Origin: Amoebophrya sp. A120
Taxonomy: Eukaryota > Protista > Dinoflagellata
Assembly: GCA_905178155.1 (NCBI GenBank)
Contig: CAJINV010000005.1
Span: 9,150,874 to 9,214,873 of the forward strand
Reading direction: 5' to 3'
DNA length: 64,000 nucleotides
Shown here: piece by piece, positions 1-64,000 of the stretch
How the letters are laid out: each line of letters opens with the position of its first letter
How positions within the stretch are numbered: the stretch's first letter is position 1
Made by a program: the position numbers and the translations under genes
The notes under the pieces: model-generated
Databases searched by the model: none
What the model saw: only the letters and a program-made list of their open reading frames with translations
Told to the model about the DNA's origin: nothing

Positions 1-92
1 GCTACGGCATGCATCACAGACATCATGGCTCATGCAAAACGTGCGTGACAAGTCTCAGAATCTTCCAGACCCAGACATTTTTGCATTTGATG
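1..92. mobile_element. Introner-like element, family A (right part only)
   Basis: Ends CTTCCAGACCCAGACATTTTTGCATTTGATG; truncated by the window start. Confidence 0.85.
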
Positions 93-3000
93 CCGGATTC
101 TCCAGTCGCACGAGAGCAACGGTTTTGTCAAATTTCTCCAAGTGGTGCTGCTCACTATTGTGCCAAAGTCCTTGACCTGGATCACGCTCTGTAATAATTT
201 CGTCCCGATCTCGCTCGTCGTGCAACTGCAGCTCAACAGGCTGTTCCAAGTGCTCTTTCTGGTGAAGGATGACGAGTTCTTGAAGCTGTATGAAGGTGAC
301 TCTGTAGTAGAAAAGCCGAGGGCTGCCGTTGAGAACTACCCGAAAAGCCCCAGTACACCATCACCAGCTTATTTGCTGCCAACAGCCGATGGGGATGAAG
401 ACCAAATTCCTGTCGCGCTGCAGATTGAACCATCCGTGGATCAGACACGGGAAAGCGAAGCGGGTGTTCTATCAAATGTAAAAATGTCTGGGTCTGGAAG
501 GATACAACTTGTGATGCTAATTTTGGAATCTACATAAAAACTGTATTGCATGAACAGCAAAAGAGGTGTAATTTGTGCTAGGCGGAGAGGGCATTTCTCA
601 TGCGGTATGAGCATCAGAAAGCCCTCGCAAAATCTTCATGACAAACTCCTGCATTCTTCCAGACCCAGACATTTTGCAATCCATATGCTCTTGCAGTCAG
701 AGGACCACCTGAAGAACAACAACCTTTGCTGCGAAGTTTTCCTTTTGACGATCCAGATTTAAATCGGACTTCCCCGGCGTCTTCTACTGCGTCCCCAAGC
801 TCCAGTAGCTCAGGAATGACAGTCACTACAGGCTCAAATTCGGTGACAGGAGAAGTAGAAATAGGTGATATTTCCTCAACATCCCTCCGCGGCTTCGAAC
901 GTCCGCAAGTGAACCGTTCGAATTTACTGGAAGAATTGGGGCACATCACGCACATTGTCACGGATAAAACGGGAACTTTGACAAAGAACGAAATGTCGTT
1001 CCACTCGAGTTTTGGATTCGAGAGGGGAACAGAAGTGAGGAGTGGCGAGGAGTGCACTTTTGCGATGTTAACTGACACTGACCCACCGGTGGATGATCCT
1101 GCGTCTCCCGAGAGCAGCAGCAGCAGCGATTCTTCCTCCCTTTTCGCGACACTCTTGCCAAGCTATGCAAAAAACGCCAATAGCTTTTCCGGAGATCCCG
1201 CATCAGAGGAAAAACTCTCCATGTTCCTCGCCATGGCTTTGTGTCACACGTGTGAACGAGATTTGGAAACTGGGAATTTGTCGTCCGCCAGCCCAGAGGA
1301 GATTGCTTTGGTGGAAGCAGCGGAGAATTGTGTGGGGATAGAATTTCTCGCCGTGAGGGACACTGATATTTGTGCCGCTAGTTGTACAACTTCCACGTCG
1401 TCGTCAAGCTCTTCTTTACCTTCCTGTTTCACGTACGACGTACGCATACCGTTTATTCAGCCGGGCGTGTCTGGGTCTGACGATCATGGTGTTGAGCATG
1501 ACAACCTCGCGCCAGTCATCTCCTTCGAAATCGCAAAGGTTTTAGAGTTCAACTCCGACAGAAGACGAATGAGCATCGTCGTGAAAATTCCAGAGACGCT
1601 GCCAATACCGAAAAAGCCACCAGATAGGGCGGAGTCTCCAGTTGTGATTCTGAATGATGATACAAATGCAGCGGGCAGCGCCGACTCTGTAATGCCAGAC
1701 AGGCATGCGAGAGCAAATGAAGAGCTACCCGCGCAAAACAAGTACCCCGCGGACTATGTCCTTATCTGCAAGGGCGCTGACTCAGTTCTGATTGACGACC
1801 TCTCACTTACCTCCCGGAACGCAGATAAACAACGAGGACCTTGCGAGAAAACACAAAATTTGAAAAGGAAAATTAAAGAGTTGAGCGAAACGGGGCTCCG
1901 GACGTTGGTTTTTGGCTGGAAAAAGTTAGACGCGAAAGAAGTTGCCAGCCTGTTCTCCACGACAGGTTGTGAAGGCGATGATGCTACTGGCAGCACGACA
2001 GTAGATGCAGACCTGACAGCCACGACTACAGCGAGTTACACTTCTTGTTCATCTTCGTCGGCCTCTTCCCAGGCCAGAAGGGTCGAGTCTGCAGCACGAA
2101 AATCATCTTCAAAAACAACCGACGATCTGGAAAAAGATCTCCATCTCCTCTCCGCTGTCGCAATTGAGGACGCGTTGGCGAACCACGTCGCGGAAACCGT
2201 CGACGTGATAAAGAAAGCGGAAAAAATCAAGCTCTGGGTCTGCACCGGGGACAAACCGGAGACTGCCGTTGCGGTGGCAAAGAGCTGCCATATTGTGGAT
2301 GAGAGTATGGAGGTGTGGAACTTAAACGATGAATCCTCGCTGGAACTCCCTAACTCCGTTGATTGTTACGCTTCCTCTTTTTCAACGTATGCCGCGGTTG
2401 TGACGGGGGATAAGTTTTGTCAGATTATAGCCGGCGACAGCGACTCTATTTCTTTCTCTTCGGGTGAGAGTGAGATAAGAAAAAAAGCGGCACTGTTATC
2501 ACCTGCACCACCACCAGCAGTGGGGAAGAAACTACATGTAGCGCAAGCGGAAGTAGAACTCCTTCGTTCGGAAAAGAACGTAGAACCAGCTGCACATCGC
2601 AAGATCAACCAAGACCTGCAAAACTTCCTCCTAAACGCCACCGCCGTGATCATCTCAAGAGTTTCGCCGAAGCAAAAACGGGAAGTGGTTCGATTCTTGC
2701 AAGGCCGAAATATCAAGGGGAAGAAGGGGAAAACGAAGCTGAAGAACACCGTTTTAGCAATCGGCGACGGGGCAAATGACGCCGGGATGATAAAGGAAGC
2801 CACGGTTGGCATCGGGTTGTACGACTGTGCCCTGATGAAGAGCTTTGTTCAGGAGCAGGAAGATTCTTGTGCAGCTGCTGATGATGCAAATTATCTCAGT
2901 AACGCAACGGGAACTACGACAGCCACAAGTACCCGGCCCAAAAAGAACCCGGCGTTACAAACAGCTGCCGTCCGACAAGCGGATTTCGCCTGTGGTCACT

Positions 3001-5785
3001 TCGCGTGCTTGCAAAGGTTGATCTTCGTTCATGGGAGAGAAGCGCACCGGAGGAACGCGTTTTTTCTGCAATTTATGGTCTACAAGAACGTGATTTGCAC
3101 TGTTCCCTTCGTTATCAAATGCAAAAATGTAGTCTGTGTCTGGGAAACTCCGAGATTTGTGATGCAGTTTTTCCAAGCTCCCCCACGTCTGAAATGCAGG
3201 GCCTAGCATCACAGATTCTGCAGTTCCTTGGTGATGCGTATTCTGCATGAGAAATGCCCTCTCAGCATGGCCAGAAGTGGGCACCTTTTGCACGTTTATG
3301 CATCACCGATCTTTGTAGGATCCGAAACACGCATCACAAGTTCGGATCCTTCCAGACCCAGACATTTTTACATTTGATATTCGTGCTCTTCGGGTTCTTG
3401 AGCAACGAGGCGAGCGGGTATCCGTACGTGTACCCGTTTCTGTATCAAAGTGAAAACACCCCTCCCCATACTAATTCGGAGATTTGTGTAGCATGATTTG
3501 GGACCACAAATCATTTTGTCATGCTAGAAGGCAGAAGATGCGAACTGTAGTGCTGGCTGGCGTGGGAAGGCCTTGCATCTTCAGCATGACAGGAGGCAAC
3601 TGGAAGGGGGGGTCAGCATGACAAATTGGCCGCAACTAAGGCCGCAGCTGCGTCTCTTGGCCTCCTGGCAATACAAACCGACTTGTGTGATGCAAATCCA
3701 GCATCACAAATTTCATGTCCGATATGGGGAGGGGGGGCGTTTCTTCACGATATTCTGTATTCGATGTTCAACACGGTCTTTACCGGAGTTGGAGTTTTCG
3801 CCTTTGCCGTGTTCGACCACGAGGATTATGCAGCAGAAGCAGAACAGCATGACAGAAAGAATCGGAAATGCAGAAACAGCATGACAACTTCCACCCCTGC
3901 AACTTTCATCTCTTGGGACCAGAAACTCATATACAACTGCGATAAAACCTACAACAAATGTGTTCCAAGTTGCCACGCGAAAAACTACAAGCACACGCGG
4001 CGGGAAAGATATGCAAGAAAAAAGCTGTGTAAGTGTAAATCTGTGATGCAGAAAATGCAAAACAGTTACACTTGTCATGCGGGAAGTGCGTCATAGGCTA
4101 CTATCGTACACGTTTCCACGTACTAGCTGCGCATGACAGGTTTTCCCTGTAAAATGCAAAACGAATCTGTGATGCTGCTCTTCCTACAAAGTTACACTTA
4201 CACAATTTTTTTCCTTGATAGAAGAACCGGTTATATCAATCCGAAACTCCTTTCCACCTGGCTTTTACTATCAATTGTAAAAATGTCTGGGTCTGGAAGA
4301 ATCCAACTTGTCATGCTGATGTTGGATTATAAAAAAATCTGTATTGCATGAGCAGCAAAGGGAGTCCAAGTTTTGCTACACGGAAAGAGCATTTGTCATG
4401 CGGTATAGGCATCAGGAAGCCCTCACAAAATCTGTGATGCTAGGGCATGCATCACAGACATCAGGAGTCATGCAAAATGTGCATGACAAACCTGGCAATC
4501 TTCCAGACCCAGACATTTTTACATTTGATATTTCCTTGGTGTGTTCCATTCAGTAATAATCCACTTTTTGGTTTTCGAGATTGGTACCGTCGGGACGAGC
4601 AATTTCGTGTTACTGAACAACTGCGGCTTACTATCCCGTGTAAAAACGTCCCCACCCCAGAGTTTTCATGCAGATTTGCAATGACAAGAACATTTGTGAT
4701 GCGCAGCCCCATGACAGGAATTTTTTATCGTGGTTTGAAATTTGTAATGCTCGAAACAGGATCATGATTAGCTGGATTTGTAGTGCGGCTGTCCTTGCTA
4801 AGAACCTGCACTACGCTACGAGCTGCAACTTGTCATGCGTGACTCCCAAAGCTTCTGGGTTTGTGTTGCAAATAAATCCCCATGTTGGCTGCGGGGCTGG
4901 GACGTTTTTACTTGGGATACTTACTTGCGTTTGGTTTAATGATCCTCCTCGCGAACTTCACACTATCCAAGAAAAAAACACCATCACAATCACTTTTGCA
5001 CAGTTTTGCAATACAAAAATTTTTGTCATGCGCAAAACTGCATCACAGTCAAGAGTTATAGGCGATTTTTATCGCCTATAACTCTTGACTGTGATTTTGC
5101 AATACAAGAAAAATTTGTTATGCGAGACAAATTTCTGATGCGAAACTTCCCAAGTGTGATTGTGATGGTGTTTTTTTCTTGGATACACACTTCTCTTCTG
5201 CCACTACGGAAGCAAGGCGAACAACTGCAGATACTTGAACGGCTTTGTTCTATTCGGCTGCCTGTTCGGGTTTTTCCTCTACCTCCCGTTCTACGTTTCG
5301 CATCTAGAAACTGGGGGCGACGAGGTGAAGACGGTGGTTGGTATTGCAGACGTCTTTGCGGGACGGGCTATCCTATGTAAAAACGTCCCCACACCAGAGT
5401 CAAGTTGGGAATCTAGCAACACAAATCTCCAAGTTTTGGGAGCTGTGCATGACAAGCTTTCCTCTGCAGTGTGGGGCTTGTTGGCAAGGGTAGCCGCATG
5501 AGAAAGCCACTTTCTGATCTTGTTTACAGCGTTACAAATAATTCCAGAACGCGACTGGTAATGCCTCCCATGGAGGTGCGCATTACAAATGTTTCTGCAA
5601 TTGCAAATCTGCATGACAACTATGGGATGGAGACGTTTTTACACAGGATACGGGTTTCTTCTTGGTACGAACTGGTCTACGACCCATACGGAATTCTGCC
5701 GATGGCGGGGTCGACAGTAGTTGGAATTTTCTTACCGTTTATCTTGGTGTCGGGGCACAGGATGATGCGGGTTCCAGATCTGTAA
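1..5785 (+). CDS. P4-type ATPase (phospholipid flippase), 5' end outside the window; multi-exon
   Basis: Motifs NNFVPISL, LLEELGHITHIVTDKTGTLTKNEM (phosphorylation Asp), ASPEEIALV, FNSDRRRMS, CKGADS, GLRTLVF, AIEDAL, WVCTGDKPETA, SRVSPKQK, AIGDGAND, then C-terminal TM segments (YKNVICTVPFV-LFGF, YSMFNTVFTG..VFDHED). Frame is restored after removing 8 TIR elements plus one 5-bp repeat each; stop TAA at 5783-5785. Confidence 0.93.
470..685. mobile_element. Introner-like element, family A (short, 216 bp)
   Basis: TATCAAATGTAAAAATGTCTGGGTCTGGAAG...CTTCCAGACCCAGACATTTTGCAATCCATA; flanks TGTTC/TGCTC; removing 216+5 nt joins ORF 142 to ORF 726 in frame. Confidence 0.88.
3113..3379. mobile_element. 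Introner-like element, family A
   Basis: Family A TIRs; direct repeat TTCGT/TTCGT; removal gives VPFV-LFGF. Confidence 0.92.
3443..3752. mobile_element. Introner-like element, family B
   Basis: TATCAAAGTGAAAACACCCCTCCCCATA...TATGGGGAGGGGGGGCGTTTCTTCACGATA; repeat TTCTG/TTCTG. Confidence 0.9.
4010..4220. mobile_element. Introner-like element, family C
   Basis: TATGCAAGAAAAAAGCTGTGTAAGTGTAA...TTACACTTACACAATTTTTTTCCTTGATA; flanks AAAGA/GAAGA. Confidence 0.87.
4269..4530. mobile_element. Introner-like element, family A
   Basis: Family A TIRs; flanks TTTAC/TTTCC; near-identical to 57658-57919. Confidence 0.92.
4632..4919. mobile_element. Introner-like element, family D
   Basis: TATCCCGTGTAAAAACGTCCCCACCCC...GGGGCTGGGACGTTTTTACTTGGGATA; repeat CTTAC/CTTAC. 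Confidence 0.92.
4964..5185. mobile_element. Introner-like element, family E
   Basis: Perfect TIR TATCCAAGAAAAAAACACCATCACAATCAC / GTGATTGTGATGGTGTTTTTTTCTTGGATA; repeat CACAC/CACAC. Confidence 0.92.
5369..5650. mobile_element. Introner-like element, family D (opposite orientation to 4632)
   Basis: TATCCTATGTAAAAACGTCCCC...GACGTTTTTACACAGGATA; flanks CGGGC/CGGGT. Confidence 0.9.
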
Positions 5786-6629
5786 AGATCAGATTGTGAA
5801 ATAGAAGCCGGCTTTTATTGCTTTACAGGTCGTGATGAAAAAAATTCTGTACTTTTTCAGTAGTCAAATGTATCAAATTTTGTTTTTTATTTGTGAGTTT
5901 CTCACTCACGACGGGCTTCCGTGCAAGCCAGAATCAAATGTACGTCTTCTACAGCTGCCGCCATACAACGGGCAGTCTAGAAAGATCCACAAAATAAATG
6001 CACGGCTGTGGTCTCCTGGAATATGACTTGTCGAAGCCACCTTCTCCTCAATGTATGTATGTCAAATATTTTGACACCAATATTATTCATTGTAGGCACA
6101 ACTACTGCATCAATCATCGCTCCTTGCTCTCATGCGACACTAATGAATACTTTGAACAGCAACAATGAACAAGAGTCCGCGCATAACGCTGCGAAGACGT
6201 TTTTCAAACAACTCTACTTACAATAACGAAAGCAAAGTACAACAACTTTCAACGGCGACAACGTCTGTGGTGCTATTCTTGCTTGCAACGTCAGACGTTG
6301 TAAGTACTAGAGCAGGCGTTTATTTTCTTTTGCGGGCCTCGATGCTGCCTGGCAAATCTGTGTAACATCAAATGCTACGAGCGAAGTTCTCCACTTTTTT
6401 GAGTGACGTGTGCAGTACTGTCGGTTGTTTTTTTCAAGCGATTTACACTCCAACCGAATCCGATAAACAACTCTTTCTCTTTTTGAAACAAATCTACTGT
6501 AGCTTCGATTTCTCCAATTACTTCTTGTTTCTGGAAAATGTAAGGAGGTTCTGTGCGACGTCCAGTGGTGGAAAGAACGACGGAAACGACCACAGGAAAA
6601 GGCAGCAATCCACTGCTACACAAGCTCGC

Positions 6630-9600
6630 ATGAGCAGTTTTACTCAACCTACGACCGGCAACAAACCAAGCTCTAGCCACAGCATTTCCACCGGAGACGA
6701 GAAGACCCGCAACCACTTGCTAGTACACCAACAAGGAGATCTTCGGGAGCAATTCAACAGACCGTTTACGAAAAATCCTTCCAGTAAAGAACAGCTCCTG
6801 CTCTCCTGCCCCGACTCCCCGGAAACCGACGAATCCGTGAGCATCATGGCGGATAACACACCCAAAACTCCCACCCAGGCCTGGACGGCCCCACCGAAAA
6901 CAATATCTCGTGCAAAAGTATCGTACTCGTATTAGTTGCACACATGCATGACAAATCTCTTTCCTAAGGCAAAATAGCATTACAAATTTCATTTGTTATG
7001 CTGAGCTAATTTGTCATGCGATTTATACGAGTACGATACTTTTGCAATGCATAAACAAGTGCCGGAAAGAATATTGAACCGAGTTCCGCGGCAAGCTCTA
7101 ACATCGTCTACAATGACGAACGATATTCGCCGAACGCCACGACAAACAACAACCAAAAATCGTCCCAGAAATCAACCCCCTCCGGCTATGGGAATGATGA
7201 CATGATCCGCTCCTCTAGTTCTGTCCGCTACCGACAGGGCGGGCACCCGAGGTTGTTCGAAAACATTGGGAGGACGCATGGACAATCGGTCGATGGGTTG
7301 TTAACGGATTTTTACCAAATAACGATGGCCTATGCGTATTGGAAAGCGGGGAAGCACGAACAAAGGGCGGTTTTTGACGCCTATTTCCGCAAGTGCCCGT
7401 TCAAGGGGGAGTACTGCATTTGCGCAGGTATAATTTTTGTGGTTGATAAGATAATTGAAATTTGTCTTGCAGTCGTGTGTCCAGGAGAGATGCAGTTTGT
7501 CATGCTAATACTTGAGTACAAACAAATGAAAAGGTATCAACGAGACCGTCCGCTTCCTGAACACTTTCGGCTACAGCGACAAGCAAATTGACTACCTGAA
7601 AATCCAAATGCCCACGGCGCAACCGGAGTTCTTCGACTATTTAGCACAGCTCGACGCCTCGGAATTGACGGTGATGGGGATGCGAGAAGGGGAAATCGTG
7701 TTCCCGAACCAACCTTTATTAAGGTTAGAAGGGCCATTAATCGTCTGCCAACTGCTGGAAACGACTGTTTTGAACCTTCTCAACTACCCTTCCCTAATCG
7801 CCACCAACGCGGCCCGGTACTATCAAAGGCAAATATGTCTGGGTCTGGAAGACTGCAAGTTTGTCATGCTTGTCTGGCATGACTCTCAAATCTGTGTTGC
7901 GTGAGCACGAAGAGGCTCTCTTGCATGTCGTGCAAAAACGCAGTTTGTCATGCGGAATACGCAACACCTAGCAGCCCAAAAAGTTGTCATGCTTGGCTGC
8001 GTATTGCATTGCGAATATCATTCATTTTTAGCATTACAAGTTTCGAGACCCAGACATATTTGCAGTCCATAGGTACCGGCAGGCGGCCACTTCTGGTGTC
8101 ACGGCGAGTCAAGCGTATGCAATGCAAAAGTATCGTACTTTAGTATAAACCGCATTACAAATTTCCTTAGCATGAGAAATGAAATTTGTAGTGCGGATTT
8201 ACCACAAGAAAAAGATTTGTAATGCATGACTGCAATTGCTACGAGTGCGATACTTTTGCAATGCATAAAGTGGGGCAGACGCCAAGTGCGCGGGCTTCCA
8301 TGAGCCAAAGATCGCCGAACGAGCGGGTGAATACGTCAAATGCACCGATGGGGAACGCGCCGGTGTTGATCGAGATGGGTTGTCGCCGGGCGCAAGGGCC
8401 GGACGGGGCTTTGTCCGCCGCACGATACAGCTATTTGGGCGGGTTTGACGCGACATCAAATGTGAAGGCGGGACACGTTTTTGACGTGCCGATTAAGGGG
8501 ACCCACGCGCACGCGTTTGTGACGTCGTTTAACAGTTTAGACGAAGTGAAGAGGATAAACTGCGGAAAATTGGGGGACAAGTTTGTCAGCGATGTGCTCA
8601 GCTACAGACCAAAGGTACTTACAACAACTCTATGCGATTTTGCTTACATGTAGTTGTTGAATTGAGCACAGGTTTTTGCACCGTTACTTCTATACGTTGA
8701 ATTAGCTTTCAGCAATAGCTGGGAGCTTCTACTGGTGAGGACGACAACACTCTTCTCTTTTATCTACACGCTCTATCTTTACATTTAAAACACAAAACAG
8801 ATCGCACCGCAGTCGAACGATGGCGAGTTAGCGGCTTTTGTCAGTTACGCAACGTCCTTTCCAGACACTTTTCTCGCTTTGGTCGACACCTACGACACTC
8901 TGATTTCGGGCATCCCAAATTTCCTCTGCGTCGCATTGGCGTTATTGGACCGGGGGCATAAATATGCATTGCAAAAATGTCTGCGTCTGGAAGATTGCAA
9001 CTTGTCATGCTAAATCCGAATCATGCAAAAATCTGTGTTGCATGAGTGCCAAAAGCTTTTCACTTTTGACCTAATCGAGAGGCAGTTTCTCATGCAGGAT
9101 AGGCATGATAGAGGTCGCACGAAATCTGTTATGCTAGGTCGTGTATGACAGACCTCGCGCGTCATGGAAAACCTGCATGACAAGTCTTGCAACCTTCCAG
9201 ACCCAGACATTTTTACATTTGATAATAAACCAGTTGGTGTCCGGTTGGACAGCGGCGATCTGGCTTACTTGAGTACTGTTTGCGATATATTTGAGACTTC
9301 TTTGTCATGCTAGATTTGAAAAAGGGAACACGAGATGATGAAACTTGTCATGCAGGAAAGGCACTCGACGAAAATATAAATAGGTACTTAAATTTCATTA
9401 TATCAGGTAAAGAAGCGAAGGAAATGTTTCGCGAGTGCTCGGATGGCCCGCATTGCAAAACCGTCGAAGTCCAAGAAGCATTACTAACTTTGAAGGTCTG
9501 CGCATCAAATGATATCAACGAAGTGACACTTCAATCCCTAAACGAGCAGGGGCACGGGATTGATATCTACGGAATCGGAACAAACCTTGTTACCTGCCAA

Positions 9601-10471
9601 GCGCAACCGGCGTTGGGAATGGTATCGAATGTTGTGATGAAGCATGACAAAAAATGTAGTCGATGTTCTGCATCTTTATATGAGGTGGATTTTGTAATGC
9701 AACTCTTGATGTTCTTTCATCGATCGTCCAGGTCCTTGTGGTGTCAGAATCACCTTGTTTGAAAGGTCGTTCTGCAATACAAATTTCCTCCACGACTTTC
9801 CAGGTCTACAAGCTCGTGGAACTGGACGGCGATCCGCGAATGAAGCTTTCCCAGGAGTTTAGCAAAGTGTCCGTCCCGAGTAAGAAAAAGGTGTACCGAC
9901 TGTACAACAGTAAAGAGGAGCCGCTGATTATCGTACGAAAAAAGTGTTACAGTTACACATTTGTTGGCAAAAATTCAGCAACACAAATTTCTCTGCATGA
10001 AAGAAAAAACTTGTAATGCGCGGACTACAAGGGAAAGCACGAATGAAATGAGACTGGCAAGCATTTCCTACATGACAGAGGTTGTCTGTCTTGCTTGTCT
10101 TCCATTAGAGTGTGTAACTGTAAGACTTTTTTCTCAGGATACTGATCGACCTGATGCAGCGCGAGTCCGAGGCCCCACCCAAAGCTGGGGACCGGATTTT
10201 CTGTCGGCATTTGTTCGAGGAGACAAAGCGGTGCTACGTGACACCCACCCGGGTGGAGGAGTTGTTGCACGAAGTGTGGGGAAGAACCCCCTGCGTGCCA
10301 ATGACGTTGGACGAAGCGAGGGAATTTTCGATGAACCGATTAGCCAGGTTTAGACCGGACATCTTGCGGCCGCTGAACCCCACGCAGTACAAGTTAGCGG
10401 TGTCGGACCCGTTTTTCGGGTTTTTCAAGCAGATGTGGCAGAAGTCCGCGCCGATCAAGGAGCTGACGTGA
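6630..10471 (+). CDS. NAPRT: Nicotinate phosphoribosyltransferase with a long low-complexity N-terminal extension
   Basis: [116 protein letters not shown]. Five TIR introns plus GT-AG introns at 7428-7533, 8615-8800, 9273-9406 and 9622-9803. The start codon is uncertain. Confidence 0.95.
6904..7053. mobile_element. Introner-like element, family F
   Basis: TATCTCGTGCAAAAGTATCGTACTCGTA...TACGAGTACGATACTTTTGCAATGCATA; repeat AACAA/AACAA. Confidence 0.92.
7821..8071. mobile_element. Introner-like element, family A
   Basis: Family A TIRs; repeat GGTAC/GGTAC (one of the few copies where a GT-AG register exists). Confidence 0.9.
8116..8267. mobile_element. Introner-like element, family F (opposite orientation to 6904)
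   Basis: TATGCAATGCAAAAGTATCG...CGATACTTTTGCAATGCATA; flanks AAGCG/AAGTG. Confidence 0.9.
8963..9224. mobile_element. Introner-like element, family A
   Basis: Repeat ATAAA/ATAAA; removal gives [13 protein letters not shown]. Confidence 0.93.
9929..10141. mobile_element. Introner-like element, family C
   Basis: TATCGTACGAAAAAAGTGTTACAGTTACAC...GTGTAACTGTAAGACTTTTTTCTCAGGATA; repeat CTGAT/CTGAT; removal gives PLI-DLMQ. Confidence 0.9.
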
Positions 10472-11219
10472 CTTTAGTAGAGTGGGGCTCTCTTGAATTT
10501 GGTGGTGTCGCGCAGGCAGGTGTAGAGCGGAAAGTTGAAATTTTAAGTCGAAGTGTAGTAGCTACCGTTCTTTCAACATCTAGTGCCTATTGCTTTCACC
10601 TCCGACGTAACGCTGTGACTTTTACTGAAATTTTTACAAACGCAAGCGAGCAAGGCAGCGCGCTGAGGACGGGCGTGCACCTGCTCCTTCTTCTAGTAGA
10701 GAAAGAAACAAAGTATTCAACAACCAGTACAAGTCTATATGAATGAAAGAGAAAGACCTATGTTGCTAACGCAGTAGAAAAAAGTGACGTGATTACAGTA
10801 AGGTAGTTTCACCTCGGCTTTTTCCTGCATTTATTTCGCGCAAACAATTCGACAGCACACGCTAGCAGCTGTCCTCATACTTACACTTACACTTACTCCA
10901 CCTGAAAATGCTTTATGGATTCTTCTCGGCTTCCATATTCTACAACGGAGGTAGAAAGCTCCATTTTGCAGAATCCGAATTCATCTTGATGAACCTATTC
11001 ACAAAATGAGCACCGTGATTTCTTCTGTTCTTGAAAAAAATCAAAATGATCTTCATAAGCGGAAGACGAATAGAAGGAAAAGAACAGAGCAGCAAGTAGT
11101 TGCAGGCATGGTTGGCTATGTCTTTGGAAAAAAAGTGTGGGTGTTCCACTGTGGGCTGGGTGTAGCATTAATAATTTTCCGCCGAGCAGGAATTATTTCT
11201 GTCAAAGAACAGGAAGAAC

Positions 11220-13120
11220 GTGCCGCCTACGGCGCTGCCCTCCTGGCATGGACGCCGGGGCGGGCGCCACATTGCCGCGGCGGCCTGCGCAGATCTGTAG
11301 CCGCGTGGGGCGCAGAAAACGCCGCAACCCGCGCGGCGCAAGTCAGCGCGCCCCGGGCGCCGGGGGCTTGTTGCGCATTCGGGGCGCGCGTTCCCCTTCG
11401 CGACAGCTCCCAGCGTGCGCGGGCCCCAACAACAACGCGGACGAAGCCCGGCCGCCCGAGCGTATGCGGAGCGGAGCCACTTCCAGCCGGGCGACGGGCG
11501 TGAAGCCGCGGCGTATGGCAGAATTTTTGCGAGAACGCGCAGCGCGCCAAGTGTCACGCTGCGGCTTGCAAAATTGGCGCGCGGGGACGCAAACAGAAAC
11601 CCAAGCAGCCAGGGCGCGCCTTACTAAAGCGGGCGGCCGGTCTGGGGCGCGGCGGGCCATTCCACTCCCTAGAGGGCCCCCTGTGTGGATGCGCGGGCCG
11701 ACGCCGGGTTTTGGTGCCCGGGCGGGCATGATATGCCTGCGCAGGTGGGCCGGCCCGGGCTTGTCCGTCTGCCCGGGCGGACCCACGCCGATGCAAGACC
11801 CGGGCCGACGAATGCGAAAACCCCTGGGAGAAGCAGGCGGCAGAAGAGGAGGAAGAGCGAAGGAGACGGGGGCGCGCAGGTGGTGCGCAGCTGCGCCATT
11901 TGCGCGGCGCCCATCGCCCCCGTGCCCGCGCCCTGTACCGCCGCCGCCCTGACCGAAGGGCACGCCGAGGCGGCAGGTGGTGGCCTCTGCGCCCGTGTGC
12001 ATATTGACCGGGAAACTGTGCCGGGGTGCATAGTGCCACCGTCAGCCGTCTGCCCGAAGCCTGGGGCAGCGGTCGCCATTTGCGGCGCGGTTTGCGAGCA
12101 CTCCGGGGAACTGTGGAGCCGGTGGCGCACTGCTTTTTTTTTGACGTTGCTGCGGCACTTACCTTGGGGCTCTCGGCTAGAGAAGCGGGCCGCCGCCGCG
12201 GCGGACCGCCGCGCGGAAGCAACGAAATCGGCCTGCCCAGGTTTGGAAGCCCCCCGGGGGCTTCCGCGCGAGGCGGCGGCCGGCAACGGGGCGGAGCTTG
12301 CGCAAATTCTGCCACACCCGAGCAGACGGCCGCTGGGCACGAACCAGGCGGGCGGGCAGAAGGCAGGGCGGGGGGCGGGTCGTCGACTGCTGCAGATATC
12401 GCCCGCCTGGGGCAGAGTGTGGAACTGAGCACCCGTGCGATGGAACGGGTCCGCGAATTGAAGCAGTTGAATGCGGGGCGCAGCCGTTCGCGGGGCCCGC
12501 CCGGCCCGGGCGGGGCGCGGCGGGGGGCAGGGCGGGGGCCCGCCGCGAGGGAGGCCGCCCGACCTGCTTGCCGCGGGAATGTTGCGGGGCTGGGAATCAA
12601 AGCGGAGGACGGCGATGGGCCAGCCTTGAAAAGCCTGACAGCGAACAGCATGCGGCGCGCGCCCCCAGAGCTAATCGTGGATATCGGTGGGACTCATCGC
12701 GGCCCCGGCTTTTCTGTTTCTCCAGTTCGGCCCCAGCGGGGGGGGCGGCCCTGCACGCAGGGCCGCCCCCCCGCCCGCGGCTAATTTTCTCCCAGCTCGC
12801 ACCGCCGGCCCGCCTTGCCGGCCGTCGCGCCCGGGGCTGCGGCTCCTCCGGAGCTGGTGCGGCTCCAGCCTCGCGCCGTGTGGGGCCCATTGTGTCTCCC
12901 AGCTCTATCAGTGTAGCAACCTGTGGCCGCCAGGCCCCTGCGTGGGTGCTTGGGCCTGCACTTTGGCGCCCCCGCGCCAAATTGTGGCGCAGGTGCGTTC
13001 GAAGCCACCCGCAGCGCTGCACATGCCTCAGGCACAGTACTCGCCGGGGCGCCGGCTTTTGTTTTGTTGCTGTGCGTCGACGCACCTCCACCCAGCTTGC
13101 GCGGCGTGGCGCGTGCAATA
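11220..13120. other. GC-rich intergenic island
   Basis: Abrupt rise in G/C runs and CpG/GpC; stop-poor in all frames; peptides are only R/A/G/P-rich. Confidence 0.7.
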
Positions 13121-13312
13121 AATTGAAGCGCGTTCATCTGGATCTGCTCCTTTTGTGGGTCGGTGACGTAGAATCCTTGACCCCCGTGTTCCCTCTGCCG
13201 GAGTGCGCCATTTCGCACGTCTTTCCAGAGAGTAAAAGGCCATCCTCCATTGAAGCCTCTATGTAAAAAATCCCGACTCCACCGTGCGACAGCAAAAATC
13301 GTTCAAGACAAG

Positions 13313-16300
13313 ATGGCCCCGCCCCGCAACTGTTCGTCCTCGTTCTTCTCCTCTTCTGTCGGGAATTGTCATTCCAAGCACACTGCCTCGTGCTCGTTTC
13401 GTCTTCCGCACAAGTACTACAACCGGTGGAAACGACGCTGGCTTTTCACAGTACGGACGGTCTTTCTCATCTTCTCCTCCTCCTTCCTCACGAAAATAAC
13501 TACTACTCTAGCACAGGAACAAGTGGATCATGCTGCCGAGCAGGGAGTTGACAACAACCTTTCGCCAGCCGAACAAGACGACGATGGCCGCACCCAACCA
13601 CCATCACCGCAAAAGCAGCATTTTTTCCTCTGCGTGTTCATCCCGGTCACCAAAAAATCCAAGAAGGATGTGGAGCTGTCGAAAGTCCAACTGAAAACGT
13701 GGATGACGAGTCACAAACGACACGATGTCCGGGCGTTTTTCATCGGCGAGGTTCTGTCGGAAGAGCACAGAAGTAGAACGATATCGATCATCGGCGACGA
13801 CGAACTACCGTATGACCAGCTCCCGGTCCGGACGTTCAAGATGTGGACGTATTTAGGTTTGGGCGATTGGAAGCTTCTCGCCAGGAAAAACCGGTTTCAA
13901 TTGGAAGAGGACGATATCCCACGAAAAAACTGTTCCACTGTGATGATTTTGCAAGATCTGCATCGCAAGTTCGTTACACGTGACACAGAAAATTTGCCAT
14001 GCGCGCTTCCCTAGGGAAAGCGCTGTTGACTACCTAACCTCTTGCAGGTGTAGCAAGGCAAACACTATGGTGTTTCATTTTCTGCATCACAAGTTCACAG
14101 ACACAGTGAAGCAGTTTTTTCCTGCGATAGACGAGGCGGAAGAACATGCCAGGGTGTTGAAAGAGTACAACAGAACCGGGTATCAGCGGTATAAAAGTAG
14201 AACCTTGTGGTCGAATTTTCATGGGGAGGTATTAGATAGCGGAAATCCCTCCAGTTCCGCCACCGCTACGCAAGGAGGCGATCATACTAGTAGCGCAACA
14301 GCCCCCCCCGTCAATGATCAGCATGCAGCTACGGTGCATTACGGTGGCAGAGTGCGCGGGCGCGAGAAAATCTTCAATGGAAGCAGGACAAAATCTAAAG
14401 CCGGGCCTGCTGGTACGAGTGCAGACGTAGATATGGACCGGGAGGACTCTAGTATTGTCGACGACACATCATCATCAAGGCCTGCTAGTACTACTACTGC
14501 GACCAATCTCTGGAACAGTAGCCCGAATAAAATGAATCCAGGCACTCTTGACGCGGACGAAGATGAAGATGATCACGCCTTTTACTTGGATGACAACAAC
14601 TTAGTTATCCTGAGTAAAAACGTACCCACACCAGAGTCAGGATGGGGATTTTGCAACACAAACCTAGGAGTTTTGTGAGTCACGCATGACAAGTTGCACT
14701 ATGCAGTGTAGTGCAGGTTAGCAAGTGCAGCCGCATTACAGATTCATCTGCTCATCCTGTTCACAGCGTCACAAATTCCAAAACACGACTGGAAATAGCT
14801 CTCATGGGGATGCGCATTACAAGTCTTCCTGTCTTTGCAAATCTGCATTACAACTCTGGTGTGGGGACGTTTTTACTCAGGATATTAGTTGAGCACACGG
14901 CAGTCGACACCGAAAGGTACCTATGCGCTGCAAGAAAAGTATCGCACTCGTAGAAATTGCAGATATGCATTACAACTCTCCGCTCTCAGGTGAATCAGCA
15001 TTACAAATTCCATTTTTCCCATTGGGAATAAAACTTGTAATGCAATTTCCACTACTACGATTATACTTTTGCAATGCATAATACCATCTTTGGTCCCCCG
15101 CGTTTTCTGATCAGGTGACCTGTGATTACTACATGAAAGCGGACCCCGATTCCTACGTCAATGTCCCAGCAGTCGTCGACCGGTTGCAGTGCTTCGCAAG
15201 CGACTTTTCGGAGAAAGATAGTGGGGATGATGAAGCTGTTGTACGATTTGAAGCGCAAAAAGATGAAGCAGCAGCAGCCTCTTCATCCACCGATGCCAAC
15301 AACAACCTCGAGCAGCAGATATCCACCACCTATGACGACGAATCGACCAGAACCAACTACCCAGTGCAAGTTCAAAACAAACAATACTTCGGCGTGGTGC
15401 ACGCAGTTGCGCCCGATGAACACACAGCCCTCTTTTTCGGCCACGGCGGTAGTGGCTACATGATCAACTACAATCTCCTCCACGACAACGTGGCACAGTG
15501 GTCCATTAATTGCCTATCGGAACTGATCAAAACGAGCAACGGGGTGGGGATGGAAGACGTTCTGTTCTCCCGGTGCTTACGCGACGAATCGGACAAGAAA
15601 ATCGGGGTTTTGTCCTACGGACACACTTACACGGAGTTTATTCTCAACTTCCACCAAGCGGAAAGATACATTTTGAACGGGACGAGATTACTGCACGGCG
15701 TGGACTTATTACCCCCGCCTCTATCCAAATGCACGCTCGTCGCCCACCCGATTGAGAAGCCGCAGGATTTGGTTTTAACCCACAAGCGAATAACGGATGA
15801 TTTTTCGAAACAGCAGAAACACCTAATTGACAGCCGGGCGAGTAGATCTTTGGTTCCCCCGCATATCCTGATCGAGGAAAACGACGACAGCTGTTTTCTG
15901 CAGCCGTTTTTGATCTCCAAGCAGGCGGAGGTCCGGATCAGCAAGGGCAGCGAGTCGCAATTCAACTGGAGTAAGCCACAGATGAAGCAGCTGTACGAAT
16001 GCTACTTGAAGGTGAAAAACAACAAGGAAGGGCTAAACTACGCAACCGGGAGTTCTTCCACTTTAGCCTGTGAATGGACAGCGATTGAAAACGAGAAGTA
16101 CTACGGGTTAAAACATGCCCCGTACGCGGACGACAGTTACAAGAACTGCAAACTCGCCTGTTGCGAGTCCTTCAGTTGCGCGATCTTCCTCTTTCGGGAG
16201 CGAGACGGGTGTTGGCTGGGGCACCACGAAATTGTGGAGAAGGGGAAGTTATCAAATGTAAAAATGTCTGGGTCTGGAAACTTGTGATGCAAGTCCGTGA

Positions 16301-16947
16301 GCAATAAAGTGCTCTGTAATGCGCCGCCAAGCATGACAAGTTTTTTCGTGTTCCTGTGCTGCGTATTTCGGATGAGAAACTGCGCTTTTGCATGACAGGC
16401 AAGAGGACCTCTTGGTGGCCACGCAAGACAGAGTGCAGAGTCATGCTAGACTAGCATGACAAATCTCGCAATCTTCCGTTCCAGACATTTTTGCAGGTGA
16501 TAGAAGTCCGTGTTTGAGCCGCAGTGGCGCGGCGGGATGAAGGCGAGGTTGACACGGAGCTTGCCGGTGATGTTAACGAGGAAGTTGAGGAATTTGAGTT
16601 TAGTGGGGAGAGAAGATGGCTCTGGCTCAGATTCATCTGCAGGATCGCGTGCTGAACAAGTGCCAGCCGCTTCTGGATCCACTTCGTTGAGAACCCAGAA
16701 GCAAGTAGATTCAATTCTCGATTTCTACATAGACGACATGAGGTTTAGAAACTATGCAAATATGTTGTTGAAACAGGATGAGCTTTCTTTAAATGACTTT
16801 CACAGGAGGATTTGGAACAGGTTCGAAATGCACATGCAGATGGAGAATGGTGGACTTGGGATGCAAGGACGGGCGCAAATGTACGAGAAAAAATACAATC
16901 TGCAATCAATCGCTTCAGTGAAAGAAGCAATGCGAGCTCGCTTGTGA
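13313..16947 (+). CDS. GT31-family (fringe / core-1 beta-1,3-galactosyltransferase-like) glycosyltransferase with a C-terminal Cys-rich PAN/apple-like module
   Basis: N-terminal hydrophobic segment; FFLCVFIP..KTW; LPVRTFKMWTYL; DYYMKADPDSYVN; GGSGYMIN; EDVLFSRCL; CKLACCESFSCAIFLF..GCWLG. Four TIR introns restore the frame. Confidence 0.78.
13915..14129. mobile_element. Introner-like element, family C
   Basis: TATCCCACGAAAAAACTGTTCCACTGTG...CACAGTGAAGCAGTTTTTTCCTGCGATA; repeat GACGA/GACGA. Confidence 0.92.
14606..14884. mobile_element. Introner-like element, family D
   Basis: TATCCTGAGTAAAAACGT...ACGTTTTTACTCAGGATA; repeat TTAGT/TTAGT. Confidence 0.93.
14922..15080. mobile_element. Introner-like element, family F
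   Basis: Family F TIRs; flanks GTACC/ATACC. Confidence 0.87.
16250..16502. mobile_element. Introner-like element, family A
   Basis: Family A TIRs; repeat GAAGT/GAAGT. Confidence 0.92.
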
Positions 16948-17149
16948 TAAATAATTCTACGTTTGGTTCGCGTGGGCTTGGTACAGCGACCGATAAGTTG
17001 CGCATTTCTCGTTGAGAAAAAAGAGAAGAGTGCTGGAAAGGAGTGCTAGGTGTGAGTGATGGCCAAATGGGTCGAGGCATCTTGTTGAGAGTGAGTGAAA
17101 ATGGCGAGCGTTTCAAGCTTACTGATTATTGGGACTGCATGAGTGCCAC

Positions 17150-19100
17150 TGGTAGAGATAGAGACGCGTGCTGCTTCCGGCACGCGCGGAACAGCGAGCA
17201 CGGGCGGCCAGGAATTTCCTCCGCATATTAAGGGCGGCGCTACCGAAGGGCCTGCATCGGCCGCGGGGGCGCGCGGCGGATGTGCGCGGGCCCTGGGGAG
17301 TAATACTTTTGCGCCCGGAAATGTTTCGGGCACAGCGCGCACGTCAGAAAGCCACGGCACCAGGTTCCACCGCGGCCGCATTCGTCAACGTTCCCTGTGC
17401 GGCGAGCCTCGGGAAAACGGCAGGCCGGGCGTGCCGCGTGTGTCCCGCGGGCGGCGGCTGGGCCGCGTGTGTTTCCTTCTTTTTTCTGCGCGCTGTGCCT
17501 GCGCGCTTTGCTTCGAGCCTCCGGGCGTGCCGCCCTTTGTTCGGTATCCGCGACCGGCCCGCCCCGCTTGCCTGCGTCGCTCGGCCGCCCTGCCGCGCAT
17601 CAAGTGCGCTGCGGCCAAATGTATGCCCCGCCCCCGCCGGGGTCTGCGGGCCTCTTTGTTGGTGGCCCCCCCCGCCTGTGACCGCGGGAAGAGCCCCTGG
17701 CGCTGCCGGTGAATCGGGGGCCGCCGCTTTTTCGGCCGGCCTGGCCCATCGTTTAGCTGTCGTTGAGACTTTTTGCGCGCCCGCAAACGAAGGCGCGTCT
17801 GATAGAAGACGCGAAAGTCGCAGCCATCGCGACTCGGGTACGTATTGCATTGCCCTGGTGTGTTCGTACAATAAAAGGCACTGAGCGAACTTGTCGCGCA
17901 GCGCGAGTTCTAGCGAGAGGCGGGCAAAGGAGAAGAGAGACTGCGTCAGCCTGTTGGCCTGAAAGAGAGCTCGGCGGCAGTGAGTCAGTGGAGTGTGGTT
18001 ATTTCAAGTAGTTTTCCTTAATGCCGGCGGCTTGACAAACATAGACAAACCCCGCCGCGCGGGTGTAGTGTGGCACTTCGGCCGGTGCGCTGCGCGCCCT
18101 AAGCCTTTGACTGCGGGCGGCATGGCGCTCGCGCCGGCGCAGCGCATTGCCGGGCCCGAGACCGCGCGGCCCGTTTGTGGGATTTCTTTGCGCCGCGCCC
18201 CGCCGGCCATGTGAATGCTTTCGCGCGCGGCCATCCCTTGCCCCCAGCGGGCCGGCCGATCGGGCTGCGCACTTTGCCCGCTGCCAGGCAGCGCGGTGGA
18301 AGAAGGCGCCTGCGGACGGCGGGAAGGGCGGGGAGCTGATGGCGGGGCCCGTGGTTTTGCTTTTGTAGCGGAAGGATGGCGGGGCCGTGCGCCGAACGAG
18401 AGCGAGGCGGCCCCCTCCAGTGTGCGAGCAAGTAGCAGCATGGGCTCGAGCCGGCTGCTATTGCAGGACGCGCGTGGGGCCGGCTGCTACTGCGGAGCTC
18501 AACCCCAGAAGGCCCGCCAAACAGTGTTCCTGTCCCGTCCGATATTTACGCCCCCGCGTGCGAATTTAATGGAAACGTGGACGAAACAGCATTTGTAGCG
18601 AGGCAACAACGGTGGCGGGGGCGGCGGTGGGGATGGTGGGCCATACGGGGGCGGTTATGGTCCCGCGCCGCCTGCTTCCTTTTCCTGCATTCTCCTGGCG
18701 GCGCAGGCAGCTGGCGCCGGCGGCGGTGCCTCTGGTGGGGCGGCGCCTAAAGATGTAGCCGCGGCGGGGACGCCGGGGCGCCCGCGGTGTTGGGAATGCG
18801 GTCACCAAGCGCCCCCCCCGGGTGGCCCTTATATTGTTGGCCCGGCGTCGCGAAGCGTGTGCCGTGATGGACCTGCCTGGGCATTTTCCGCCGCGCTGAT
18901 GCGGTTTTGCTCGGTCTCGTGATTATAGCAGCAGACCTGGTGGCAGCAGGCGCGGCCAACTTCGTCGCCGATGCGGTGCCGCGCGTACGTTGTTGCGTCG
19001 CTTCTTTGAATTGAAAGTTATCCGGCGGCGACTTGGCTTCGGCCTGGCGGAGCGCTCGAAAAAGGGCATTGCCTTCGTGTTCGGGATGGAGCGAAGCCAC
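17150..19100. other. GC-rich intergenic island
   Basis: Same composition as 11220-13120; lies upstream of the gene at 19280. Confidence 0.68.
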
Positions 19101-19279
19101 TGTCTGTGAGCTGGGGTGTTTCCTGTATGCAGGCCTCCGTATGCTTGAGCTCTATTCAGCATTCTCTTCGAGGACACAGTATTTAGCAAATGAAGATTAT
19201 TAGCTTGTTTGATAAAGTCGATTGGTCCGCTTAAGCACTACTAGAACAGACTACAGCACTATCACAAACACACACAAAA

Positions 19280-20282
19280 ATGTTCCAGCCCTTTATTCCC
19301 GCAACCGGCACCAGCAGTAGCAGCTCCAGCACTGCGTCTTTCCCGATCCCAGCTGCCCCTTCCACCTACAGCAGCGATGTGTTCGTCCTGTCTGCAACTA
19401 CAGCCTTCTCCGCAGCTGCCCATGGAGGTTCGGCCCTGTATAGTAACGCAGACATAGCATCAAGCAGGGCCTACAGCACTGCGGAAATTGTACACGACCC
19501 CAAGAAGAGCCATACAACGAACCCTGTCGTTCGGGAAGTGCAAAAAAACAGCTTCCGGGAAATCATCGACGAGCAAAACCCAAATTTCCATTTCGAAGGG
19601 CAGCACCAGACTACCCTCCTCACCCCGGATGAGGAAAAACAACTTTTGGAGGAGGAAATCCAGGAGTTGGAACAGTCCCTCGAGTTCACGAAAAACGAAA
19701 TTTCCCGACTGGAGCAAGGCATCGCGGATTTGAAACAGCAGCACGAAGCGCGGATGAAAAAACTGGTGCAGGAGCAAAGGCGACGGAAACAGAAGCGGCA
19801 GAAAAATCGTGAGGAGTTGAATTTGGATTTCGAGATAAACACCGAGTCGCTGTACAGGAACGATGAGAAGACTGCGTCGTATGGGACGTCGAGTACAAAT
19901 GCGAATTCCGGTACTGGAAACATCGAATATCAAGTGTAAAAGTGTCTGGGTCTGGAAGGATGTAACTTGTGATGCTGCATTGATTTGGATTCCAAGAAAA
20001 TCTGTATTGCACGAGCAGCAAAGGGAATGTAATTTTTGCGACGCAGAGAGGGCATTTGTTATGCGGAACAGGCATCAAGAAGCCCTCAAACAATCGGTGA
20101 TGCTAGGGCATGCATCACTGACATCATGGCTCATGCAAAACGTGCATGACAGGTCTCAGAATCTTGCAGACCCAGACATATTTGCAGTTGATATCGAAAG
20201 TGAAACTGCGACAACGCCAACCGGCGGGGGAACCAGCACAGGAGAGGACACGGCTGAAGACGTACTTTTTTTCAGATTGTGA
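19280..20282 (+). CDS. Hypothetical coiled-coil protein
   Basis: ATG at 19280; E/Q/K-rich heptad region (EKQLLEEEIQELEQSLE..); removing element 19928-20193 gives NIE-SETATT...FFRL stop. Confidence 0.7.
19928..20193. mobile_element. Introner-like element, family A
   Basis: Family A TIRs; repeat TCGAA/TCGAA. Confidence 0.92.
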
Positions 20283-20714
20283 TCTGGTAACCAAATGCGT
20301 GCGCGCGCGATATTGCTTAGCAAACGCAGCGCGAAGGCAGTTGCCGTTACCATATAGGGCAACCGCCGGGAGGCGTGAAGGTCAGGGAAATGGCCAGAAA
20401 TGAAGCGGGAAAAGGGAAAAAAAGCGGACCAGATGGGAAAATGGCCAGGAGGAAAATGGCCATGTCGCAAAAATGGCAGAAACCAAGCGGGAGAAGGTAA
20501 AAAAAGAGCATTTTTGCGGCTTGGCCCACTTAGTATCTGAAAAAAAGACGGAGTATTTTTTGCTTCGCCCGCTGGGCAGCTGCGTTGGAGCAGCAGGTCC
20601 GCGACCTGTCCGGAAGCCTTGGGCCGCTTCGTAATTGGAAAAAGTTGGAAAAAAATGGCAAAAAGTTGCGTCATAACGTGGGTGGAAGCAATCGTCGGAT
20701 TTTGTGCAGATCAC

Positions 20715-21120
20715 GCGGGCCACTTAGAAAATGAAAAAAGATGAGAAATTGCGCAAAAGCGCAATCCCTCCGCAGGCTTCAAAACTGCCAGTCAGATGCG
20801 GGCGGTGAAAGTGTGCAGGTCGCCCGGGCCACTTAGTAAATGGAAAAAGAGAAAAAACTGCGCAAAAGCGCAATCCCTCCGCAGGCTTCAAAACTGCCAG
20901 CCAGATGCGGGCGGCGAAAATGTCCAGGTCGCCCGGGCCACTTGGAAACCAGAAAAAGATGAGAAATTGCGCAAAGGCGCAATACCTCCGCAGGCTTCAA
21001 AACTGCCAGCCAGATGCGGGCGGCGAAAATGTCCGAAGCCCTTCGGCCGCCTAAAAACCTGAAAAAAGAGCGAAAATTAAAAAAAATCGAGAACCCTCGG
21101 CAGGCTTACAAACTGGCCGC
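20715..21120. repeat. Tandem repeat, 109-bp unit, about 3.5 copies
   Basis: GCAAT(C/A)CCTCCGCAGGCTTCAAAACTGCCAG recurs at 20761, 20870 and 20979. Confidence 0.9.
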
Positions 21121-22348
21121 CAAGGGCGGTCCGGCGGGCGCGTGGTCGCGCCGTGCCATCGCGATTGGGAAAAAAAAGTCGGACTAGAAGCGGGCGGAGG
21201 CATGTCACAAAATCCCTACTCGCCCGGGGTTGGGAGCACAAATTCGGCACCTCCGCCGCGTCTGAAATGCCCGATTTTTGTGGCCCGGAAGGGTCCGCGG
21301 ATTTTCGGCTTTCCGCAGATACCTTCCTGGCCAGGGGGCCAGTTTGTCATGCAGTGGCTAGAAAGGATGCCCCGCTGCCACATTGCTGGATTTCGCATTC
21401 AATGCGTCTCGCATTGAATAGAAATCCGGAAACCACCGATGACCCAGATGCCTTCCTGGCCAGGGGGCCAGTTTGTCATGCAGGGGGCTTGAAGAAGAAG
21501 GAGTGGGACTTTGCTTGAAAATAAATGGCGCCAAAGCGCGGCCCGCCTTTCGCCGCGCGGCTGGTTAGGCTTTCGCGCTGGTTAGATTTTCGCGCACGCA
21601 TTTGGTTACCAATATCGCCCTCCGGGCGCGACCTTCATACAGATGACCACCCTCTGCGAAAAGGGCAGTGCAGTTTGTCATGCTATTGATCATTACAGAA
21701 GCTGAAATTCGTTCTCAATGTGTTAAAAACCACAGATCGCCGTCGCGGAAGAGCAGAACGGAAAACTGTTGGATTTGCGACGTGGTTGCGTGGACCTGTT
21801 GCAGGCGCTGTCATCAGGCATCAACATCGAGGAAGGTCCGGGGGGGATGCATGCGTTGCTGGAGAAGTATGAATGTTTGGTCGAGGAGATGCGGTGAGCA
21901 GGAGGTCAAAGACAAAGACTGTATGATGTATGAGCTAGCTGTGAACTGCTCCTCCGCGATAAAATGAACTAGAAGAAGACCGCAAGAGAAGATTCGTGCC
22001 TCCGTCTTTTGTCCGAGGCTGTAGTCTTTGTAGGATGGAAGAATGAAGATCAACAGAAAAATATAGCTCACGATAACAGTTGAAGGAGCCAAGGAAAAAG
22101 CACGGGGGTACAACGTGCCGACGGCTCATTGTGCCGGGTAGTTGTTCCTTTATTTTTCAACCGCACTACGAAGAGTTACAGTTACTCACCAAAAATCACG
22201 AGCGGAGAGCAGAGGTTCCTGCGTTCTTGGTTTATGATGCTTGTGTGTTTCGCTTTTCTACTTTTTCCTCCGGGACCGACGAGTAGAAACAGAATTTCAG
22301 ACAAATGTGACGAACATTTTGTTGCTCATCGCAAGGGCTTTTACCAAG

Positions 22349-24397
22349 ATGCCTTCCTCCCGTCGTAACAACAAGTCTTCCAAGCGGGACCAGCAGTCCT
22401 CTGACGATGAGGAGGAGGATGACTGTTGCTGTTTCGCCCAGAATTCTACGACGCAACTCTTCGTCACCGCCTTTGTGCTCTTCTTCCTTGCGGTGTGTGG
22501 GGGAATTGCGGCGGCGGCGCTCGGGTCCCAACGCTGCTGCGGGTCGGCATGGACGAATGAGGATCACGTGTCTTTAGCCTGTTCTGCGGTGTACCGGAGT
22601 TGCTATGACGTGACGCGAGCGGCTTTGGGCGTCGGGATGAGCGCCGTGTCCTTGATGCTGATCGGGTATGTAGATACTTACCACGTAGGAGTTTTTTTTT
22701 GCATCGAGTGCTGTATGTGCAAGACAAAGTTGATTTGTCATGCAGAAAGCCGAATTACATGTAAGTACAAACTCAGGTTCATCATGCTCGGAATCGCCTG
22801 CCACTGTCAACACCAGCGGCGCATGGACAAGAAGGCGCAGCGGCGGGAAGCGAACAAAAAGTATAGGCAGCGTACGTGTTTGTCATGCAGAGCCTGCATG
22901 AGCGTGTAAATTTGCAGAGAATTTGTCATGCTGACAATCGCAGCATAATACGGGAACAAAAAGATTTTCGCATCTTCCAACATACAGGTACGAATTCAAA
23001 ACGGAGCAGAAACGCCTTCGGAAACAAGAAGCCGCTGCAGACCACCAGGAGATTGAAATGCGCGGCGCGGTCACCCCGCCCAGCAGATCCGCTCGAGGGT
23101 TATTGAACCCGGCCATACCGCTATCGCAAGAAAAAACTGTTTCACTTGTGATGCAGAAAATGGATCGCATAAGTGTGTGTCGTGCTACACATGCAAGACA
23201 GTGAGTTTCTAGCTGTACTTTCCCTTAGGAACCCCGCATGACAGATTTTCAGTGTCATGCGTATACAAACTTGTGATGCAGATTTTGCAAAATCACCACA
23301 GTGAAACAGTTTTTTCTTGGGATAACCGCCGCCAACTTACCAGCAACAACCGTACGTGCAACACGGAGGACCACCGCCAGCACCAATGTACACGCCGCGG
23401 GGAGTGAACCTACGTGGTCCACCACCACCACCTCCGCCGGAACACCAAACTTCCTATCAGTACTCCTCTCAGCAAGTCGGGTACAACCCGTCAGCAGAAC
23501 ACCAGCACCAGCATCACACAATCCCGGCGCCACAGTTAGTCGTCCAGCGATCCCCCCGGGGGGAACAAGTCGTGCACCAGATGCGATCGCCGAGGTATAC
23601 TCCGGCGGAACATCACGGTTCCAGCTACCCGGTTGTGCAGGAGACTATCCGAAGTCAGCGGGTTGTGCCGGTTGGGCATCATCAGCCGCGGTCGGGCAGG
23701 AGTATGACTCCGCCAGTATCTTCGCGTGGAAGACACCAGGTGGTCTACGGGGCGCCATATTACAAGGAAAAATGCCCCCACCCTGAACTTGGCAGCATTT
23801 GTATTGCAAACCTTTCTAATGGAAACATTCCCCGTCTTGCATCTATCAGCATCACAAATTTGCCATGCTGAATAGCTCAAATTTGTGTTGCAAAGGAGCC
23901 CAACAGCAGCCGGATCTGTTATGCAAAAGATACCTTGCGCACCTAGAGCTAGATTCTGCATCAGAGAGGCTCGTAGTCCTTTCATGCAAGGCAAAAAGCG
24001 TTCATTTGGAAACTTTGCTTGAGAAACTTTCGCAGATTCCGGGATGGGGGCATTTTTCATTGTAATACGCCGCAGTTCGGAGGCGGGCCGCAGATTGTGC
24101 CGTCCGCGCCGGTATGGATTGTAAAAATGTCTGGGTCTGGAAGGGTTGGAACTTGTGATGCAAACTCTGGAACACACAAAAATTTGTGTTGCATGAGCGC
24201 CAAAAGCTGTCCATTTCTTGGCACACGAGTAGGAGGTTTCTCATGCGGGACAGGCATCATGAGGCGTGCTCAAAACCTGTGATGCTTTTGCCTGCATCAG
24301 ACGCCATTTGCGTGATCCGAAATATGCATGACAAATCTCGCGATCTTCCAGACCCAGACATTTTTACATTTGATAGTCGGGGGCGGGATACCACTAG
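22349..24397 (+). CDS. Hypothetical two-TM membrane protein with a Pro/Gln/Tyr-rich C-terminal tail
   Basis: ATG 22349; hydrophobic LFVTAFVLFFLAVCGGIAAAALG and AALGVGMSAVSLMLIGFIMLGIAC; GT-AG introns 22666-22776 and 22861-22987; three TIR introns; stop TAG 24395-24397. Confidence 0.72.
23122..23324. mobile_element. Introner-like element, family C (opposite orientation to 13915)
   Basis: TATCGCAAGAAAAAACTGTTTCAC...GTGAAACAGTTTTTTCTTGGGATA; repeat ACCGC/ACCGC. Confidence 0.92.
23758..24067. mobile_element. Introner-like element, family H
   Basis: TATTACAAGGAAAAATGCCCCCA...TGGGGGCATTTTTCATTGTAATA; flanks CGCCA/CGCCG. Confidence 0.88.
24113..24375. mobile_element. Introner-like element, family A
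   Basis: Family A TIRs; flanks GCCGG/GTCGG. Confidence 0.9.
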
Positions 24398-25530
24398 ACT
24401 TTTATGAGCAAGAACACTTCTTCTGCTCTGAGGGAGTCCGAACAAAATCGCCTAACCCTGGTCTTCTTCCAAACAGCGCGAGTATGAAAATTACGTATAA
24501 AGGCAGTTCACCAGCAGTCCTTGTTTCACACAAAGAACGATCCGCCCTCCAACATACAAACGATTTTCAGCTGCAATAAGTACAACAACTTCTGAACAAG
24601 AACCACCATATGAGATGAAGATGGACGAAATTCTTTTGCAACAACTTGACTTTTTGCTAATCGCCGGCATTTGCTAGATTTCCCACGATCCTCCACCGAG
24701 TTCAAAGTTCTTTCTCATCGAGCGCCTGCGCGGTACTAGAGGTCTCGATCGATTTTGAAAAGATGAAGAATTAGTGGCAAAGAGCAAGCAGCTGTAGCAA
24801 ACCAAAAAAGCTATAGAACAATCTTACGGCGAGGAACTACTCCGAGAAGATAGTACATGGTACTAGTTGTAACAAGCCATTTAGAACCTTTACAAGATCA
24901 TCGCTTGATGAAGATATCAACCGAAGATTAGAGATCTATGCTAAAAAGACACACTCTCAATCGTAGTTGCGGTTTGTCACTGCAAGGGATATTAGTTTTG
25001 TCAAGAAGCAACTGTGGAAAAAAAGCGCCATCGTTGCTCTAGGATATCAAATGAATTTTTCTGAATGAGTATTTTTGTCTATAGGTGCTGTCAGCACCGA
25101 TCTAGGACGAAAAGTGTTGATACAAGGCGGGTTGAAAAAATATTTTGGTGGAGAGAACTCCATCCTAGTTGCGGGAACGCGTTGCTAGATGCCTGCACCT
25201 GTTCGGCCAGATGAGATCGTCGCCAACTGTGTCAGATCTGCGCGCATAATTCTCCGTCGTCTTCAAGAGTTCAAACCGGCCACAAAGCTGAACGCTTTTC
25301 AAATTTGATTGCTGCCACTATCGCTTGCTTCACAAATCACAGTCTCTACCCTTAGTAGCTTTTATTTCTGTCGTGTGTAGCTTGGTTTAATCCCCGTTTT
25401 TATCTGGTGCCTCTGATTAGTCAATTCAAAACTACAACCGCTTGTCAAAAGTCTCTTGACTTTGTAGTGAGTTGGATTTTAACCACTCACTACAATTTTC
25501 TACCAAGAATCATGAGCATCCCTGTCTAGA

Positions 25531-25701
25531 TATCCCACAGAAAAAGACCGACAGGTCATATTTGTAATGCAAAAATAAATACACAGGAAAGTCTGTCATG
25601 GGCGAGGCCATAACATCCTGTTTAGGGCATGCAATACAGATTTTTTTGTCTATTTATTTTTGCATTACAAATATGACCTGTCGGTCTTTTTCTGGGGGAT
25701 A
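25531..25701. mobile_element. Foldback element, family G, upstream of the GET3 ATG
   Basis: Long TIR TATCCCACAGAAAAAGACCGACAGGTCATATTTGTAATGCAAAAATAAATA and its reverse complement; repeat CTAGA/CTAGA. Confidence 0.92.
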
Positions 25702-25770
25702 CTAGAATCCCCCACGTCGACCAGTCGAACACAACTTGTTCGATATTAACACCTCCGACAAGAAATAACT

Positions 25771-28700
25771 ATGGAGCAGCTCGTCGGGGATCTCGACCTG
25801 CGATTTGTCTTCGTCGGCGGCAAGGGCGGCGTCGGGAAAACAACCTCCTCCGCGTCTTTAGCGACCTGCTTTTCCCAGAGAAGTAGATATAACCGGGTTT
25901 TACTGATCAGTACCGATCCGGCACACAGCCTCGGGGATGCGTTCCAACGGGAGTTTCCGAAGGGACAGCCGACCGCGGTGTCACCGACATTGGATGTGTT
26001 GGAGGTAGATCCGGAAGCGACGCTGGAGGAGGAGGTAAGTATAGATTTTCATAGGTTTCTTGTACATTGGATGTTGCAGCTAAACCAGCATTATAAATTC
26101 GCTTTGCCATGCGCAACTCCGCATTCGAAATGTATTTACACATCATCATCTGTACTTATCACGAAGCTGCAAGAATGGACGAAGCTGATGGAAGAGGGCG
26201 GCATGGCGGATGCGGGTGCGTTATGCGTTGCAAGTATGTCTGGGTCTGGAAGATCGCAACTTGTCATGCTAAATCCGAATCATGCAAAAATCTGTGTTGC
26301 ATGAGTCCCAAAAGCTGCTTACTTTCGACCGAGTTGGGAGGGAGTTTCTTATGCAGGATAGGCATGGCAGAGACCTCACAGAGTCTACTGTCACGCTAGG
26401 TCCCGCATTCCAGACCGTATGGGTCATGCCAGAAAAGCATGACAAACTTGCATTCTTCCAGACCCAGACATTTTTGCAGTTGATATGCGTCGATGGGGGA
26501 GTTCCAAGACTGGTTGAGACAAATACCGGGGATCGACGAGGCGACCGCGATATCAAACGTGATAAACTTCATCGAGGAAGACAAATACGACTTGGTGGTC
26601 TTTGACACTGCGCCAACCGGACACACGTTGAAGCTGCTGCAGCTACCGAAGGTATTTCTGATACGCATAATTTGTAATGCGAAAACACGTCGCAACGGGC
26701 TACTTGTGCGCTTGTCATGGAAAGCCGACAATTTTCTCATTTTGAAGCCGAGCCAAACACTAAAATTCAGATCCTCTCCCAAGGCATGGAAAAGCTCCAA
26801 TCTTGGTCAACCACCCTCTGGACGTATATGTCAACCGTCGTCGGCACGTCTTCAAGTAACAACTCCAACCCCGTGGATGCGAAGCACGCGATGGAGACAA
26901 GACTGAAAGAGTACAAGCGGTCCATGGACAAAGTTTCCCTGATGCTCAAAGACCACTACCGGACGCAGTTCGTCATCGTCTGCATCGCGGAATATTTGTC
27001 CGTGATGGAGTCTAAACGCTTGATGTCGGAGCTGAAGAAAAACAGCATAAAATCCGGGTTTGTGATCTGCAACCAACTTCTCCCCGTGCTGGAAATAACC
27101 GATCAAGAGGAACAACAGCTTCTCCACCCAGCAACTCTCGGCAGCACGGCCAACTTCGCCGGGAATACAACTAACCATGATACTGATACGTCGGGGAACA
27201 AAGTGTCCGTTTTGGATACGAATACCAGCTGGAACGTCGACCACAGTGCGATAAATTCTAACTTCACCTTCGCAGGACCACCGAACGGAGGTTCGACTGG
27301 TTCCCCGCAATTGCTGCCGATGGATGTGGAGGGAAATAATAGCAATGCAGCTCAGCAGCAGCATCTTCCATTTGCAGCTGCATCCGTCGCGGCGCAACAG
27401 CAGCAGCATTTACTGCGAGGAGGACAACAGCAGCAGCAGCCCTTAGCGCCGCATAACAGTCCGCCCATGAACGGGCAACAGCAGCAGCACAACTACTTAC
27501 AAAGCAGCTACACGGAGCTCGCAAGCGTAGAAATACCAGCGCTGTCATCTTACGCCCCCCCGCATGACGGGAGGACGACTACAATGACGTACCCCGCGAG
27601 TATGAGTTCCGATCGACCAGCGCATCCAATTTCCGGAACAATACCCGCTGCAGTCATGCCTTCTGCGGGGCAAAAGGCGCTGAAATTACTGCAATCGAGG
27701 AACCGAATTCAGATGAAGTACCTGGAGTTGCTGAAGCAAGTAGAAGGAGTGCAGCACGTGATAGAGATGGAGCTGCAGGAACGGGAGGTCACCGGGCTTG
27801 AGTCTTTGAAAAGATTCGCCTACGACATGCTGATGGGAGGGAGCAGGAATAGGAAGGGGAGAACTTCGTCTCTGTCCCAGCAAATGTGTTCGGCGCACAA
27901 CAATCTACACTGCGACGAAAAGCAACAACATTCTGCGGTATACAACAATCCCTCCGCCACACCCGGACAAGTAAATCAGGCGTCACACAACGCGGCGAAA
28001 AAGCTGCACTGCTATTCGAGACTACGGGAGGAGCGGAGAATAGTTTACCCAGAACTGATGGAGCAGGATGACGAGGTGTTTCCGGTGGGATTGTCCGTGG
28101 AGATCTTCGGACTCGCCAAAACGCCGCAGTATAACGGCGTAATAGGAACCGTGAAGAGCTACGACGCACAGACGATGAGGTATAATTTGGTAGATTTGAT
28201 GGTGGTATGCATTGCAAATATGTCTGGGTCTGGAAACTTGTGATGCAAGAAAGGGAATAGTGAGCACACTGTAATGCGCTCCCCAGCATGACAAGTTTTT
28301 CCGTGGTTCAGAGATGCGTGTCCCGCATGAGAAACTGCGTTTCTGCATGCCAAACAAGAGGATCTCTTCGCGGTCACGCAATACAGAGTTCAGAGTTATG
28401 CCAGACTAGCATGACAAGTCTCGCAATCTCCCAGACCCAGACATTTTTGCAATTCATAGGTGGGGTTCTTATCCTTTGTAATACGGAACCTTTTTCTTGC
28501 CGGTTTTGGTCTTGCTCTACGGAAAAAGACAGATGCAATTTCTAAGCGCGTTTAGGTGTCTGACACTGCCATGAATTGCACCTGGAGGGAAAAGTGCAAC
28601 TTTGCGCTTTCGCAAACGGAACCAGGAGCAGACTCTTGCTCGTCAGGACCTTTTCCTGTCGGCTTTTTGCCCTCATCCGGGGTATAGGGCACAGGCAATG

Positions 28701-30229
28701 TTAGCTCGTGTTTAGGTGTCTGACACTGCCATGATTTGCACCTGGAGGGAAAAGTGCAACTTTGCGCTTTTGCAAAAGGAACCAGGAGCAGACTCTTGCC
28801 CAGCAGGATCTTATCTTGCCGACTTTTTGCCCTCAACTAGGGTATGGGGCACAGGCAATTTTAGCTCGTGTTTAGGTGTCTGACACTGCAATGATTTGTG
28901 CCCGGGGGAAATGGAGCTACATTTTGTGTTTGCACCAAGAAACAGGAGCGGGCGCTTGCTCAGCAGGATCTTGGCTTGCCGATTTTTTGCCCTCATCCGG
29001 GGTATGGGGCACAGGCAATTTTAGGTCGTGTTTAGTTGTCTGACACTACCATAATTTGTGCTCGGGAGAAATGGAGTAACTTTTCGTTTTCGCACCAAGA
29101 ATCAGGAGCGGGCTCTTGCTTAGCAAGATCTCTTTTTGCCATCTTTTTGCTCTCAGCTAGGGTATAGGGCACAGGCAATTTTAGATCGTGTTTAGGTGTC
29201 TGACACTTCCATGATTTGTGCCCGGGGAAAAGCGGGGCACTTTTTGTTTGCGCACCAAGAAGTAGGGGCGGGATCTTGCTTTGCCGGATCTTTTTTGCCG
29301 GCTTTTTGCCCTCAACTAGGGTATGGAACACAGGCAATGTTAGGTCGTGTTTAGGTGTCTGACACTTCCATGATTTGTGTTCGGGGGAAAAGGGGGCACT
29401 TTTTGTTTGCGCGCCAAGAACCAAGGGCTGTCTCTTGCTTAGGTGGGTCTTTTCCCGCCGACTTTTTTCTATCAGCTAGGGCATAGGGCACAGGCAATTT
29501 TAGGTCGTCTTTAGGTGTCTGACACTGCCACGATTTGTGCCCGGGGGAAAAGCAGCTACTTTTTGTTTTCGTACCAAGAAACAGGAGCGGGCGCTTGGTC
29601 AACAGGATCTTTTCTTGCCGGCTTTTTTCCCCCCACTGGGCAGACGGCACAGGCTATTTTAGGCCGTGTTTAGATGTCTGACACTATCGCAATATGTGCC
29701 CGGGGAAAAAGCGAGCCACTTTTTGTTTTCGCAGCAAGAACCAGGGGCGGGCTCTTCATTAGTAGGATCTTTTCTTGCCGGCTTTTTGCGCTCGGGTTGG
29801 ATACAGGGCACTTCGCGTTTTAGGTCGTGTTTAGGTGTCTGACACGGACATGTTATGATCCGCACTCGGCGAGAAACAAAATTGTTATAAAATCCTAAAA
29901 TCTGAACCAACGACAACTAAATCTTCAGGTACGGCGTCTTTGTCGAGCACCTTCCGACGCAGCTGAACGTGAAAAAGCTGCTCGCCCTGAAACCCAGTAA
30001 CCTCCGCCACGCGGCAAATTCTAAATTTTTCGGCAACTCCGCACTCGATCCTGAGGTTGACACGTGGATGCAGAATCCGAAAATTTGGAACGCGTTCATG
30101 GAGTGTAAAAAGGACCCGCTGCGGATCAAGTACTATTTAGAAAACGACCCGGAGCTCAGCGGCATTTTGAGTAGCATGGCGCGGAAGATTTCCGTCCACC
30201 AAAAGGCCTGCGCGCCGGTGGCTGGTTGA
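25771..30229 (+). CDS. GET3: Get3/ASNA1 (ArsA-family) ATPase with a Q-rich insertion and C-terminal SH3-like and STI1-like domains
   Basis: [69 protein letters not shown] introns 26035-26166, 26652-26770 and 28180-29928; TIR intron 26222-26485. Confidence 0.9.
26222..26485. mobile_element. Introner-like element, family A
   Basis: Family A TIRs; repeat TGCGT/TGCGT. Confidence 0.92.
28206..28458. mobile_element. Introner-like element, family A, nested in a GT-AG intron
   Basis: Family A TIRs; repeat GGTGG/GGTGG; starts 26 nt after the predicted donor at 28180. Confidence 0.9.
28545..29847. repeat. Intronic tandem array, about 160-bp unit, 8 diverged copies
   Basis: TTTAGGTGTCTGACAC (or a one-base variant) at 28551, 28711, 28871, 29031, 29191, 29350, 29510, 29669 and 29830. 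Confidence 0.95.
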
Positions 30230-30911
30230 AGAAGGTGGTCGCTTGTGGCGGTTTAGGAGGATGGAGTTTTCATTTATTCAGGACCGCTTATTACCTAGTA
30301 ATAGCACGCGTACTTTTCTAAAAGTCAATTGTTATTTTTCTACGCGCAAATTGTTGTAGACTTTCTTTCCCAATCTTTTTGTCAATTTAAAACAACACGC
30401 CATGATCCATTGAATACGCATGTGTTGTTGCGTCGCGACTTTTCAAATCCAATTTTCTAATCTTTTTGCAAATGCAGAGATGTTGTGAGCATATTTGATA
30501 CAATGCGGGGCACCGGATAACGGTGCCGCTTTCCAAGAAAAGAGGTGTAAAAAGAAAGAAAGATCTGAAAAAGCAAAAAGCTGCTCAGTATTATCAACGA
30601 GCAGAAGAAATTTAAATTCTTCTCTGAGTATGTAGTACTTGTTTCGTTCTGGCGTCCTTTACATTTTAGGAGATCCACCTTGTTTTGCTTTCGCGTTCCA
30701 GAATATCTTCTTGCTTTCGGTTAAGTATGGGGACGATCAGCTTTATGTGTTTTAGATCCAGAGATCAGGGGAGGTGTAGCCTTCTTTTGGCAAACATATC
30801 TAAAACTCCGTTCCTTCTTTCTAGAGGGCACCAGAGGGACAAGGCACAGACCAAGAGCGAGATTCCGTTAAGGACAAGCGATTTAAATCGGTTGAAAGAC
30901 CACAAAAAAAA

Positions 30912-32608
30912 ATGCGTGTCACCCCCATCTCGGCCTCCGTGCTGTTGCTGCCGGCCCTCACTGAGGCCACAAAGCTGTCGCTTTTCAAGAGACTAAAGAA
31001 CGAGCCAGAGCTATCCTATATAAAAACGTCCCCGCCCCATAGTCAAGATGATCAACCGGCTAGACAAATCCACGAGTTTTGGTTGTTTCGCATGACAAAT
31101 TTCGACTCGTGGTGTAGTGCTGTCTGAGCTAGTTCAGCAGCATCACAGATCTAGTATGTCACGCTGATTGGAGCATGACAAATCCCAAAACACGACTAGA
31201 AAATGCATCGCATGGGGCTCCGCATGAGAAACATTCTCAGCATGCAGATTTGCATTACAGCTATGGCGTGGGGACGTTTTTCAATACGATAGGAGCCGTG
31301 GGCCTGCTACATGAGCGGTGCGAAGAAGGCCTACATGGGTACGGTGCAGTATCGCAAGAGAAAACTGCTTCACTGTGAAATTGTGATGCATAAAATTCAG
31401 CACAAAGCTATTTGTCTTGCTACACTTCTGTAAGATGTCGCATTTTTGAGAGCGCTTTCTTTCATCCCTTGGGAAGCGCGCATGGCAAATTTTCTGTGTC
31501 ATGTTTTATCCCAATACTTGTGATGCAATTCTTGCAAAATCGTCACAGTAAAAAAGTTTTTTAGTGGGATATGCAGGTCGCAACGAGTGGTCAGAAGTGC
31601 ATGCAGTGGTCGGATGCGGCGAACGATGACAAGATCGCGACATTTAAGCAGGACGTAAGTTTAGTTGATTTAGATAATTTTCGGAAATTCATTTTGCTGT
31701 ACATCACTGATTTAAAATTGAAGTTGAGTCTCTCGGATTTGGATATTAGATGCGTATAGCACCGTCGTTGCAGATCATCCAATAGTGGTGTTTGTTGCTT
31801 GTACCATGTTGAGAGACGCAAATTTCACCACACTGAAAAAACTAAAAAACAGACCCGCGATGAGCCGGCCGGCACCAAGCTGGAGGGTAACTTCTGCCGC
31901 AGCTTTTCTAAAGACGAGCTCCCCTGGTGCTACACCCTGCCGTACCCAGTGCACAGAGTACATCTGGGTCGTGTGGAAATTTGTGTTGCTGATGCTCGTA
32001 TTGGAGGATAGGGGTTTGTACGGCATAACAGCACTAGAAATTATTTTGCGAGGCTCATGACTGCCGATTCATTCGTAACACGCATGACAAAGACATACTC
32101 CCTTGTAGCATGACAAAAATCTGCCTGATCGTTGTCATGCATTACAGATCTTGCTGTATAATTTCAGACCTTGCAGCACAGACCCAGACATATTTGCAAT
32201 GCATATGCCGGACGGCAAGAAGGTCGAGTGCAACGTGCCGGAGTGCCCAACCGATGGTCCGATATGGAGATGGAAAGCTTTTCTGCATGACAAAAGGAGT
32301 CTGTATTGCATGACAATCTAAATCGTACATAGTTATGAAGATGGTGACAGTTGTGATGCTGTATATTTATAATTGCATGGCTTACTCTTACTGCATGTGA
32401 AATTTGTCATGCTCAAAAGTTTTCCATTCCAAACTTTTGGGCCAAGGACTACAACACCGACGAGGTCCAGTCCCCCATCAAGTGCACGGACAAAGATGGC
32501 GCCCCCACCAAGGACTGCGACTGCTCCTGCAACGGCGTCAAGGGCATGAAGAACTCTTTCGTCCAGACCAAGAACGGGCGAGAGGAACGAATCTGCCACT
32601 GCCCGTAA
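30912..32608 (+). CDS. Small secreted kringle-domain protein with a Cys-rich tail
   Basis: Signal-like MRVTPISASVLLLPALTEA; CYMSGAKKAYMGTVQVATSGQKCMQW...GNFCRSFSKDELPWCYT...VECNVPEC (kringle Cys pattern); GT-AG intron 31655-31852; four TIR introns. Confidence 0.82.
31012..31291. mobile_element. Introner-like element, family D
   Basis: Family D TIRs; flanks AGAGC/GGAGC. Confidence 0.9.
31350..31571. mobile_element. Introner-like element, family C
   Basis: Family C TIRs; repeat TGCAG/TGCAG. Confidence 0.9.
31943..32205. mobile_element. Introner-like element, divergent family A
   Basis: Left end degenerate (TACCCAGTGCAC..TCTGGGTC); right end GACCCAGACATATTTGCAATGCATA; repeat TGCCG/TGCCG. Confidence 0.85.
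32261..32436. mobile_element. Atypical inverted-repeat intron (family K), boundaries uncertain
   Basis: GGAGATGGAAAGCTTTTCTGCATGACAAA / TTTGTCATGCTCAAAAGTTTTCCATTCC; interrupts DGP..WAKDY; no clean ATA end or 5-bp repeat. Confidence 0.65.
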
Positions 32609-33802
32609 GGAAAATGACGGAGGAACTAAATCTGTAACACGCGTTTCTAAAGAAGCCAGCGTACTACAACTCAGCGTAAGCTTGTCGTAGAGCTGCAACC
32701 CGCTTCCCAGATTTAGAATTCAAGTTTTACAGCACCATTCGTAGAATTCAATGTTTCTTGTGCTTCTAAATCTAAACCAGTGCTGTACTATTGACACTCA
32801 GGATAAAAGATACACTCTTTTTCTTTTCCGAACTTGAGAGGGTTGAATTCTACCGAGGAATTTCTGCTTCGGAACAGACGGCCACGGCTGTAGAACAAGT
32901 GTACACAAATGTAAAGAGGTACACACTTTGAGCTGTTCCAAAGCGAGGTGATTGGGATGATTGTTGAGGTTGTGGGGCGCAAGGTAGTGATCCTAAGATC
33001 TGTGGTGATGGTTGAGGTTACGACGATCTTTGGACGATCGATGAAGTTGTGACGATCTTGTGGTTTGGATGATCAATGAGGTTGTGACGATCTTTAGCCC
33101 CACTGTAGAAGTTGACGACAGGAAAAGATCTTCATCTGAGATCATGTACTTAGGTATCATGAGGCGATCATCAACAGGCCAAATTACGTGGCCAGGTCTA
33201 ACCATACGAGTGTTTTGTTGTCCACTTACAAGTTCAGTTGCACTTCCACACGGTTGAGAAAGATCTACCGAAAGCAAGACGGGCACAAGCTTGAAGTGAG
33301 CTGTTGCGGAGCCAAGTCTCACACTACACTACTGAGCTTTAGGCAGGTACAGACTCAGCTAGCAGCCACACACAATTCTTCCGCTGTGGCTTACGTGGAC
33401 GGAGCACGCTGGTCCTATACAGCTAGTAAGAGCAGCTTCTACAGGGACGAAAGAGCACAGGAGTAGGCCGCAGGACAATCTAAAAGACTTAGAGAGTCGA
33501 GCAGATTACAGTAATCATCTCGACGTGGCGGGTATCGTGCCTGTACAAACCAGTCGAATTACGCAAGCGCCACACTGGGTGACTGTAGCCATTGTTGCTC
33601 GATAGCAAGAAAGTCCGCTTCTCGGTTTTGCGCTAGTTTTACGAGACTACCTGAGTGATTATCAGATACGAAGGGAAGTTGTACGTAGTGCCTGAGCGCA
33701 GGTGATATACATATCTTCGTATCACAAATCGATAATCACGTGCGCGCCTCCCTCCCGGAGCCTCCTTGTTCTCGCAGCAGCACAAGGCCAGACTTCTACG
33801 AG

Positions 33803-34540
33803 ATGCGGGCCCTCTTGAAGAAGCTCCTGCTGCCGGTCATCCTTGCGATGCTCCACGAGCAGGTGCCAGGCGTGTGTGCGACTACACCGATCACGTTTAT
33901 CGCTAGCGGCATTCTTTTTGGTTTGCCACCTGAAAGGAGGGAACAGACCTTCGATTACGAAACTGCCACCATGAGGGAGGTTCACCTCTGGATCACGGGG
34001 GAAATCGAGCAGCAATGCAACCTATGCATGGCAAATATGTCTGGGCTTGGAACAAGGATGCAACTTGTGACGGTCGTGGTCCTCCCTTTAGACTCTACAT
34101 AAAATATGTTTTGCATGAAGAGCAAGACGAGAGATCCAGCGTTCGCGACGTGGAGAGGGAATTGCTCATGCGGTACGAGCATCAGAGTGCCCGCATGGAA
34201 TCTGTCATGCTAGGGCATGTATGACAGATAAGACATCATAGGCCGTGGGAAATTTGCATGGCAAGTCTCGCAAGTATTCAGACCCAGACATATTTGTATT
34301 TGGTACGCCTGGGTCCTGCGCCGCTGCAACAAGGTATTTTTGCGGGTGACAATCCGCGGACTGCCGTTCTTGTTCGATCCATACACTAGTGGAGCTAACG
34401 CCGAATCTCTTGGCCCCAGGAACAGAATAACCGACCTGAGTCTGACCATAAAGCAGCACATGGAGAGGGACATGCGTCTAGAACCGGTCGTCAAGAATTT
34501 CAACAGGGGAAGGAATCTTCCTCCTCTCATCGTGTATTGA
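33803..34540 (+). CDS. Possible small hypothetical protein
   Basis: ORFs 33740 and 34340 share a frame once element 34023-34305 plus 5 nt (288 nt) is removed; no recognisable domain. Confidence 0.4.
34023..34305. mobile_element. Introner-like element, family A, eroded
   Basis: TATGCATGGCAAATATGTCTGGG...CAGACCCAGACATATTTGTATTTGGTA; flanks CAACC/CGCCT are degenerate. Confidence 0.82.
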
Positions 34541-35375
34541 TTTATTTTTCATTTCAGTAAGTAAGCATAGTAGATATAGTCGACTTTTTGCTTTTGCCAT
34601 CGCGCATGATATGCTTGTCATAGAAACAACATTCATACTTACATACTCTACAGCAACCTTGAGGAGCCCCACGGCGGAAGCTTGATGTGAACTTATTGGA
34701 AATAGCGAAACACGATGGCCCGGGTGCGTTTTATTTGAGCGAGAACTTTTACAGATGAAGATCACATCGCTCGCATTGCCACAACGAAGTGCTGTTCACC
34801 GATTGAACGCACTTAATTCTACAGAATGATCATCGACCAAGATGTTGACGCAAGAGAAAAGATGTTTTTTTTCTGCGAGCCCTGCAACACAAATTTTTGC
34901 GTTCTTTGTGAACAGTTTAGCAGAATAGGAAATACTAAATGCAAATAGGTGCTATCAGCAGTCGAGTGTTCATCCTGTATCATAGATCTGTATCGTAGAT
35001 CATTCCGGTTTCCTCGTCAGTCGTGTGGTCGTTCGATCGTTCTCTTAACAAGTCGGTTGTGCTTCGAATGTTGATCGTCAAATCGTATTCGCGTTTTCGT
35101 TCTTCGGAGTTATGAGTGTCTGCAACTACTCGAGGGTCGTTCGCAAATTGATACTTCGGAGGAACGAGAGTTGTACTTGTCACCCTAATAAAGGCTTCGC
35201 TGTTTGAAGAATCTCGCTCTTCTGCTCGCGTGATGACATCTGCAGATGTGCAATAAATGAAGGCTCGATATTAGTTCACATGCGTAGAAGGAGCACGCAG
35301 TGGAAAGTTTTGGAAGGTTCTATGGTAACGCAACTGCCGTGAGGGGAAAAAATCGAGAGAAGCAAAGATCTAAAC

Positions 35376-38300
35376 ATGAGGATTCTAGATCAGCATTTGC
35401 AAGACCAGCTTTGGTCCTCCTACCAACGCTCCACCTCGTCATCTTCCTCGTCCTCGCGCCCATCTCGCATGACAAACGGCCACGCCGGGCCGAAAACCTC
35501 CTTCACCGACCAGCAGGACTTCGGTACTGCCCAACCCGCCGGTTTCTCCGAAATCAACGAACAGGCGCAACTCGATTTCTGGAATGGGGACGCCAAGCAA
35601 TTTGAAAAAGACGGGCTGCGTGCACAACTGTACGAGAACAACAATGGGACGACTGGCTCAACGAAGAAAAAGGGGATATTTGACAACATCACGGGCAATT
35701 TCAACGAGTCAAAATCTACTACAACTGGCGATAATTACACAACCAACAACCAAAAGATGAAGGATTACTTCGCCGGGTCGAAATCCAACGGTTTTTTCTC
35801 TTCCGGGAAAGCAGGGGCTTATAAGCCGAATATCAAATGCAAAAATGTCTGGGTCTGGAAGAATGCAACTTGTGATGCTGAGTTTGGATTTCCAAAAAAT
35901 CTGTATTGCATGAGCAGCAATAAAGAGAGCGTAATGCTTGCTACGCGGAGAGGGCCTTTGTCATGCGGAATAGGCATCAAGAAGCCCTCAAGAAATCTGT
36001 GACGCTAGAGGGTATGCATCACAGACATCATGGCTCATGCAAAATGTGCATGACAAGTCTCAGAATCTTCAACAGCCAGACCTTTTTGCACTTGATACGG
36101 AAAATCCAGGAACAAACGGGTCCGGATGTACTGGTAAAGGGAACGGAGATAGGAACGAGAACAGAAGGGGGGTTGCAGTTCACGTACAAAAACAACGACG
36201 CCTTGATGGATTTTCTCACTTCCTCCCCCGCGGATTTGGCAACAGATTCTGTGAAAGATCTTCAGAAATTCTTTCTCGATTTCGAAAACCAAGTGAACCA
36301 GAACATGAACCGGGACAAAATTTACCGGAATAAAATCGACATCGGGAAGATGGTGGGCGGCACTCTGATGGACCAAACCTCCGGGTTGACCCACAAAAAC
36401 CCTCGGCAGGCGATGATGAAGATGGTGACGGATCTAGGGCCGGACGTGATTAAGAAAACGAAGACAACGATGCGGTTTTACAAGGACTTCGGGTTTATCA
36501 ACTGCAAAAATGTCTGGGTCTGGAAGGTCACAACTTGTGATGCTGTCTGCGGATTCTAAAAAAATTTGTAGTGCATGACCAGCAATAGGGGTCGGGTTTG
36601 TCCTAAGGGGAGAGGGCATTTCTGATGCGGTAGAGGTATCGCAAAGCCTTCTAAGTTTCTGTGTTGCTACGGCATGTATCTCGGACATCGTGGCTCATGG
36701 AAAATATGCATGACAAATCTAGAAATCTTCCAGACCCAGACATTTTTGCAGTTGATAGGGTTGTACGCGGTGCAAAAAGTGGGAGAGGTCATCAACATGA
36801 TGTCGCCGGTCACGGTCACCACCGAACCAGCGCCGAACGACGACCAAGTCGCGGAGACGGACGTAATGGGGGAAAAAGCGCTGGATGAGGAGGAGCTGAA
36901 CGGGGTGAAGGTCCCGCCGGCGCCGGACGAAGTGCAGGCTTTGGATTATTACAAGGAAAAATCTTCCCTTTCCAATATACTGAAACGGAAATTTGTGTAG
37001 CATGATTTGTGAGCACAACTCGCGTTGTCATGCTAGAAGGGAAGAGATGCAAGATTGTAGTTCTGGCTGACGTAGTAAAGCCTTGCGTCTTCAGCATAAC
37101 AGGAAGCAACTGGAATTGGGAACAGCATGACAAATTGCCTGCAAACGAGGGAGCAACTGCGTCCATTGGTCTTTTAGCAATACAAATCGACTTGTTTACT
37201 CAAATACAGCAGCAGAAATGTCGTTTTCGGTATGGGGGGGGGATCTTTCCTCACAATATGGATGAGAACGGCAAGCCCTACACGATGAAGATCCCGAGTC
37301 CGCTAGACAACGACAGTCAAGTGAAGGTGGAGTTGAAGGGCGGCTTCAAAGACATCGCAGACGCTCTTTCTGGTCCGATGAAGAGAATCAAAGAAGAGTT
37401 GTATCCTGTGTAAAAACGTTTCCACGCCAGAGTTGCAATGCAAATCTGCACACCAAAAAAGTTTCTCATGTGGATCCCCATGAGATGAAGTATTTTCGAT
37501 TCGTGTTGTGGAATTTGTGATGCTAGAATCAGCTCGATGTGCTAGATCTGTGTTGCTGCTGAACTAGCTAAACAGGATCGCAATTATCTGAGGGCAAAAT
37601 TGTCATGCGAAACAACCAAGGCTGGTGGATTTTTCTAGCAGACTTCCCATCTTTACTATTAATTGGGTGGGGACGTTTTTACACAGGATAAGTTGCGATC
37701 CATGAAAGAAACCGCGGCGGACGGGTTGAAATACCTGTTAGGAGCTATCAAAAAGAAACATCCCCCCTCCCCATATCGAAAACGAAACTTGTGATTTGCT
37801 GTATTTGAGTACACAAATCGACTTGTATTGCTAGAAGGCCATCAAGAGACGCAGTAGCGGCCTTGATTGCAGGCGATCTGTCATGCTGTTTACCACTTCC
37901 AGCTGCCTCCTGTCATGCTGAAGATGCAAGGCCTTCCTGCGCCACCCAGCACTACAGTCCGCCTCTTTTGACTTCTAGCATGACAAAGGTGATTTGTGGC
38001 CACAAATCCGCATCACAGATATTTCCGTTTTCATATTATGGGGAGAAGGGGTTTTCTTTTTGATAGGAGCGGCGAAAGGGTGGATGATCCAGCCGGGCGC
38101 GCTGGCGGCCTGGCCCGCGTACTTCATGCTGTCTGCCTATCGGGCGTATGCGAAGCCGCGGACCCGGATGGCGGCCAGTTGGAAGTTATCAAATGCAAAT
38201 ATATCTGGGTCTGGAAGGGTGCAAGGTTTGTCATGCGCATTTTGCATGACTCCTGACGTCTGTGATGCATGCCCTAGCATCACAGATTTTGTGAGCGCTT

Positions 38301-38763
38301 CCTGATGTCTATACCGCATGAGAAATACCCTCTCGCTGTGGCAAAAACTGGGCCTCTTTATCTGTTCACGCAATACAGATTTTTGTAGTATCACCAGTCG
38401 TTTTGTATGTCGAGTCATTCAAGAGGTGCCACGCGAACAAATAGGCATGAATTTAGCATCTCCGGCTGGTAGAGCAATCGGCTACCGAGGTACGTCAGGG
38501 GGCGTAGCTACATCAATCAATCAATCCAAATGCAGCATCACAATTTGCATTCTTCCAGACCCAGACATATTTGCAATGCATAGAAGTTGGGTGCGAAGAT
38601 CATGGTGGATTTCATGACGCCGTCCATCCGGCAAACGGATTTGTTTGACATCAAAAAGTGGAACTGCAAAAAGTTTGGGGCGATGGGGAAGGTGGAGAAA
38701 GCGGGGAATCAACTCGAAAATCTGGCGAGGAGCGCGGTACTTAAGGGTTGGGTTGATTTGTGA
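35376..38763 (+). CDS. Hypothetical protein interrupted by six TIR elements
   Basis: Continuous frame from ATG 35376 to TGA 38761-38763 after removing each element plus one repeat copy; no family recognised. Confidence 0.78.
35831..36097. mobile_element. Introner-like element, family A
   Basis: Family A TIRs; flanks CCGAA/CGGAA. Confidence 0.9.
36496..36757. mobile_element. Introner-like element, family A
   Basis: Family A TIRs; repeat GGGTT/GGGTT. Confidence 0.92.
36947..37258. mobile_element. Introner-like element, family B
   Basis: Body similar to 3443-3752; repeat TGGAT/TGGAT. Confidence 0.9.
37402..37690. mobile_element. Introner-like element, family D
   Basis: TATCCTGTGTAAAAACGT...ACGTTTTTACACAGGATA; repeat AGTTG/AGTTG. 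Confidence 0.93.
37746..38065. mobile_element. Introner-like element, family B (opposite orientation to 3443)
   Basis: TATCAAAAAGAAACATCCCCCCTCCCCATA...TATGGGGAGAAGGGGTTTTCTTTTTGATA; repeat GGAGC/GGAGC. Confidence 0.92.
38187..38582. mobile_element. Introner-like element, family A (opposite orientation to 4269) with an internal insertion of about 130 bp
   Basis: Repeat GAAGT/GAAGT; 396 bp against about 265 bp for other copies. Confidence 0.9.
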
Positions 38764-38884
38764 TCATTTGGTTTACAGCAAGGATAACGAAGCATTGTTC
38801 TGAATCTGAAGTTGTCAGTGCTCTTCACGACACCGAATAAATCTGAATTGCTTTTCACATCATTGGAGATTTTGAGGAATTAGA

Positions 38885-40345
38885 AATAGCATGTGCACTG
38901 TGGCTCGAGGTCCCACCTTAGTTCTAGTTCTTTTTGGTCTTATGTGCTGAACAGGGGAGAGTCTGCAAGTGCAGCTTGGCTTGCATCTGCTTTTTTCTGC
39001 GGGCAAATTTTGGACGAAAACGAGAGTCCCCCCGGCCCGCAGCCACAAAACGGGAAAAAATACCTGTAAAGGCGAAGAGGTCCTCACTACTCAAATTCCG
39101 ACTCCCGCCGTGGCAGCAAAAGCAGCCTTCTGTGGTTGCTTCTTTTTGCTGCTGTTTTATCCACTACACGAAAATGGCCATAGCGTGGGCCCGCGGCTCT
39201 CTTTTGGGTTTTTGGGACGTTCTAGCTCTTTTGGGTCTTGAGTGCTGAACAGGAGCGGAGTCTGCAAGTGCAGCTTGGCTTGCGTCTGCTTTTTTCTGAA
39301 AGCAAATTTTGGACGAAGACGAGAGTTCCCGCGGCCCGCGGCCACAAAATGGGAAGAAATGTCCGTAAAGGCAGTTTCGCCACTACCCAATAAACTCCGA
39401 CTCCCGCCCTGGCAGCAAAAGTAGCCTTCTGTGGTTGCTTCTTCTGCTGCTGTTTTATCCACTACACGAAAATGATCATAGCGTGGGCCCGCGGCTCTGT
39501 TTCGGGTTTTTGGGACGTTCTAGTTCTTTTGGGTCTTGAGCGCTGAACAGGAGCGGAGTCTGCAAGTGCAGCTTGGCTTGCGTCTGCTTTTTTCTGGACG
39601 CGAATTTCGGACGAAAACGAGACTCCGCTCGGCCCGCAGCCACAAAACGGGAAAAAAATGCCGTAAAGGCGGTTTTGCCACTACTCAAATTCCGACTCCC
39701 GCCCTGGCAGCAAAAGAAGCCTTTCGCGGTTGCTTCTTTTTGCTGCTGCTTTATCCACTACAAAAAAATGAGCGTAGCGTGGGCCCGCGGCTCTGTTTCG
39801 GGTTTTTTGGACGTTCTAGTTCTTTTGGGTCTTGAGTGCTGAACAGGAGCGGAATCTTCAAGTGCAGCTTGGCTTGCATCTGCTTTTTTCTGGACGCGAA
39901 TTTTGGACGAAAACGAGACTCCGCTCGGCCCGCAGCCACAAAACGGGAAAAAAATCCGTAAAGGCGGTTTTGCCACTACTCAAATTCCGACTCCCGCCCT
40001 GGCAGCAAAAGAAGCCTTCTGTGGTTGCTTCTTTCTGCTGCTGTTTTATCCACTACACGAAAATGAGCATAGCGTGGGCCCGCGGCTCTGTTTCGGGTTT
40101 TTGGGACGTTCTAGTTCTTTTGGGTCTTGGGTGCTGAACAGGAACGGAGTCTTCAAGTGCAGCTTGGCTTGCGTCTGCTTTTTTCTGGACGCGAATTTTG
40201 GACGAAAACGAGACTCCGCTCGGCCCGCAGCCACAAAACGGGAAAAAAATTCCCCAAAGGCGGTTTTGCCACTACTCAAATTCCGACTCCCGCCCTGGCA
40301 GCAAAAGAAGCGTTCTGCGGTTGCTTCTTTTTGCTGCTGTTTTAC
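38885..40345. repeat. Tandem array, about 296-bp unit, about 5 copies
   Basis: TAGCGTGGGCCCGCGGCTCT at 39181, 39479, 39775 and 40070; the first copy is degenerate. Confidence 0.95.
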
Positions 40346-40369
40346 CCCGGGCCACCCCTGGGCCACCCC

Positions 40370-40985
40370 TTGGGACGGCTTTGGCCTGTCGTACGACAAA
40401 TCGGGTTCGTCGTACGACAGAACCTGTCTTGGTTTTTTTCGAACCCCACGAGACCAGAATCGAGTCGTGGCTGCAGCTTTTTGTTGTTGAGGACGTGTTT
40501 TGCGTCTGCAAAATTCGTCATCAACAACAAAAAATAATCTGTCTTGCCATTTCTGGCAGATTGGCATGACAAATTTCTTTCCCCGAGCTGTTGCTGCCTG
40601 TCTCTTGACGGGTTCGGCTTGTCGTACGACAAATCGGATTTGTCGTACGACAGAACCTGTCTTGTCGTACGACAAGTCTTCTGCCCTACCCGGCAGGCCA
40701 GAAACAGCTCCGGAATGCAGCTTTTTGTTGTTGAGGACGTGCTTTGCGTCTGCAAAATTCGTCATCAACAACAAAAAGTAATCTGTCTTGTCATTTCTGG
40801 CAGATTGGCATGACAAATTTCTTTCCCCGAGCTGTTGCTGCCTGTCTCTTGACGGCTTCGGCTTGTCGTACGACAAATCGGATTTGTCGCACGACAAGTC
40901 TTCTGCCCTACCCGGCAGGCCAGAAACAGCTCCGGAATGCAGCTTTTTGTTGTTGAGGACGTGTTTTGCGTCTGCAAAATTGCGC
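40370..40985. repeat. Tandem array, 220-245-bp unit, about 2.5 copies, with GTCGTACGAC palindromes
   Basis: GCAGCTTTTTGTTGTTGAGGACGTG recurs near 40473, 40717 and 40938. Confidence 0.9.
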
Positions 40986-41307
40986 GTGCCTGGACGCGCA
41001 AAAATCTGGTGCCACCCCGGTGCCACCCCGGTGCGGGGAAGGGTGTCATGTCCGTGTGTTGGGAACTGATACTCTGGCCGCCCCCCCCCTCAGCCCCCCC
41101 CAAGTGGCGCATTGCTTGCGCGCGCTCAATGATGGGGCGGCAGAATGTGTTTGCTAAACGCTGTATCAGCAAAAGGAGGGCAGCGACTCTGCGCGCTTTT
41201 TGCAGCGGTCAGACTTCGTTCGGAATCAGCGCTAGATTGATACTCATTTCAAAAACTGCTCTCATCAACAACAGCTCGGCCAGTCTATCTCGGCGGAGAA
41301 GGGCACG

Positions 41308-43744
41308 ATGACACCGAAGGGCATCTTAGCCTTTCACCCCTCCATCACTTTTCGCAACCCGCAAAACCTCGTCCACGTGCACCTACAAGAGTCCAACGCT
41401 TTTTATGCACAAAGCAAAGTATCGTACTGGAACCACGACTTCAAATTATCGCATGACAAAGTCCCGCAGCATGAAAAACGAAATTTGCAATGCTGATTTG
41501 ACAGCTCAGGACAGAGATAATTTTTTGCCACGCGTGAAGATTTCCATCAGTGGTAGTGCGATTCTGTTTTTGCATTGTCCATACCCTAGATCCAGCAACC
41601 AACAACCCGGATCCGTGCAAGATCTACTGGGACGCGCTGTACGACTTGAAGGGGGAAAAAGTGCTGAAATCCGACCAAGTTGCGATCGGCGGCGAGTGGC
41701 CCTGGTTTTTTCACGTCTGCAAGGAGAAACTGGCCACTCCAAAAAGGTTCACGCAGCTAGTAACTTACCTCAACCCGTCCGAGCAGGAAAACCTATCGGT
41801 CGGATTGGACGAACAAGGTTATTTGAACAACAACCGGAATCCGATGCAGCATATGAAATGCAAAAGTGTCTGGGTCTGGAAGAATGCAAGATTTGTGATG
41901 CAGGTTTTCCATGACGATGACCCATGAGGTCTGGAATGCGAGACCCAGCATGACAGGTTCTTGGAGGTCTCTATCATGCCTTTCCTGCATGAGAAACTCC
42001 CTCTCAACTTGGTCAAAAGCGGACAGCTTTATTTGGTACTCACGCAACACAGATTTTTGCATCATTCAGATTTAGCATGACAAGTTCTAATCTTCCAGAC
42101 CCAGACACTTTTGCATTTGATACAGCAGAAGCTGCAGGACGTGGTTTGCGACGGCCAGCAGTGCTTCATCGACGGCGATTTGCATCCGATACGGGATATG
42201 CATTGCAGAGATGTCTGGGTCTGGATGAATGGAAGGTTTGTCATGCAGGTGTTACATGACCCATGGGGTCTGGAATGCAGCACCTAGCATGGCAAATTCT
42301 GTGAGATCTTTATCATGCCTATCGCTATCCTGCATGAGAAACCCCCTCTCAACTTGGTAAAAAAGGACGGCTGTTGGTAATCATGCAACACAGATTTTTT
42401 TGCATGATTCAGACTTAGCATGACAAGTTGCCATCTTCCAGACCCAGACATATTTGCACCCGATACGGGAGGAACCGGTGGCGGATTTGAAGTGCCCCGG
42501 GGCGGAGGATCCCGGGCCCCACGCGTTAGCCGCGGCGGAGAAGTTATCAAATGCAAAAATGTCTGGGTCTGGAAGAATGCAAGATTTGTCATGCTCGGCT
42601 AGCATGACTCTTAACCTCAAGTCTGTCATGCACGTACCCAAGAGCCTCGCTTTTCTGTCATGCGGAAACGCAGTTTGTCATGCAGAATAGAATACACCGA
42701 TCACCTCAGAAACTTGTCATGCTGGAACGGCAATTGCGGTATCCTAATCATCCGGCAAACAGCATCACAAGTTTCCAGACCCAGACATATTTGCAATGCA
42801 TAGAAGTGCTACTTTAACAACCCGAAGTACGCCTGCAAGGAGGGAAAACAGTTCAAACGGTTCTACGTTGACCTGAAAAACCTGGACGCGGGAGACCGGG
42901 CGGAGGCGCACGATTTGGAGGATCTGGAGGCAAAAAAGGAGGAGAAACAGGACTCCGAATTAGGCGGGGATTCGCAGGCGGCGGAGTTGATGACGGTCAG
43001 GAGCTACGATGCGGGGGAGTGCAAGTTGAAGTCGGTGATTTACGACGAGGAAAACGTCTACTACATATGACAGTGCACAACTCCCCCTCCCCCTCATTTG
43101 TCATGCAAAACTCCGAATCCAGTCGCTACCTCATGGGACTGCTTGCATGACAACTTCCGGAAGCCGAAACAGCACTACATTGGGCATACAAATTTGTCAT
43201 GCATTGGCTCCGCGTGTGGTTGTGTGTGTATTGCTATTCATGCAATACAAATGAGGAGGAGGTGCTGGGGTTGTGCACTCTCATACTACGGGTGGTGCAA
43301 CAAGAAGTCGTTGGAGAAGAAGGCGAAAACGTTCACGTTATGCATTGCAAATGTGTGTAGTCTGGTACGGGACTTGTCATGCTAGTCTGGCATGACTCTG
43401 AACTCTGCCTTGCGTGGCCACGAAATAAAGGCTCACGTGTCTGTCATGCAAAAGCATAGCTTCTGACTCTGTTTCTGATGCGAAACAGACTAACACAAAG
43501 CCATACCAAAAATCTGTCATGCTTGACGGCGCATTGCAGTGTGCTTCTTTGTTGCTTGTTATGTAATGCGTCACAACTTTCTGGGCCCAGACATATTTGC
43601 ATTGCATACACGTTGCGCATCACCAACGGCGCGGAGGAGAACCTGATCGGGTCGGCGCAGGCGACGCTGTACGACCGGGGAACGTTAGGAAATTCGTTTC
43701 AATTCGCGTTGAATGAAAGCGCGGGGAGGACAAAGTTTTTGTAG
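41308..43744 (+). CDS. Hypothetical protein interrupted by six TIR elements
   Basis: Continuous frame MTPKGILAF...DPCKIYWDAL...EKCYFNNPKY...SAGRTKFL stop after element removal; no family recognised. Confidence 0.75.
41404..41583. mobile_element. Introner-like element, family F-like, eroded
   Basis: TATGCACAAAGCAAAGTATCGTACT...AGTGCGATTCTGTTTTTGCATTGTCCATA; flanks CTTTT/CCCTA are degenerate, but removing 180+5 nt keeps the frame. Confidence 0.72.
41852..42122. mobile_element. Introner-like element, family A
   Basis: Family A TIRs; repeat CAGCA/CAGCA. Confidence 0.92.
42197..42465. mobile_element. Introner-like element, family A
   Basis: Family A TIRs; repeat CGGGA/CGGGA. Confidence 0.9.
42545..42802. 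mobile_element. Introner-like element, family A
   Basis: Family A TIRs; repeat GAAGT/GAAGT. Confidence 0.92.
43066..43285. mobile_element. Introner-like element, family I
   Basis: TATGACAGTGCACAACTCCCC...GGGGTTGTGCACTCTCATA; flanks CTACA/CTACG. Confidence 0.88.
43339..43608. mobile_element. Introner-like element, family A (diverged)
   Basis: TATGCATTGCAAATGTGTG...CAGACATATTTGCATTGCATA; repeat CACGT/CACGT. Confidence 0.88.
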
Positions 43745-44099
43745 AAGGATGCGGTGCAAGCAGGAGGAATAAAATCATGTTTGAAGCGTTTTTTGTAAGA
43801 TTGATGATGAGTAGTTGCAAGTGCAGTCAAAAAGAAAAACTGATTTTTTTCGGATACTACTTGCGTTTGTAGACAGAGTGCTTGTTTCCGTAGCTGAACA
43901 AACTTTGGGAGAAAAGACCTAGCAGTTCTTTTTCACGTACAGCTGCAGCTGTGGAAATCTAAAATGCAGCGAGCCTTACCGTTTAATGGCCGCTTGTTGT
44001 TATTCGCTTTCGCCGTGCGGAGTTTTCTCTGATGCGAATGGCGAGCTGTCGTGTGTTCTCACTTTGAGGGCGTGCAGAATGCTAGAACTAGCGAGCGAA

Positions 44100-45200
44100 A
44101 AGTGCGGGGCCGCAATTCTGTTCATAATCCACCGCCCCCACCAAGGCGAGGCGCGCCGCTGCGGGCCAGCGCATGCAGAACGGGTGGGCAGCTTGCTCCG
44201 CTTGTATCTCCTCCGGCAGAATAAAGGCCGGGGGGGCGGCGGTGGTTCCTGAGTGGGCGCGCTGGGGCGCAGGTCTGCGCCTGCCTGGCGTTGTTCACTC
44301 GCCGGCGGCGGCCGGGGACGGACCCCAAAACGAGCAAGAAGGCGGCGGGGAAAGCGGCGCGGATGTCGCCCGGCCGAAAGGAGGGCGCCCCCCCCGCTGG
44401 GCCCCAAAAAGTGGGAGGGGGCTTTGGGGGGTGTTGCGGTTTTGGAGGGACGCCAGGTCGCCCGGCAGCTCGCTCGCCCGCTGGCCCGGGCCGGCGACGC
44501 AGGGAAGCGGGCCGCGCGGCCCCCCTCGACAATCCGCGAACAGACGGCCCGCGACGTCGGGGCGCCCCCCCTACGGGCGGCGCCAGAGTCCTGATAGATC
44601 TCGCAGAGCGCCCGTCGCCCCGTTTTGTTCGTTCCGCCCCAGCCTCTTGGCGGCTGCGGTAGGGGCGCAGGGCAGCCGGAGCCAGGGCCAGGGCGCGCCC
44701 CCCCGCCAGCCCGCCGGCCCACTATTTTTGTGCGGCTGCCCGGGGCGCCGGTGGCTTTTTCGGCTGCGCCCGCCCCGGCCCCTTCCTGGCCCGCCCAGGT
44801 TTAGCCGGGCCGCTTGGCGTGTGTCGTGCCCGCGCGCCCAGTTGGGGTCGCGCGGTTCCTGCTCCGCCCCGCCCCTAGGTTCGTATCCCCCGGCGCCGGC
44901 CCGGCCTTTCCGTGCGTGCGTGCGTGGGTGCCCGCCCAGGATGGGCGCCCCCGCCGACCGCTTCCTCCGGTCGGTCCGTCGGGCCGGCCAGTCTTTTTCA
45001 TGGGCCGCGCCGGCACTGAGTTCACACGCGCGCCATTGACTCCTGCGCTCCTGCTTCGCTGTGCTGCGTGACCAGATTGTTGCCCGTGCCCACAGGATCG
45101 CCGGCGATGCGGCGTTTCGGCTCGGTAGCTTTTTTGCACGAGGCTCCTGACTGAAAAAGCCACTTGTTTTTACGGCCCTTCAGGTTGGGGCGCGTTGGAA
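44100..45200. other. GC-rich intergenic island
   Basis: G/C-run-rich block upstream of the gene at 45543. Confidence 0.68.
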
Positions 45201-45542
45201 CCTGCCCTCGCTCGTGTTCAGCGTTTCGACTCCGGTGGTGGTGCTGGTTTTTCACCGTCCTCCAAATTATTTACAGCCTTGCATGTGGTTTTTATCTTCT
45301 TGTGCACAGGCGGTTTATCCTTTCTTCTATGCGTTGCCACTGTATTATATCATCCCGCAACCACTCCTGCATTGTGCTAGGAATACAACATAGTCGTGGT
45401 AATGCTTGACGTAGTGGTCCACCTTGTATTCAGAAAGCGCAACCTCGGCTTCCACCAGCGGATGTTACCTTTTTACAATTACATTTGCAAAGCGATCACA
45501 GCAGCACATAGCCGCTTCATTTCGAAATATTCATAACACACC

Positions 45543-45983
45543 ATGATCCCGGGCATCTCAGTCCTTTTGATTCTCGTCACCTATTGCTACCCACTCTACG
45601 AGACGATTCTCTGTTTGCGCCCTCTTCTTCTGGCGACGAGCAACACAAAGCTGAGTTCCAGCTCTTCCACTTCCGGTCCTTCACTTGACGCAGCACAAGA
45701 GGGTGGCACTAGTGGTACTACACTAAATACTCCTCCAAGAATTCCTGCTCAGACGATCATAATAACGGACGCTCAGAAGCACTGGTTGTTCTACTGGGTT
45801 TTGTTCGGCTTGTACCAGCAAATTGTGGACCCGGTGCTGCGTTGCGTCGACTATCTGATACCGATCCTGCCCGACGAGCTGCAATTTCTCCTCTTCCTGT
45901 GGCTCGTTCATCCGCAGTCGAGCGGGGCGGGGTTTCTGTGGGAAATGTACGTAGAAAGACATACGATGCGGCTGTTTAGGTGA
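45543..45983 (+). CDS. TB2/DP1/HVA22 (REEP/Yop1-like) ER-shaping membrane protein
   Basis: YCYPLYETILCL...KHWLFYWVLFG...FLLFLWLVHPQSSGAGFLWEMYV matches the family pattern; a further 3' exon is possible. Confidence 0.85.
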   Translation: MIPGISVLLILVTYCYPLYETILCLRPLLLATSNTKLSSSSSTSGPSLDAAQEGGTSGTTLNTPPRIPAQTIIITDAQKHWLFYWVLFGLYQQIVDPVLRCVDYLIPILPDELQFLLFLWLVHPQSSGAGFLWEMYVERHTMRLFR

Positions 45984-46479
45984 CGAGGGGGCGGGTTGAG
46001 ATGGATTCTTTGTGGTGGTCGTGGTTGCAGAGAAGAATCATTTCGGCTTGAGAAGATCAAGATGTTGACTCTTTGTGTCGCATTCATGATGAATGGTAAT
46101 GTCCACTGAGGATTTGCATGAACAACCCGTATGGCAATTCCAACAAGATACAAATTCACGCGCTGATGCGCGACATTGTGAAAGGTTGGAAATTTAGATT
46201 TTCAAACGGTCGACCCTACGCATGTCTTCGCTGCGTTTGTAGCGATGCAGTTCAGTCTTCGTTTTCATGTTCTGGATCATATACTAGTACGCGTAGGCAT
46301 GGGCTGAGGTTTTTTCAGGGAGAGTGCTGTGGGCAAGAGAGATTGTTGTGGAGCCGGAGTGGCGGATGAAGTCTCGTTTGAGAGATTTCAAACATGAGTG
46401 AAAGAAGGCGCGAAGAGGGAGGGACATAGTTTGGACGGGGTCGTTGCTACCCATCTTCCCAGATACAAGATAGGCACAC

Positions 46480-47110
46480 AGTCGGCCGCCGCGTCGGATA
46501 CATTTTTGGCGGCGCGGCGCAGGGTCGGGCGTCGCGCGCGAGCGGGGGCCTGGCGCAACAGCGCGGGGGCGCCGTGCGATGGTACGGAGGGGAAACGGCG
46601 GAGCAGCGACGCCGTGCCCGCGGCCGAGCCTGCGGCTCCAGTTGCGGCCGTGCCCGCGGCCGTGCCGGCCCGCTGGTGGACCCTATCCGCAGTCCAGCGC
46701 CTGGATAGACGACGGCGATCGGACCGGGCGGCCTCTGCCTGTTAACTTCGGCCCTAGGCCCTTCCCTCTGCTGGCGCCCCCGGCCGCCACGGGGCGGCGC
46801 CTCGCGCGCGCGCGCGCAGACGATCGGGCCATCGTGGCAGCCCCTGCCCCGCTGCGTTGTTGCTTGGCCTGCCCGCATCTCTCGGCCGGGCTTGCCGCCC
46901 GCCCTTGCTGTATTGGAACGGGCCGCCGGCTTTATGGGTCCACATGTGCTGCCCCCCTTGCGTTCGGCGGCGCAGCTGTCGCTCGGGGCGGCGCTGCGGC
47001 TCTGCCCCGTAGCCGCTTTTCCTTTTTCGGGGTGTTGTAGGTGCCGGCGTGCCGGTATCAGCTTCTTTTTGTTTCTGTTTGCGAAGCAGCGCGAGTCAAA
47101 TAGTGCTCGC
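46480..47110. other. GC-rich intergenic island
   Basis: G/C-rich block upstream of PRORP. Confidence 0.62.
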
Positions 47111-47839
47111 GAAGAAGTGCTCACTGCGTGGGCGTGAAGAAGATAAGTTTCGCCCCCGAGGGCTTTCTAATAATAGAATGGGTAGCATTTTTCGTGGTCT
47201 GCAGCCCTGAATATCAGCTCGGACTATATGTTGTCCGTAGATGTCATGCAGCTAAGAGTTGCCAACGCCATCACCTCGTCTCTGGAACTGGATCTGTAAT
47301 CAATATAGAGTCCTGCAAAAATGATCATAGTGCTGTCCATATTTGGATCATCATGAAAAACGACAAAAGCAGCACCGAGTTCCTTTCCGTTACAATGTGA
47401 AAGGGATCAGTACGTAGTTCTTTTCCTCATGTCTCGTGGTCCGGGACGATGATCAAAATCAAAACTCCTGCGCCATGTCTTCGTGATGAAATGTGTTTGG
47501 CAAAAATTCAGAATGAAGTTCCGGCATTTCGCCTTCTTGAAATAGAGACAGGATCTTCATCTTGTTCTCTTACTCTATCCAACGCAGGCCACGCACTGCA
47601 AAACTAGATGTGGTTCATTTCATTCTCACCCAGACCCTTTCAGAGGACGCCGCAGTATTGTTTTACCACGACTGCGAAATTGGTTTCACCCTCCACCTGT
47701 AGCTTAAAAGTTGCGACTTTCCTTACTGCCCAAGAAAAAGTATTGATGTTGAACTTCGAAACACCATGTTGACGCTTCGACTTCATACAGATTTCTCGTA
47801 ACAGTCACTTCTGCAGCGCTGCATATCAGCACTTTGAAC

Positions 47840-50800
47840 ATGGCTGTAGCATCGACCCTCCTCTCATCTGCGACGACTTCCTGTAGCGCTGAAGTTTCTT
47901 CCTCCACTGCTTCCGCTGAAAAGCCCAATAAGCAGCATCACGATTTGCAGGAACTACAACAGAAAATCAGCAAGATGGAAGTAGAACATCAAAAATCTTC
48001 TTCTTCTGCGGACAAGATGATACAAGTTGTAAATCGCGAACAACATCAAACCGCGCCGGGTCCTCAAAGCACCACGGCGACAACGACAGTATCCAAGCAG
48101 AACAAGAAGGAATGGAAGAAGAAACAGAAGGACTTGCAGGGGAGGCTGAACGAGGCATGCAGGAAGAGGAATGTAGCGGATGGTCTTGACAACAAACGAA
48201 ATCAACGCCAGCATTCCTGGACGGAAATCCAGGCAGTTTATGAAGACTGGATGGAAAACAATCCGGATGTGTATGACTTGCTCAGATGTTTTTACAATCT
48301 CAAACGTTACAATAGAGTCTGGATTTGGTCTTGCATGATGAGCATGACAGACTCGGACAGCATTCCGCTTTCTGCAATACAAATTTCCCCAGATTGTAGT
48401 GCGATTGGGGACCACTCCGGGACTTGGCATGCGCAAATTCCTATGAGAGTCGGCTAGATAATGCACTTCCTGCATCACAGATTTGCATATTGTGTCGAAT
48501 AACGTTTGAGATTGTAAAAACACCTGAGCAGGTTATAATGTGCCGAAACCGAGCTGCCTGTTCGCGCAAACCATGCAGGGAGTTGTGGAAGAAATCGTGT
48601 TGATGGTGGATAATTTTTCGTCTAGCAGTAGTAGTTCCTGCATGACAAAGACAAACCAACAGCAGCAAGCCGAAGAAGTGACGAAGATCGCCTTTTTCAT
48701 CCAAAAGGTGTTTGAGGAGGCCAAGAAGCACTTTTTCGCCTCCAATCCCAACGCAAACGCGGGCAACTCGAATTTGAAAAATCTCGAGTCCTTGTTGTAC
48801 TTGCTCTTCCGCAGTTATTGCGCGGAAATGAAGATCAGGAAGATGATGATGATGAATTTTCCTGTTGCTGGGGAAGAAGAAACGAGCAGTAGTGCTGCTG
48901 GCCGGGTATCGTCTTCGGAGCAGGTTTCGCTCATTGACAACGCGTTGGAGCAGTTTATGACATATTTCGGAACGTCGACCAATAAGAGCTGCAACACAGA
49001 GACAGAACGAGAGCCAACTTCTCATGCGACAAGCGATACAAGTAAAAAAGCCACGACGATGAAGCCGGTGCACCAGGTGAAGCTGCGCACTTTGATCCCG
49101 ATCTTCGAGATATCGCAAGAAAAAACTGTTTCACTGTAAACTTGTAATGCAGAAAATGCATCACGAAAGTGTTTGTCTTGCTACACATGCAAGACAGGCG
49201 ATTTTTAATGGTGTTTTCCCTCAGGATCCTCGCATGGCAAATTTTCTTTGTAATGTGTAGCGAACTTGTAATGCAAAACTTGCAAAATCCTGACAGTCAA
49301 GCAGTTTTTTCTTGCGATATGAGATGTTTGCGTTGTCAGGGGGTTTTTCCGTCGGGGATAGTAGTAGAACTACAACTACACTACACCAAGAAGCTCCTTC
49401 TGCTCCGTCCAGTACAACTTCTGCTGCACACGACACCAGCAAGAACACCAGAAACTACTTCGCGGAAGCGGAATTATTCTATGAGCAGCAAGTGGCGAAG
49501 CGGTTTTTGCAACACCAAGATCCAACCGCTAGTGGGTCATCGACTACAACATCAACTGGTCCCTCCGGGTACATGAACACGGCGTCGATTATCATGCACT
49601 CGGTGACCAGAAATTCTTCTGTGCAAATTAACGACGACCAGAAAAATTGGGAGTGGCTGTTTCTCTTCCGGATCGAAACGTTACTGAACAGCAAGGCAGA
49701 TGAAAATAAGTTGGAAAAGCTGCAAACCCTCTTAGCCGAGATGGCGAAGGTTTGCCCGCGGCTGGGATTGGTCAAAGCCGACGAGGAAGTAACTTCGGAT
49801 AACACGACCATCCACCTAGACCGCGGAATGGGCGCCGCGACGACGGGAACAAATGTAACCGTGAAGTCCAAGCTTTTGGATTTACTCAGAAAGTTTAATT
49901 ACAGAATTCTGACGGATAAATCCATTATATCTGACGAAACGGGGATCTGTGATTCTACAAATCTCAAGCTGCAGCGCAAAAACCTCGTTTCAAAGGGGGA
50001 ATTGGAGAAACTGCTGCGGCTGATAGAGCGGTTAGCAACGGAACAACAGCAGCAGACGTCTTTTGCAGGTTTTAGCACGCCAAGTAGCTCGCCGGCACCC
50101 TCGGTGGTTTCGGAACAGAATGGAGCGGCGGGTGAGAAAAAAGTTGGAGCGGCTGTTGTTCCAGGAAGTGTAGTTCCGCCTCCTCCTGCTGCTGCAACGG
50201 ACACCTCCCGCGTGAGAAGTTCCAATTGTTCAGAGGAAGCGCCGGGTGCTGGTCCTCGTAACAGCAGCCACAACTCCCTCACCCTTCTCGAGCGCTGGCA
50301 GCTGTTCCGCTATGCGGTTTTGGAGAAGCAATTTTTGCACGAAGGGGCGAACGATCAATACGACTGCGTCCTAGACGGCGCGAATATCGGCCACCACTCG
50401 CAGAACCACGACAGGGGCGCTTTTTCGCTGGAGCAAATCGACCTGGCGATGGAGGAGTGCAAGAAACTGGGGAGGAAACCTCTGGTGATCCTCCGGGAGC
50501 ACTGGTGTCGGGACAGAGCGAAGATTTTATTGAAAGCGGAGCACGAGAGGACCACAACTACTGCTTCGAATATTAAACTTCTAGACGACAAGGGCCACAA
50601 AGCGGCGAAAAGGAGAAAGCTCGCGCCGTTGGGAGCGGATAATATTAACACTACTAGCGGGATGAAAATGTGTCATCCTCTTTCGCGGGACCAAGGATCC
50701 TCGGTGAGCTCGAGGGATTCAGGATCAGCAGCGGATAATTTAGGACGACTCGATTCATCCGATGTAGTACCGCGACAGGCATCTTCATCTTCCGTGTCCT

Positions 50801-51948
50801 CTTCATTCAAATCTAGCGAGGATTTGGTTCGATCCTCGCCCGAAGGTGGCACCCCGCGCAGTGAAGGAAATCAAGAGATGCAGGAGGAGAATCGAACCCG
50901 AGAAGAAGATTTACCTGCTACTGCCAATGGTACTGCTGTTCTTGATCAAGAAAACTTAAACTGCGACAAGAAGAACATCCAGCACCCGACCGCCGCCTAT
51001 CTGCAAAGCCTGCAGAACCGCAAGCGCCCGTTGGATCTGGACAGCTGGCACGAACTACCCAGGAAGTGGTATGAGAACAAGGAGCTGCTGATTTCCCCGA
51101 ACAAATTGAACGACGACTGGGTGTTTCTCTACACGGCAATTAAAATTTGCGCGCTGAAGAAGACTAGTCACGAAAGGGAAATAAAGATAAACAGCATGAC
51201 AAATATTAATTCGCCTAAAGAAACTACGCCGCCAAAGGAGCTCTACCTGATCTCCAACGATTTGATGCGCGATCACTTCTTCCGCATGCGGCACCACCCC
51301 AGTCTGCTGCAGTGGAGGGACCAACATTTGTGTAAATTCAACGTGTCGGGGAAAGTGCTGGTGTTGCATCACCAGGAGCAAAAACGAACGGGCAGTGCAA
51401 TACAAACGGCTGGTGAATCAAGCGAAATCAAAATACCTGCAGAAGAAGTAGGTGCTGAAACAGTTAGGGAGAAAGACGAGGTTCTCAAAGTTGTAGAGAG
51501 TAAAATCGTTGCGGACTACAGTTCCGCGGTAGTGGAGTTGATTACGCCTAAAAACTGGAGTGCGGAAATACAACGGATTGATAAAGCAACGGCCCAGGAG
51601 GAGGACAAAGACCACCAGCAGGACCACGAGGAGAATAAAACCAGGGACTACGACTGCAACAAGCGCGGCCACTGCTGGTTTTTCCCGTTTCTGCCTTCTT
51701 CACAGGTGACGGTCTCGCAAGACCCGAGACTCCGAGCGGCGAGTAACAATAATGCGGGTGGAAGTAGTTCTTGTGCAGGCGGGCACCTCCAGCAGTCGGG
51801 GGAAAGGCAGAACAAGGAATTTTCTGTGAAGGACTGGAGATGGGTGGTGGCAGAATATGCTGGAGGAGGTGAGAATGAGAAAGGAAATGGAAGCAGTGAT
51901 GTAGAAAGAGCTTCTGCGCGTAAGAATGAGACGCTTGATGGCAACTGA
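47840..51948 (+). CDS. PRORP: Protein-only RNase P (NYN metallonuclease domain) with long low-complexity insertions
   Basis: YDCVLDGANIG..F..QI; PLVILREH; ISPNKLNDDWVFLYTAI; LISNDLMRDHFF; QWRDQH; WSAEIQ..HCWFFP; upstream VKLRTLIPIF resembles the PRORP PPR-region motif. Two TIR introns. Confidence 0.88.
48272..48537. mobile_element. Introner-like element, family J
   Basis: 38-bp TIR TATGACTTGCTCAGATGTTTTTACAATCTCAAACGTTA / TAACGTTTGAGATTGTAAAAACACCTGAGCAGGTTATA; repeat ATGTG/ATGTG. Confidence 0.9.
49111..49319. mobile_element. Introner-like element, family C
   Basis: Family C TIRs; flanks CGAGA/TGAGA. Confidence 0.92.
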
Positions 51949-52239
51949 GTGTCATATGTCTGCTCAAGCCCTGGTCTACAACTTCGCTGAGATTTTTACA
52001 CCCTAATTGAGACTGGCAATGTTTTTACTGCGACTGTGGAATTGCTTTTTGTTTTCGCGAGATATGTGATGAACAAAAAGTGTTGACTACTACTTTTCTG
52101 CATTCGCAGAGATTGAGCTGCCAGCATTGAGTGGCAAGGGTGTTCGCGTCTTTAGTGTTGTTAGTGCTTTTACAAATTTGATAGCAGGATTATCGACCAG
52201 CAATGAAAAATCAAAAGAAGACCAAGCGGGGGCTCTCTT

Positions 52240-53730
52240 CCGAGGCCAGAGCGCGGACAGCAATCCGCTACGGCGATGCTGTTACTGCCGGAACAAGAAA
52301 CGCGGGCGCCGGGCCGAGATGTGGCGGCTGACGAGGTGCGGGGGCTGTGTGCAGGATGGATCCAGATCCGCCCACTGTCGTAGCGCCGGACGGCGGCGCG
52401 GTGGCCAATCTGCCTGGATTTGCACGAGTCAGCGCGCTGCTCGCGGCGTTTCCAGCTGCGGGGCTGCCGACGCCGGCGCACCTTCGATCGTTGCGTGATC
52501 TCGTGATGTCCGGCGGGGCCCCTTGAGAGACGGGGGCGCCAGGTAGGGCAAGAGGGCCCACCGGGCTACCGCGGCCGCCCGCGGGCGCCTCATATTTCCG
52601 AGATTGCCATGCAGATTTATTCCCTTCGAAGCTTCCGCCGCTAGTCTGCCACTTCTCCGGCTACATCTCGCAGCGTTGGGCGACCTCCCTCTGCGCGGCG
52701 GGAACTTGCTCCAGAAGACCAGCGCCCCCCGGCGTTCGCGATATCTGGCGCAGTCGGGGGGCTCGGGCGAAGCCGACCCGCTGTTGAAGAGCGGAGGCCA
52801 AGGGCCGGCCCCCCTCCATCCCGGGCTGGGTGTTCCTGGGCATGCCGTCGCAAGGGCCGGGCGCGGTATTTCGGGAGGCGCTGCGTTTGCCCTCCGACGT
52901 GATGGCGCGCGTTGTGGTTGGCTGTGGCGCCGCCGGCCCCGGTGGCGCGCGGAGCGGGGCCCCGCGCTGTCTGTTTCCCGTGTCTCCGCACCCGGCGGCC
53001 CCTAGCCGGCTCCGCGCGCCCGCCGCGGGGAGAAGGGGGCGCGCGGGGGAAGCCGGGGAAGGCTTGGCGCCCGCCCAATTCCGGGCGAGCAGGCGGCCCG
53101 CGCCTGCTCTCGAAATTTTGAAGACGATTGCGCTCTAGGCTTTGGAAAAAGTTGCAAAGGACCTGGGCCACGGGATCCATGAGGTTATGGCTGTCGCGCT
53201 TTTCCATCACCCCGGGCGGAATTTCATCGATTGGCCCGCACGCAAGCGCTTTGCTCACGAGCGGAGATGCCCGGAGACCGGTACTCACGCGACAAGGAGT
53301 CGAGTTGCAAAGCTACCCGCTCACCCAGTCCCGGCGGGGTTCCGAGAGATTGGCGACATGACGGCGCCGGCGCTGCGCCCTCGGCCGCGTTTCCGGGCCC
53401 GGCCGCGCCCCAGTGCCTGGCTGGCGGCCGCGCGCCCCGCCGGCCCTTTCTGTGTTCGTTGCCACCTGCTGGCCACAAAGGAAGCCGCGGCCGGGCGGCC
53501 GGCCCGGAGCGGGGCCGGGCATATTCAAGCTCGCAGGATTGCGCCGCCAAAGTTGGCGGCGGGCGGCGCGCGTCGAGCGCGGGGCCGGCTGACTGGATGC
53601 GCGCGGCGCCAGTGGCCCGGCCGCCACGGTAAGTGGGCGCGCGCGCCGCGCCGGCGCTGCCCCGTGAAGCCGCGCGCCGTGCATGCCCGTCCGGCGCGGG
53701 ACTCTTCGGCTTTTTTTTTGCGCGTGAGAC
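52240..53730. other. GC-rich intergenic island
   Basis: G/C-rich block upstream of the gene at 54071. Confidence 0.68.
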
Positions 53731-54070
53731 TTAGCTGCCTGGCATGCCAGCTAATTTTTGGACAGGTTGCCCCAGGGCTTCAGACGGATCATGCAGGGCG
53801 GTGCCCTCTGTGGCATAGTGGCTTTTTTTGTATGTTCCTCCCTGCCTGGTGGAGCTGGTGGCAGATTCCGGGGTGAGGTTGCCGACTGAGAGTGACTTTT
53901 GAGAGCATTGCACCGAGGTGAAAATTATAGCAGAGTAGCGAGTGCTAGTCGTGTGAGCCTCGAGCGCGTGAGTGTGGGCAAACAAAAGCAGGCGGCCCGC
54001 CATTCTGATCAGCGAGTGTCAAACCAAAGGGAAAGAGCGCGTCAACCCCTGCGCACGGGGCAAACACAAG

Positions 54071-57000
54071 ATGGCCACAACCAACACCATATCCTATGTA
54101 AGAACGTCTCCATGCAGCTTGTGATGCAAATCTGCATGCTGGAAACATTTCGCATGCGGAGCCCCATGAGAAGTAATTGCCAGTCGTGTTCCGGAATTTG
54201 TCATGCTCCAATCAGCACCATATACTACATCTGTGATGCTGGTTTACTAGCGAAACAGGACCACACTAGCACGAGGTCAAACTTGTCATGCGCAAGATCC
54301 AATGCTTGTTGATTTGTCTAGCAGATTTCCCATCTTCACTATAGCGTGGGGACTTTTTTCCACAGGATACACCAGTTTCGATCTCCTCCCGGGCCTCGGG
54401 ACCATGCCAGGCTTTATCCTGTGCAAAAGTATCGTACTCGTAGTAATCGCAATTATGCAATACAAATCTTTTTCCTAAGGTGAGTCAGCATTACAAATTC
54501 TATTTCTCATGCTGAGGGAATTTGTCATGCGATTTCTACTTAGTACGATACATTTGCAATGCACAGGCTTCGTGAAAGAGCGATACGAGCACCGCCCCGT
54601 GAAGCACAAACTCAATCTATTACGCGCGAAGTGGGATCGGGTTCTGGCGGAGAAGGTAGTATAATTGTGAAATTCGACGGTGGATCACGAACACGGAGTG
54701 TACCTCTTCTGCTGCGTGACAAGAAATGCAAATTACAAAGTTTGCAACCGGGTCAACAGCACCCTCAGTCGTTCTTGTGATTTTTCAATTGCAAATCTCT
54801 CAGTCATCTGCTATCGTATTTATCAGGAGCCGTCAGTCCCGCCGAGTCTGGTTCACAGCAAGTACAAATCCGCGGGTCTGACCGACTATTCTCTGCAACA
54901 GTATCGTACTCGTATTGCAGTCCTGCATTACAAATTTGTTTGTGAAGGTAAACTCGCATTACAAATTTCATTTCATCTCATGCGGAGGAAATTTGTAGTG
55001 CATTTATACGAGTGCGATACTTTTGCAATGCATACCGACGACAATGCCGGGGAGTTCAGTCCTGCGAAGATGCGCGCGTCCTTGAAATATGCATTGCAAA
55101 TATGTCTGGGTCTGGAAGAATGCAGGAGTTTGTCATGCAGATTTTGCATGACCCATGAGGTCGGTGATGCATGCCCTAGCATCGGAGACTTTGCGAGGGC
55201 TTTCTCATGCTCGTACCGTATGAGAAATGCCCTCTCCGCGTAGCAAAAATGACACCACTTTTGCTGTTCATGCAATACAGACTTTATGTAGAGTTCAGAG
55301 GTAGCATCACAAGTTGCATCCTTCCAGACCCAGAGACTTTTGCATTTGATATGAAAATGCAGGACAGCCGGAACAAGGTCATTTTGCCCGGGAATCTAGT
55401 TTTACCGGTGCAAAAACAGGATACAGCGAAATTCTATTTCCACGGAGCTGCGAGTGCGAGTGCGACGACTCGTCCGACCGCCCTGTCTGACGGAATGCTG
55501 CTGTCGTCGTTCCAACACGGAGGTGGACAGATGAATCCGCACGACGACTATTATCCACCAGCCTCCGGCGGAACAAGCTTTCAGTCCTCTACGGGGATGA
55601 AAAAGACCACGAGCGTGAACAAATTCGAGAACAAATTCGATTACGACAAAAACGTCGATTTAAACCGACGGGCCTCGCTCCCGACCTACCACAGAGGTGG
55701 TGGTAGTGACGGGCTGATGAAAATAAAAAACACCAGACCCGCAGCGCATCTTCCGCCAAAACCGCTTTTCGGGTCTTCCTCCTCCTCTTCCTCGTCGAAC
55801 CTAAAAAGAACTTCTTCGCCGAAGAACGTGGTAAAGACAGCTTCTGGAACAACTACATCTGCACCAGGCATGACAGCCAGTCCGCTCCTGTTTACTATTC
55901 CAAATGCCGCTTCCGCCTCGCCCGGGAGCCCCGTGAGAACGTCAAGACAAATGAATTACACAAACACCCGGATGAACTACAACTACGGCTCTACAACTGT
56001 CTCCGATTTCTCCGCGAAGATCCACTCCGAGTATCAGTCTTTGATGAAGTCTATCAAATGTAAAAATATCTGGGTCTGGAAAAATGGAACTTGTGATGCT
56101 AACTTTGGACTCTAAAAAAATCTGTATTGCATGACCAGCAAGAGGAGCCACATTTGTGCTACGCGAGGAGGGCATTTGTCATGCGGAAATGGCATCAGGA
56201 AGCTTTCCAAAAGTCTGTGATGCTGGGTCATGCATTACAAGCACCATGGGTCATGCCAGACAAGCATGATAAGCCTTGCGGCGCATATCCTTGCGGGAAC
56301 GTATTGAGCCCTTCAAGTATATTCGCCCTACTTTTGCATGCGCGGCGTGGGGGTTTGGATTTATTGTCGGTCTGCCATTTGCTCTCATTCGGTCGTGGGG
56401 CCTCACAGAAAGATATAGAAATCGTGCTCGTGCTGGGCGGGGAAAAATTGCATATGGGGCAGTAGATGTAGTTGTAGTCTGCATAGATCGTCATTGTGAC
56501 TATTTCCCTTCTAGTTTCCTCACAAACCCTGGTAGATTTTTATGTAGAATTACTTATGCAGAAGTACACTCGGAAGAATGGCGCACCGCAGAGAGAGCAG
56601 GCGAGAGAGCGGACGAGCGAGCGGCATGCGCGAGCAGCATGAGCGAGCAGCATGAGCGAGCGGCGCCGCGGCAGCGCCCGCGAAGCGAAAGCCTACGGGG
56701 CCCGGCCCAGAAGCAAAAAAGAACAAACCCGCGGGGGCCTCATGCCACTCATCCTCGGCAAGCCGGAAGGCCGCAGCCCCGGCAGTAGCAACAGTGGCGG
56801 CAGTAGTAGCAGTGCACTATCTAGATACTAGCTTAAAAGGGTCGTAGCGCAAAGAAAGAGGGGCAGTCCACAGAGGCTTTTTTGCATGGGGTCCACTGGT
56901 CACCGTTTCGCGCGAGCCATTCGGTGGACGACTGACCCCGCCCCATTTAGATAGCCGCTATGCGGGAGCTTTGTAAAAACTGGACTTCGTCCGTCTCCGG

Positions 57001-60000
57001 GTGGCGTGCCCGGGGTTCAGTCTAAATAAATTTGCCCGGGAAAATACCACGCAGCGGAGCAATCAGGCCTACTCGTAGGCCAGTCGGGGTCTACCCTTTC
57101 CCCACGTCGTCACATGTGGTTATTGGGTTCAGTTGGCATGTGTCAGGGGGTTCCTGTCTTTGGCATTTCCCGGCTCCTCCCATGGGTTCACTTCGACGAT
57201 TGCTGCCGGGGACATTCATATGCAGTCAGCCGGATGCCCGTGACCTGGCTCGTACTGCGAATGCAGCTGGATGACTGTGACCTGGCTCGTCTTCGATGGG
57301 CAGGCGGATGACTGTGACCTGTCTCGCCCATCAAGATCCCTAATCCGTAGCTCCTAGATGTTGCCCGGCCCGCGAATGACTCCAGGGCAGCCGGATGGCC
57401 GTGACCTGGTTATAAAGGGCTTCGTCGATCGATTGTGCCACTAGGGCCTTGTGTTCCGGCTACTCCGGATCGCAATCGATGGAGGGCGGGACCTGCACCG
57501 GCGACAGGCGCTATCCAACCAACCAACCAACCAACCAACCAAGCCTTCCACTCTTCCAGACCCAGACATTTTTGCACTTGATAAAGTCGCTGCTGCCCAT
57601 GCGCGCGGCGCTGGCAACCGGGACTCCCTTGGAAGCGGTGTGTACCGCGAGTCCGGTTATCAATTGTAAAAATGTCTGGGTCTGGAAGAATCCAACTTGT
57701 CATGCTGATTTTGGATTCTAAAAAAATCTGCATTGCATGAGCAGCAAAGAGAGTCCAAGTTTCGCTACACGGAAAGAGCATTTGTCATGCGGTATAGGCA
57801 TCAGGAAGCCCTGACAAAATCTGTGATGCTAGGGCCTGCATCACAGACATCAGGAGTCATGCAAAATGAGCATGACAAACCTGGCAATCTTCCAGACCCA
57901 GACATTTTCACATCTGATACCGGTTTTGGTGAGAGCAGCTGGCGGTGTAGTAACGAGCCCAAAGGGGGAGGAAAATCAAGGTGCGGCGGTAGCACCAACA
58001 ACAGCCGCGGGTTTGCAGCAGCAGCTGCACCAGATACAGCAGCAAAACGGAACACTTGTTTCCTCATCATCATCTACTTCGCAGTATCGGGCTTCCAGCA
58101 GCCCGCCGCTGCTGTTTAACCAGAACAGCGGGCCGGCCACCAGCAAGGGAACGATTAGTGGGACGGAACGGGAAGTTGCGACGGGGTTCGGTACAGCGAT
58201 GACGAAGAGCAATTTCAACCTTATTCCCCCCAGCAAAGCAGCATCTTCTGCCGGAACTGATTTCGCAAAATCAAGGCTGCCGTATTGGGAGAGGTTGGTT
58301 AAGAGTCACAGCTCCGGGAATGTGCGGGTAGTTTCAGACGGAAATGAGGACAATTCGCATGGTTTATTTGAAACGATGTTGAAAACAAATAGAGAAAAAG
58401 CGAGTTACAAGAACGTGAACAAACACAACTACCACCATTTGATCTCGCACATCCAAGACGAGGGCATTTTCCGGCCACCGAAACTACAGGGGATTTTGGA
58501 CATCAGCGGGATTTCGCCGGCGTCTGTTCTTGCTGGTGGTGGAGGGCACGGTAGGTTTTTTTGATGCCGTCGGAGGTTTTTCTCTTCGTGGACGACCTTC
58601 AGAACATTTCCGTACTGCTTTATCGGCCCGTGTGGCCGAACGGGTTGGTTGAGTTTTTCGTGGTACGAGGTTTTACCTCCAGCCCTCTAGGGTAAAACCT
58701 TCTTGAAAGGAGGTTTTACCCCAGTACGAAACAGGCTGCTGTGGTGGCTTTTTCGAGGTTTTACCCCTGGGGCAGGTGTAAAACCTCCAGCCCTCTAGGG
58801 TAAAACCTTCTTGAAAGGAGGTTTTACCCCAGTACGAAACAGGCTGCTGTGGTGGCTTTTTCGAGGTTTTACCCCTGGGGCAGGTGTAAAACCTCCAGCC
58901 CTCTAGGGTAAAACCTTCTTGAAAGGAGGTTTTACCCCAGTACGAAACAGGCTGCTGTGGTGGCTTTTTCGAGGTTTTACCCCTGGGGCAGGTGTAAAAC
59001 CTCCAGCCCTCTAGGGTAAAACCTTCTTGAAAGGAGGTTTTACCCCAGTACGAAACAGGCTGCTGTGGTGGCTTTTTCGAGGTTTTACCCCTGGGGCAGG
59101 TGTAAAACCTCCAGCCCTCTAGGGTAAAACCTTCTTGAAAGGAGGTTTTACCCCAGTACGAAACAGGCTGCTGTGGTGGCTTTTTCGAGGTTTTACCCCT
59201 GGGGCAGGTGTAAAACCTCCAGCCCTCTAGGGTAAAACCTTCTTGAAAGGAGGTTTTACCCCAGTACGAAACAGGCTGCTGTGGTGGCTTTTTCGAGGTT
59301 TTACCCCTGGGGCAGGTGTAAAACCTCCAGCCCTCTAGGGTAAAACCTTCTTGAAAGGAGGTTTTACCCCAGTACGAAACAGGCTGCTGTGGTGGCTTTT
59401 TCGAGGTTTTACCCCTGGGGCAGGTGTAAAACCTCCAGCCCTCTAGGGTAAAACCTTCTTGAAAGGAGGTTTTACCCCAGTACGAAACAGGCTGCTGTGG
59501 TGGCTTTTTCGAGGTTTTACCCCTGGGGCAGGTGTAAAACCTCCAGCCCTCTAGGGTAAAACCTTCTTGAAAGGAGGTTTTACCCCAGTACGAAACAGGC
59601 TGCTGTGGTGGCTTTTTCGAGGTTTTACCCCTGGGGCAGGTGTAAAACCTCCAGCCCTCTAGGGTAAAACCTTCTTGAAAGGAGGTTTTACCCCAGTACG
59701 AAACAGGCTGCTGTGGTGGCTTTTTCGAGGTTTTACCCCTGGGGCAGGTGTAAAACCTCCAGCCCTCTAGGGTAAAACCTTCTTGAAAGGAGGTTTTACC
59801 CCAGTACGAAACAGGCTGCTGTGGTGGCTTTTTCGAGGTTTTACCCCTGGGGCAGGTGTAAAACCTCCAGCCCTCTAGGGTAAAACCTTCTTGAAAGGAG
59901 GTTTTACCCCAGTACGAAACAGGCTGCTGTGGTGGCTTTTTCGAGGTTTTACCCCTGGGGCAGGTGTAAAACCTCCAGCCCTCTAGGGTAAAACCTTCTT

Positions 60001-62396
60001 GAAAGGAGGTTTTACCCCAGTACGAAACAGGCTGCTGTGGTGGCTTTTTCGAGGTTTTACCCCTGGGGCAGGTGTAAAACCTCCAGCCCTCTAGGGTAAA
60101 ACCTTCTTGAAAGGAGGTTTTACCCCAGTACGAAACAGGCTGCTGTGGTGGCTTTTTCGAGGTTTTACCCCTGGGGCAGGTGTAAAACCTCCAGCCCTCT
60201 AGGGTAAAACCTTCTTGAAAGGAGGTTTTACCCCAGTACGAAACAGGCTGCTGTGGTGGCTTTTTCGAGGTTTTACCCCTGGGGCAGGTGTAAAACCTCC
60301 AGCCCTCTAGGGTAAAACCTTCTTGAAAGGAGGTTTTACCCCAGTACGAAACAGGCTGCTGTGGTGGCTTTTTCGAGGTTTTACCCCTGGGGCAGGTGTA
60401 AAACCTCCAGCCCTCTAGGGTAAAACCTTCTTGAAAGGAGGTTTTACCCCAGTACGAAACAGGCTGCTGTGGTGGCTTTTTCGAGGTTTTACCCCTGGGG
60501 CAGGTGTAAAACCTCCAGCCCTCTAGGGTAAAACCTTCTTGAAAGGAGGTTTTACCCCAGTACGAAACAGGCTGCTGTGGTGGCTTTTTCGAGGTTTTAC
60601 CCCTGGGGCAGGTGTAAAACCTCCAGCCCTCTAGGGTAAAACCTTCTTGAAAGGAGGTTTTACCCCAGTACGAAACAGGCTGCTGTGGTGGCTTTTTCGA
60701 GGTTTTACCCCTGCCCTTCAGGGACGTCCGTTCCATGCGTGATTTGTGAATCAGAGCATTTCCTTTGTGATATGCGTCTTTGTCTTTTCACGGCAACAAC
60801 ACAAACTCAAAACAGCTCAACCTCCGCCGCATTTGCAGCAAGCAACGCCAGTAGATCATTCCACCACCGGGCGGCTGTCGGAGAAAGTACGGCAAAAATT
60901 TGGGACGGATGTGGATCTTTTACCGTCTTCTGCACACCAGCAGGAACCCAGTCCTAGTACAGCCGTGGTTCCAATTCTAATACGGGATAGCAGGGGAGCT
61001 GCGACGAGGAGCAGCAAAACAGCAGAACAACACGCACGAAAGACTTCTGTTGTCCGCGGTACCAGCAGCCGACGACCCTCGAAACCCCCTCCGGATCTTC
61101 ATGGTAGTAGAGCGGGTGTTGCTGGTGTTAGTAGCAAGGCGGGGTCGCCAGCGGATCAAATTCTTCTTGCCACTTCTGGAGGTGGTGGTTTTCAGGTAGA
61201 GCAGAGCAGCAAGCGCAGCAGCAGACGAAGCCCAGTGGAGGAAGAGCATTTTGATATAAACCCCGCAGCGGATAAAGATGATGGCGCTCAACAAGAAGAG
61301 GAAGAACTACCACCCGTGCACCCACCACTTCCGCCAACGAAACGAACTTCTTCGGCTTCTCGAAGATCTGGAGCAACAAGAAACCAAGTTAACTTCAGCA
61401 CCAGTGTGTCACGGAGAGCTGAGCTTGCGAAGGAGCGGATTCTGCAGGAATTCCTGGCAAACAAACCGAAATACATTTCCCCCATGTCGCAACCACGGAG
61501 TTCTACTTTGATGCGAGAACAACATCAAAACAGCGTAAGCCAAAGTAAGATGTCATCGACTAATTCCGCGTCACTCGTCGAAAACAGCAGTGCGAAGCAA
61601 ACCATGGAAACCGCGATGGCAGATTTATCGGCGATCGAGTTTGCGCAGCCTTCGTGCGTGGTACCTGCTTCTGCTGCTGCTGGTGGTGTCTCGTCCCCTA
61701 TCGCGAATCAAGATAAACAAAATCACGTTGCTATCCTGTGCAAAAGTATCGCACTCGTATAACTGCAAGGCTTGCATCACAAATTTTTTTCTGAAGGCAA
61801 ATCAGCATTACAAATTTCATTTCTCATGCTGAGGAAATTTGTAATGCATTTATAAGAGTGCGATACTTTTGCAGTTCATAGGTGCTAGTGCAGCTGCAAG
61901 GAGTAGAAGGAGGAGGATGCGGATCTCACCGCTCGTATCATGTGTAAAAACGCCCCCACCCCATAGTCAAGTTGGGAACTTGGCAACACAAATCCAGAAG
62001 TTTTGGGAGCCATGCATGACAAGTTGCAGTCCGTAGTGTAGTTCAGCAGGTTAGCAACGGAAACCGCATCACAAATCCATCTGCTCATCCTGTTTTCAGC
62101 ATTACAAATACCAAAACACGGCTCAAAGTGCCTCTCTTGGGTCTGCGCATTACAAATGTTCCTGTAGTCGCAAATCTGCATTACAACTCTGGGGTGGGGA
62201 CGTTTTTACTCAGGACATCTCGCGAAACACTACAACAACGAGGTGCATTTGTTTGATGAGGAAGATGAAAATAATGCTGCTGCCGTGAACATCGCGCATG
62301 ACAAACAGGAGAAGGACAGGAAAATAGACTCCGACCACACCGGTGGCACGATCACTTGGAACAGCAAACTGTCCGAAATGACGAGGAGTATGTTGC
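54071..62396 (+). CDS. Large Ser/Thr-rich low-complexity hypothetical protein; probably continues beyond the window
   Basis: Continuous frame from ATG 54071 through 8 TIR introns and predicted GT-AG introns 54599-54826 and 58551-60815, ending at a family-B left TIR at 62397. It could instead be two genes split at 58564. Confidence 0.62.
54090..54369. mobile_element. Introner-like element, family D
   Basis: Family D TIRs; repeat CACCA/CACCA. Confidence 0.9.
54415..54565. mobile_element. Introner-like element, family F
   Basis: Family F TIRs (ends ACA); repeat GGCTT/GGCTT. Confidence 0.9.
54887..55034. mobile_element. Introner-like element, family F
   Basis: Family F TIRs; repeat CCGAC/CCGAC. 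Confidence 0.9.
55088..55351. mobile_element. Introner-like element, family A (opposite orientation to 4269)
   Basis: Family A TIRs; repeat TGAAA/TGAAA. Confidence 0.92.
56052..57583. mobile_element. Introner-like element, family A, split by a 1.26-kb insertion
   Basis: Left TIR at 56052, right TIR ending 57583; repeat AAGTC/AAGTC. Confidence 0.9.
56278..57540 (+). mobile_element. Retroposon-like insertion with a (CCAA)n tail
   Basis: AAGCCTT duplicated at 56271-56277 and 57541-57547; 3' tail TATCCAACCAACCAACCAACCAACCAACC; no TIR and no reverse transcriptase motifs recognised. Confidence 0.72.
57658..57919. mobile_element. Introner-like element, family A
   Basis: Family A TIRs; repeat CCGGT/CCGGT. 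Confidence 0.93.
58666..60713. repeat. Tandem array, 108-bp unit, about 19 apparently identical copies
   Basis: Unit GAGGTTTTACCCCTGGGGCAGGTGTAAAACCTCCAGCCCTCTAGGGTAAAACCTTCTTGAAAGGAGGTTTTACCCCAGTACGAAACAGGCTGCTGTGGTGGCTTTTTC. Confidence 0.98.
61732..61880. mobile_element. Introner-like element, family F
   Basis: Family F TIRs; flanks GTTGC/GGTGC. Confidence 0.9.
61936..62217. mobile_element. Introner-like element, family D
   Basis: Family D TIRs (ends ACA); flanks GCTCG/TCTCG. Confidence 0.9.
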
Positions 62397-64000
62397 TATC
62401 AAAATGAAAAATCTCCCCTCCCCATATCTTAGTACTGATTTGGACCGACTTCAAAAATGTTAAGAAAATCGGAAAAAAATCCGCAAAAAATCCAGGCACG
62501 CCGCAAAAAATCGACTTTGTGCCGCGGCTGCTAACGTCCACAAGCGAAGCAAAGTAGCGCGAAACGAAGTCGGTTGCCCGCGTTCGCGAAGCTCGAGAAT
62601 GCGCCAACTCGGTCTCGCGGCAGTTTTTGCCGGTGTCCTCAGGCGTTAGGCCCCACCCTGGAGCATCCGGGCTGTCAGAAAGATTCCCGCAGCCGGGTTG
62701 GGGACGCCGGGTTGTCATATTCCGCCAGGCGGGCGGTGCTCACAAAATCGCTTTTGTGAGTACTCGCGGACAGATTCGATTTTGTGCGCACCCTTCCGGT
62801 ACGCTTCTCAAAGATGCCCTATCCTCGGGCGGGGCCACACAATCCGCGCGTGGTCGCAAATCGATTTTACCAACACAAATGCCGGAAAATCCGGCAAAAG
62901 CTGCAAAATTGATTGCGTGGGGCGAAGTCGCAGAGGACGGGCCTCTGCCCGCCTTGGATCGATGTTTCGGTCGCACGCTACAGGCTCAGGGATGATCGCG
63001 AATTCCAGAACTTGCGACCCGATGAAGTTCCGCGCATTCACCGTGTTGGCCCAGCGTAAAAACCAATGAGAATTCCCGAGATTGTGGATTTACATCCGGG
63101 CCCTAGTTCTGAAAAGCCGCGGGAGTGGCATGGGCCCCGTCTGCGTGTTCTGAGCTCCGTAGAGGCGCCAGGAACAGGCACTCGGCTGGCGCGGGGGTCG
63201 CAAAATCGATTTTGTGAACAGGCAGCCCTCGGTGGGTGCCGCGGCTCAGTCCTCGACAGCCGCTGGGCGCTTGGGGCGCAGAGTCGGGGACTTTAGTCAC
63301 TTCAGGCTCGCAGAATAGTCTGTGGGTTCAATCACCCGAGGCGCGCAAAATCGATTTTGCTGGCCCGCTCCTTGTGCGGTGTCTGCGTGAGTGGTGGCGC
63401 GGGCACAAGAGGTGGTGGGCCTGCTATGTGGGCAAGGTAGGTGGCAGTCCGGCTGCTTGGCAAAATCGATTTTCCAACTTCCTGAAAATCCAGAGGAACA
63501 AGTGTTCCGGAAGTCCGCGCGTTGGACTTTCCGGGACTGCCGAAAAATCGATTTTCCGGGTTCCGGAAATTCCGGAAATTCTAAAAAATCCGGAGTTTGC
63601 GAAAAATCCGGAATTTTCCGAAATCGAAAATCGAGATCGGGACATCAGCAAGTCCTCGAAATCGAAAACCGAGGCGGAAAATCGCTTTTCTGCTTCATTG
63701 CTACGGAGAACGGACCAAACCTGGTCCATACCATCGGCGGAGGCAGTTGCTTACTATCCAGTTGGTAATCTGCTGCCAAAAATCCGAGCGCTTGCATTTT
63801 CAAGAGATTCGGAGGCGCACCAAAGTCGATTTTCTGTGTGCCAAAAGTGCGCCCAAGTGTGCGCCAAAAGTGCGCAGGAGTTACTATTCAATAGTAACGA
63901 AGACGGACCAAACCTGGTCCATACCATGGGCGGAGGCAGTTGGTTACTATTCAATAGTAATTACTATTTTGCTCGGGACGCAACACAAAACAAATCGTAT
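62397..64000. mobile_element. Family B left TIR followed by an unrelated palindrome-rich sequence (probable nested insertion)
   Basis: TATCAAAATGAAAAATCTCCCCTCCCATATC, then many AAAATCGATTTT and TTCCGGAA palindromes; no matching right TIR within the window. Confidence 0.6.

What the first reader, a model, noticed from the sequence alone, without database searches (positions are those of the whole stretch)
1..62430. Multi-family system of TAT...ATA transposon-introns whose removal with one 5-bp repeat restores genes
Seen: about 53 elements in about 11 TIR families (A 23, D 7, F 7, C 6, B 4, six singletons). Nearly all share TAT/ATA termini and a 5-bp flanking direct repeat. In well-conserved genes (NAPRT, Get3, P4-ATPase, PRORP), deleting the element plus exactly one repeat copy rebuilds conserved motifs such as [13 protein letters not shown], whatever the element length mod 3. 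Established: introners with inverted and direct repeats and non-canonical ends are known from Amoebophrya, so the phenomenon itself is not new, but to my knowledge the removal mechanism and mobilising enzyme are unresolved. Inference: one rule (TAT/ATA ends, 5-nt stagger) covers every family, suggesting a shared transposase type and a shared removal pathway.
Basis: partly seen in the sequence, partly recalled or inferred. Interest (0 to 1): 0.92.

Follow-up and report, generated by a model that had tools for sequence, protein, structure and literature searches.

The report
Known Amoebophrya transposon-introns, fixed cut register
These are the already published jumping-DNA introns of the marine parasite Amoebophrya: in the one transcript seen here all five copies are cut out together with one 5-letter flanking repeat, likely at a single fixed position that earlier work left open, which would give a first testable rule for how they are spliced.

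Summary
Host proteins are 100% identical to Amoebophrya sp. A120 records, and the end motif TAT-N7-AAA is the one Farhat 2021 published. A spliced contig of NAPRT lacks all five elements plus one repeat each, 3061 nt as predicted; DNA contigs keep them. The 5-nt repeat holds in 373 of 411 repeat-blind pairs from a second assembly. Not found in the papers I searched: imperfect repeats fix the cut. Only 'keep 4 nt upstream, 1 nt downstream' reproduces four database proteins over 28 junctions. The intron is then N-TAT...ATA-NNNN: a start like the host's GTA donors with a free first letter, and no AG. The 5' TA is better kept than its 3' mirror (post hoc). Only one bound comes directly from RNA. 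No transposase was found; a Ginger-like candidate is in print. Best guess: a derived spliceosome.

The parts
1..92 (.). family A, right end only (ends ATG instead of ATA)
470..685 (.). family A in P4-ATPase; repeat TGTTC/TGCTC, gives k>=3
3113..3379 (.). family A, exact repeat
3443..3752 (.). family B, exact repeat
4010..4220 (.). family C; repeat AAAGA/GAAGA, gives k>=1
4269..4530 (.). family A; repeat TTTAC/TTTCC, gives k>=4
4632..4919 (.). family D, exact repeat
4964..5185 (.). singleton, exact repeat
5369..5650 (.). family D; repeat CGGGC/CGGGT, gives k<=4
6904..7053 (.). family F in NAPRT; 155 nt absent from the spliced contig
7821..8071 (.). family A in NAPRT; absent from the spliced contig
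8116..8267 (.). family F in NAPRT; repeat AAGCG/AAGTG, contig and protein give k>=4
8963..9224 (.). family A in NAPRT ([12 protein letters not shown]); absent from the spliced contig
9929..10141 (.). family C-like in NAPRT; absent from the spliced contig
13915..14129 (.). family C
14606..14884 (.). family D
14922..15080 (.). family F, one repeat mismatch
16250..16502 (.). family A
19928..20193 (.). family A
23122..23324 (.). family C
23758..24067 (.). singleton; repeat mismatch is silent, uninformative
24113..24375 (.). family A; repeat GCCGG/GTCGG, gives k>=2
25531..25701 (.). singleton, 5' of the Get3 ATPase domain
26222..26485 (.). family A in Get3/ArsA ATPase
28206..28458 (.). family A
31012..31291 (.). 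family D, one repeat mismatch
31350..31571 (.). family C
31943..32205 (.). divergent family A, starts TAC
32263..32433 (.). degenerate singleton, ends AAA, flanks TCCGA/CTTTT no longer match
   Evidence: read
34023..34305 (.). family A, ends GTA, flanks CAACC/CGCCT
35831..36097 (.). family A; repeat CCGAA/CGGAA, gives k>=2
36496..36757 (.). family A
36947..37258 (.). family B
37402..37690 (.). family D
37746..38065 (.). family B
38187..38582 (.). family A, 396 nt with extra internal sequence
41404..41583 (.). degenerate family F-like; flanks CTTTT/CCCTA, gives k<=4
41852..42122 (.). family A
42197..42465 (.). family A
42545..42802 (.). family A
43066..43285 (.). singleton; repeat CTACA/CTACG, gives k<=4; two homologs keep the same Gly
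43339..43608 (.). divergent family A
48272..48537 (.). singleton in the PRORP-domain gene
49111..49319 (.). family C in the PRORP-domain gene
54090..54369 (.). family D
54415..54565 (.). family F, ends ACA
54887..55034 (.). family F
55088..55351 (.). family A
56052..57583 (.). family A, 1532 nt, with a nested insert of about 1.27 kb ending in (CCAA)n; no Pfam hit
57658..57919 (.). family A
61732..61880 (.). family F, one repeat mismatch
61936..62217 (.). family D, ends ACA
62397..64000 (.). family B left end followed by over 1.6 kb of unrelated sequence that runs off the window; no Pfam hit
6355..11076 (+). NAPRT transcript: 5 elements and 4 GT-AG introns (7428-7533, 8615-8800, 9273-9406, 9622-9803) removed

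Best explanation
These are the published introner elements of Amoebophrya sp. A120: short inverted-repeat elements flanked by a 5-nt target repeat, kept in DNA and removed from mRNA with one repeat's worth of sequence, likely at a fixed register (1 nt before TAT, 4 nt after ATA) and likely by a derived spliceosome. Shown: anatomy, both orientations, removal of element+5 in one transcript, no GT-AG in any register for 279 of 293 elements. Inferred, about 0.8: the fixed register, which makes the intron N-TAT...ATA-NNNN in either orientation. Inferred, about 0.55: the element's TA(T) serves as positions +2 to +4 of a donor like the host's GTA donors, with a free +1, while the paired ends place the 3' cut by distance instead of an AG. 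Inferred, about 0.6: a DDE enzyme with a 5-nt stagger, probably integrase-like, acts in trans on the shared TAT-N7-AAAA ends. Because the signals sit inside a symmetric element, any insertion site in either orientation is tolerated.
For: Identity: 100% matches to named A120 proteins; end logo equals Farhat's description. RNA-level removal: X3 record 10 skips 5 elements and 4 GT-AG introns, total and all 5 gap lengths as predicted; X1 contigs run from exon into element ends. Register: 9 of 10 imperfect-repeat junctions in four database proteins are informative; 6 give lower bounds (two k>=4), 3 give k<=4; only k=4 gives 1194/1194, 812/812, 338/338 and 818/818; chance under a uniform register 0.012. 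One of the k<=4 sites (43066) was named as a test beforehand, and two homologs keep that Gly. Donor likeness: 10 of 10 GT-AG donors read GTA; in 395 oriented elements, changes at T1/A2 are 3 at the 5' end against 12 at the 3' end, and at T3 11 against 3, mostly to TAC (Fisher and label-flip p about 0.003; none of 22 other positions below 0.05). Farhat found 83 of 89 spliceosome proteins but no U1 snRNA. Ends pair in prediction for 47 of 47. Flanks show no base preference.
Against: Only one register bound (k>=4 at 8116) comes directly from RNA, and from one assembled contig at depth about 10 whose run is only guessed to be RNA. All three k<=4 bounds come from annotated proteins built from transcript alignments; at 43066 k=4 gives AT-AC, which aligners may favour (own knowledge). 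All 16 combinations of first and last intron letter occur, which the standard spliceosome's second step does not allow (own knowledge). The asymmetry statistic was chosen after seeing the data, rests on 29 changes, and uses a codon-model orientation that got 46 of 48 window elements right. TAT is predicted paired with ATA in 33 of 47 elements (my count), which would hide a donor. No G-U excess between the ends (277 against 245 A-C, p 0.17), so selection on RNA pairing is not shown. Codon and mutation-bias tests of the register were inconclusive, and an excess of silent mismatches at repeat position 1 is unexplained. No transposase was found, and Farhat reported none in A120.
Confidence: 0.55

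Rival explanations
1. Same elements and same 1+4 register, but removal is not spliceosomal: a structure- and sequence-guided endonuclease cuts beside the paired ends and an RNA ligase joins the exons, as suspected for euglenid nonconventional introns.
For: No constraint on the first or last intron letter; all 47 elements fold end to end, median z -7; fixed spacers between stem and cut define Euglena's code (abstract); euglenid introns leave as circles without lariats (review passage).
Against: The 5' end is constrained like a GTA donor and differently from its mirror. Three NAPRT elements with TAT predicted unpaired are cleanly removed. An octamer is shared with GT-AG introns.
Confidence: 0.3
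2. The cut slides or differs between elements inside the 5-nt repeat, and the apparent k=4 is a product of how aligners placed the junctions in the annotation.
For: Farhat calls splice positions variable and unknown. Annotated ends of the largest family are N-T in 6681 of 9716 and A-N in 6598 of 9716, a mirror pattern that fits aligner sliding between k=4 and k=1. Silent mismatches pile up at repeat position 1.
Against: 9 of 9 informative junctions fit one register; k=1 fails at 5 and k=5 at 3. The RNA contig itself excludes k<4 at 8116.
Confidence: 0.12
3. The elements are excised from DNA in some stage, like ciliate internal eliminated sequences, and the joined contig is DNA.
For: Precise loss of element plus one repeat is what such excision leaves (own knowledge); X3 is only guessed to be RNA.
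Against: The same contig also lacks four GT-AG introns. X1 contigs keep element ends joined to exons. Keeping 4 nt of one copy and 1 nt of the other needs no DNA step.
Confidence: 0.03

Closest known systems
Introner elements of Amoebophrya sp. A120 (Farhat 2021, PMC7789003)
   Same: Same organism by protein identity; TAT + 7 nt + A-tract ends; 3-5 nt repeats with a 5-bp example; RNA-supported non-canonical introns of about 240 nt.
   Different: Nothing in kind. The paper leaves the border unknown and treats repeats and splice motifs as diverse; here one repeat length and likely one register explain them. Its supplementary figures S19-S25 were seen only as legends and may show more.
A120 family 38, Ginger-like (Gozashti 2025, PMC12130899)
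   Same: Labelled '5-bp TSD, TA/TA Termini', about 810 nt, ORFs similar to Copia/Gypsy sequences.
   Different: Stated for 1 of 58 A120 families; most others are 'TIR DNA, unknown' with automated TSD calls of 2-6. No window element carries such an ORF.
Ginger2/Tdd transposons (Bao 2010, PMC2836005)
   Same: Inverted repeats, 5-bp TSD in TDD-4 and TDD-5.
   Different: Ginger ends are TGTNR; these are TAT. No integrase-like ORF was found here.
Euglenid and diplonemid nonconventional introns (PMC12501133, PMC12621601, PMC11282704)
   Same: No GT-AG, paired ends, TSD-like repeats, fixed spacer between stem and cut.
   Different: Euglena code is N3CDG...CH'GN5-6|R; here spacers are likely 1 and 4 nt, the motif is TAT, and no purine bias follows the cut.
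Fritillaria non-canonical introns
   Same: MITE-derived introns with TIR and TSD, reported as spliceosome-removed (review passage).
   Different: Those have dominant AG-AC and AG-AT ends; here first and last letters are free.

Membership tests
Amoebophrya A120 introner elements | Host genome is A120 | tested here: met
   three window exons 100% identical to proteins named Amoebophrya sp. A120
Amoebophrya A120 introner elements | Ends TAT, 7 variable nt, 3 or more A | tested here: met
   logo of 94 ends against the text; the scan asked for TAT within one mismatch, one search did not
Amoebophrya A120 introner elements | Direct repeat of 3-5 nt at the borders | tested here: met
   5 nt in 39 of 39 window pairs and 373 of 411 loci pairs
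Amoebophrya A120 introner elements | Removed from transcripts | tested here: met
   5 of 5 in one contig; 28 of 28 in database proteins
Non-autonomous TIR DNA transposon (MITE) | TIR, constant TSD, dispersed copies in both orientations, no coding capacity | tested here: met
Non-autonomous TIR DNA transposon (MITE) | Empty site with one repeat copy in a relative; autonomous partner | tested here: inconclusive
   none of 142 loci overlaps a window gene; no partner among window ORFs or 7 long copies
Ginger superfamily | TGTNR termini | tested here: not met
   92 of 94 ends have A at position 2; definition
Ginger superfamily | 4-bp TSD (5-bp in Tdd) | tested here: met
   5 bp, as in Tdd only
Ginger superfamily | Integrase-like DDE transposase | tested here: inconclusive
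   none in 133 of 133 ORFs of 120 aa or more, nor in 27 ORFs of long copies; the whole genome was not available
U2-type spliceosomal intron | GT/GC-AG ends | tested here: not met
   14 of 293 in any register
U2-type spliceosomal intron | Donor-like constraint at the 5' end only | tested here: inconclusive
   asymmetry p about 0.003 but post hoc, 29 changes
U2-type spliceosomal intron | Branch point and lariat | not testable with these tools
   needs lariat sequencing
Euglenid nonconventional intron | Paired intron ends | tested here: met
   predicted for 47 of 47
Euglenid nonconventional intron | N3CDG...CH'GN5-6|R signature | tested here: not met
   TAT/ATA with likely spacers 1 and 4; no purine bias after the cut
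Euglenid nonconventional intron | Circular excision product | not testable with these tools
   needs RNA experiments

The most novel reading that the evidence does not exclude
Most A120 introners are one intron class with one code, N|TA(T)...ATA-NNNN, read by a spliceosome without U1 that ignores both the first and the last letter of the intron and measures the 3' cut from the paired element end. The published diversity of splice sites is then mostly random target sequence seen through aligner sliding, A25's TTA start would be the same N-TA, and the octamer TGT[ACG]ATGC shared with GT-AG introns would be a common intron mark.
Probability: 0.4. Interest if true: 0.85.

Novelty: already known. 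Interest (0 to 1): 0.5.

Why it matters
How tens of thousands of non-GT-AG introns are removed in Amoebophrya is open; the original paper marks the border as unknown. A fixed 1+4 register turns this into concrete tests: where a lariat bond must lie, which bases a minigene needs, and how to re-annotate the genome. It would also explain why a transposon can land at any coding position in either orientation without harm, and it narrows the search for the mobilising enzyme to one with TA ends and a 5-nt stagger.

Tried and rejected
No whole genome was held. No RNA holder listed; X10 and X11 raw RNA laid almost only on element sequence (161 and 5 reads), so they say nothing about these junctions. 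The joint table was filled by DNA contigs of other copies, so junctions were derived from the piece table; raw-read support at other junctions is missing. Open-frame tests fix removal only modulo 3 (44 of 49 at +5, 41 at +2, 44 at +8); homolog scoring picked +5 for 3 of 4 NAPRT elements and was flat at 8116. The 23758 test of the register was silent. Codon-likelihood and mutation-bias tests: inconclusive. G-U wobble test: negative. The first/last-letter table departs from independence, but the two letters are neighbours in the exon, so I set it aside. Co-option of GT or AG from the target site: rejected. Transposase search: no DDE, integrase or recombinase family in window ORFs or long copies; two end patterns absent from viral contigs. 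No Rfam match. Published splice-dinucleotide counts fit N-T starts but are not counted as support, since aligner sliding gives the same. Literature searches for a stated register or mechanism found none; subscription papers such as Roy 2023 were not searchable. Earlier scan notes: none.
Full report
Observation. A strict scan found 55 TAT...ATA pairs with at least 17 of 24 complementary end bases; 29 have an exact 5-nt flanking repeat and none an exact repeat of 4 or 6-10 nt. Without asking for TAT, it is still the only enriched terminus outside the 108-bp array. A permissive scan gave 47 paired elements, with 32 perfect candidates against 1, 1 and 0 in shuffles. The pooled ends read TAT, seven variable bases, then AAA.

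Identity. Three window exons are 100% identical to proteins named Amoebophrya sp. A120. Farhat 2021 (PMC7789003; I read the abstract, passages, sections 10, 11, 12, 16, 25 and 34, and supplement legends and Table S4 rows, not the figures) describes A120 introners starting with TAT, seven less conserved bases and at least three A, with 3-5 nt repeats, no U1 snRNA found, no transposase found in A120, and borders that 'remain unknown'. Gozashti 2025 (PMC12130899; passages, one legend, all 58 A120 rows of its family table) labels family 38 Ginger with '5-bp TSD, TA/TA Termini' and lists a Mutator-like family with other ends. The system is therefore known.

Removal is at RNA level. Of four runs laid on 1-20000, X1 contigs keep element ends joined to exons. 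X3 record 10 covers NAPRT in six listed pieces. Removing five elements plus 5 nt each and four GT-AG introns predicts 3061 nt, the record's length, and all five gaps between pieces match. The translation equals P0001 in 812 of 812 residues. This is one contig of one run that the tool only guesses to be RNA; the loss of GT-AG introns is my ground for calling it mRNA.

The 5-nt rule at scale. Pairing ends without looking at flanks gave 411 distinct pairs: 312 exact 5-nt repeats, 373 with at most one mismatch, one exact 4-nt and no 6-nt repeat, against 1.3 expected from shuffled partners; 38 pairs fail, some likely mispaired. Length plus 5 splits 147, 120 and 144 over the three phases. In 293 oriented elements (245 of 358 scored loci elements plus 48 from the window) the flanks have no base preference and only 14 can be read GT/GC-AG in any register. 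Both orientations occur (family A 36 and 25, D 18 and 16). The removal signal must lie inside the symmetric element (inference).

The register. Where the two repeat copies differ, the mRNA shows which copy each base came from. Let k be the bases kept from the upstream copy. Database proteins give k>=3 (470), k>=1 (4010), k>=4 (4269, 8116), k>=2 (24113, 35831) and k<=4 (5369, 41404, 43066); 23758 is silent. Only k=4 reproduces all four proteins fully over 28 junctions. The contig independently gives k>=4 at 8116, and two homologs keep the Gly that k<=4 gives at 43066. Limits: the k<=4 side rests on annotation built from transcript alignments, P0024 is unnamed in its library, and two indirect tests were inconclusive.

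What the register implies. The intron becomes N-TAT...ATA-NNNN. All 10 GT-AG donors examined read GTA (six are checked against proteins, four read by eye). In 395 oriented elements found without using the first three letters, T1 and A2 change less at the 5' end (3 against 12) and T3 more (11 against 3, nine to C), as a donor-like role predicts; no other of 22 positions is asymmetric. This statistic was chosen after the fact. All 47 elements are predicted to pair end to end, but TAT itself is paired in only 33, and there is no G-U excess. All 16 first/last letter combinations occur. I commit to a derived spliceosome using TA as a donor and the stem as a ruler for the 3' cut (0.55), with a nuclease-ligase route like that suspected in euglenids as the main rival (0.3; PMC12501133 and PMC12621601 abstracts, PMC11282704 passages).

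Mobilising enzyme. Pfam scans of all 133 window ORFs of 120 aa or more and of 27 ORFs in long copies found no transposase, integrase or recombinase. The long copies are short-family copies with extra internal sequence. The 5-nt stagger and TA ends fit an integrase-like enzyme such as the family 38 candidate, but Ginger ends are TGTNR (PMC2836005 passages), so membership is not met. A shared enzyme remains an inference.

Scope. PMC12005148 passages say a third Amoebophrya uses GT-AG introns; PMC9860276 passages describe co-option of splice sites from the target in other introners, which does not apply here. Five literature searches found no statement of a fixed register or of the octamer; unseen supplementary figures of Farhat and unsearchable subscription papers may bear on this.

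Verdict. Real, already known as a system, with a likely new and directly testable splice rule. Interest 0.5.

Noticed in passing
window, elements and GT-AG introns (e.g. 7428-7533, 9273-9406, 22861-22987): The octamer TGT[ACG]ATGC is in 50 of 50 elements (75 sense, 73 antisense; shuffles 3) and in 6 of 10 GT-AG introns (8 sense, 1 antisense; shuffles 0.2), but occurs 5 times in 11 kb of exon and once in 15 kb between genes. It may be a shared intron mark or a remnant of elements.
   Followed up: partly
window and loci, 70 single-mismatch repeats: Mismatches at repeat position 1 are mostly silent (15 of 18) against 14 of 37 at positions 2-4 (p 0.002, post hoc). The fixed register does not predict this.
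   Followed up: partly
window 8973-9047 (reads of X10, one contig of X3): RNA from another locus keeps a family-A left end and diverges after about 85 nt; about 150 reads in X10. Not among the 142 loci. It may be a truncated, unspliced copy or a long element.
   Followed up: partly
window 56270-57545: An insert of about 1.27 kb inside a family-A copy, ending in (CCAA)n and bounded by a short direct repeat, like a non-LTR retroelement; 257 nt of it match L135 at 96%.
   Followed up: partly
window 62397-64000: A family-B left end followed by over 1.6 kb with short internal repeats and no Pfam hit; the right end lies beyond the window. A candidate long element.
   Followed up: partly
window 58567-60810, 28492-29857, 38959-40347: Tandem arrays of 108 nt (copies 100% identical), about 160 nt and about 297 nt. 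The last lies in a 2.5-kb GT-AG intron, 38737-41274; borders around the other two were not checked.
   Followed up: no
window 32263-32433 and 34023-34305: Degenerate elements whose flanks no longer match; removal of element+5 still keeps a frame. They bound the register on both sides and are the best single-site RT-PCR tests.
   Followed up: partly
PMC7789003 Table S4: All nine predominant A25 non-canonical sites start TT and A25 ends start TTA, which may be the same N-TA start. Not tested on A25 sequence.
   Followed up: no
window 10480-13300, 16950-19270, 43730-45540, 51950-54060: Long, very GC-rich stretches between genes with no Pfam hit and no elements.
   Followed up: no

Follow-up and report, generated by a model that had tools for sequence, protein, structure and literature searches.

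The introns of the dinoflagellate Amoebophrya sp. A120 raise the question of why one short sequence should recur inside so many of them. In the 64,000-nt stretch of contig CAJINV010000005.1 analyzed here (the window), the motif TGT[CGA]ATGC/GCAT[GCT]ACA occurs at 178 sites: 153 within 52 terminal-inverted-repeat (TIR) elements and 9 in short GT-AG introns, with the other 16 lying outside both. A preliminary description took it for a transposase or host-protein binding site, or else an intron-definition mark. The full motif extends further than this, GCA W B A[C/G]A R R (GCA-W-B-ACA-R-R), around a conserved 8-letter word. Its recurrence across element families in both orientations, as first described, far exceeds chance: 144 sites in 49 window elements compare with 3.4 per dinucleotide shuffle (highest 9 among 50 shuffles), a 43-fold excess, and the broader GCAWBACA is oriented 91:92 in window elements. 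It is indeed rare in exons (0.24 sites/kb, against 15/kb within elements) and in GC islands (1 site in 14.7 kb; null 1.6); coding DNA has 56 sites vs. 30.8 expected from synonymous shuffles. Intergenic DNA is not enriched (25 sites vs. 21.8 expected), so a genome-wide mutational bias is unlikely. A larger data set of 656 kb, including related metagenome loci, was sampled around the TIR of one family, all from a single record set; it holds approximately 600 copies in 12 or more families, and 412 of its 417 exon-flanked copies have at least one site.

The TAT…ATA TIR introns of the window match the published A120-type introners (Farhat et al., 2021, PMC7789003; Gozashti et al., 2025, PMC12130899). 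As far as the parts of those papers drawn on here describe them, the two share a non-canonical character, a TIR starting with TAT, about 7 variable bases and an A-tract, short direct repeats at the junctions (resolved here as a 5-bp duplication), and many families, of about 150, 210, 260, 305, and 320 nt; the supplement classes the published introners as “TIR DNA, unknown superfamily,” and NT-xx donors predominate (Table S4). The same parts treat terminal motifs only, and do not mention a shared internal site, its 31-33 bp spacing, end phasing, or presence in short GT-AG introns; nor did the papers searched yield a description of the motif. RNA-like contigs omit the element plus 5 nt at TIR introns. 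The families (numbered by cluster in this analysis) were first thought to be otherwise unalignable, but they have TAT...ATA termini in common, along with an A-tract near positions 10-14 and a 5-bp target-site duplication (TSD), and clusters 5/6/10, 3/7, and 2/9 can be aligned past the motif; they are distantly related, not unrelated. The window elements are as follows (TIR introns unless described otherwise; no strand assigned except where given):

1..91, family-0 TIR intron truncated by the window start, right part present, 1 site
470..685, family 0, 4 sites
3113..3379, family 0, TSD TTCGT, 4 sites
3443..3752, family 3, 6 sites
3847..3886, forward strand, exonic site pair 32 bp apart in a P-type ATPase gene, possibly an exonised remnant
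4010..4220, family 2, 4 sites
4269..4530, family 0, 6 sites
4632..4919, family 4, 4 sites, sense strand all TGT..TGC
4964..5185, family 9, 5 sites
5369..5650, family 4, 5 sites, sense strand all GCA..ACA; RNA-like contig restarts at element end
6904..7053, family 1, strong hairpin (z -9.5), 3 sites
7821..8071, family 0, 6 sites; RNA skip 256 (length plus 5); TSD GGTAC permits a GT..AG reading
8116..8267, family 1, 3 sites; RNA skip 157
8963..9224, family 0, 4 sites
9929..10141, family 2, 3 sites
13915..14129, family 2, 1 strict site; skipped by RNA-like contig
14606..14884, family 4, 5 sites, sense strand without TGT..TGC; skipped by RNA-like contig
14922..15080, family 1, 3 sites
16250..16502, family 0, 6 sites
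19928..20193, family 0, 3 sites; RNA skip 271
23122..23324, family 2, 5 sites; RNA skip 208
23758..24067, family 8, 4 sites; RNA skip 315
24113..24375, family 0, 6 sites; RNA skip 268
25531..25701, family 11, upstream of ArsA-like coding region, 3 sites; RNA skip 176
26222..26485, family 0, 3 sites; RNA skip 269
28206..28458, family-0 element, 6 sites; seems to lie within a long GT-AG intron (by eye, about 28180-29928)
31012..31291, family 4, 5 sites
31350..31571, family 2, 4 sites
31944..32205, family-0 element, left end degenerate and left border approximate, 5 sites
32263..32436, degenerate element with inverted repeats, 5 sites; approximate borders
34023..34305, family-0 element, degenerate TSD, 2 sites
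35831..36097, family 0, 5 sites
36496..36757, family 0, 4 sites
36947..37258, family 3, 3 sites
37402..37690, family 4, 3 sites
37746..38065, family 3, 5 sites
38187..38582, family-0 element, 6 sites, carrying a tailed insertion of 130 bp
41404..41583, degenerate family-1 element, 1 site
41852..42122, family 0, 5 sites
42197..42465, family 0, 4 sites
42545..42802, family 0, 6 sites
43066..43285, family 5, 5 sites
43339..43608, family 0, 5 sites
48272..48537, family 10, 3 sites
49111..49319, family 2, 4 sites
54090..54369, family 4, 4 sites
54415..54565, family 1, 4 sites
54887..55034, family 1, 3 sites
55088..55351, family 0, 4 sites
56052..57583, family-0 element interrupted by a 1.26-kb (CCAA)n-tailed insertion adjoining its right outer site
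57658..57919, family 0, 5 sites
61732..61880, family 1, 4 sites
61936..62217, family 4, 6 sites, single orientation

Family relatedness extends past the motif, as it would if the sites were functionless modules inherited by shared descent under a locally lower mutation rate, those in GT-AG introns being decayed insertions. We consider this very unlikely. With each base taken separately, column heterozygosity is 0.12-0.15 in the core and 0.29-0.36 in the rest of the interior (sites were defined from family consensus, which slightly favors conserved columns); cores change about 3-fold less than adjoining bases, counter to the possibility, raised in the preliminary description, that motif positions mutate as fast as their neighbors. 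Comparison of each copy with its two nearest, counting private differences, gives core/other ratios of 0.60, 0.40, 0.28, and 0.35 in four identity bins, with the core below the inner TIR in all four, and the youngest bin (the first ratio) approaches neutrality, as predicted by replication-level selection. Conservation is also position-specific, which tells against shared descent without function: identical trinucleotides outside sites depart at 0.225 vs. 0.087 for the core, and the second spacer base is unconstrained (0.28). In copies with mismatched target duplications, added divergence spares the core (ratio 0.26, CI -0.19 to 0.64, exonic copies; as an age proxy, mismatch is noisy, at 5.9% even in copies with 1% private change), which suggests that core constraint persists through selection after insertion. 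Non-exonic copies retain the core as well (7/527 vs. 211/2487; 22 copies, labels from the analysis model).

The arrangement of the sites is as regular as their sequence. Among same-orientation pairs separated by 12-100 bp, 30% have a spacing of 30-33 bp, against 5.5% under the null, a level reached by 0 of 2000 random layouts; a pair at this spacing occurs in 13 of 15 families, co-oriented sites typically being separated by 31–33 bp, and the peak for convergent pairs is at 35. Length retention is 0.85 for paired modules vs. 0.75 for control spans (p = 0.015). At 16 family ends, the first outward-pointing site is 32-33, 36, 41-44, or 52 bp from the end, with phasing at 10.5 bp (R = 0.80, p = 0.003 once related families are collapsed); weighted by family, end distances peak at 32, 42, and 52, with a displacement of about 2 for inward-pointing sites. 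End offsets and spacings are to some extent inherited and not independent, given that the families are related; within families, offsets jump by one turn, from 33 to 42 (family 0) and from 44 to 55 (family 3), which counts against shared descent.

At the RNA level, the motif could be an intronic splicing enhancer (UUGUCAUGC), bound by an RNA-binding protein or small RNA, and GT-AG introns do favor TGT..TGC on the sense strand (28:10, raw p = 0.005). With a trinucleotide correction this weakens to p = 0.07, however, and the steps of ~10 bp are a duplex-DNA signature. Insertions are oriented 165:158 relative to transcription, with no family below p = 0.065; nearly all family-4 sites point one way, yet its insertions are 21:17, and in one orientation its copies have almost no UGU..UGC (0.2 per copy) and are spliced. 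Sense TGT..TGC is absent from 53 of 417 exonic copies. The enhancer explanation is thus largely refuted, and highly improbable. Also highly improbable is a role for the sites as hairpin arms, in RNA or single-stranded DNA, joining the intron ends: TIR stems of at least 14 bp are found in 48/48 window elements, and 61/201 sites pair with one another in the minimum free energy fold, but the variable bases show no compensatory pairing (spacer complementarity 0.25 vs. 0.24 expected, 40 site pairs), opposite-orientation partners are almost absent in family 4, the dominant signal is direct-repeat spacing, and the folds of five motif-bearing GT-AG introns are no stronger than those of shuffled sequences (z -1.6 to +1.2).

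In GT-AG introns the motif is 5-fold enriched, as the preliminary description had expected. The six such introns it named are all real, with one to three sites each, and four are RNA-joined; two further RNA-joined introns have no site, so that list was a selected subset. The introns are (all on the forward strand):

7428..7533, NAPRT-like gene, RNA-like contig joint; sites 7463 and 7498 (35 apart)
8615..8800, RNA-joined, without motif (counter-example)
9273..9406, sites 9303 and 9346 (43 apart)
9622..9803, sites 9642, 9693, and 9774
20262..21735, 1.47 kb, sites 21345, 21474, and 21676
22666..22776, RNA-like contig joint; sites 22719 and 22736 (convergent, 17 apart)
22861..22987, RNA-like contig joint; sites 22881 and 22924 (43 apart); weak family-0 profile match (E 3e-4)
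26035..26166, RNA-joined, without motif (counter-example)
26652..26770, ArsA-like gene, RNA-like contig joint; site 26673

Introns 9273-9406 and 9622-9803 exactly account for the 383 nt remaining between RNA-like contig pieces. A different 1.3-kb inverted-repeat element (about 20282-21614) sits inside the 1.47-kb intron.

The motif does not mark introns in general: a site is lacking in 71 of 93 predicted plain GT-AG introns. It is found in 10 of 20 introns no longer than 135 nt and in 12 of 73 longer ones (p = 0.005). TIR-less GT-AG introns hold four site pairs at 31-33 bp where 0.46 are expected (p = 0.0009). Most motif-bearing GT-AG introns have no TIR and no target-duplication relic, and the short ones show no mutual BLAST similarity. 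The suggestion that some are decayed introners holds for a few with clear family homology, decayed or nested (loci L041, L060, L067, and L077), but not for most: homology beyond the motif is above a transplant null in 5 of 28, and in the other 23 intact 9-10-mers lie within introns otherwise without homology, which again counts against shared descent. Starts in GTAT, resembling G+TAT, are commoner with the motif (20/27 vs. 29/67, p = 0.011), a point in favor of descent. The AGGTAT repeat flanking 7428-7533 is present, but as an introner trace it was rejected, being ordinary splice-site context; junction repeats of at least 5 nt occur in 1/28 motif-bearing and 8/77 motif-free introns.

Enrichment and 31–33 bp spacing in GT-AG introns without TIR or target-duplication relics make a host role possible. 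A host DNA-binding protein could use phased sites to mark introns in chromatin and aid co-transcriptional splicing; elements would then keep sites because only spliced-out copies survive, and some short canonical introns would exploit the same aid. This we consider rather unlikely, although besides the short introns it has in its favor that GT-AG sites avoid the 5′ splice site (0/46 within 20 nt, 6.8 expected) and cluster 22-36 nt from the 3′ end (12 sites, 5.1 expected), that constraint is tighter on the core than on the inner TIR and apparently continues after insertion, that intergenic DNA is unenriched, and that U1 snRNA was not detected in the lineage, according to the part of PMC7789003 used here. 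Against it, the motif-free majority of predicted GT-AG introns is spliced, phasing to splice sites is weak or absent (5′ p = 0.064, 3′ p = 0.46), conservation in non-exonic copies is no lower, and helical phasing to DNA ends suits a DNA-cutting complex more than RNA splice-site choice.

The direct observations (enrichment, core conservation, spacing, end-phasing, independence of the transcribed strand, and no compensatory pairing) point instead to a putative protein site on double-stranded DNA tied to element ends. The preliminary interpretation is thereby upheld in part, as to a protein site, which may serve a transposase or a host protein. As for the binder, no transposase is reported for A120 in the same part of PMC7789003, and a Pfam scan found mobile-element domains in none of 185 ORFs (85 + 100 of 393 candidate ORFs), yielding neither a transposase nor a candidate DNA-binding protein.

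Multiple end sites have precedents. Subterminal repeats, short motifs in both orientations inside the TIRs, are typical of hAT, CACTA, and PIF/Harbinger elements, where they are bound by an element-encoded DNA-binding domain and required for mobilisation. The elements here likewise carry short repeated motifs in both orientations inside TIRs, but their target duplication is 5 bp rather than 8 or 3, and a single motif is common to families that differ in their inner TIRs and survives in host introns lacking TIRs. Tn7/Mu-type transposons do make a 5-bp duplication, although with a terminal consensus of TG...CA rather than TAT...ATA; Mu and IHF are the comparison system for multi-site ends. As in Tn7/Mu-type ends, several weakly conserved sites lie at defined spacing inside the element ends, and Tn7 TnsB is a precedent for such sites, on the portion of PMC9308760 consulted; here, by contrast, sites are 8-11 bp, extend throughout a 150-320 bp body, and belong to an element spliced as an intron, and the analysis found no TnsB-like protein. 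Euglenid nonconventional introns and Fritillaria MITE-derived introns are also transposon-derived, with TIRs, junction repeats, and non-GT-AG borders, but their conserved features, as the relevant part of PMC11282704 has them, are terminal and base-paired in RNA, whereas the motif here is internal, without covariation, and phased like a DNA site.

On balance the probable reading, if not strongly so, is that the motif, conserved in every TAT...ATA introner family, is a double-stranded-DNA binding site of one shared protein that would help assemble the element-copying complex. The sites are separated by three DNA turns and lie three, four, or five turns inside the ends; the putative protein would act there in pairs, on the same face of the double helix, and would contact the end-cutting complex; copies with intact sites would multiply more, so that cores are kept while the sequence between them drifts. 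The binder may be a transposase shared by every family, or else an architectural factor of the host. We lean toward one shared factor for all, since the families differ at the inner TIRs (positions 10-28) yet have the same site. A role in transposition only would leave both the phased pairs in TIR-less GT-AG introns and the core sparing in TSD-mismatched copies unexplained. The minority of short GT-AG introns with phased pairs most likely derive from old elements, and their sites may still be bound, and weakly selected, in the host.

The window spans a compact region of eukaryotic genes, and every one identified lies on the + strand, among them genes for a P-type ATPase and for PRORP-like, ArsA-like, and NAPRT-like proteins (the last assigned via PDB sequences; Pfam gave its exon no name). 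About 50 elements of 150–320 bp, flanked by 5-bp direct repeats, interrupt these genes; their layout is a TAT start, an ATA end, an A-tract near positions 10–14, and an inner repeat that differs by family. Related loci were collected from metagenome contigs containing the 20-mer of the terminal inverted repeat (TIR) of family 0 (family numbers are the cluster numbers of this analysis), giving 142 loci and, with the window, 656 kb of non-redundant sequence, from a single record set and skewed toward regions bearing family 0. Copies in the metagenome are up to 95% identical to those in the window. A scan for TIRs and 5-bp target site duplications (TSDs) found 487 elements, or 615 once profile rescue was added, and clustering of 486 of them gave 15 clusters of 2–200 copies and 22 singletons. 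By model labels, and with the same biased sampling, 404 elements fall in 291 kb of coding-labelled and 22 in 235 kb of non-coding-labelled DNA of the loci.

Other features of the region include unique GC-rich (62–72%) islands between genes (11200–13100, 17150–19000, 44050–45100, 46450–47050, and 52200–53900), with no similarity to one another or to the loci and with contig cover that is slight or absent in the two examined. There are also three tandem arrays (58660–60720, 28460–29900, and 38900–41050), one with a near-perfect 108-bp unit and two diverged with longer units; by eye and by gene model, the first two are apparently within long GT-AG introns. An Rfam scan of the window gave no matches. 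In the locus L012, positions 2624–6079 encode a C5 cytosine DNA methyltransferase (Pfam PF00145).

Splicing was followed in RNA-like contigs from runs X3–X6, which represent one sample and whose RNA nature is a guess rather than a matter of record; the raw RNA runs X9 and X10 mapped only 39 and 4 reads and were left out. Among the contig joints listed (15 of 24), all eight at TIR elements skip exactly the element length plus 5 nt, and the remaining seven are GT..AG; the elements are thus spliced at non-canonical borders. They match the published A120-type introners of Amoebophrya, as characterized in the parts of PMC7789003 consulted: TAT followed by variable bases and an A-tract, direct repeats at the junctions, non-canonical splicing, and repeated families are all present here. 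TATC, TATG, or TATT begins 394 of 417 exon-flanked copies, and the junction repeat is perfect in 387 of 487 elements, a figure that is partly circular, since the scan required at least three matches in five; the skips of length plus 5 nt are evidence independent of that scan.

Where the two TSD copies differ, the contigs jointly fit only a cut after the fourth base (5369–5650, 8116–8267, 14922–15080, 23758–24067, and 24113–24375; five cases, one sample, a single mechanism assumed). The resulting intron is N-TAT...ATA-NNNN, with a donor, NTAT, that resembles canonical GTAT; donors of the NT-xx type, listed in Table S4 of PMC7789003, agree with this reading. TSD copies mismatch at 5.9% even in copies with 1% private change in the body, which may mean that duplication is imprecise, or that gene conversion has renewed the bodies of elements at old sites.

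The elements also have the features of MITEs, or non-autonomous TIR DNA transposons: a TIR, a TSD, short length, and no coding capacity. Among better-known groups, hAT elements have 8-bp TSDs, CACTA elements 3-bp TSDs and CACTA ends, and Tn7 TG..CA ends; none of these matches TAT..ATA with a 5-bp TSD. No autonomous partner with a transposase was found in the 656 kb, and no mobile-element Pfam domain in the 185 ORFs scanned of 393 candidates. Long TIR-bounded candidates were dropped as nested insertions or chance pairings lacking a transposase ORF. The family-0 TIR 20-mer is absent from the viral contigs and prokaryote genomes searched, and spaced-pair matches in viral contigs (11 loci, only three or four sites each) were set aside as being near the estimated chance level.

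Some less typical elements were also seen. At 62397–64000, a family-3-like TIR start leads into over 1.6 kb of sequence in which AAATCGATTTT words recur and Pfam finds no match; a long element truncated by the window edge may have its left end here. Inside the RNA-joined GT-AG intron at 20262–21735 is a 1.3-kb element whose inverted repeat is of another type and whose interior has tandem repeats; further copies of it are suggested by loose contig ends. Nested in a family-7 element of L011 (1813–2244) is another TAT...ATA element, nearly palindromic, ~110 bp long, and with a 5-bp duplication.

The motif first noticed in the window as TGT(C/G/A)ATGC or its reverse complement occurs there 178 times in that form: 153 times in TIR elements, nine in short GT-AG introns, and 16 elsewhere. 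A de novo search of element interiors returned GCA-NN-ACA as the top spaced word (100 vs. 10.7, family-weighted), with the profile GCA W B A(C/G)A R R Y. In elements of the window it is 30-fold more frequent than in dinucleotide shuffles, or 43-fold in the form first noticed. A survey by sequence class, as the preliminary description had proposed, found it enriched in elements and GT-AG introns and not in intergenic DNA (1.1-fold in 99.9 kb); GC islands are at 0.6-fold (14.7 kb), and coding DNA at 1.8-fold (56 sites in 231 kb, where synonymous shuffles give 30.8). HIP1 and DUS are words over-represented genome-wide; such words are enriched in all sequence classes, whereas this motif is not. 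In the 231 kb of coding sequence, the exact word GCATGACA is found 12 times, often followed by AA, where synonymous shuffles give 3.5 (maximum seven in 100); exonic copies in the window are at 1496, 3847, 3879, 35467, 48640, 51194, 55868, and 62296, with others in exons of the loci and one pair 32 bp apart. Motif enrichment around exonic insertion points has no clear trend, apart from a bump at 100–200 bp noted post hoc.

The families sharing the motif had been thought unrelated, which proved not to be so: clusters 5/6/10, 3/7, and 2/9 score 29–37 bits, vs. 4–11 for motif-preserving controls (stronger direction), and most other family pairs score slightly over their control. Observations of motif geometry are thus fewer, as independent observations, than the number of families would imply.

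In within-family alignments, the variability of the motif core is lower than that of the remaining interior columns by a factor of ~2.5, and this holds for each base taken separately. The possibility that motif positions mutate like their neighbours can be set aside, because the core is the less variable and identical trinucleotides outside sites are unprotected (0.225 vs. 0.087). The second spacer base is free (0.28). From youngest to oldest age bin, the ratio of private differences in the core to those at other interior positions is 0.60, 0.40, 0.28, and 0.35 (youngest bin: core 13/2471 vs. other 110/12624, p = 0.09), and in every bin the core is under tighter constraint than the inner TIR. 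Twenty-two non-exonic copies also conserve it.

Spacing of the sites is not random either. Same-orientation pairs peak at 31–33 bp: spacings of 30–33 bp account for 30% of them, where 5.5% would be expected (0 of 2000 layouts), and such a pair is present in 13 of 15 families; convergent pairs peak at 35 and 16–17 bp, divergent ones at 15–16 and 47–49 bp. Of 16 family ends, 15 have their first outward-pointing site at a distance of 32–33, 41–44, or 52 bp from the terminus and one has it at 36 bp, and the phasing to the ends at 10.5 bp (R = 0.80) has p = 0.003 with related families collapsed. Copies of one family differ in this offset by jumps, 33 to 42 or 44 to 55 bp, with few intermediates, and copy by copy the distances peak at 32, 42, and 52 bp, with 75% of the weight in 29% of positions. 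Steps of ~10 bp from a cut end are what would be expected of a protein on one face of the duplex touching an end complex. Subterminal transposase sites of the hAT, CACTA, and Tn7-like kinds are likewise repeated at constrained spacing to the ends; those sites are bound by the transposase and needed for transposition.

A strand-specific mark on the pre-mRNA, another way in which such a motif might act, is not supported by the orientation counts, which point to DNA rather than RNA. Elements are inserted 165:158 and their sites oriented 91:92; family 4, with 4.5 vs. 0.2 sites per strand, is nevertheless inserted 21:17. Of the 417 exon-flanked copies, 53 have no sense TGT..TGC, 51 no sense GCA..ACA, and five neither, and the element at 14606–14884, with no sense-strand TGT..TGC, is still skipped in an RNA-like contig. 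Sites in GT-AG introns are biased 28:10, with p = 0.07 after composition correction. In all 48 copies folded, the TIRs form stems, yet opposed sites show no covariation at their variable bases (0.25 vs. 0.24).

GT-AG introns were taken from a motif-blind gene model, of whose 513 predictions 114 passed filters; three nested and 11 element-like introns were set aside, some of the 11 being true relics, to leave 100 plain introns, 93 of them in the loci. The model recovered all eight validated short introns of the window, along with false ones such as 2305–2487, which is contradicted by contigs, and gene-model error probably dilutes the enrichment in the loci. The window list (n = 12) includes two hand guesses, 34334–34420 and 34558–34653, both without a site. 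There are 26 sites in the 93 plain introns, where 5.2 are expected (maximum 12 in 200 shuffles), and two motif 9-mers lead their word list independently of the window. The six GT-AG introns named in the preliminary description are all real and all carry sites; with two further validated introns that have none, this makes six of eight. Short introns are favoured: a site is present in 10 of 20 introns of at most 135 nt and in 12 of the 73 that are longer (p = 0.005). Same-orientation pairs 31–33 bp apart number four, vs. 0.46 expected (p = 0.0009; 42–43 bp was added to this test post hoc). None of 46 sites falls in the first 20 nt (6.8 expected), and introns carrying sites begin with GTAT in excess (p = 0.011). 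A general intron mark, one of the functions first proposed, does not fit this distribution, the motif being present in 22 and absent from 71 of the 93 predicted plain introns.

It had also been proposed that some canonical introns are decayed introners. A few demonstrably are relics, with clear decayed or nested elements in the loci L041, L060, L067, and L077, and most other motif-bearing GT-AG introns may or may not be: no TIR, TSD relic, or mutual similarity was found in them. Their best 16-nt terminal match averages 8.7, compared with 8.2 for motif-free introns and 12.6 for elements, and homology to family profiles exceeds a motif-transplant null in five of 28 (eight of 28 with a mononucleotide-shuffle null, considered less fair). 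The AGGTAT junction repeat, taken earlier as a possible relic, is ordinary AG|GT context: repeats of at least 5 nt occur in one of 28 motif-bearing vs. eight of 77 motif-free introns.

Secondary insertions into elements, mostly tailed, hit the motif in nine of the 12 cases kept after curation by hand (p ~0.03 when sites are defined leniently). Of 28 candidate rows, 16 were removed as separate copies paired and one as a nested TIR element, and L133 was added.

Secondary insertions into elements.
56052–57583, window
38187–38582, window
571–1051, locus L040
3862–4492, locus L041
11013–11984, locus L061
15915–16410, locus L061
5795–6297, locus L059
13462–14711, locus L006
10303–10759, locus L022
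11469–11837, locus L022
11761–12908, locus L074
Locus L133

Three of these have an identical junction, one base into the site, and the (CCAA)n-tailed element of the window is at the same position in another family-0 copy (L133). Motif sites may be hotspots for nicks or breaks.

The motif, then, is a real, selected, helically phased DNA site common to the introner families and a minority of short canonical introns. As to what it does, the balance tips slightly toward a site for a mobilization complex, a role favoured by the phasing to the ends, the conservation in non-exonic copies, and the approach of the youngest-bin ratio to 1, and one that is compatible with a host intron mark as well. That the site serves the host as a DNA-level intron mark, itself compatible with mobilization, is rather improbable, but is favoured by the phased pairs in introns without TIRs, by the constraint on the core above that on the inner TIR, and by exonic copies with mismatched TSDs, whose extra divergence appears to spare the core (ratio 0.26, P(ratio ≥ 1) = 0.004, with a noisy age proxy). 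In the oldest bin, core damage (5.5%) and TSD mismatch (8.8%) are of similar magnitude. A more specific version, more doubtful still, would have intron borders defined on DNA in a lineage where U1 was not detected: a host protein, possibly derived from a transposase, would bind phased GCA-NN-ACA sites and mark the enclosed stretch for removal in either direction of transcription, so that transposons carrying the sites would become harmless introns, and short canonical introns would have adopted the same mark.

In the portions of PMC7789003 covered, A120 is described as having no detected transposase, U1 was not detected, and both the mode of introner movement and the splicing of non-canonical borders are stated to be open questions. 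An internal motif is not described in the parts consulted of that paper (main text and supplement), of PMC12130899 including its supplement, or of PMC11282704, PMC9860276, and PMC9308760, nor is any paper on one among the literature matches listed. Within this coverage, the elements are already known and their internal motif is apparently undescribed. It matters because both of these questions, movement and splicing, could be approached directly through it: one conserved, phased site across all families could serve as DNA bait for the putative missing protein, and makes a sharp test available. It implies that many seemingly separate families rely on one factor, which would explain their joint spread. 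If the site also works in canonical introns without TIRs, a transposon signal would have become part of host gene structure.

What the first reader, a model, noticed from the sequence alone, without database searches (positions are those of the whole stretch)
3443..55351. Removal appears orientation-independent and mostly lacks GT-AG: structure-defined splicing or DNA-level excision
Seen: five families occur in both orientations within + strand genes (A 4269 vs 38187/55088; B 3443 vs 37746; C 13915 vs 23122; D 4632 vs 5369; F 6904 vs 8116). The junctions must fall within arbitrary 5-mers (CACAC, AACAA, TTCTG, CTTAC), so GT-AG is usually impossible; GGTAC at 7821 is an exception. The terminal 3 nt pair, positions about 4-8 often mismatch between the two ends of one copy, and a long stem follows. 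Inference: strand-specific branch-point or polypyrimidine signals are unlikely to define these introns. Candidate mechanisms are a hairpin-guided modified spliceosome, endonuclease/ligase splicing, or precise DNA excision resembling ciliate IES removal.
Basis: partly seen in the sequence, partly recalled or inferred. Interest (0 to 1): 0.88.

Follow-up and report, generated by a model that had tools for sequence, protein, structure and literature searches.

The report
Transposon introns spliced without GT-AG, bidirectionally
In a marine parasite (Amoebophrya), small transposon copies sit inside genes in either direction, stay in the DNA and are missing from the spliced RNA without the usual GT-AG signals; this intron class is already published, but here the cut appears fixed by the transposon's own ends, likely read by a modified spliceosome.

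Summary
Window exons are 100% identical to proteins named Amoebophrya sp. A120. The elements are the introner elements of Farhat 2021: TAT...ATA inverted ends, 5-nt direct repeat (TSD). RNA-like contigs lack 12 of 12 elements in 2700-10500, each with exactly one TSD copy, in both orientations for families A, D and F. DNA-like contigs keep them, so DNA excision is not supported. GT-AG is reachable in 2 of 47. Added here: ten imperfect TSDs share one register only, after TSD base 4, giving n-TAT...ATA-nnnn. This puts the element's T, A at donor positions +2, +3, as in the gene's GTAY donors, and fits all nine top A120 motifs in Farhat's Table S4 (NT-NN). Orientation independence follows from symmetric ends, so it does not rule out spliceosomal signals. 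An AG preference seen in the window did not replicate in 227 elements from another assembly. Mechanism: end-guided spliceosome 0.55, Euglena-like non-spliceosomal 0.36. One earlier scan note on another genome describes a similar position-defined intron family.

The parts
470..685 (+). Family A element, forward; TSD TGTTC/TGCTC
   Evidence: absent from P0001, cut 3-7
3113..3379 (-). Family A element, reverse; TSD TTCGT
   Evidence: RNA joint 3107>3380 by record arithmetic
3443..3752 (+). Family B element, forward; TSD TTCTG
   Evidence: RNA joint, 315 skipped
4010..4220 (.). Unassigned element; TSD AAAGA/GAAGA
   Evidence: RNA joint, cut 1-5
4269..4530 (+). Family A element, forward; TSD TTTAC/TTTCC; predicted intron 4268-4534
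   Evidence: RNA joint, cut 4-6
4632..4919 (+). Family D element, forward; TSD CTTAC
   Evidence: RNA joint
4964..5185 (.). Unassigned, nearly palindromic element; TSD CACAC
   Evidence: RNA joint
5369..5650 (-). Family D element, reverse; TSD CGGGC/CGGGT; predicted intron 5368-5654
   Evidence: RNA joint, cut at most 4
6904..7053 (+). Family F element, forward; TSD AACAA
   Evidence: RNA joint
7428..7533 (+). Canonical GT-AG intron, donor GTAT
   Evidence: RNA joint
7821..8071 (+). Family G element, forward; TSD GGTAC (GT-AG possible by slide 1)
   Evidence: RNA joint
8116..8267 (-). Family F element, reverse; TSD AAGCG/AAGTG; predicted intron 8115-8271
   Evidence: RNA joint, cut 4-5
8615..8800 (+). 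Canonical GT-AG intron, donor GTAC
   Evidence: RNA joint
8963..9224 (+). Family A element, forward; TSD ATAAA
   Evidence: RNA joint
9273..9406 (+). Canonical GT-AG intron, donor GTAC
   Evidence: RNA joint
9622..9803 (+). Canonical GT-AG intron, donor GTAT
   Evidence: RNA joint
9929..10141 (.). Unassigned element; TSD CTGAT
   Evidence: RNA joint
13915..14129 (+). Family C element, forward; TSD GACGA
   Evidence: removal inferred from 946-codon ORF
14606..14884 (-). Family D element, reverse; TSD TTAGT
14922..15080 (.). F-like element; TSD GTACC/ATACC
16250..16502 (-). Family G element, reverse; TSD GAAGT
19928..20193 (+). Family A element, forward; TSD TCGAA
23122..23324 (-). Family C element, reverse; TSD ACCGC
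   Evidence: absent from P0122
23758..24067 (.). Unassigned element; TSD CGCCA/CGCCG
   Evidence: absent from P0122
24113..24375 (+). Family A element, forward; TSD GCCGG/GTCGG
   Evidence: absent from P0122, cut 2-5
25531..25701 (.). Palindromic element; TSD CTAGA
   Evidence: removal not tested
26222..26485 (+). Family A element, forward, in ArsA-family gene; TSD TGCGT
28206..28458 (-). Family G element, reverse; TSD GGTGG (GT-AG possible by slide 1)
31012..31291 (-). Family D element, reverse; TSD AGAGC/GGAGC
31350..31571 (-). Family C element, reverse; TSD TGCAG
31943..32205 (.). Element starting TAC instead of TAT; TSD TGCCG
   Evidence: open frame after removal, no RNA test
34023..34305 (+). 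Decayed family A element, repeats CAACC/CGCCT, right end GTA; removal uncertain
35831..36097 (+). Family A element, forward; TSD CCGAA/CGGAA
   Evidence: absent from P0121, cut 2-5
36496..36757 (+). Family A element, forward; TSD GGGTT
   Evidence: absent from P0121
36947..37258 (+). Family B element, forward; TSD TGGAT
   Evidence: absent from P0121
37402..37690 (+). Family D element, forward; TSD AGTTG
   Evidence: absent from P0121
37746..38065 (-). Family B element, reverse; TSD GGAGC
   Evidence: absent from P0121
38187..38582 (-). Family A element, reverse; TSD GAAGT
   Evidence: absent from P0121
41404..41583 (.). Old element whose repeats have decayed (CTTTT/CCCTA) yet element+5 is still missing from the annotated protein
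   Evidence: P0121, cut 0-4, no other length fits
41852..42122 (-). Family A element, reverse; TSD CAGCA
   Evidence: absent from P0121
42197..42465 (-). Family A element, reverse; TSD CGGGA
   Evidence: absent from P0121
42545..42802 (+). Family G element, forward; TSD GAAGT
   Evidence: absent from P0121
43066..43285 (.). Unassigned element; TSD CTACA/CTACG
   Evidence: absent from P0121, cut at most 4
43339..43608 (+). Family G element, forward; TSD CACGT
   Evidence: absent from P0121
48272..48537 (.). Unassigned element; TSD ATGTG
49111..49319 (-). Family C element, reverse; TSD CGAGA/TGAGA
54090..54369 (+). Family D element, forward; TSD CACCA
   Evidence: P0123 starts MATTNT-SFDLL across it (read by eye; the scripted test reached past the start codon)
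54415..54565 (+). Family F element, forward; right end ACA; TSD GGCTT
   Evidence: absent from P0123
54887..55034 (+). Family F element, forward; TSD CCGAC
   Evidence: absent from P0123
55088..55351 (-). Family A element, reverse; TSD TGAAA
   Evidence: absent from P0123
56052..57583 (+). Long (1532 nt) family A element; TSD AAGTC
   Evidence: absent from P0123
57658..57919 (+). Family A element, forward; TSD CCGGT
   Evidence: absent from P0123
61732..61880 (+). Family F element, forward; TSD GTTGC/GGTGC
   Evidence: absent from P0123, cut 2-7
61936..62217 (-). Family D element, reverse; right end ACA; TSD GCTCG/TCTCG
   Evidence: absent from P0123

Best explanation
These are Amoebophrya A120 introner elements, short transposon-like copies with inverted TAT...ATA ends and a 5-nt target duplication that stay in the DNA and are missing from spliced RNA together with one duplicate in either orientation, likely cut at a fixed distance from their own ends by a modified U2-type spliceosome. 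Shown: removal of element plus 5 nt in both orientations; retention in DNA-like contigs; arbitrary target sequence. Strongly inferred: the cut lies after base 4 of the duplication on both sides, so the intron reads n-TAT...ATA-nnnn and the direct repeat is a by-product of insertion, not a splicing guide. Inferred: symmetric ends give the transcript the same signals whichever way the element lies; the inner stem (positions 8-26) would bring the ends together and set the 3' cut by distance. Least certain: catalysis by the spliceosome reading U+2, A+3, (Y+4) of TAT as a donor with G+1 and the acceptor AG no longer required.
For: RNA level: 11 listed joints plus 1 by arithmetic = 12 of 12 elements, each skip = length+5, in contigs that also lack 4 GT-AG introns; A+ 4269/8963 and A- 3113, D+ 4632 and D- 5369, F+ 6904 and F- 8116. 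Annotated proteins P0001, P0121, P0122, P0123 lack 31 elements, including reverse 37746, 38187, 55088, 23122. DNA-like X1 contigs run into element ends at depth 39-46 with 0 differences. Register: left copy kept at TSD positions 1-4 in 7 of 7 informative sites, right copy kept at position 5 in 3 of 3 (4 RNA sites; 6 protein sites). Published Table S4: 9 of 9 top A120 non-canonical motifs are NT-NN and 9 of 9 A25 motifs TT-NN. Spliceosome: 4 of 4 RNA-confirmed canonical donors are GTAT or GTAC, matching n-TAT at +2..+4; in 121 elements anchored on an inner motif the 5' TAT has 0 changes in 363 bases, the 3' ATA 6 (p 0.03); 3 of 4 5' variants in a relaxed set are TAC; 83 of 89 spliceosomal proteins and U2, U4, U5, U6 reported in A120.
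Against: No residual donor G or acceptor AG: in 227 oriented elements of another assembly AG at the intron end 21 vs 18.6 expected and G+1 77 vs 70.2 after phase correction; the window's 9 of 47 AG did not replicate. The same genes keep exact GT-AG introns, which suggests two recognition modes. A stem reaching to 1 nt from the donor and 4 nt from the acceptor would have to be unwound for U6 and U2 pairing (inference), and no conserved branch motif lies outside the symmetric end. The register rests on 10 sites: for the first 9, chance is 0.012 for this register but 0.12 for any single register; only two sites (4269, 8116) set the lower bound of 4. The RNA runs are one sample, typed 'RNA?' by guess, contigs only; the annotated proteins come from an RNA-guided annotation and may share their data. 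No lariat, circle or inhibitor data.
Confidence: 0.55

Rival explanations
1. Same elements, same RNA-level fixed register, but removal by a dedicated non-spliceosomal system (endonuclease plus ligase, or a circularising reaction) that measures from the terminal hairpin, as proposed for Euglena nonconventional introns.
For: Target sequence is arbitrary after phase correction. Ends are symmetric in transcript orientation. Exact GT-AG introns coexist. Euglena has an analogous rule, N3CDG...CH'G N5-6, with introns excised as circles (PMC12501133 passages; PMC11282704 passages). G-U exceeds A-C mismatches weakly at positions 8-26, 162 vs 124 (p 0.03, one of six ranges, copies not independent). [quoted passage not shown]
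Against: The register puts T, A exactly at donor +2, +3 (about 1 in 16 by chance, inference). The 5' TAT is more conserved than the 3' ATA. Predicted pairing of the terminal triplet is low in some exactly removed copies (0.01 for 6904, 0.36-0.39 for 8963). No bulge-helix-bulge geometry: both cuts lie outside the stem. U1-70K, U1A and U1C are listed for A120.
Confidence: 0.36
2. Precise excision from DNA in the transcribing stage, like ciliate internal eliminated sequences.
For: Transposon-like ends and one-repeat-left products look like such sequences. DNA from the intracellular stage was not examined, and only 15 of 1877 joints were listed.
Against: X1 contigs carry element ends joined to flanks at even depth; 8 of 16 borders are bridged by 31 or more letters on both sides, the rest by 23-30 (table 8, counted by hand); none of the 15 listed joints is an empty site. 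The same contigs that lack elements lack GT-AG introns. Recalled: Amoebophrya has no separate germline nucleus, so progeny could not regain the elements.
Confidence: 0.03
3. The joined forms are reverse-transcriptase template switches across a hairpin between direct repeats.
For: Hairpin plus short direct repeat is the known recipe for such artefacts (recalled). All RNA evidence here is cDNA-derived.
Against: All 12 RNA-tested elements put an in-frame stop into P4-ATPase or NAPRTase genes if kept. A switch guided by the copied 3' repeat would tend to keep right-copy bases, but left-copy bases are kept at positions 1-4 in 7 of 7 sites. The 41404 element, with decayed repeats, still loses length+5.
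Confidence: 0.02
4. RNA editing creates GU and AG at the pre-mRNA ends before ordinary splicing.
For: Mature contigs cannot show editing inside the intron, so this was not testable here.
Against: Published: 3% of A120 introns have possible editing in their first or last 2 bases (Table S5). No changed letters at exon junctions. Up to 3 arbitrary bases per intron would need changing.
Confidence: 0.02

Closest known systems
Amoebophrya A120/A25 introner elements (Farhat et al. 2021, PMC7789003)
   Same: Same organism by 100% protein identity; ends TAT + 7 nt + at least 3 A; 3-5 nt direct repeats; non-canonical borders; hairpin; MITE-like spread; mechanism open.
   Different: Nothing in kind. The paper calls the border position variable or unknown (Fig. 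3 legend), and its 'orientation' passages that I saw concern gene orientation only; two-way insertion and the single register are refinements made here.
Euglenid nonconventional introns (PMC12501133, PMC11282704)
   Same: Free terminal bases, paired inverted ends at a fixed offset from the cuts, slidable repeats, coexistence with GT-AG introns, proposed MITE origin.
   Different: Offset N3 / N5-6 with CDG...CH'G and a purine after the 3' cut, against N1 / N4 with TAT...ATA and no flank preference here; circles are reported there, untested here.
Fritillaria borealis non-GT-AG introns (PMC13326754 passages, PMC11282704)
   Same: Transposon-derived non-canonical introns handled by a U2-type spliceosome.
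   Different: They keep preferred terminal dinucleotides (AG-AC, AG-AT); here only +2 T is fixed.
Canonical introners of Micromonas, Aureococcus, Polarella (PMC9860276 passages; others recalled)
   Same: Non-autonomous DNA transposons with TIR and TSD; one TSD copy removed on splicing.
   Different: They supply or co-opt GT/GC and AG; these do not.
Ciliate internal eliminated sequences (recalled)
   Same: Transposon-like ends, one repeat left behind.
   Different: Those are cut from somatic DNA; these remain in DNA-like contigs.

Membership tests
Amoebophrya A120 introner elements | Host is Amoebophrya A120 | tested here: met
   100% identity to proteins so named, 3 of 3 searches
Amoebophrya A120 introner elements | Inverted ends TAT + 7 nt + at least 3 A | tested here: met
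   Position table, A at 11-13 in 42-46 of 47; definition
Amoebophrya A120 introner elements | 3-5 nt direct repeat at the exon/intron border | tested here: met
   33 of 47 perfect 5-mers; 228 of 271 in another assembly
Amoebophrya A120 introner elements | Removed from RNA with non-GT-AG borders | tested here: met
   12 of 12; GT-AG reachable in 2 of 47
Amoebophrya A120 introner elements | Repeated families | tested here: met
   Six families by interior BLAST
U2-type spliceosomal intron | GT(GC)-AG ends | tested here: not met
   3 of 47 reachable; none at register 4; no AG or G+1 bias
U2-type spliceosomal intron | Donor +2 T, +3 A | tested here: met
   By register 4; depends on that register
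U2-type spliceosomal intron | Lariat with 2'-5' branch; spliceosome dependence | not testable with these tools
   Only contigs were available
Euglenid nonconventional intron | N3CDG...CH'G N5-6|R signature | tested here: not met
   Ends are n-TAT...ATA-nnnn with no flank preference; works alike, not a member
Ciliate-type eliminated DNA | Empty site predominant in transcribed DNA | tested here: not met
   Filled sites at full depth in X1; rare or stage-specific excision not excluded
tRNA-type (TSEN/RtcB) intron | Bulge-helix-bulge with cuts across a 4-bp helix (recalled) | tested here: not met
   Cuts lie 1 and 4 nt outside the stem base in arbitrary sequence
MITE of a named superfamily | Cognate transposase with the same ends | tested here: inconclusive

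The most novel reading that the evidence does not exclude
Amoebophrya A120 has a second, non-spliceosomal splicing machine that measures one base before TAT and four bases after ATA, turning any copy of these transposons into a scarless intron in any sequence and either orientation.
Probability: 0.35. Interest if true: 0.85.

Novelty: already known. Interest (0 to 1): 0.45.

Why it matters
How Amoebophrya removes tens of thousands of introns with no GT-AG is an open question since 2021. A single register (n-TAT...ATA-nnnn), independence from orientation and from the direct repeat, and the match to donor +2/+3 turn it into exact predictions: lariat 5' ends one base before TAT, 3' ends four bases after ATA. 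Either answer matters: a spliceosome that has dropped both G+1 and the acceptor AG, or a second splicing system convergent with Euglena's. It also gives a simple rule for annotating these genomes.

Tried and rejected
AG preference at TSD positions 3-4: 9 of 47 in the window (p 0.003), but 22 of 236 vs 15.3 raw (p 0.055) and 21 of 227 vs 18.6 after phase correction; rejected. G at the last intron base: 71 vs 69; rejected. Strand-specific differences between the 5' and 3' ends at positions 4-26: none, all p above 0.28. Stop content as the cause of the phase bias: similar in all phases. 2026 raw RNA runs X10 and X11 did not cover the window's exons: no evidence either way. No RNA holder was listed on record; X3-X6 are RNA by guess and by loss of GT-AG introns. 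Rfam: 0 hits in the window. No whole genome held, so U1/U5/U6, PRP8, TSEN and RtcB were not inventoried; the spliceosome list is from the paper. Huff 2016 was not held. Rows dropped: 3 of 50 window candidates with wrong borders (two later delimited as 31943 and 41404; 34023 remains uncertain); 9 of 271 elements with TSD under 4/5; 26 of 262 with weak strand calls; 9 of 236 with short flanks. Two frames used (54090, 54415) differ from P0123.
Full report
Identity. Three exon queries each returned one 100%-identical protein named Amoebophrya sp. A120: P0001 (P4-ATPase), P0121, P0122. A fourth, P0123, came unnamed from the representatives library. Pfam shows P4-ATPase, NAPRTase, ArsA and a sub-threshold PRORP gene. 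Farhat et al. 2021 (PMC7789003; I read sections 10, 11, 12, 16, the later methods, search passages and supplement part 3 of 5; figures are not held) describe A120 introner elements with ends 'TAT, seven less-conserved nucleotides, at least three As', 3-5 nt direct repeats and 65% non-canonical introns. The window's elements fit this.

Observation. Scripts found 47 well-delimited elements plus three degenerate ones. Removing element plus one repeat restores + strand frames of 1236, 1198 and 946 codons; other removals do not. GT-AG is reachable by sliding in 2 of 47. The ends pair at positions 1-3 and 8-26 and poorly at 4-7. A bipartite end, with a short tip and an inner binding part separated by a loose spacer, is ordinary DNA-transposon anatomy (recalled), so the gap needs no RNA explanation.

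RNA or DNA. Contigs of X3-X6 (one sample; RNA by guess) laid on 2700-10500 show 15 listed joints: 11 elements and 4 GT-AG introns. The one hidden joint is 3107>3380 by record arithmetic. Every element skip equals length+5. Both orientations of A, D and F are removed, D and F within single genes. X1 (type not on record; flat depth over exons, introns and intergenic DNA) has contigs entering element ends with 0 differences at depth 39-46. Contigs drop rare variants and only 15 of 1877 joints were listed, so rare excision is not excluded, but bulk DNA keeps the elements. The annotated proteins lack 31 elements, including reverse copies 37746, 38187, 55088 and 23122; that annotation is RNA-guided and not independent. 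For 13915 only frame restoration is available.

Register. Where the two repeats differ, the product tells which base survives. RNA: 4010 cut 1-5, 4269 cut 4-6, 8116 cut 4-5, 5369 cut at most 4. Proteins: 470 cut 3-7, 35831 and 24113 cut 2-5, 61732 cut 2-7, 43066 and 41404 at most 4. The only common value is 4, so the intron reads n-TAT...ATA-nnnn. For the first nine sites the chance is 0.012 for this register and 0.12 for any single one, so the window alone is suggestive. Independent support: all nine top A120 motifs in Table S4 are NT-NN and all nine A25 motifs TT-NN. The paper mentions four nucleotides of repeat upstream of the 5' end but leaves the border as variable or unknown. The 41404 element loses length+5 although its repeats have decayed, so the repeat is likely not the guide. 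Keeping left-copy bases also argues against template switching.

Wider sample. Their best matches to the window were 67-76% and lay over elements. A codon model, right for 44 of 47 window elements, oriented 236. All six families occur both ways (108 and 76 of 184 assigned). After phase correction the target is arbitrary, and the transcript's 5' and 3' ends are indistinguishable at positions 4-26. This removes my first lead, an AG bias. It also shows why orientation independence is expected under any mechanism that reads the ends, spliceosomal or not.

Mechanism. For the spliceosome: register 4 aligns TAT with +2..+4 of this genome's donors (GTAT, GTAC, GTAC, GTAT); the 5' triplet never varied in 121 copies found without assuming it, the 3' one six times (p 0.03); TAC is the usual 5' variant; the terminal triplet is not always predicted to pair; the A120 spliceosome is nearly complete. 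Two of the four canonical acceptors lack a pyrimidine tract. Against: no trace of G+1 or AG; exact GT-AG introns side by side; a stem that would need unwinding; and Euglena's analogous offset rule, thought to be non-spliceosomal (passages of PMC12501133, PMC11282704). I put 0.55 on an end-guided spliceosome, 0.36 on a separate machine, and 0.07 on DNA excision, artefact and editing together. Confidence that removal is RNA-level and defined by the ends is about 0.9.

Novelty. The class is published, and PMC12130899 (passages) treats A120 introners again. In six searches I saw no statement of two-way removal or of a single register for A120; 'orientation' passages seen in Farhat's text and supplement refer to genes. 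Figures 3, S19-S23 and papers outside the library (Roy 2023, Huff 2016, Henriet 2019; not seen) could hold it. PMC9860276, PMC13326754 and PMC12005148 were seen as passages only. An earlier scan note reports a similar position-defined family in another genome; I did not check it.

Unexplained. In the other assembly 126 of 236 insertions fall in phase 0 at register 4, against even thirds for mock sites, and local sequence does not account for it (p 2e-6 to 5e-5). The window shows little of this (18/14/14 of 46).

Verdict. Real, known in kind, with a testable refinement; interest 0.45.

Noticed in passing
L001-L137 (oriented elements): Phase-0 excess at register 4: 126 of 236, mock sites 788/763/750; not explained by local sequence or by stop content. 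Weak in the window.
   Followed up: partly
window 56052-57583: 1532-nt family A element with unrelated interior, absent from the annotated protein; one of its ORFs scanned, no Pfam hit.
   Followed up: partly
window 62397-64000: B-like left end whose partner lies beyond the window; P0123 stops matching at 62398 and continues, so a long element or intron starts here.
   Followed up: partly
element ends, positions 4-7: The two ends of a copy match at position 4 in 118 of 236, about what independent draws from two variants would give; ends may be reshuffled or simply unconstrained.
   Followed up: no
window 58567-60810, 28492-29857, 38959-40332: Tandem arrays of 108, about 160 and about 296 nt lying inside long introns of P0123, the ArsA gene and P0121.
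   Followed up: no
window 7428-7533 and 8615-8800: Canonical introns end in A-rich sequence without a pyrimidine tract.
   Followed up: no
window 8973-9047 (run X10): About 200 raw RNA reads carry a family A end joined to a foreign flank, one locus only: an element kept in an abundant RNA, perhaps of another strain.
   Followed up: no
window 30914-32547: Gene with signal-peptide-like start and a PWCYT motif across element 31943; kringle-like by recall, not tested.
   Followed up: no
window 49324-51945: PRORP-like domain, E 4e-9, below the Pfam cut-off.
   Followed up: no
window 16250, 38187, 42545: The same target GAAGT occurs three times among 47 elements.
   Followed up: no
window 3380-10500 (run X3 record 2): One 4612-nt contig spans the P4-ATPase and NAPRTase genes; may reflect overlapping transcripts or assembly.
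   Followed up: no

Follow-up and report, generated by a model that had tools for sequence, protein, structure and literature searches.

A likely retroposon copy nested in an Amoebophrya introner that is probably still removed as a single 1537-nt intron

The element at 56052..57583 of the window (the 64,000-nucleotide stretch of the Amoebophrya sp. A120 genome analysed here; all features described lie on the + strand) raises the question of how an intron without GT-AG borders can be excised to the base after another element has been inserted into it. A transposon within an intron is ordinary and well known, and the value of this locus is that of a natural experiment on an unsolved splicing mechanism: according to the text of PMC7789003, no U1 has been found in Amoebophrya and the removal of its non-GT-AG introns is unexplained. 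We consider it probable that a 262-bp introner in a coding gene was invaded by 1263 bp of other DNA. This insert is likely a non-LTR retrotransposon copy, truncated at its 5' end and generated by target-primed reverse transcription. Splicing of the long allele likely relies on nothing but its ends, and these would pair co-transcriptionally. A 262-bp introner can then probably grow sixfold and still be excised with single-base precision, an indication that the ends count rather than length or inner structure.

The outer element (56052..57583, 1532 bp) is a family A introner together with its nested insert. It sits in an exon between two copies of AAGTC (56047..56051 and, outside the right arm, 57584-57588), the 5-bp direct repeat that is the introner target duplication. 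The terminal inverted repeats (left, 56052..56089, with TAT, 7 nt and AAA; right, 57546..57583, of which 36 bp lie outside the 7-bp duplication described below) are 38 nt each and 87% complementary. Subtracting the insert and one copy of the 7-bp duplication leaves 262 bp, the modal length of family A, which accounts for 18 of the 43 introner elements listed in the window (262 bp in 4 of the 18 copies; 251-271 bp in 16). The emptied element aligns with its paralogs without extra letters at the insert site, is 62-80% identical to the 15 paralogs compared, and has a spacing of 49 from the conserved CAT(G/C)A to the 3' end, as do 8 of the 15 (48-50 in 11, 56 in two and 42 in none). The element thereby shows the characters of A120 introners, namely TAT-N7-AAA inverted repeats, a 3-5-nt border repeat, membership of a repeated family and removal from RNA at non-canonical borders (the joint 56046-57584 in run X4). 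A GT-AG reading of these borders was rejected, with GT in register 2, AG in register 3 and never both. The preliminary description of a family A copy split by a 1263-bp insert, with its outer inverted repeats and AAGTC repeat intact, agrees with the sequence in every feature; the intron of 1.5 kb that it predicted was right in size, the exact piece removed being 1537 nt, made up of the 1532-bp element and a single AAGTC copy.

Within 54000-59000, AAGCCTT occurs only at 56271..56277 and 57541..57547, and because of these two copies the nested insert is delimited as 56278..57540 (1263 bp). The duplication is exactly 7 bp long, and the chance of a 7-mer agreeing at both junctions is of the order of 4^-7. 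A later insertion duplicated these 7 bp, which lie 36-43 bp in from the introner's right end, and left the outer arms whole. The insert ends in a (CCAA)7 tail (57515..57542), the window's sole run of at least two CCAA or TTGG units, and the tail overlaps the start of the right duplication by its last two letters. A 27-nt core is present four times in 57227..57414 and contains GTGACCTG, with starts at 57240, 57277, 57314 and 57401 (spacing 37, 37 and 87), and a 13-bp tandem repeat lies at 56615..56664 in a purine-rich part of the insert. The 7-bp duplication, the (CCAA)n tail and the internal repeats at about 57240-57410 that had been reported earlier could each be found. The frame P0001 (56273..56788) is open from the first base of the insert for 169 codons and may be a cut ORF end or chance; in 2000 block shuffles an open run from the first base had P = 0.002, in a test chosen post hoc, and P0001 as the longest frame had P = 0.10.

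Several other identities of the insert were considered. No terminal repeats were found in it among 14 direct families and 18 inverted pairs, and a solo LTR or DNA transposon was rejected on ends that are GC..CC, not TG..CA, and lack terminal inverted repeats. A SINE was rejected for want of a tRNA, 5S or 7SL head in an Rfam search of 56000-57700 at E up to 5; the four matches obtained over this interval were all far under the gathering score, ribozyme, tRNA and SINE head were rejected, and the match to MIR8622 is merely the hairpin formed by two neighbouring arms. Folding of the 3' end gave no stem-loop beyond shuffles (6 of 6 folds, z -0.26 to 0.38), and the T-stretch sought about 10 nt upstream of the duplication is absent, with no T run in 56255-56270.

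It is likely that the insert arose by non-LTR retroposition, as had been proposed. A simple-repeat tail stands against the target duplication, the duplication is short (7 bp, where mostly up to 20 bp is expected), and the tail, the duplication and the tail-target overlap fit the portions of PMC6007223 considered. No reverse transcriptase or endonuclease was found in the insert and no parent LINE in the window, and a short truncated copy need not carry an RT or endonuclease ORF. The 3' part of the insert (57254..57506) recurs in another copy in runs X3 and X4 (records 6 and 13), with 7 other letters in 253 (97% alike) and 39 unaligned letters upstream in both runs. On the 5' side the match of this second copy to the insert ends at 57254, as in 5'-truncated retro-copies; on the 3' side it is visible to 57506, the tail region (57507-57551) being outside the read comparison. 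Of the expected 3'-co-terminal copies and parent LINE, the comparison gave this one other copy, which shares the 3' part as far as 57506 in 2 of the 4 runs compared. Self-BLAST gave no second copy within the 64-kb window, and none of the window's 24 long frames belongs to an RT or transposase family. P0001 (171 aa) had no Pfam match, no relatives among 1997 longer and 244 similar-length candidate proteins, and no confirmed match among 148 pattern matches in metagenome contigs; P0002 and P0003, tried as homologues, proved to be spurious repeat-protein matches in which short weak matches were summed over repeats. A second nested insert, 131 bp long (38393..38523), lies inside the family A copy at 38187-38582; its tail is (ATCA)n and its duplication, ATC, is 3 bp. 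Nested inserts are therefore present in 2 of the 18 family A copies of the window, and introners may act as safe harbours for other elements, a suggestion that draws on these two copies.

Removal of the whole element is seen in run X4, where 56046 is directly followed by 57584 in a contig (record 9); the 1537 nt left out have GT-AG borders in no register. The contig spans five introns in total (the focal one and four others) and covers 1590 nt of the stretch, stop-free in one frame; its positions account for every letter (105 = 56 + 49; 69 = 69), and the three pieces listed for it, of 90, 695 and 631 nt, show 0 other letters. It leads from the upstream exon of the host gene (55352..56046, with an end that the AAGTC repeat allows to be placed as far as 56051) to a short middle exon that begins with the right AAGTC (57584..57652), and through the joint 57652-57920 to the downstream exon (57920..58550), which is followed by a GT donor at 58551. 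The next family A introner is at 57658..57919 (262 bp, with a CCGGT repeat); 74 nt separate the two elements. All three exons and the focal junction recur in P0004, a deposited 1510-aa A120 protein that contains the 529-residue translation letter for letter, and unspliced RNA reaches a stop 23 codons after MKS begins. The flanking exons are in frame (MKS-LLPMR), as stated earlier, and the expected joining in mRNA is met with in an RNA-like contig as well as in a deposited protein.

The focal joint is present in 1 of the 4 runs compared (X4), and X3 has both exons on separate contigs. These two runs are one sample (S2, study P2), presumed to be RNA; the reads of runs X11 and X12 are confined to family A and leave the exons uncovered, so that these runs are silent on this gene. 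In X3 and X4 the exons have a depth of 5-8, against 0 for the insert's unique middle (56388-57239). The exons are joined without GT-AG in any register in RNA of near-identical cells. That the long allele is cut out regardless of what lies in the middle of the intron is likely, presuming that the RNA's cells carried the insert, as an insert-less allele would yield the identical joint when aligned to this reference.

How the ends specify the joint is less simple than a hairpin. The predicted terminal stem is kept with the insert in place (33 of 38 pairs, mean 0.84, versus 0.85 without it), and cross-arm energies are -43.7 (L0-R0), -43.6 (L0-R1), -43.2 (L1-R1) and -49.5 kcal/mol (L2-R1). In the equilibrium fold, the focal right arm is predicted to pair with the left arm of the next introner (0.5 own versus 29.4 wrong pairs), and the wrong arm is still favoured when the insert is removed (10.7 own versus 19.8 wrong); wrong arms were also paired at equilibrium in 1 of the 2 other clusters tested (41852-42802). 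Since the arms of neighbouring copies can stand in for one another, and since the wrong ones are paired at equilibrium, pairing alone does not pick the junction, and the earlier claim that removal depends on the paired ends, not on length, needs amending accordingly. The simple hairpin model is challenged, given that neighbouring copies provide stronger wrong hairpins. Since the right arm pairs with the next introner at equilibrium, either pairing is needed during transcription or proteins read the ends. We favour the former, and prediction on the growing transcript has the focal terminal stem surviving up to 57680. In the sequence of events that we propose, a LINE RNA, perhaps RTE-like, would have paired through AA at its (CCAA)n end with the nicked target, priming a reverse transcription that halted early. 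In the transcript, the left arm would wait about 1450 nt for its own right arm, the two would pair before the left arm of the next introner emerges 74 nt later, and cutting would be committed before the stronger wrong hairpin forms.

The same anatomy could also be handled by a machinery that reads each end as sequence, for example through proteins on the TAT-N7-AAA arm beside the direct repeat, with RNA pairing incidental. We regard this as a realistic possibility, though not the more probable one. Pairing between arms of different copies is as strong as between those of a single copy (-43.2 to -49.5 kcal/mol), wrong arms are paired in the equilibrium folds of both the focal locus and another cluster, TAT-N7-AAA recurs in unrelated families, at 35 of 43 left ends and 40 of 43 right ends, and the text of PMC7789003 proposes a new protein subunit replacing the missing U1. 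Against end reading, prediction for the growing transcript has the right stem forming first and each element retains its own complementary arms (16-25 of 25), although neither point is decisive, since transposition alone would keep the arms alike.

The RNA may instead have come from cells with an empty 262-bp introner, the long allele being recent or polymorphic in the culture and maybe badly spliced or unspliced. X3 and X4 (S2, P2) differ in sample from the best-matching runs, X1 and X2 (sample S1, study P1), no RNA piece among those listed crosses an insert junction, and the duplication is perfect, so the insertion would be young. Despite this we find such an origin of the joint unlikely: the X4 contig, with its 0 other letters, points to the same strain or nearly so, contigs ending at 56277 differ by 3-4 letters and exceed the mRNA in depth, which suits paralogs and not this allele, and an unspliced allele would truncate the 1510-aa protein. 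It is likewise improbable that the insert was not retroposed at all, but copied in at the repair of a staggered break or derived from a fragment of another element with (TTGG)n as its minus-strand 5' end. Such origins would suit the lack of protein homology, an open frame that is not unusual as the longest frame (P = 0.10) and the lack of a 3' stem-loop beyond shuffles; they sit poorly with a simple-repeat end that abuts a duplication with overlap twice in one window, with a shorter copy sharing the 3' part as far as 57506 and with an insert devoid of terminal repeats. An assembly artefact, or removal at the DNA level like that of ciliate internal eliminated sequences, hardly comes into consideration. 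The window's repeats could confuse assemblers and TA-bounded inverted-repeat elements resemble such eliminated sequences, but a chimeric join would not make a precise 7-bp duplication, X1 and X2 (which may be the assembly's own source) contain fractions of 0.80 and 0.76 of the words in a stretch of which the insert makes up 39% (X9 and X10, 0.08 and 0.07), and the joined contig, like mRNA, also lacks a GT-AG intron.

The reading by co-transcriptional end pairing can be extended, more doubtfully, beyond this locus. U1-less introner splicing might be first-come end-to-end pairing during transcription, blind to kilobases of cargo, with introners bounded by terminal inverted repeats (TIRs) serving as retroelement landing pads and part of the published A120 'non-LTR and LTR-derived introners' being passengers in TIR introners. 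If blind end pairing is true, loci with a stronger wrong hairpin and a LINE copy delaying the right arm by 1270 nt lend themselves directly to testing the mechanism. Should nesting prove common (it affects 2 of the 18 copies in the window), the classification of A120 introner families with retroelement matches would change.

A search by title or abstract, mostly of non-subscription literature, gave no nested inserts in introners and no (CCAA)n-tailed elements in dinoflagellates. The focal element is like the A120 introners in the text of PMC7789003 in its TAT-N7-AAA arms, 3-5-nt direct repeats, non-canonical borders and repeated families; the portions considered make no mention of nested inserts ('nested' occurs 0 times), and the intron analysis there is limited to 40-1000 bp, a range outside which the focal 1537 nt falls. 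The A120 families in the portions of PMC12130899 considered are alike in being TIR elements of about 250-320 bp, and family 38 has a 5-bp duplication and TA ends. Some A120 introners are ascribed there to non-LTR and LTR elements, and in 50 of the 58 A120 rows of Dataset S2, 3 of 50 end as non-LTR and 7 of 50 have a retroelement peptide match. Unlike those retroelement-derived introners, the retro-like piece here is cargo, and the intron borders are those of a TIR element. The insert itself resembles the RTE, CR1 and L2 LINEs and SINEs with microsatellite tails in PMC6007223, as far as covered, in its simple-repeat 3' tail, 1-2-bp overlap and A-starting 7-bp duplication; for RTE-clade LINEs the same source gives tail-target overlap, an A-starting duplication behind a CAA-type tail and duplications of 7-15 bp. 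It differs in having no RT or endonuclease sequence for placement, no upstream T-stretch (only slight in some animal RTEs) and a (CCAA)n unit that is absent among the table rows listed. For the splicing, the closest likeness in the sources considered is to the nonconventional introns of Euglena (PMC12501133, in part), which are also non-GT-AG, have complementary end motifs and tolerate a 5-bp change in the middle. They belong to another lineage, with a CAG/CTG motif and a signature without long transposon arms or target duplication, and the change in the middle is 1270 bp here.

The window is rich in short elements that start with TAT, end with ATA, have complementary arms and are flanked by 5-bp direct repeats. 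An element scan gave 45 rows, reduced to 43 by removing two that overlapped other elements, with TAT-N7-AAA at 35/43 left and 40/43 right ends. Judged by sequence, these elements carry the signature published for Amoebophrya A120 introners (TAT-N7-AAA arms, direct repeats) in the sections of PMC7789003 on A120 introns and introners. Both family A ends are present in 18 of the 43; 16 of these measure 251-271 bp, one 396 bp and the focal one 1532 bp. Other family A sequences are a copy at 470-685, absent from the 45 rows, whose first 166 bp fit one orientation and whose closing 60 bp fit the other type of arm (it seems internally shortened or chimeric), a solitary right arm (32179-32203) and a diverged copy of about 280 bp for which the scan showed no clean direct repeat (34022-34305). 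The window also holds long-period tandem arrays at 28535-29852 (160-bp units), 38921-40344 (295 bp) and 20703-21032 (109 bp), and frames matching P4-type ATPase families (642-3206), ArsA ATPase (26678-28243) and, below cut-off, protein-only RNase P (49294-51948).

The focal family A introner (56052-57583, + strand) contains a real nested insert (56278-57540, 1263 bp). As the preliminary description had it, the outer ends are intact, with 38-nt arms that are 87% complementary and AAGTC on either side, and a sequence search places the duplicated AAGCCTT on the + strand at 56271 and 57541 (starts). Excising 56278-57547 leaves a 262-bp element with 62-80% identity to 15 paralogs, in which a conserved CAT(G/C)A lies 49 from the end, as in 8/15 paralogs, whereas keeping both AAGCCTT copies would make this spacing 56 and keeping none 42; exactly 7 bp were therefore duplicated, and the insert postdates the introner. 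The outer arm was spared because the insertion point lies 36-43 bp inside the right end. Tailed cargo is found in 2/18 family A copies of the window, the other being a 131-bp insert (38393-38523) in the 396-bp copy at 38187-38582. Its tail is (ATCA)n and its duplication ATC (3 bp); it is unrelated in sequence to the focal insert, shares the latter's + orientation and also lies near the right end of its introner, 56 bp away; excising 38187-38582 leaves one + frame open. Introners may serve other elements as safe harbours, as was first suggested.

The focal insert probably arrived by retroposition, as proposed from its tail and duplication. The tail is (CCAA)7, and its final AA forms the start of the right AAGCCTT. 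For RTE-clade LINEs, the relevant part of PMC6007223 describes a microsatellite tail that shares one or two bases with the target, a duplication starting with A behind a CAA-type tail, and duplication lengths of 7-15 bp; the insert resembles these in its simple-repeat tail, target overlap and A-initial 7-bp duplication, but lacks the T-stretch that lies upstream of RTE targets. Two aligned sequencing runs from one sample, X3 and X4, each hold one contig that aligns to 57254-57506 and differs from it at 7 of 253 letters; upstream of the match it has 39 letters that do not align, and downstream 21-25 more lead toward the tail, a region that the alignment skips. Because the host exons match exactly and these contigs do not, we read them as probably another, shorter copy with the insert's 3' part. 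The interior has a frame open from the first base for 169 codons, repeats that are purine-rich, and four repeats of 27 nt. Besides the absent T-stretch, three results speak against retroposition: Pfam, protein and metagenome-contig searches found no relative of this frame, its length is not unusual for a longest frame (P = 0.10), and no parent element was found in the window. The insert has no terminal repeats. A SINE was rejected, given that the head is not of SINE kind (Rfam).

The exon at 55357-56049 matches, at 100%, one 1510-aa unnamed product of Amoebophrya sp. A120, in which no Pfam family was found. Four runs (X3, X4, X11 and X12) were aligned to 54400-58650. X3 and X4, presumed to be RNA, behave as such, since depth is 5-8 over exons and 0 over the insert's unique middle. 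A single 1792-nt X4 contig, with 1590 nt on the stretch and one stop-free frame, has joints at 54653-54825 (GT..AG), 54880-55034, 55082-55352, 56046-57584 and 57652-57920, with 0 other letters across its three listed pieces and record positions that allow no extra letters at the joints. Its 529-residue translation, including the predicted in-frame MKSLLPMR, is contained in the deposited protein without a mismatch, although that gene model, in which the intron is already annotated, may derive from related RNA evidence and does not count as independent support. The flanking exons are joined across the element, and GT..AG is absent from every register of the 1537-nt skip. The focal joint is present in one of the four runs (X4); X3 has the exons on two separate contigs, and X11 and X12 have no exon coverage. 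An insert-free allele would yield an identical joint; the exact exon matches suggest that the RNA-source cells carried the long allele.

The gene's next intron (58551-60814, GT start at 58551; the protein resumes at about 60815) holds a perfect tandem array of 108 bp x 18.9 (58675-60713, 100% matches), perhaps of very recent origin, perhaps produced by the assembly. Raw RNA reads of X11, a run from 2026 labelled as this species, include 132 on a family A-like arm at 57658-57706 and none on host-gene exons, so the label may cover another strain sharing family A.

Removal had been proposed to depend on paired ends rather than length. Folded alone, the focal element is predicted to keep 33/38 terminal-stem pairs, at a mean of 0.84 with the insert and 0.85 without; the equilibrium fold including the next introner is predicted to pair the wrong arms, so the proposal needs amending. 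Arms of neighbouring copies are predicted to be interchangeable: for the focal right arm, pairing with the left arm of the next introner, 74 nt off, is put at -49.5 kcal/mol, versus -43.2 with its own. That fold predicts 0.5 own against 29.4 wrong pairs, or 10.7 against 19.8 with the insert removed, and the same swap is predicted in one of two other clusters examined, at 41852-42802, where three family A copies lie adjacent (gaps 74 and 79 nt) and the second and third are predicted to pair with each other's arms. Since the RNA shows correct joints despite the predicted wrong-arm fold, the arms would have to pair for good while the RNA is being made, or else proteins would recognize the ends. 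In a modeled growing transcript, the right stem is predicted to be kept at 3' ends 57600, 57657 and 57680 and gone at 57700 and 57760. Own-arm pairing would be fixed before the next introner's arm competes, which we consider more likely than recognition of the introner ends as sequence by proteins.

Long introns are already known in A120, given that PMC7789003, in the sections covering A120 introns and introners, reports a longest one of 35 kb; there the intron analysis was restricted to 40-1000 bp, and those sections make no mention of nested cargo. In the portions of PMC12130899 used here, secondary insertions into introns are a known effect that was filtered out, and some A120 introners are ascribed to non-LTR and LTR elements. 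Its Dataset S2 gives a retroelement peptide match in 7 of the 50 A120 rows covered, out of 58, to RTE-BovB for family 6. Five of those seven (families 4, 5, 6, 12 and 16) combine TIR models of 209-317 bp with TE_end values of 4067-7165, taken as alignment columns, which suggests that A120 introners often carry nested cargo. The focal locus is a further example of an already known event type; its value is as a probe of the unsolved A120 splicing mechanism, and it bears on how A120 introner families are classified. According to the part of PMC12501133 on the subject, the non-GT-AG introns of Euglena likewise rely on motifs at their ends, and 5-bp changes in the middle are tolerated.
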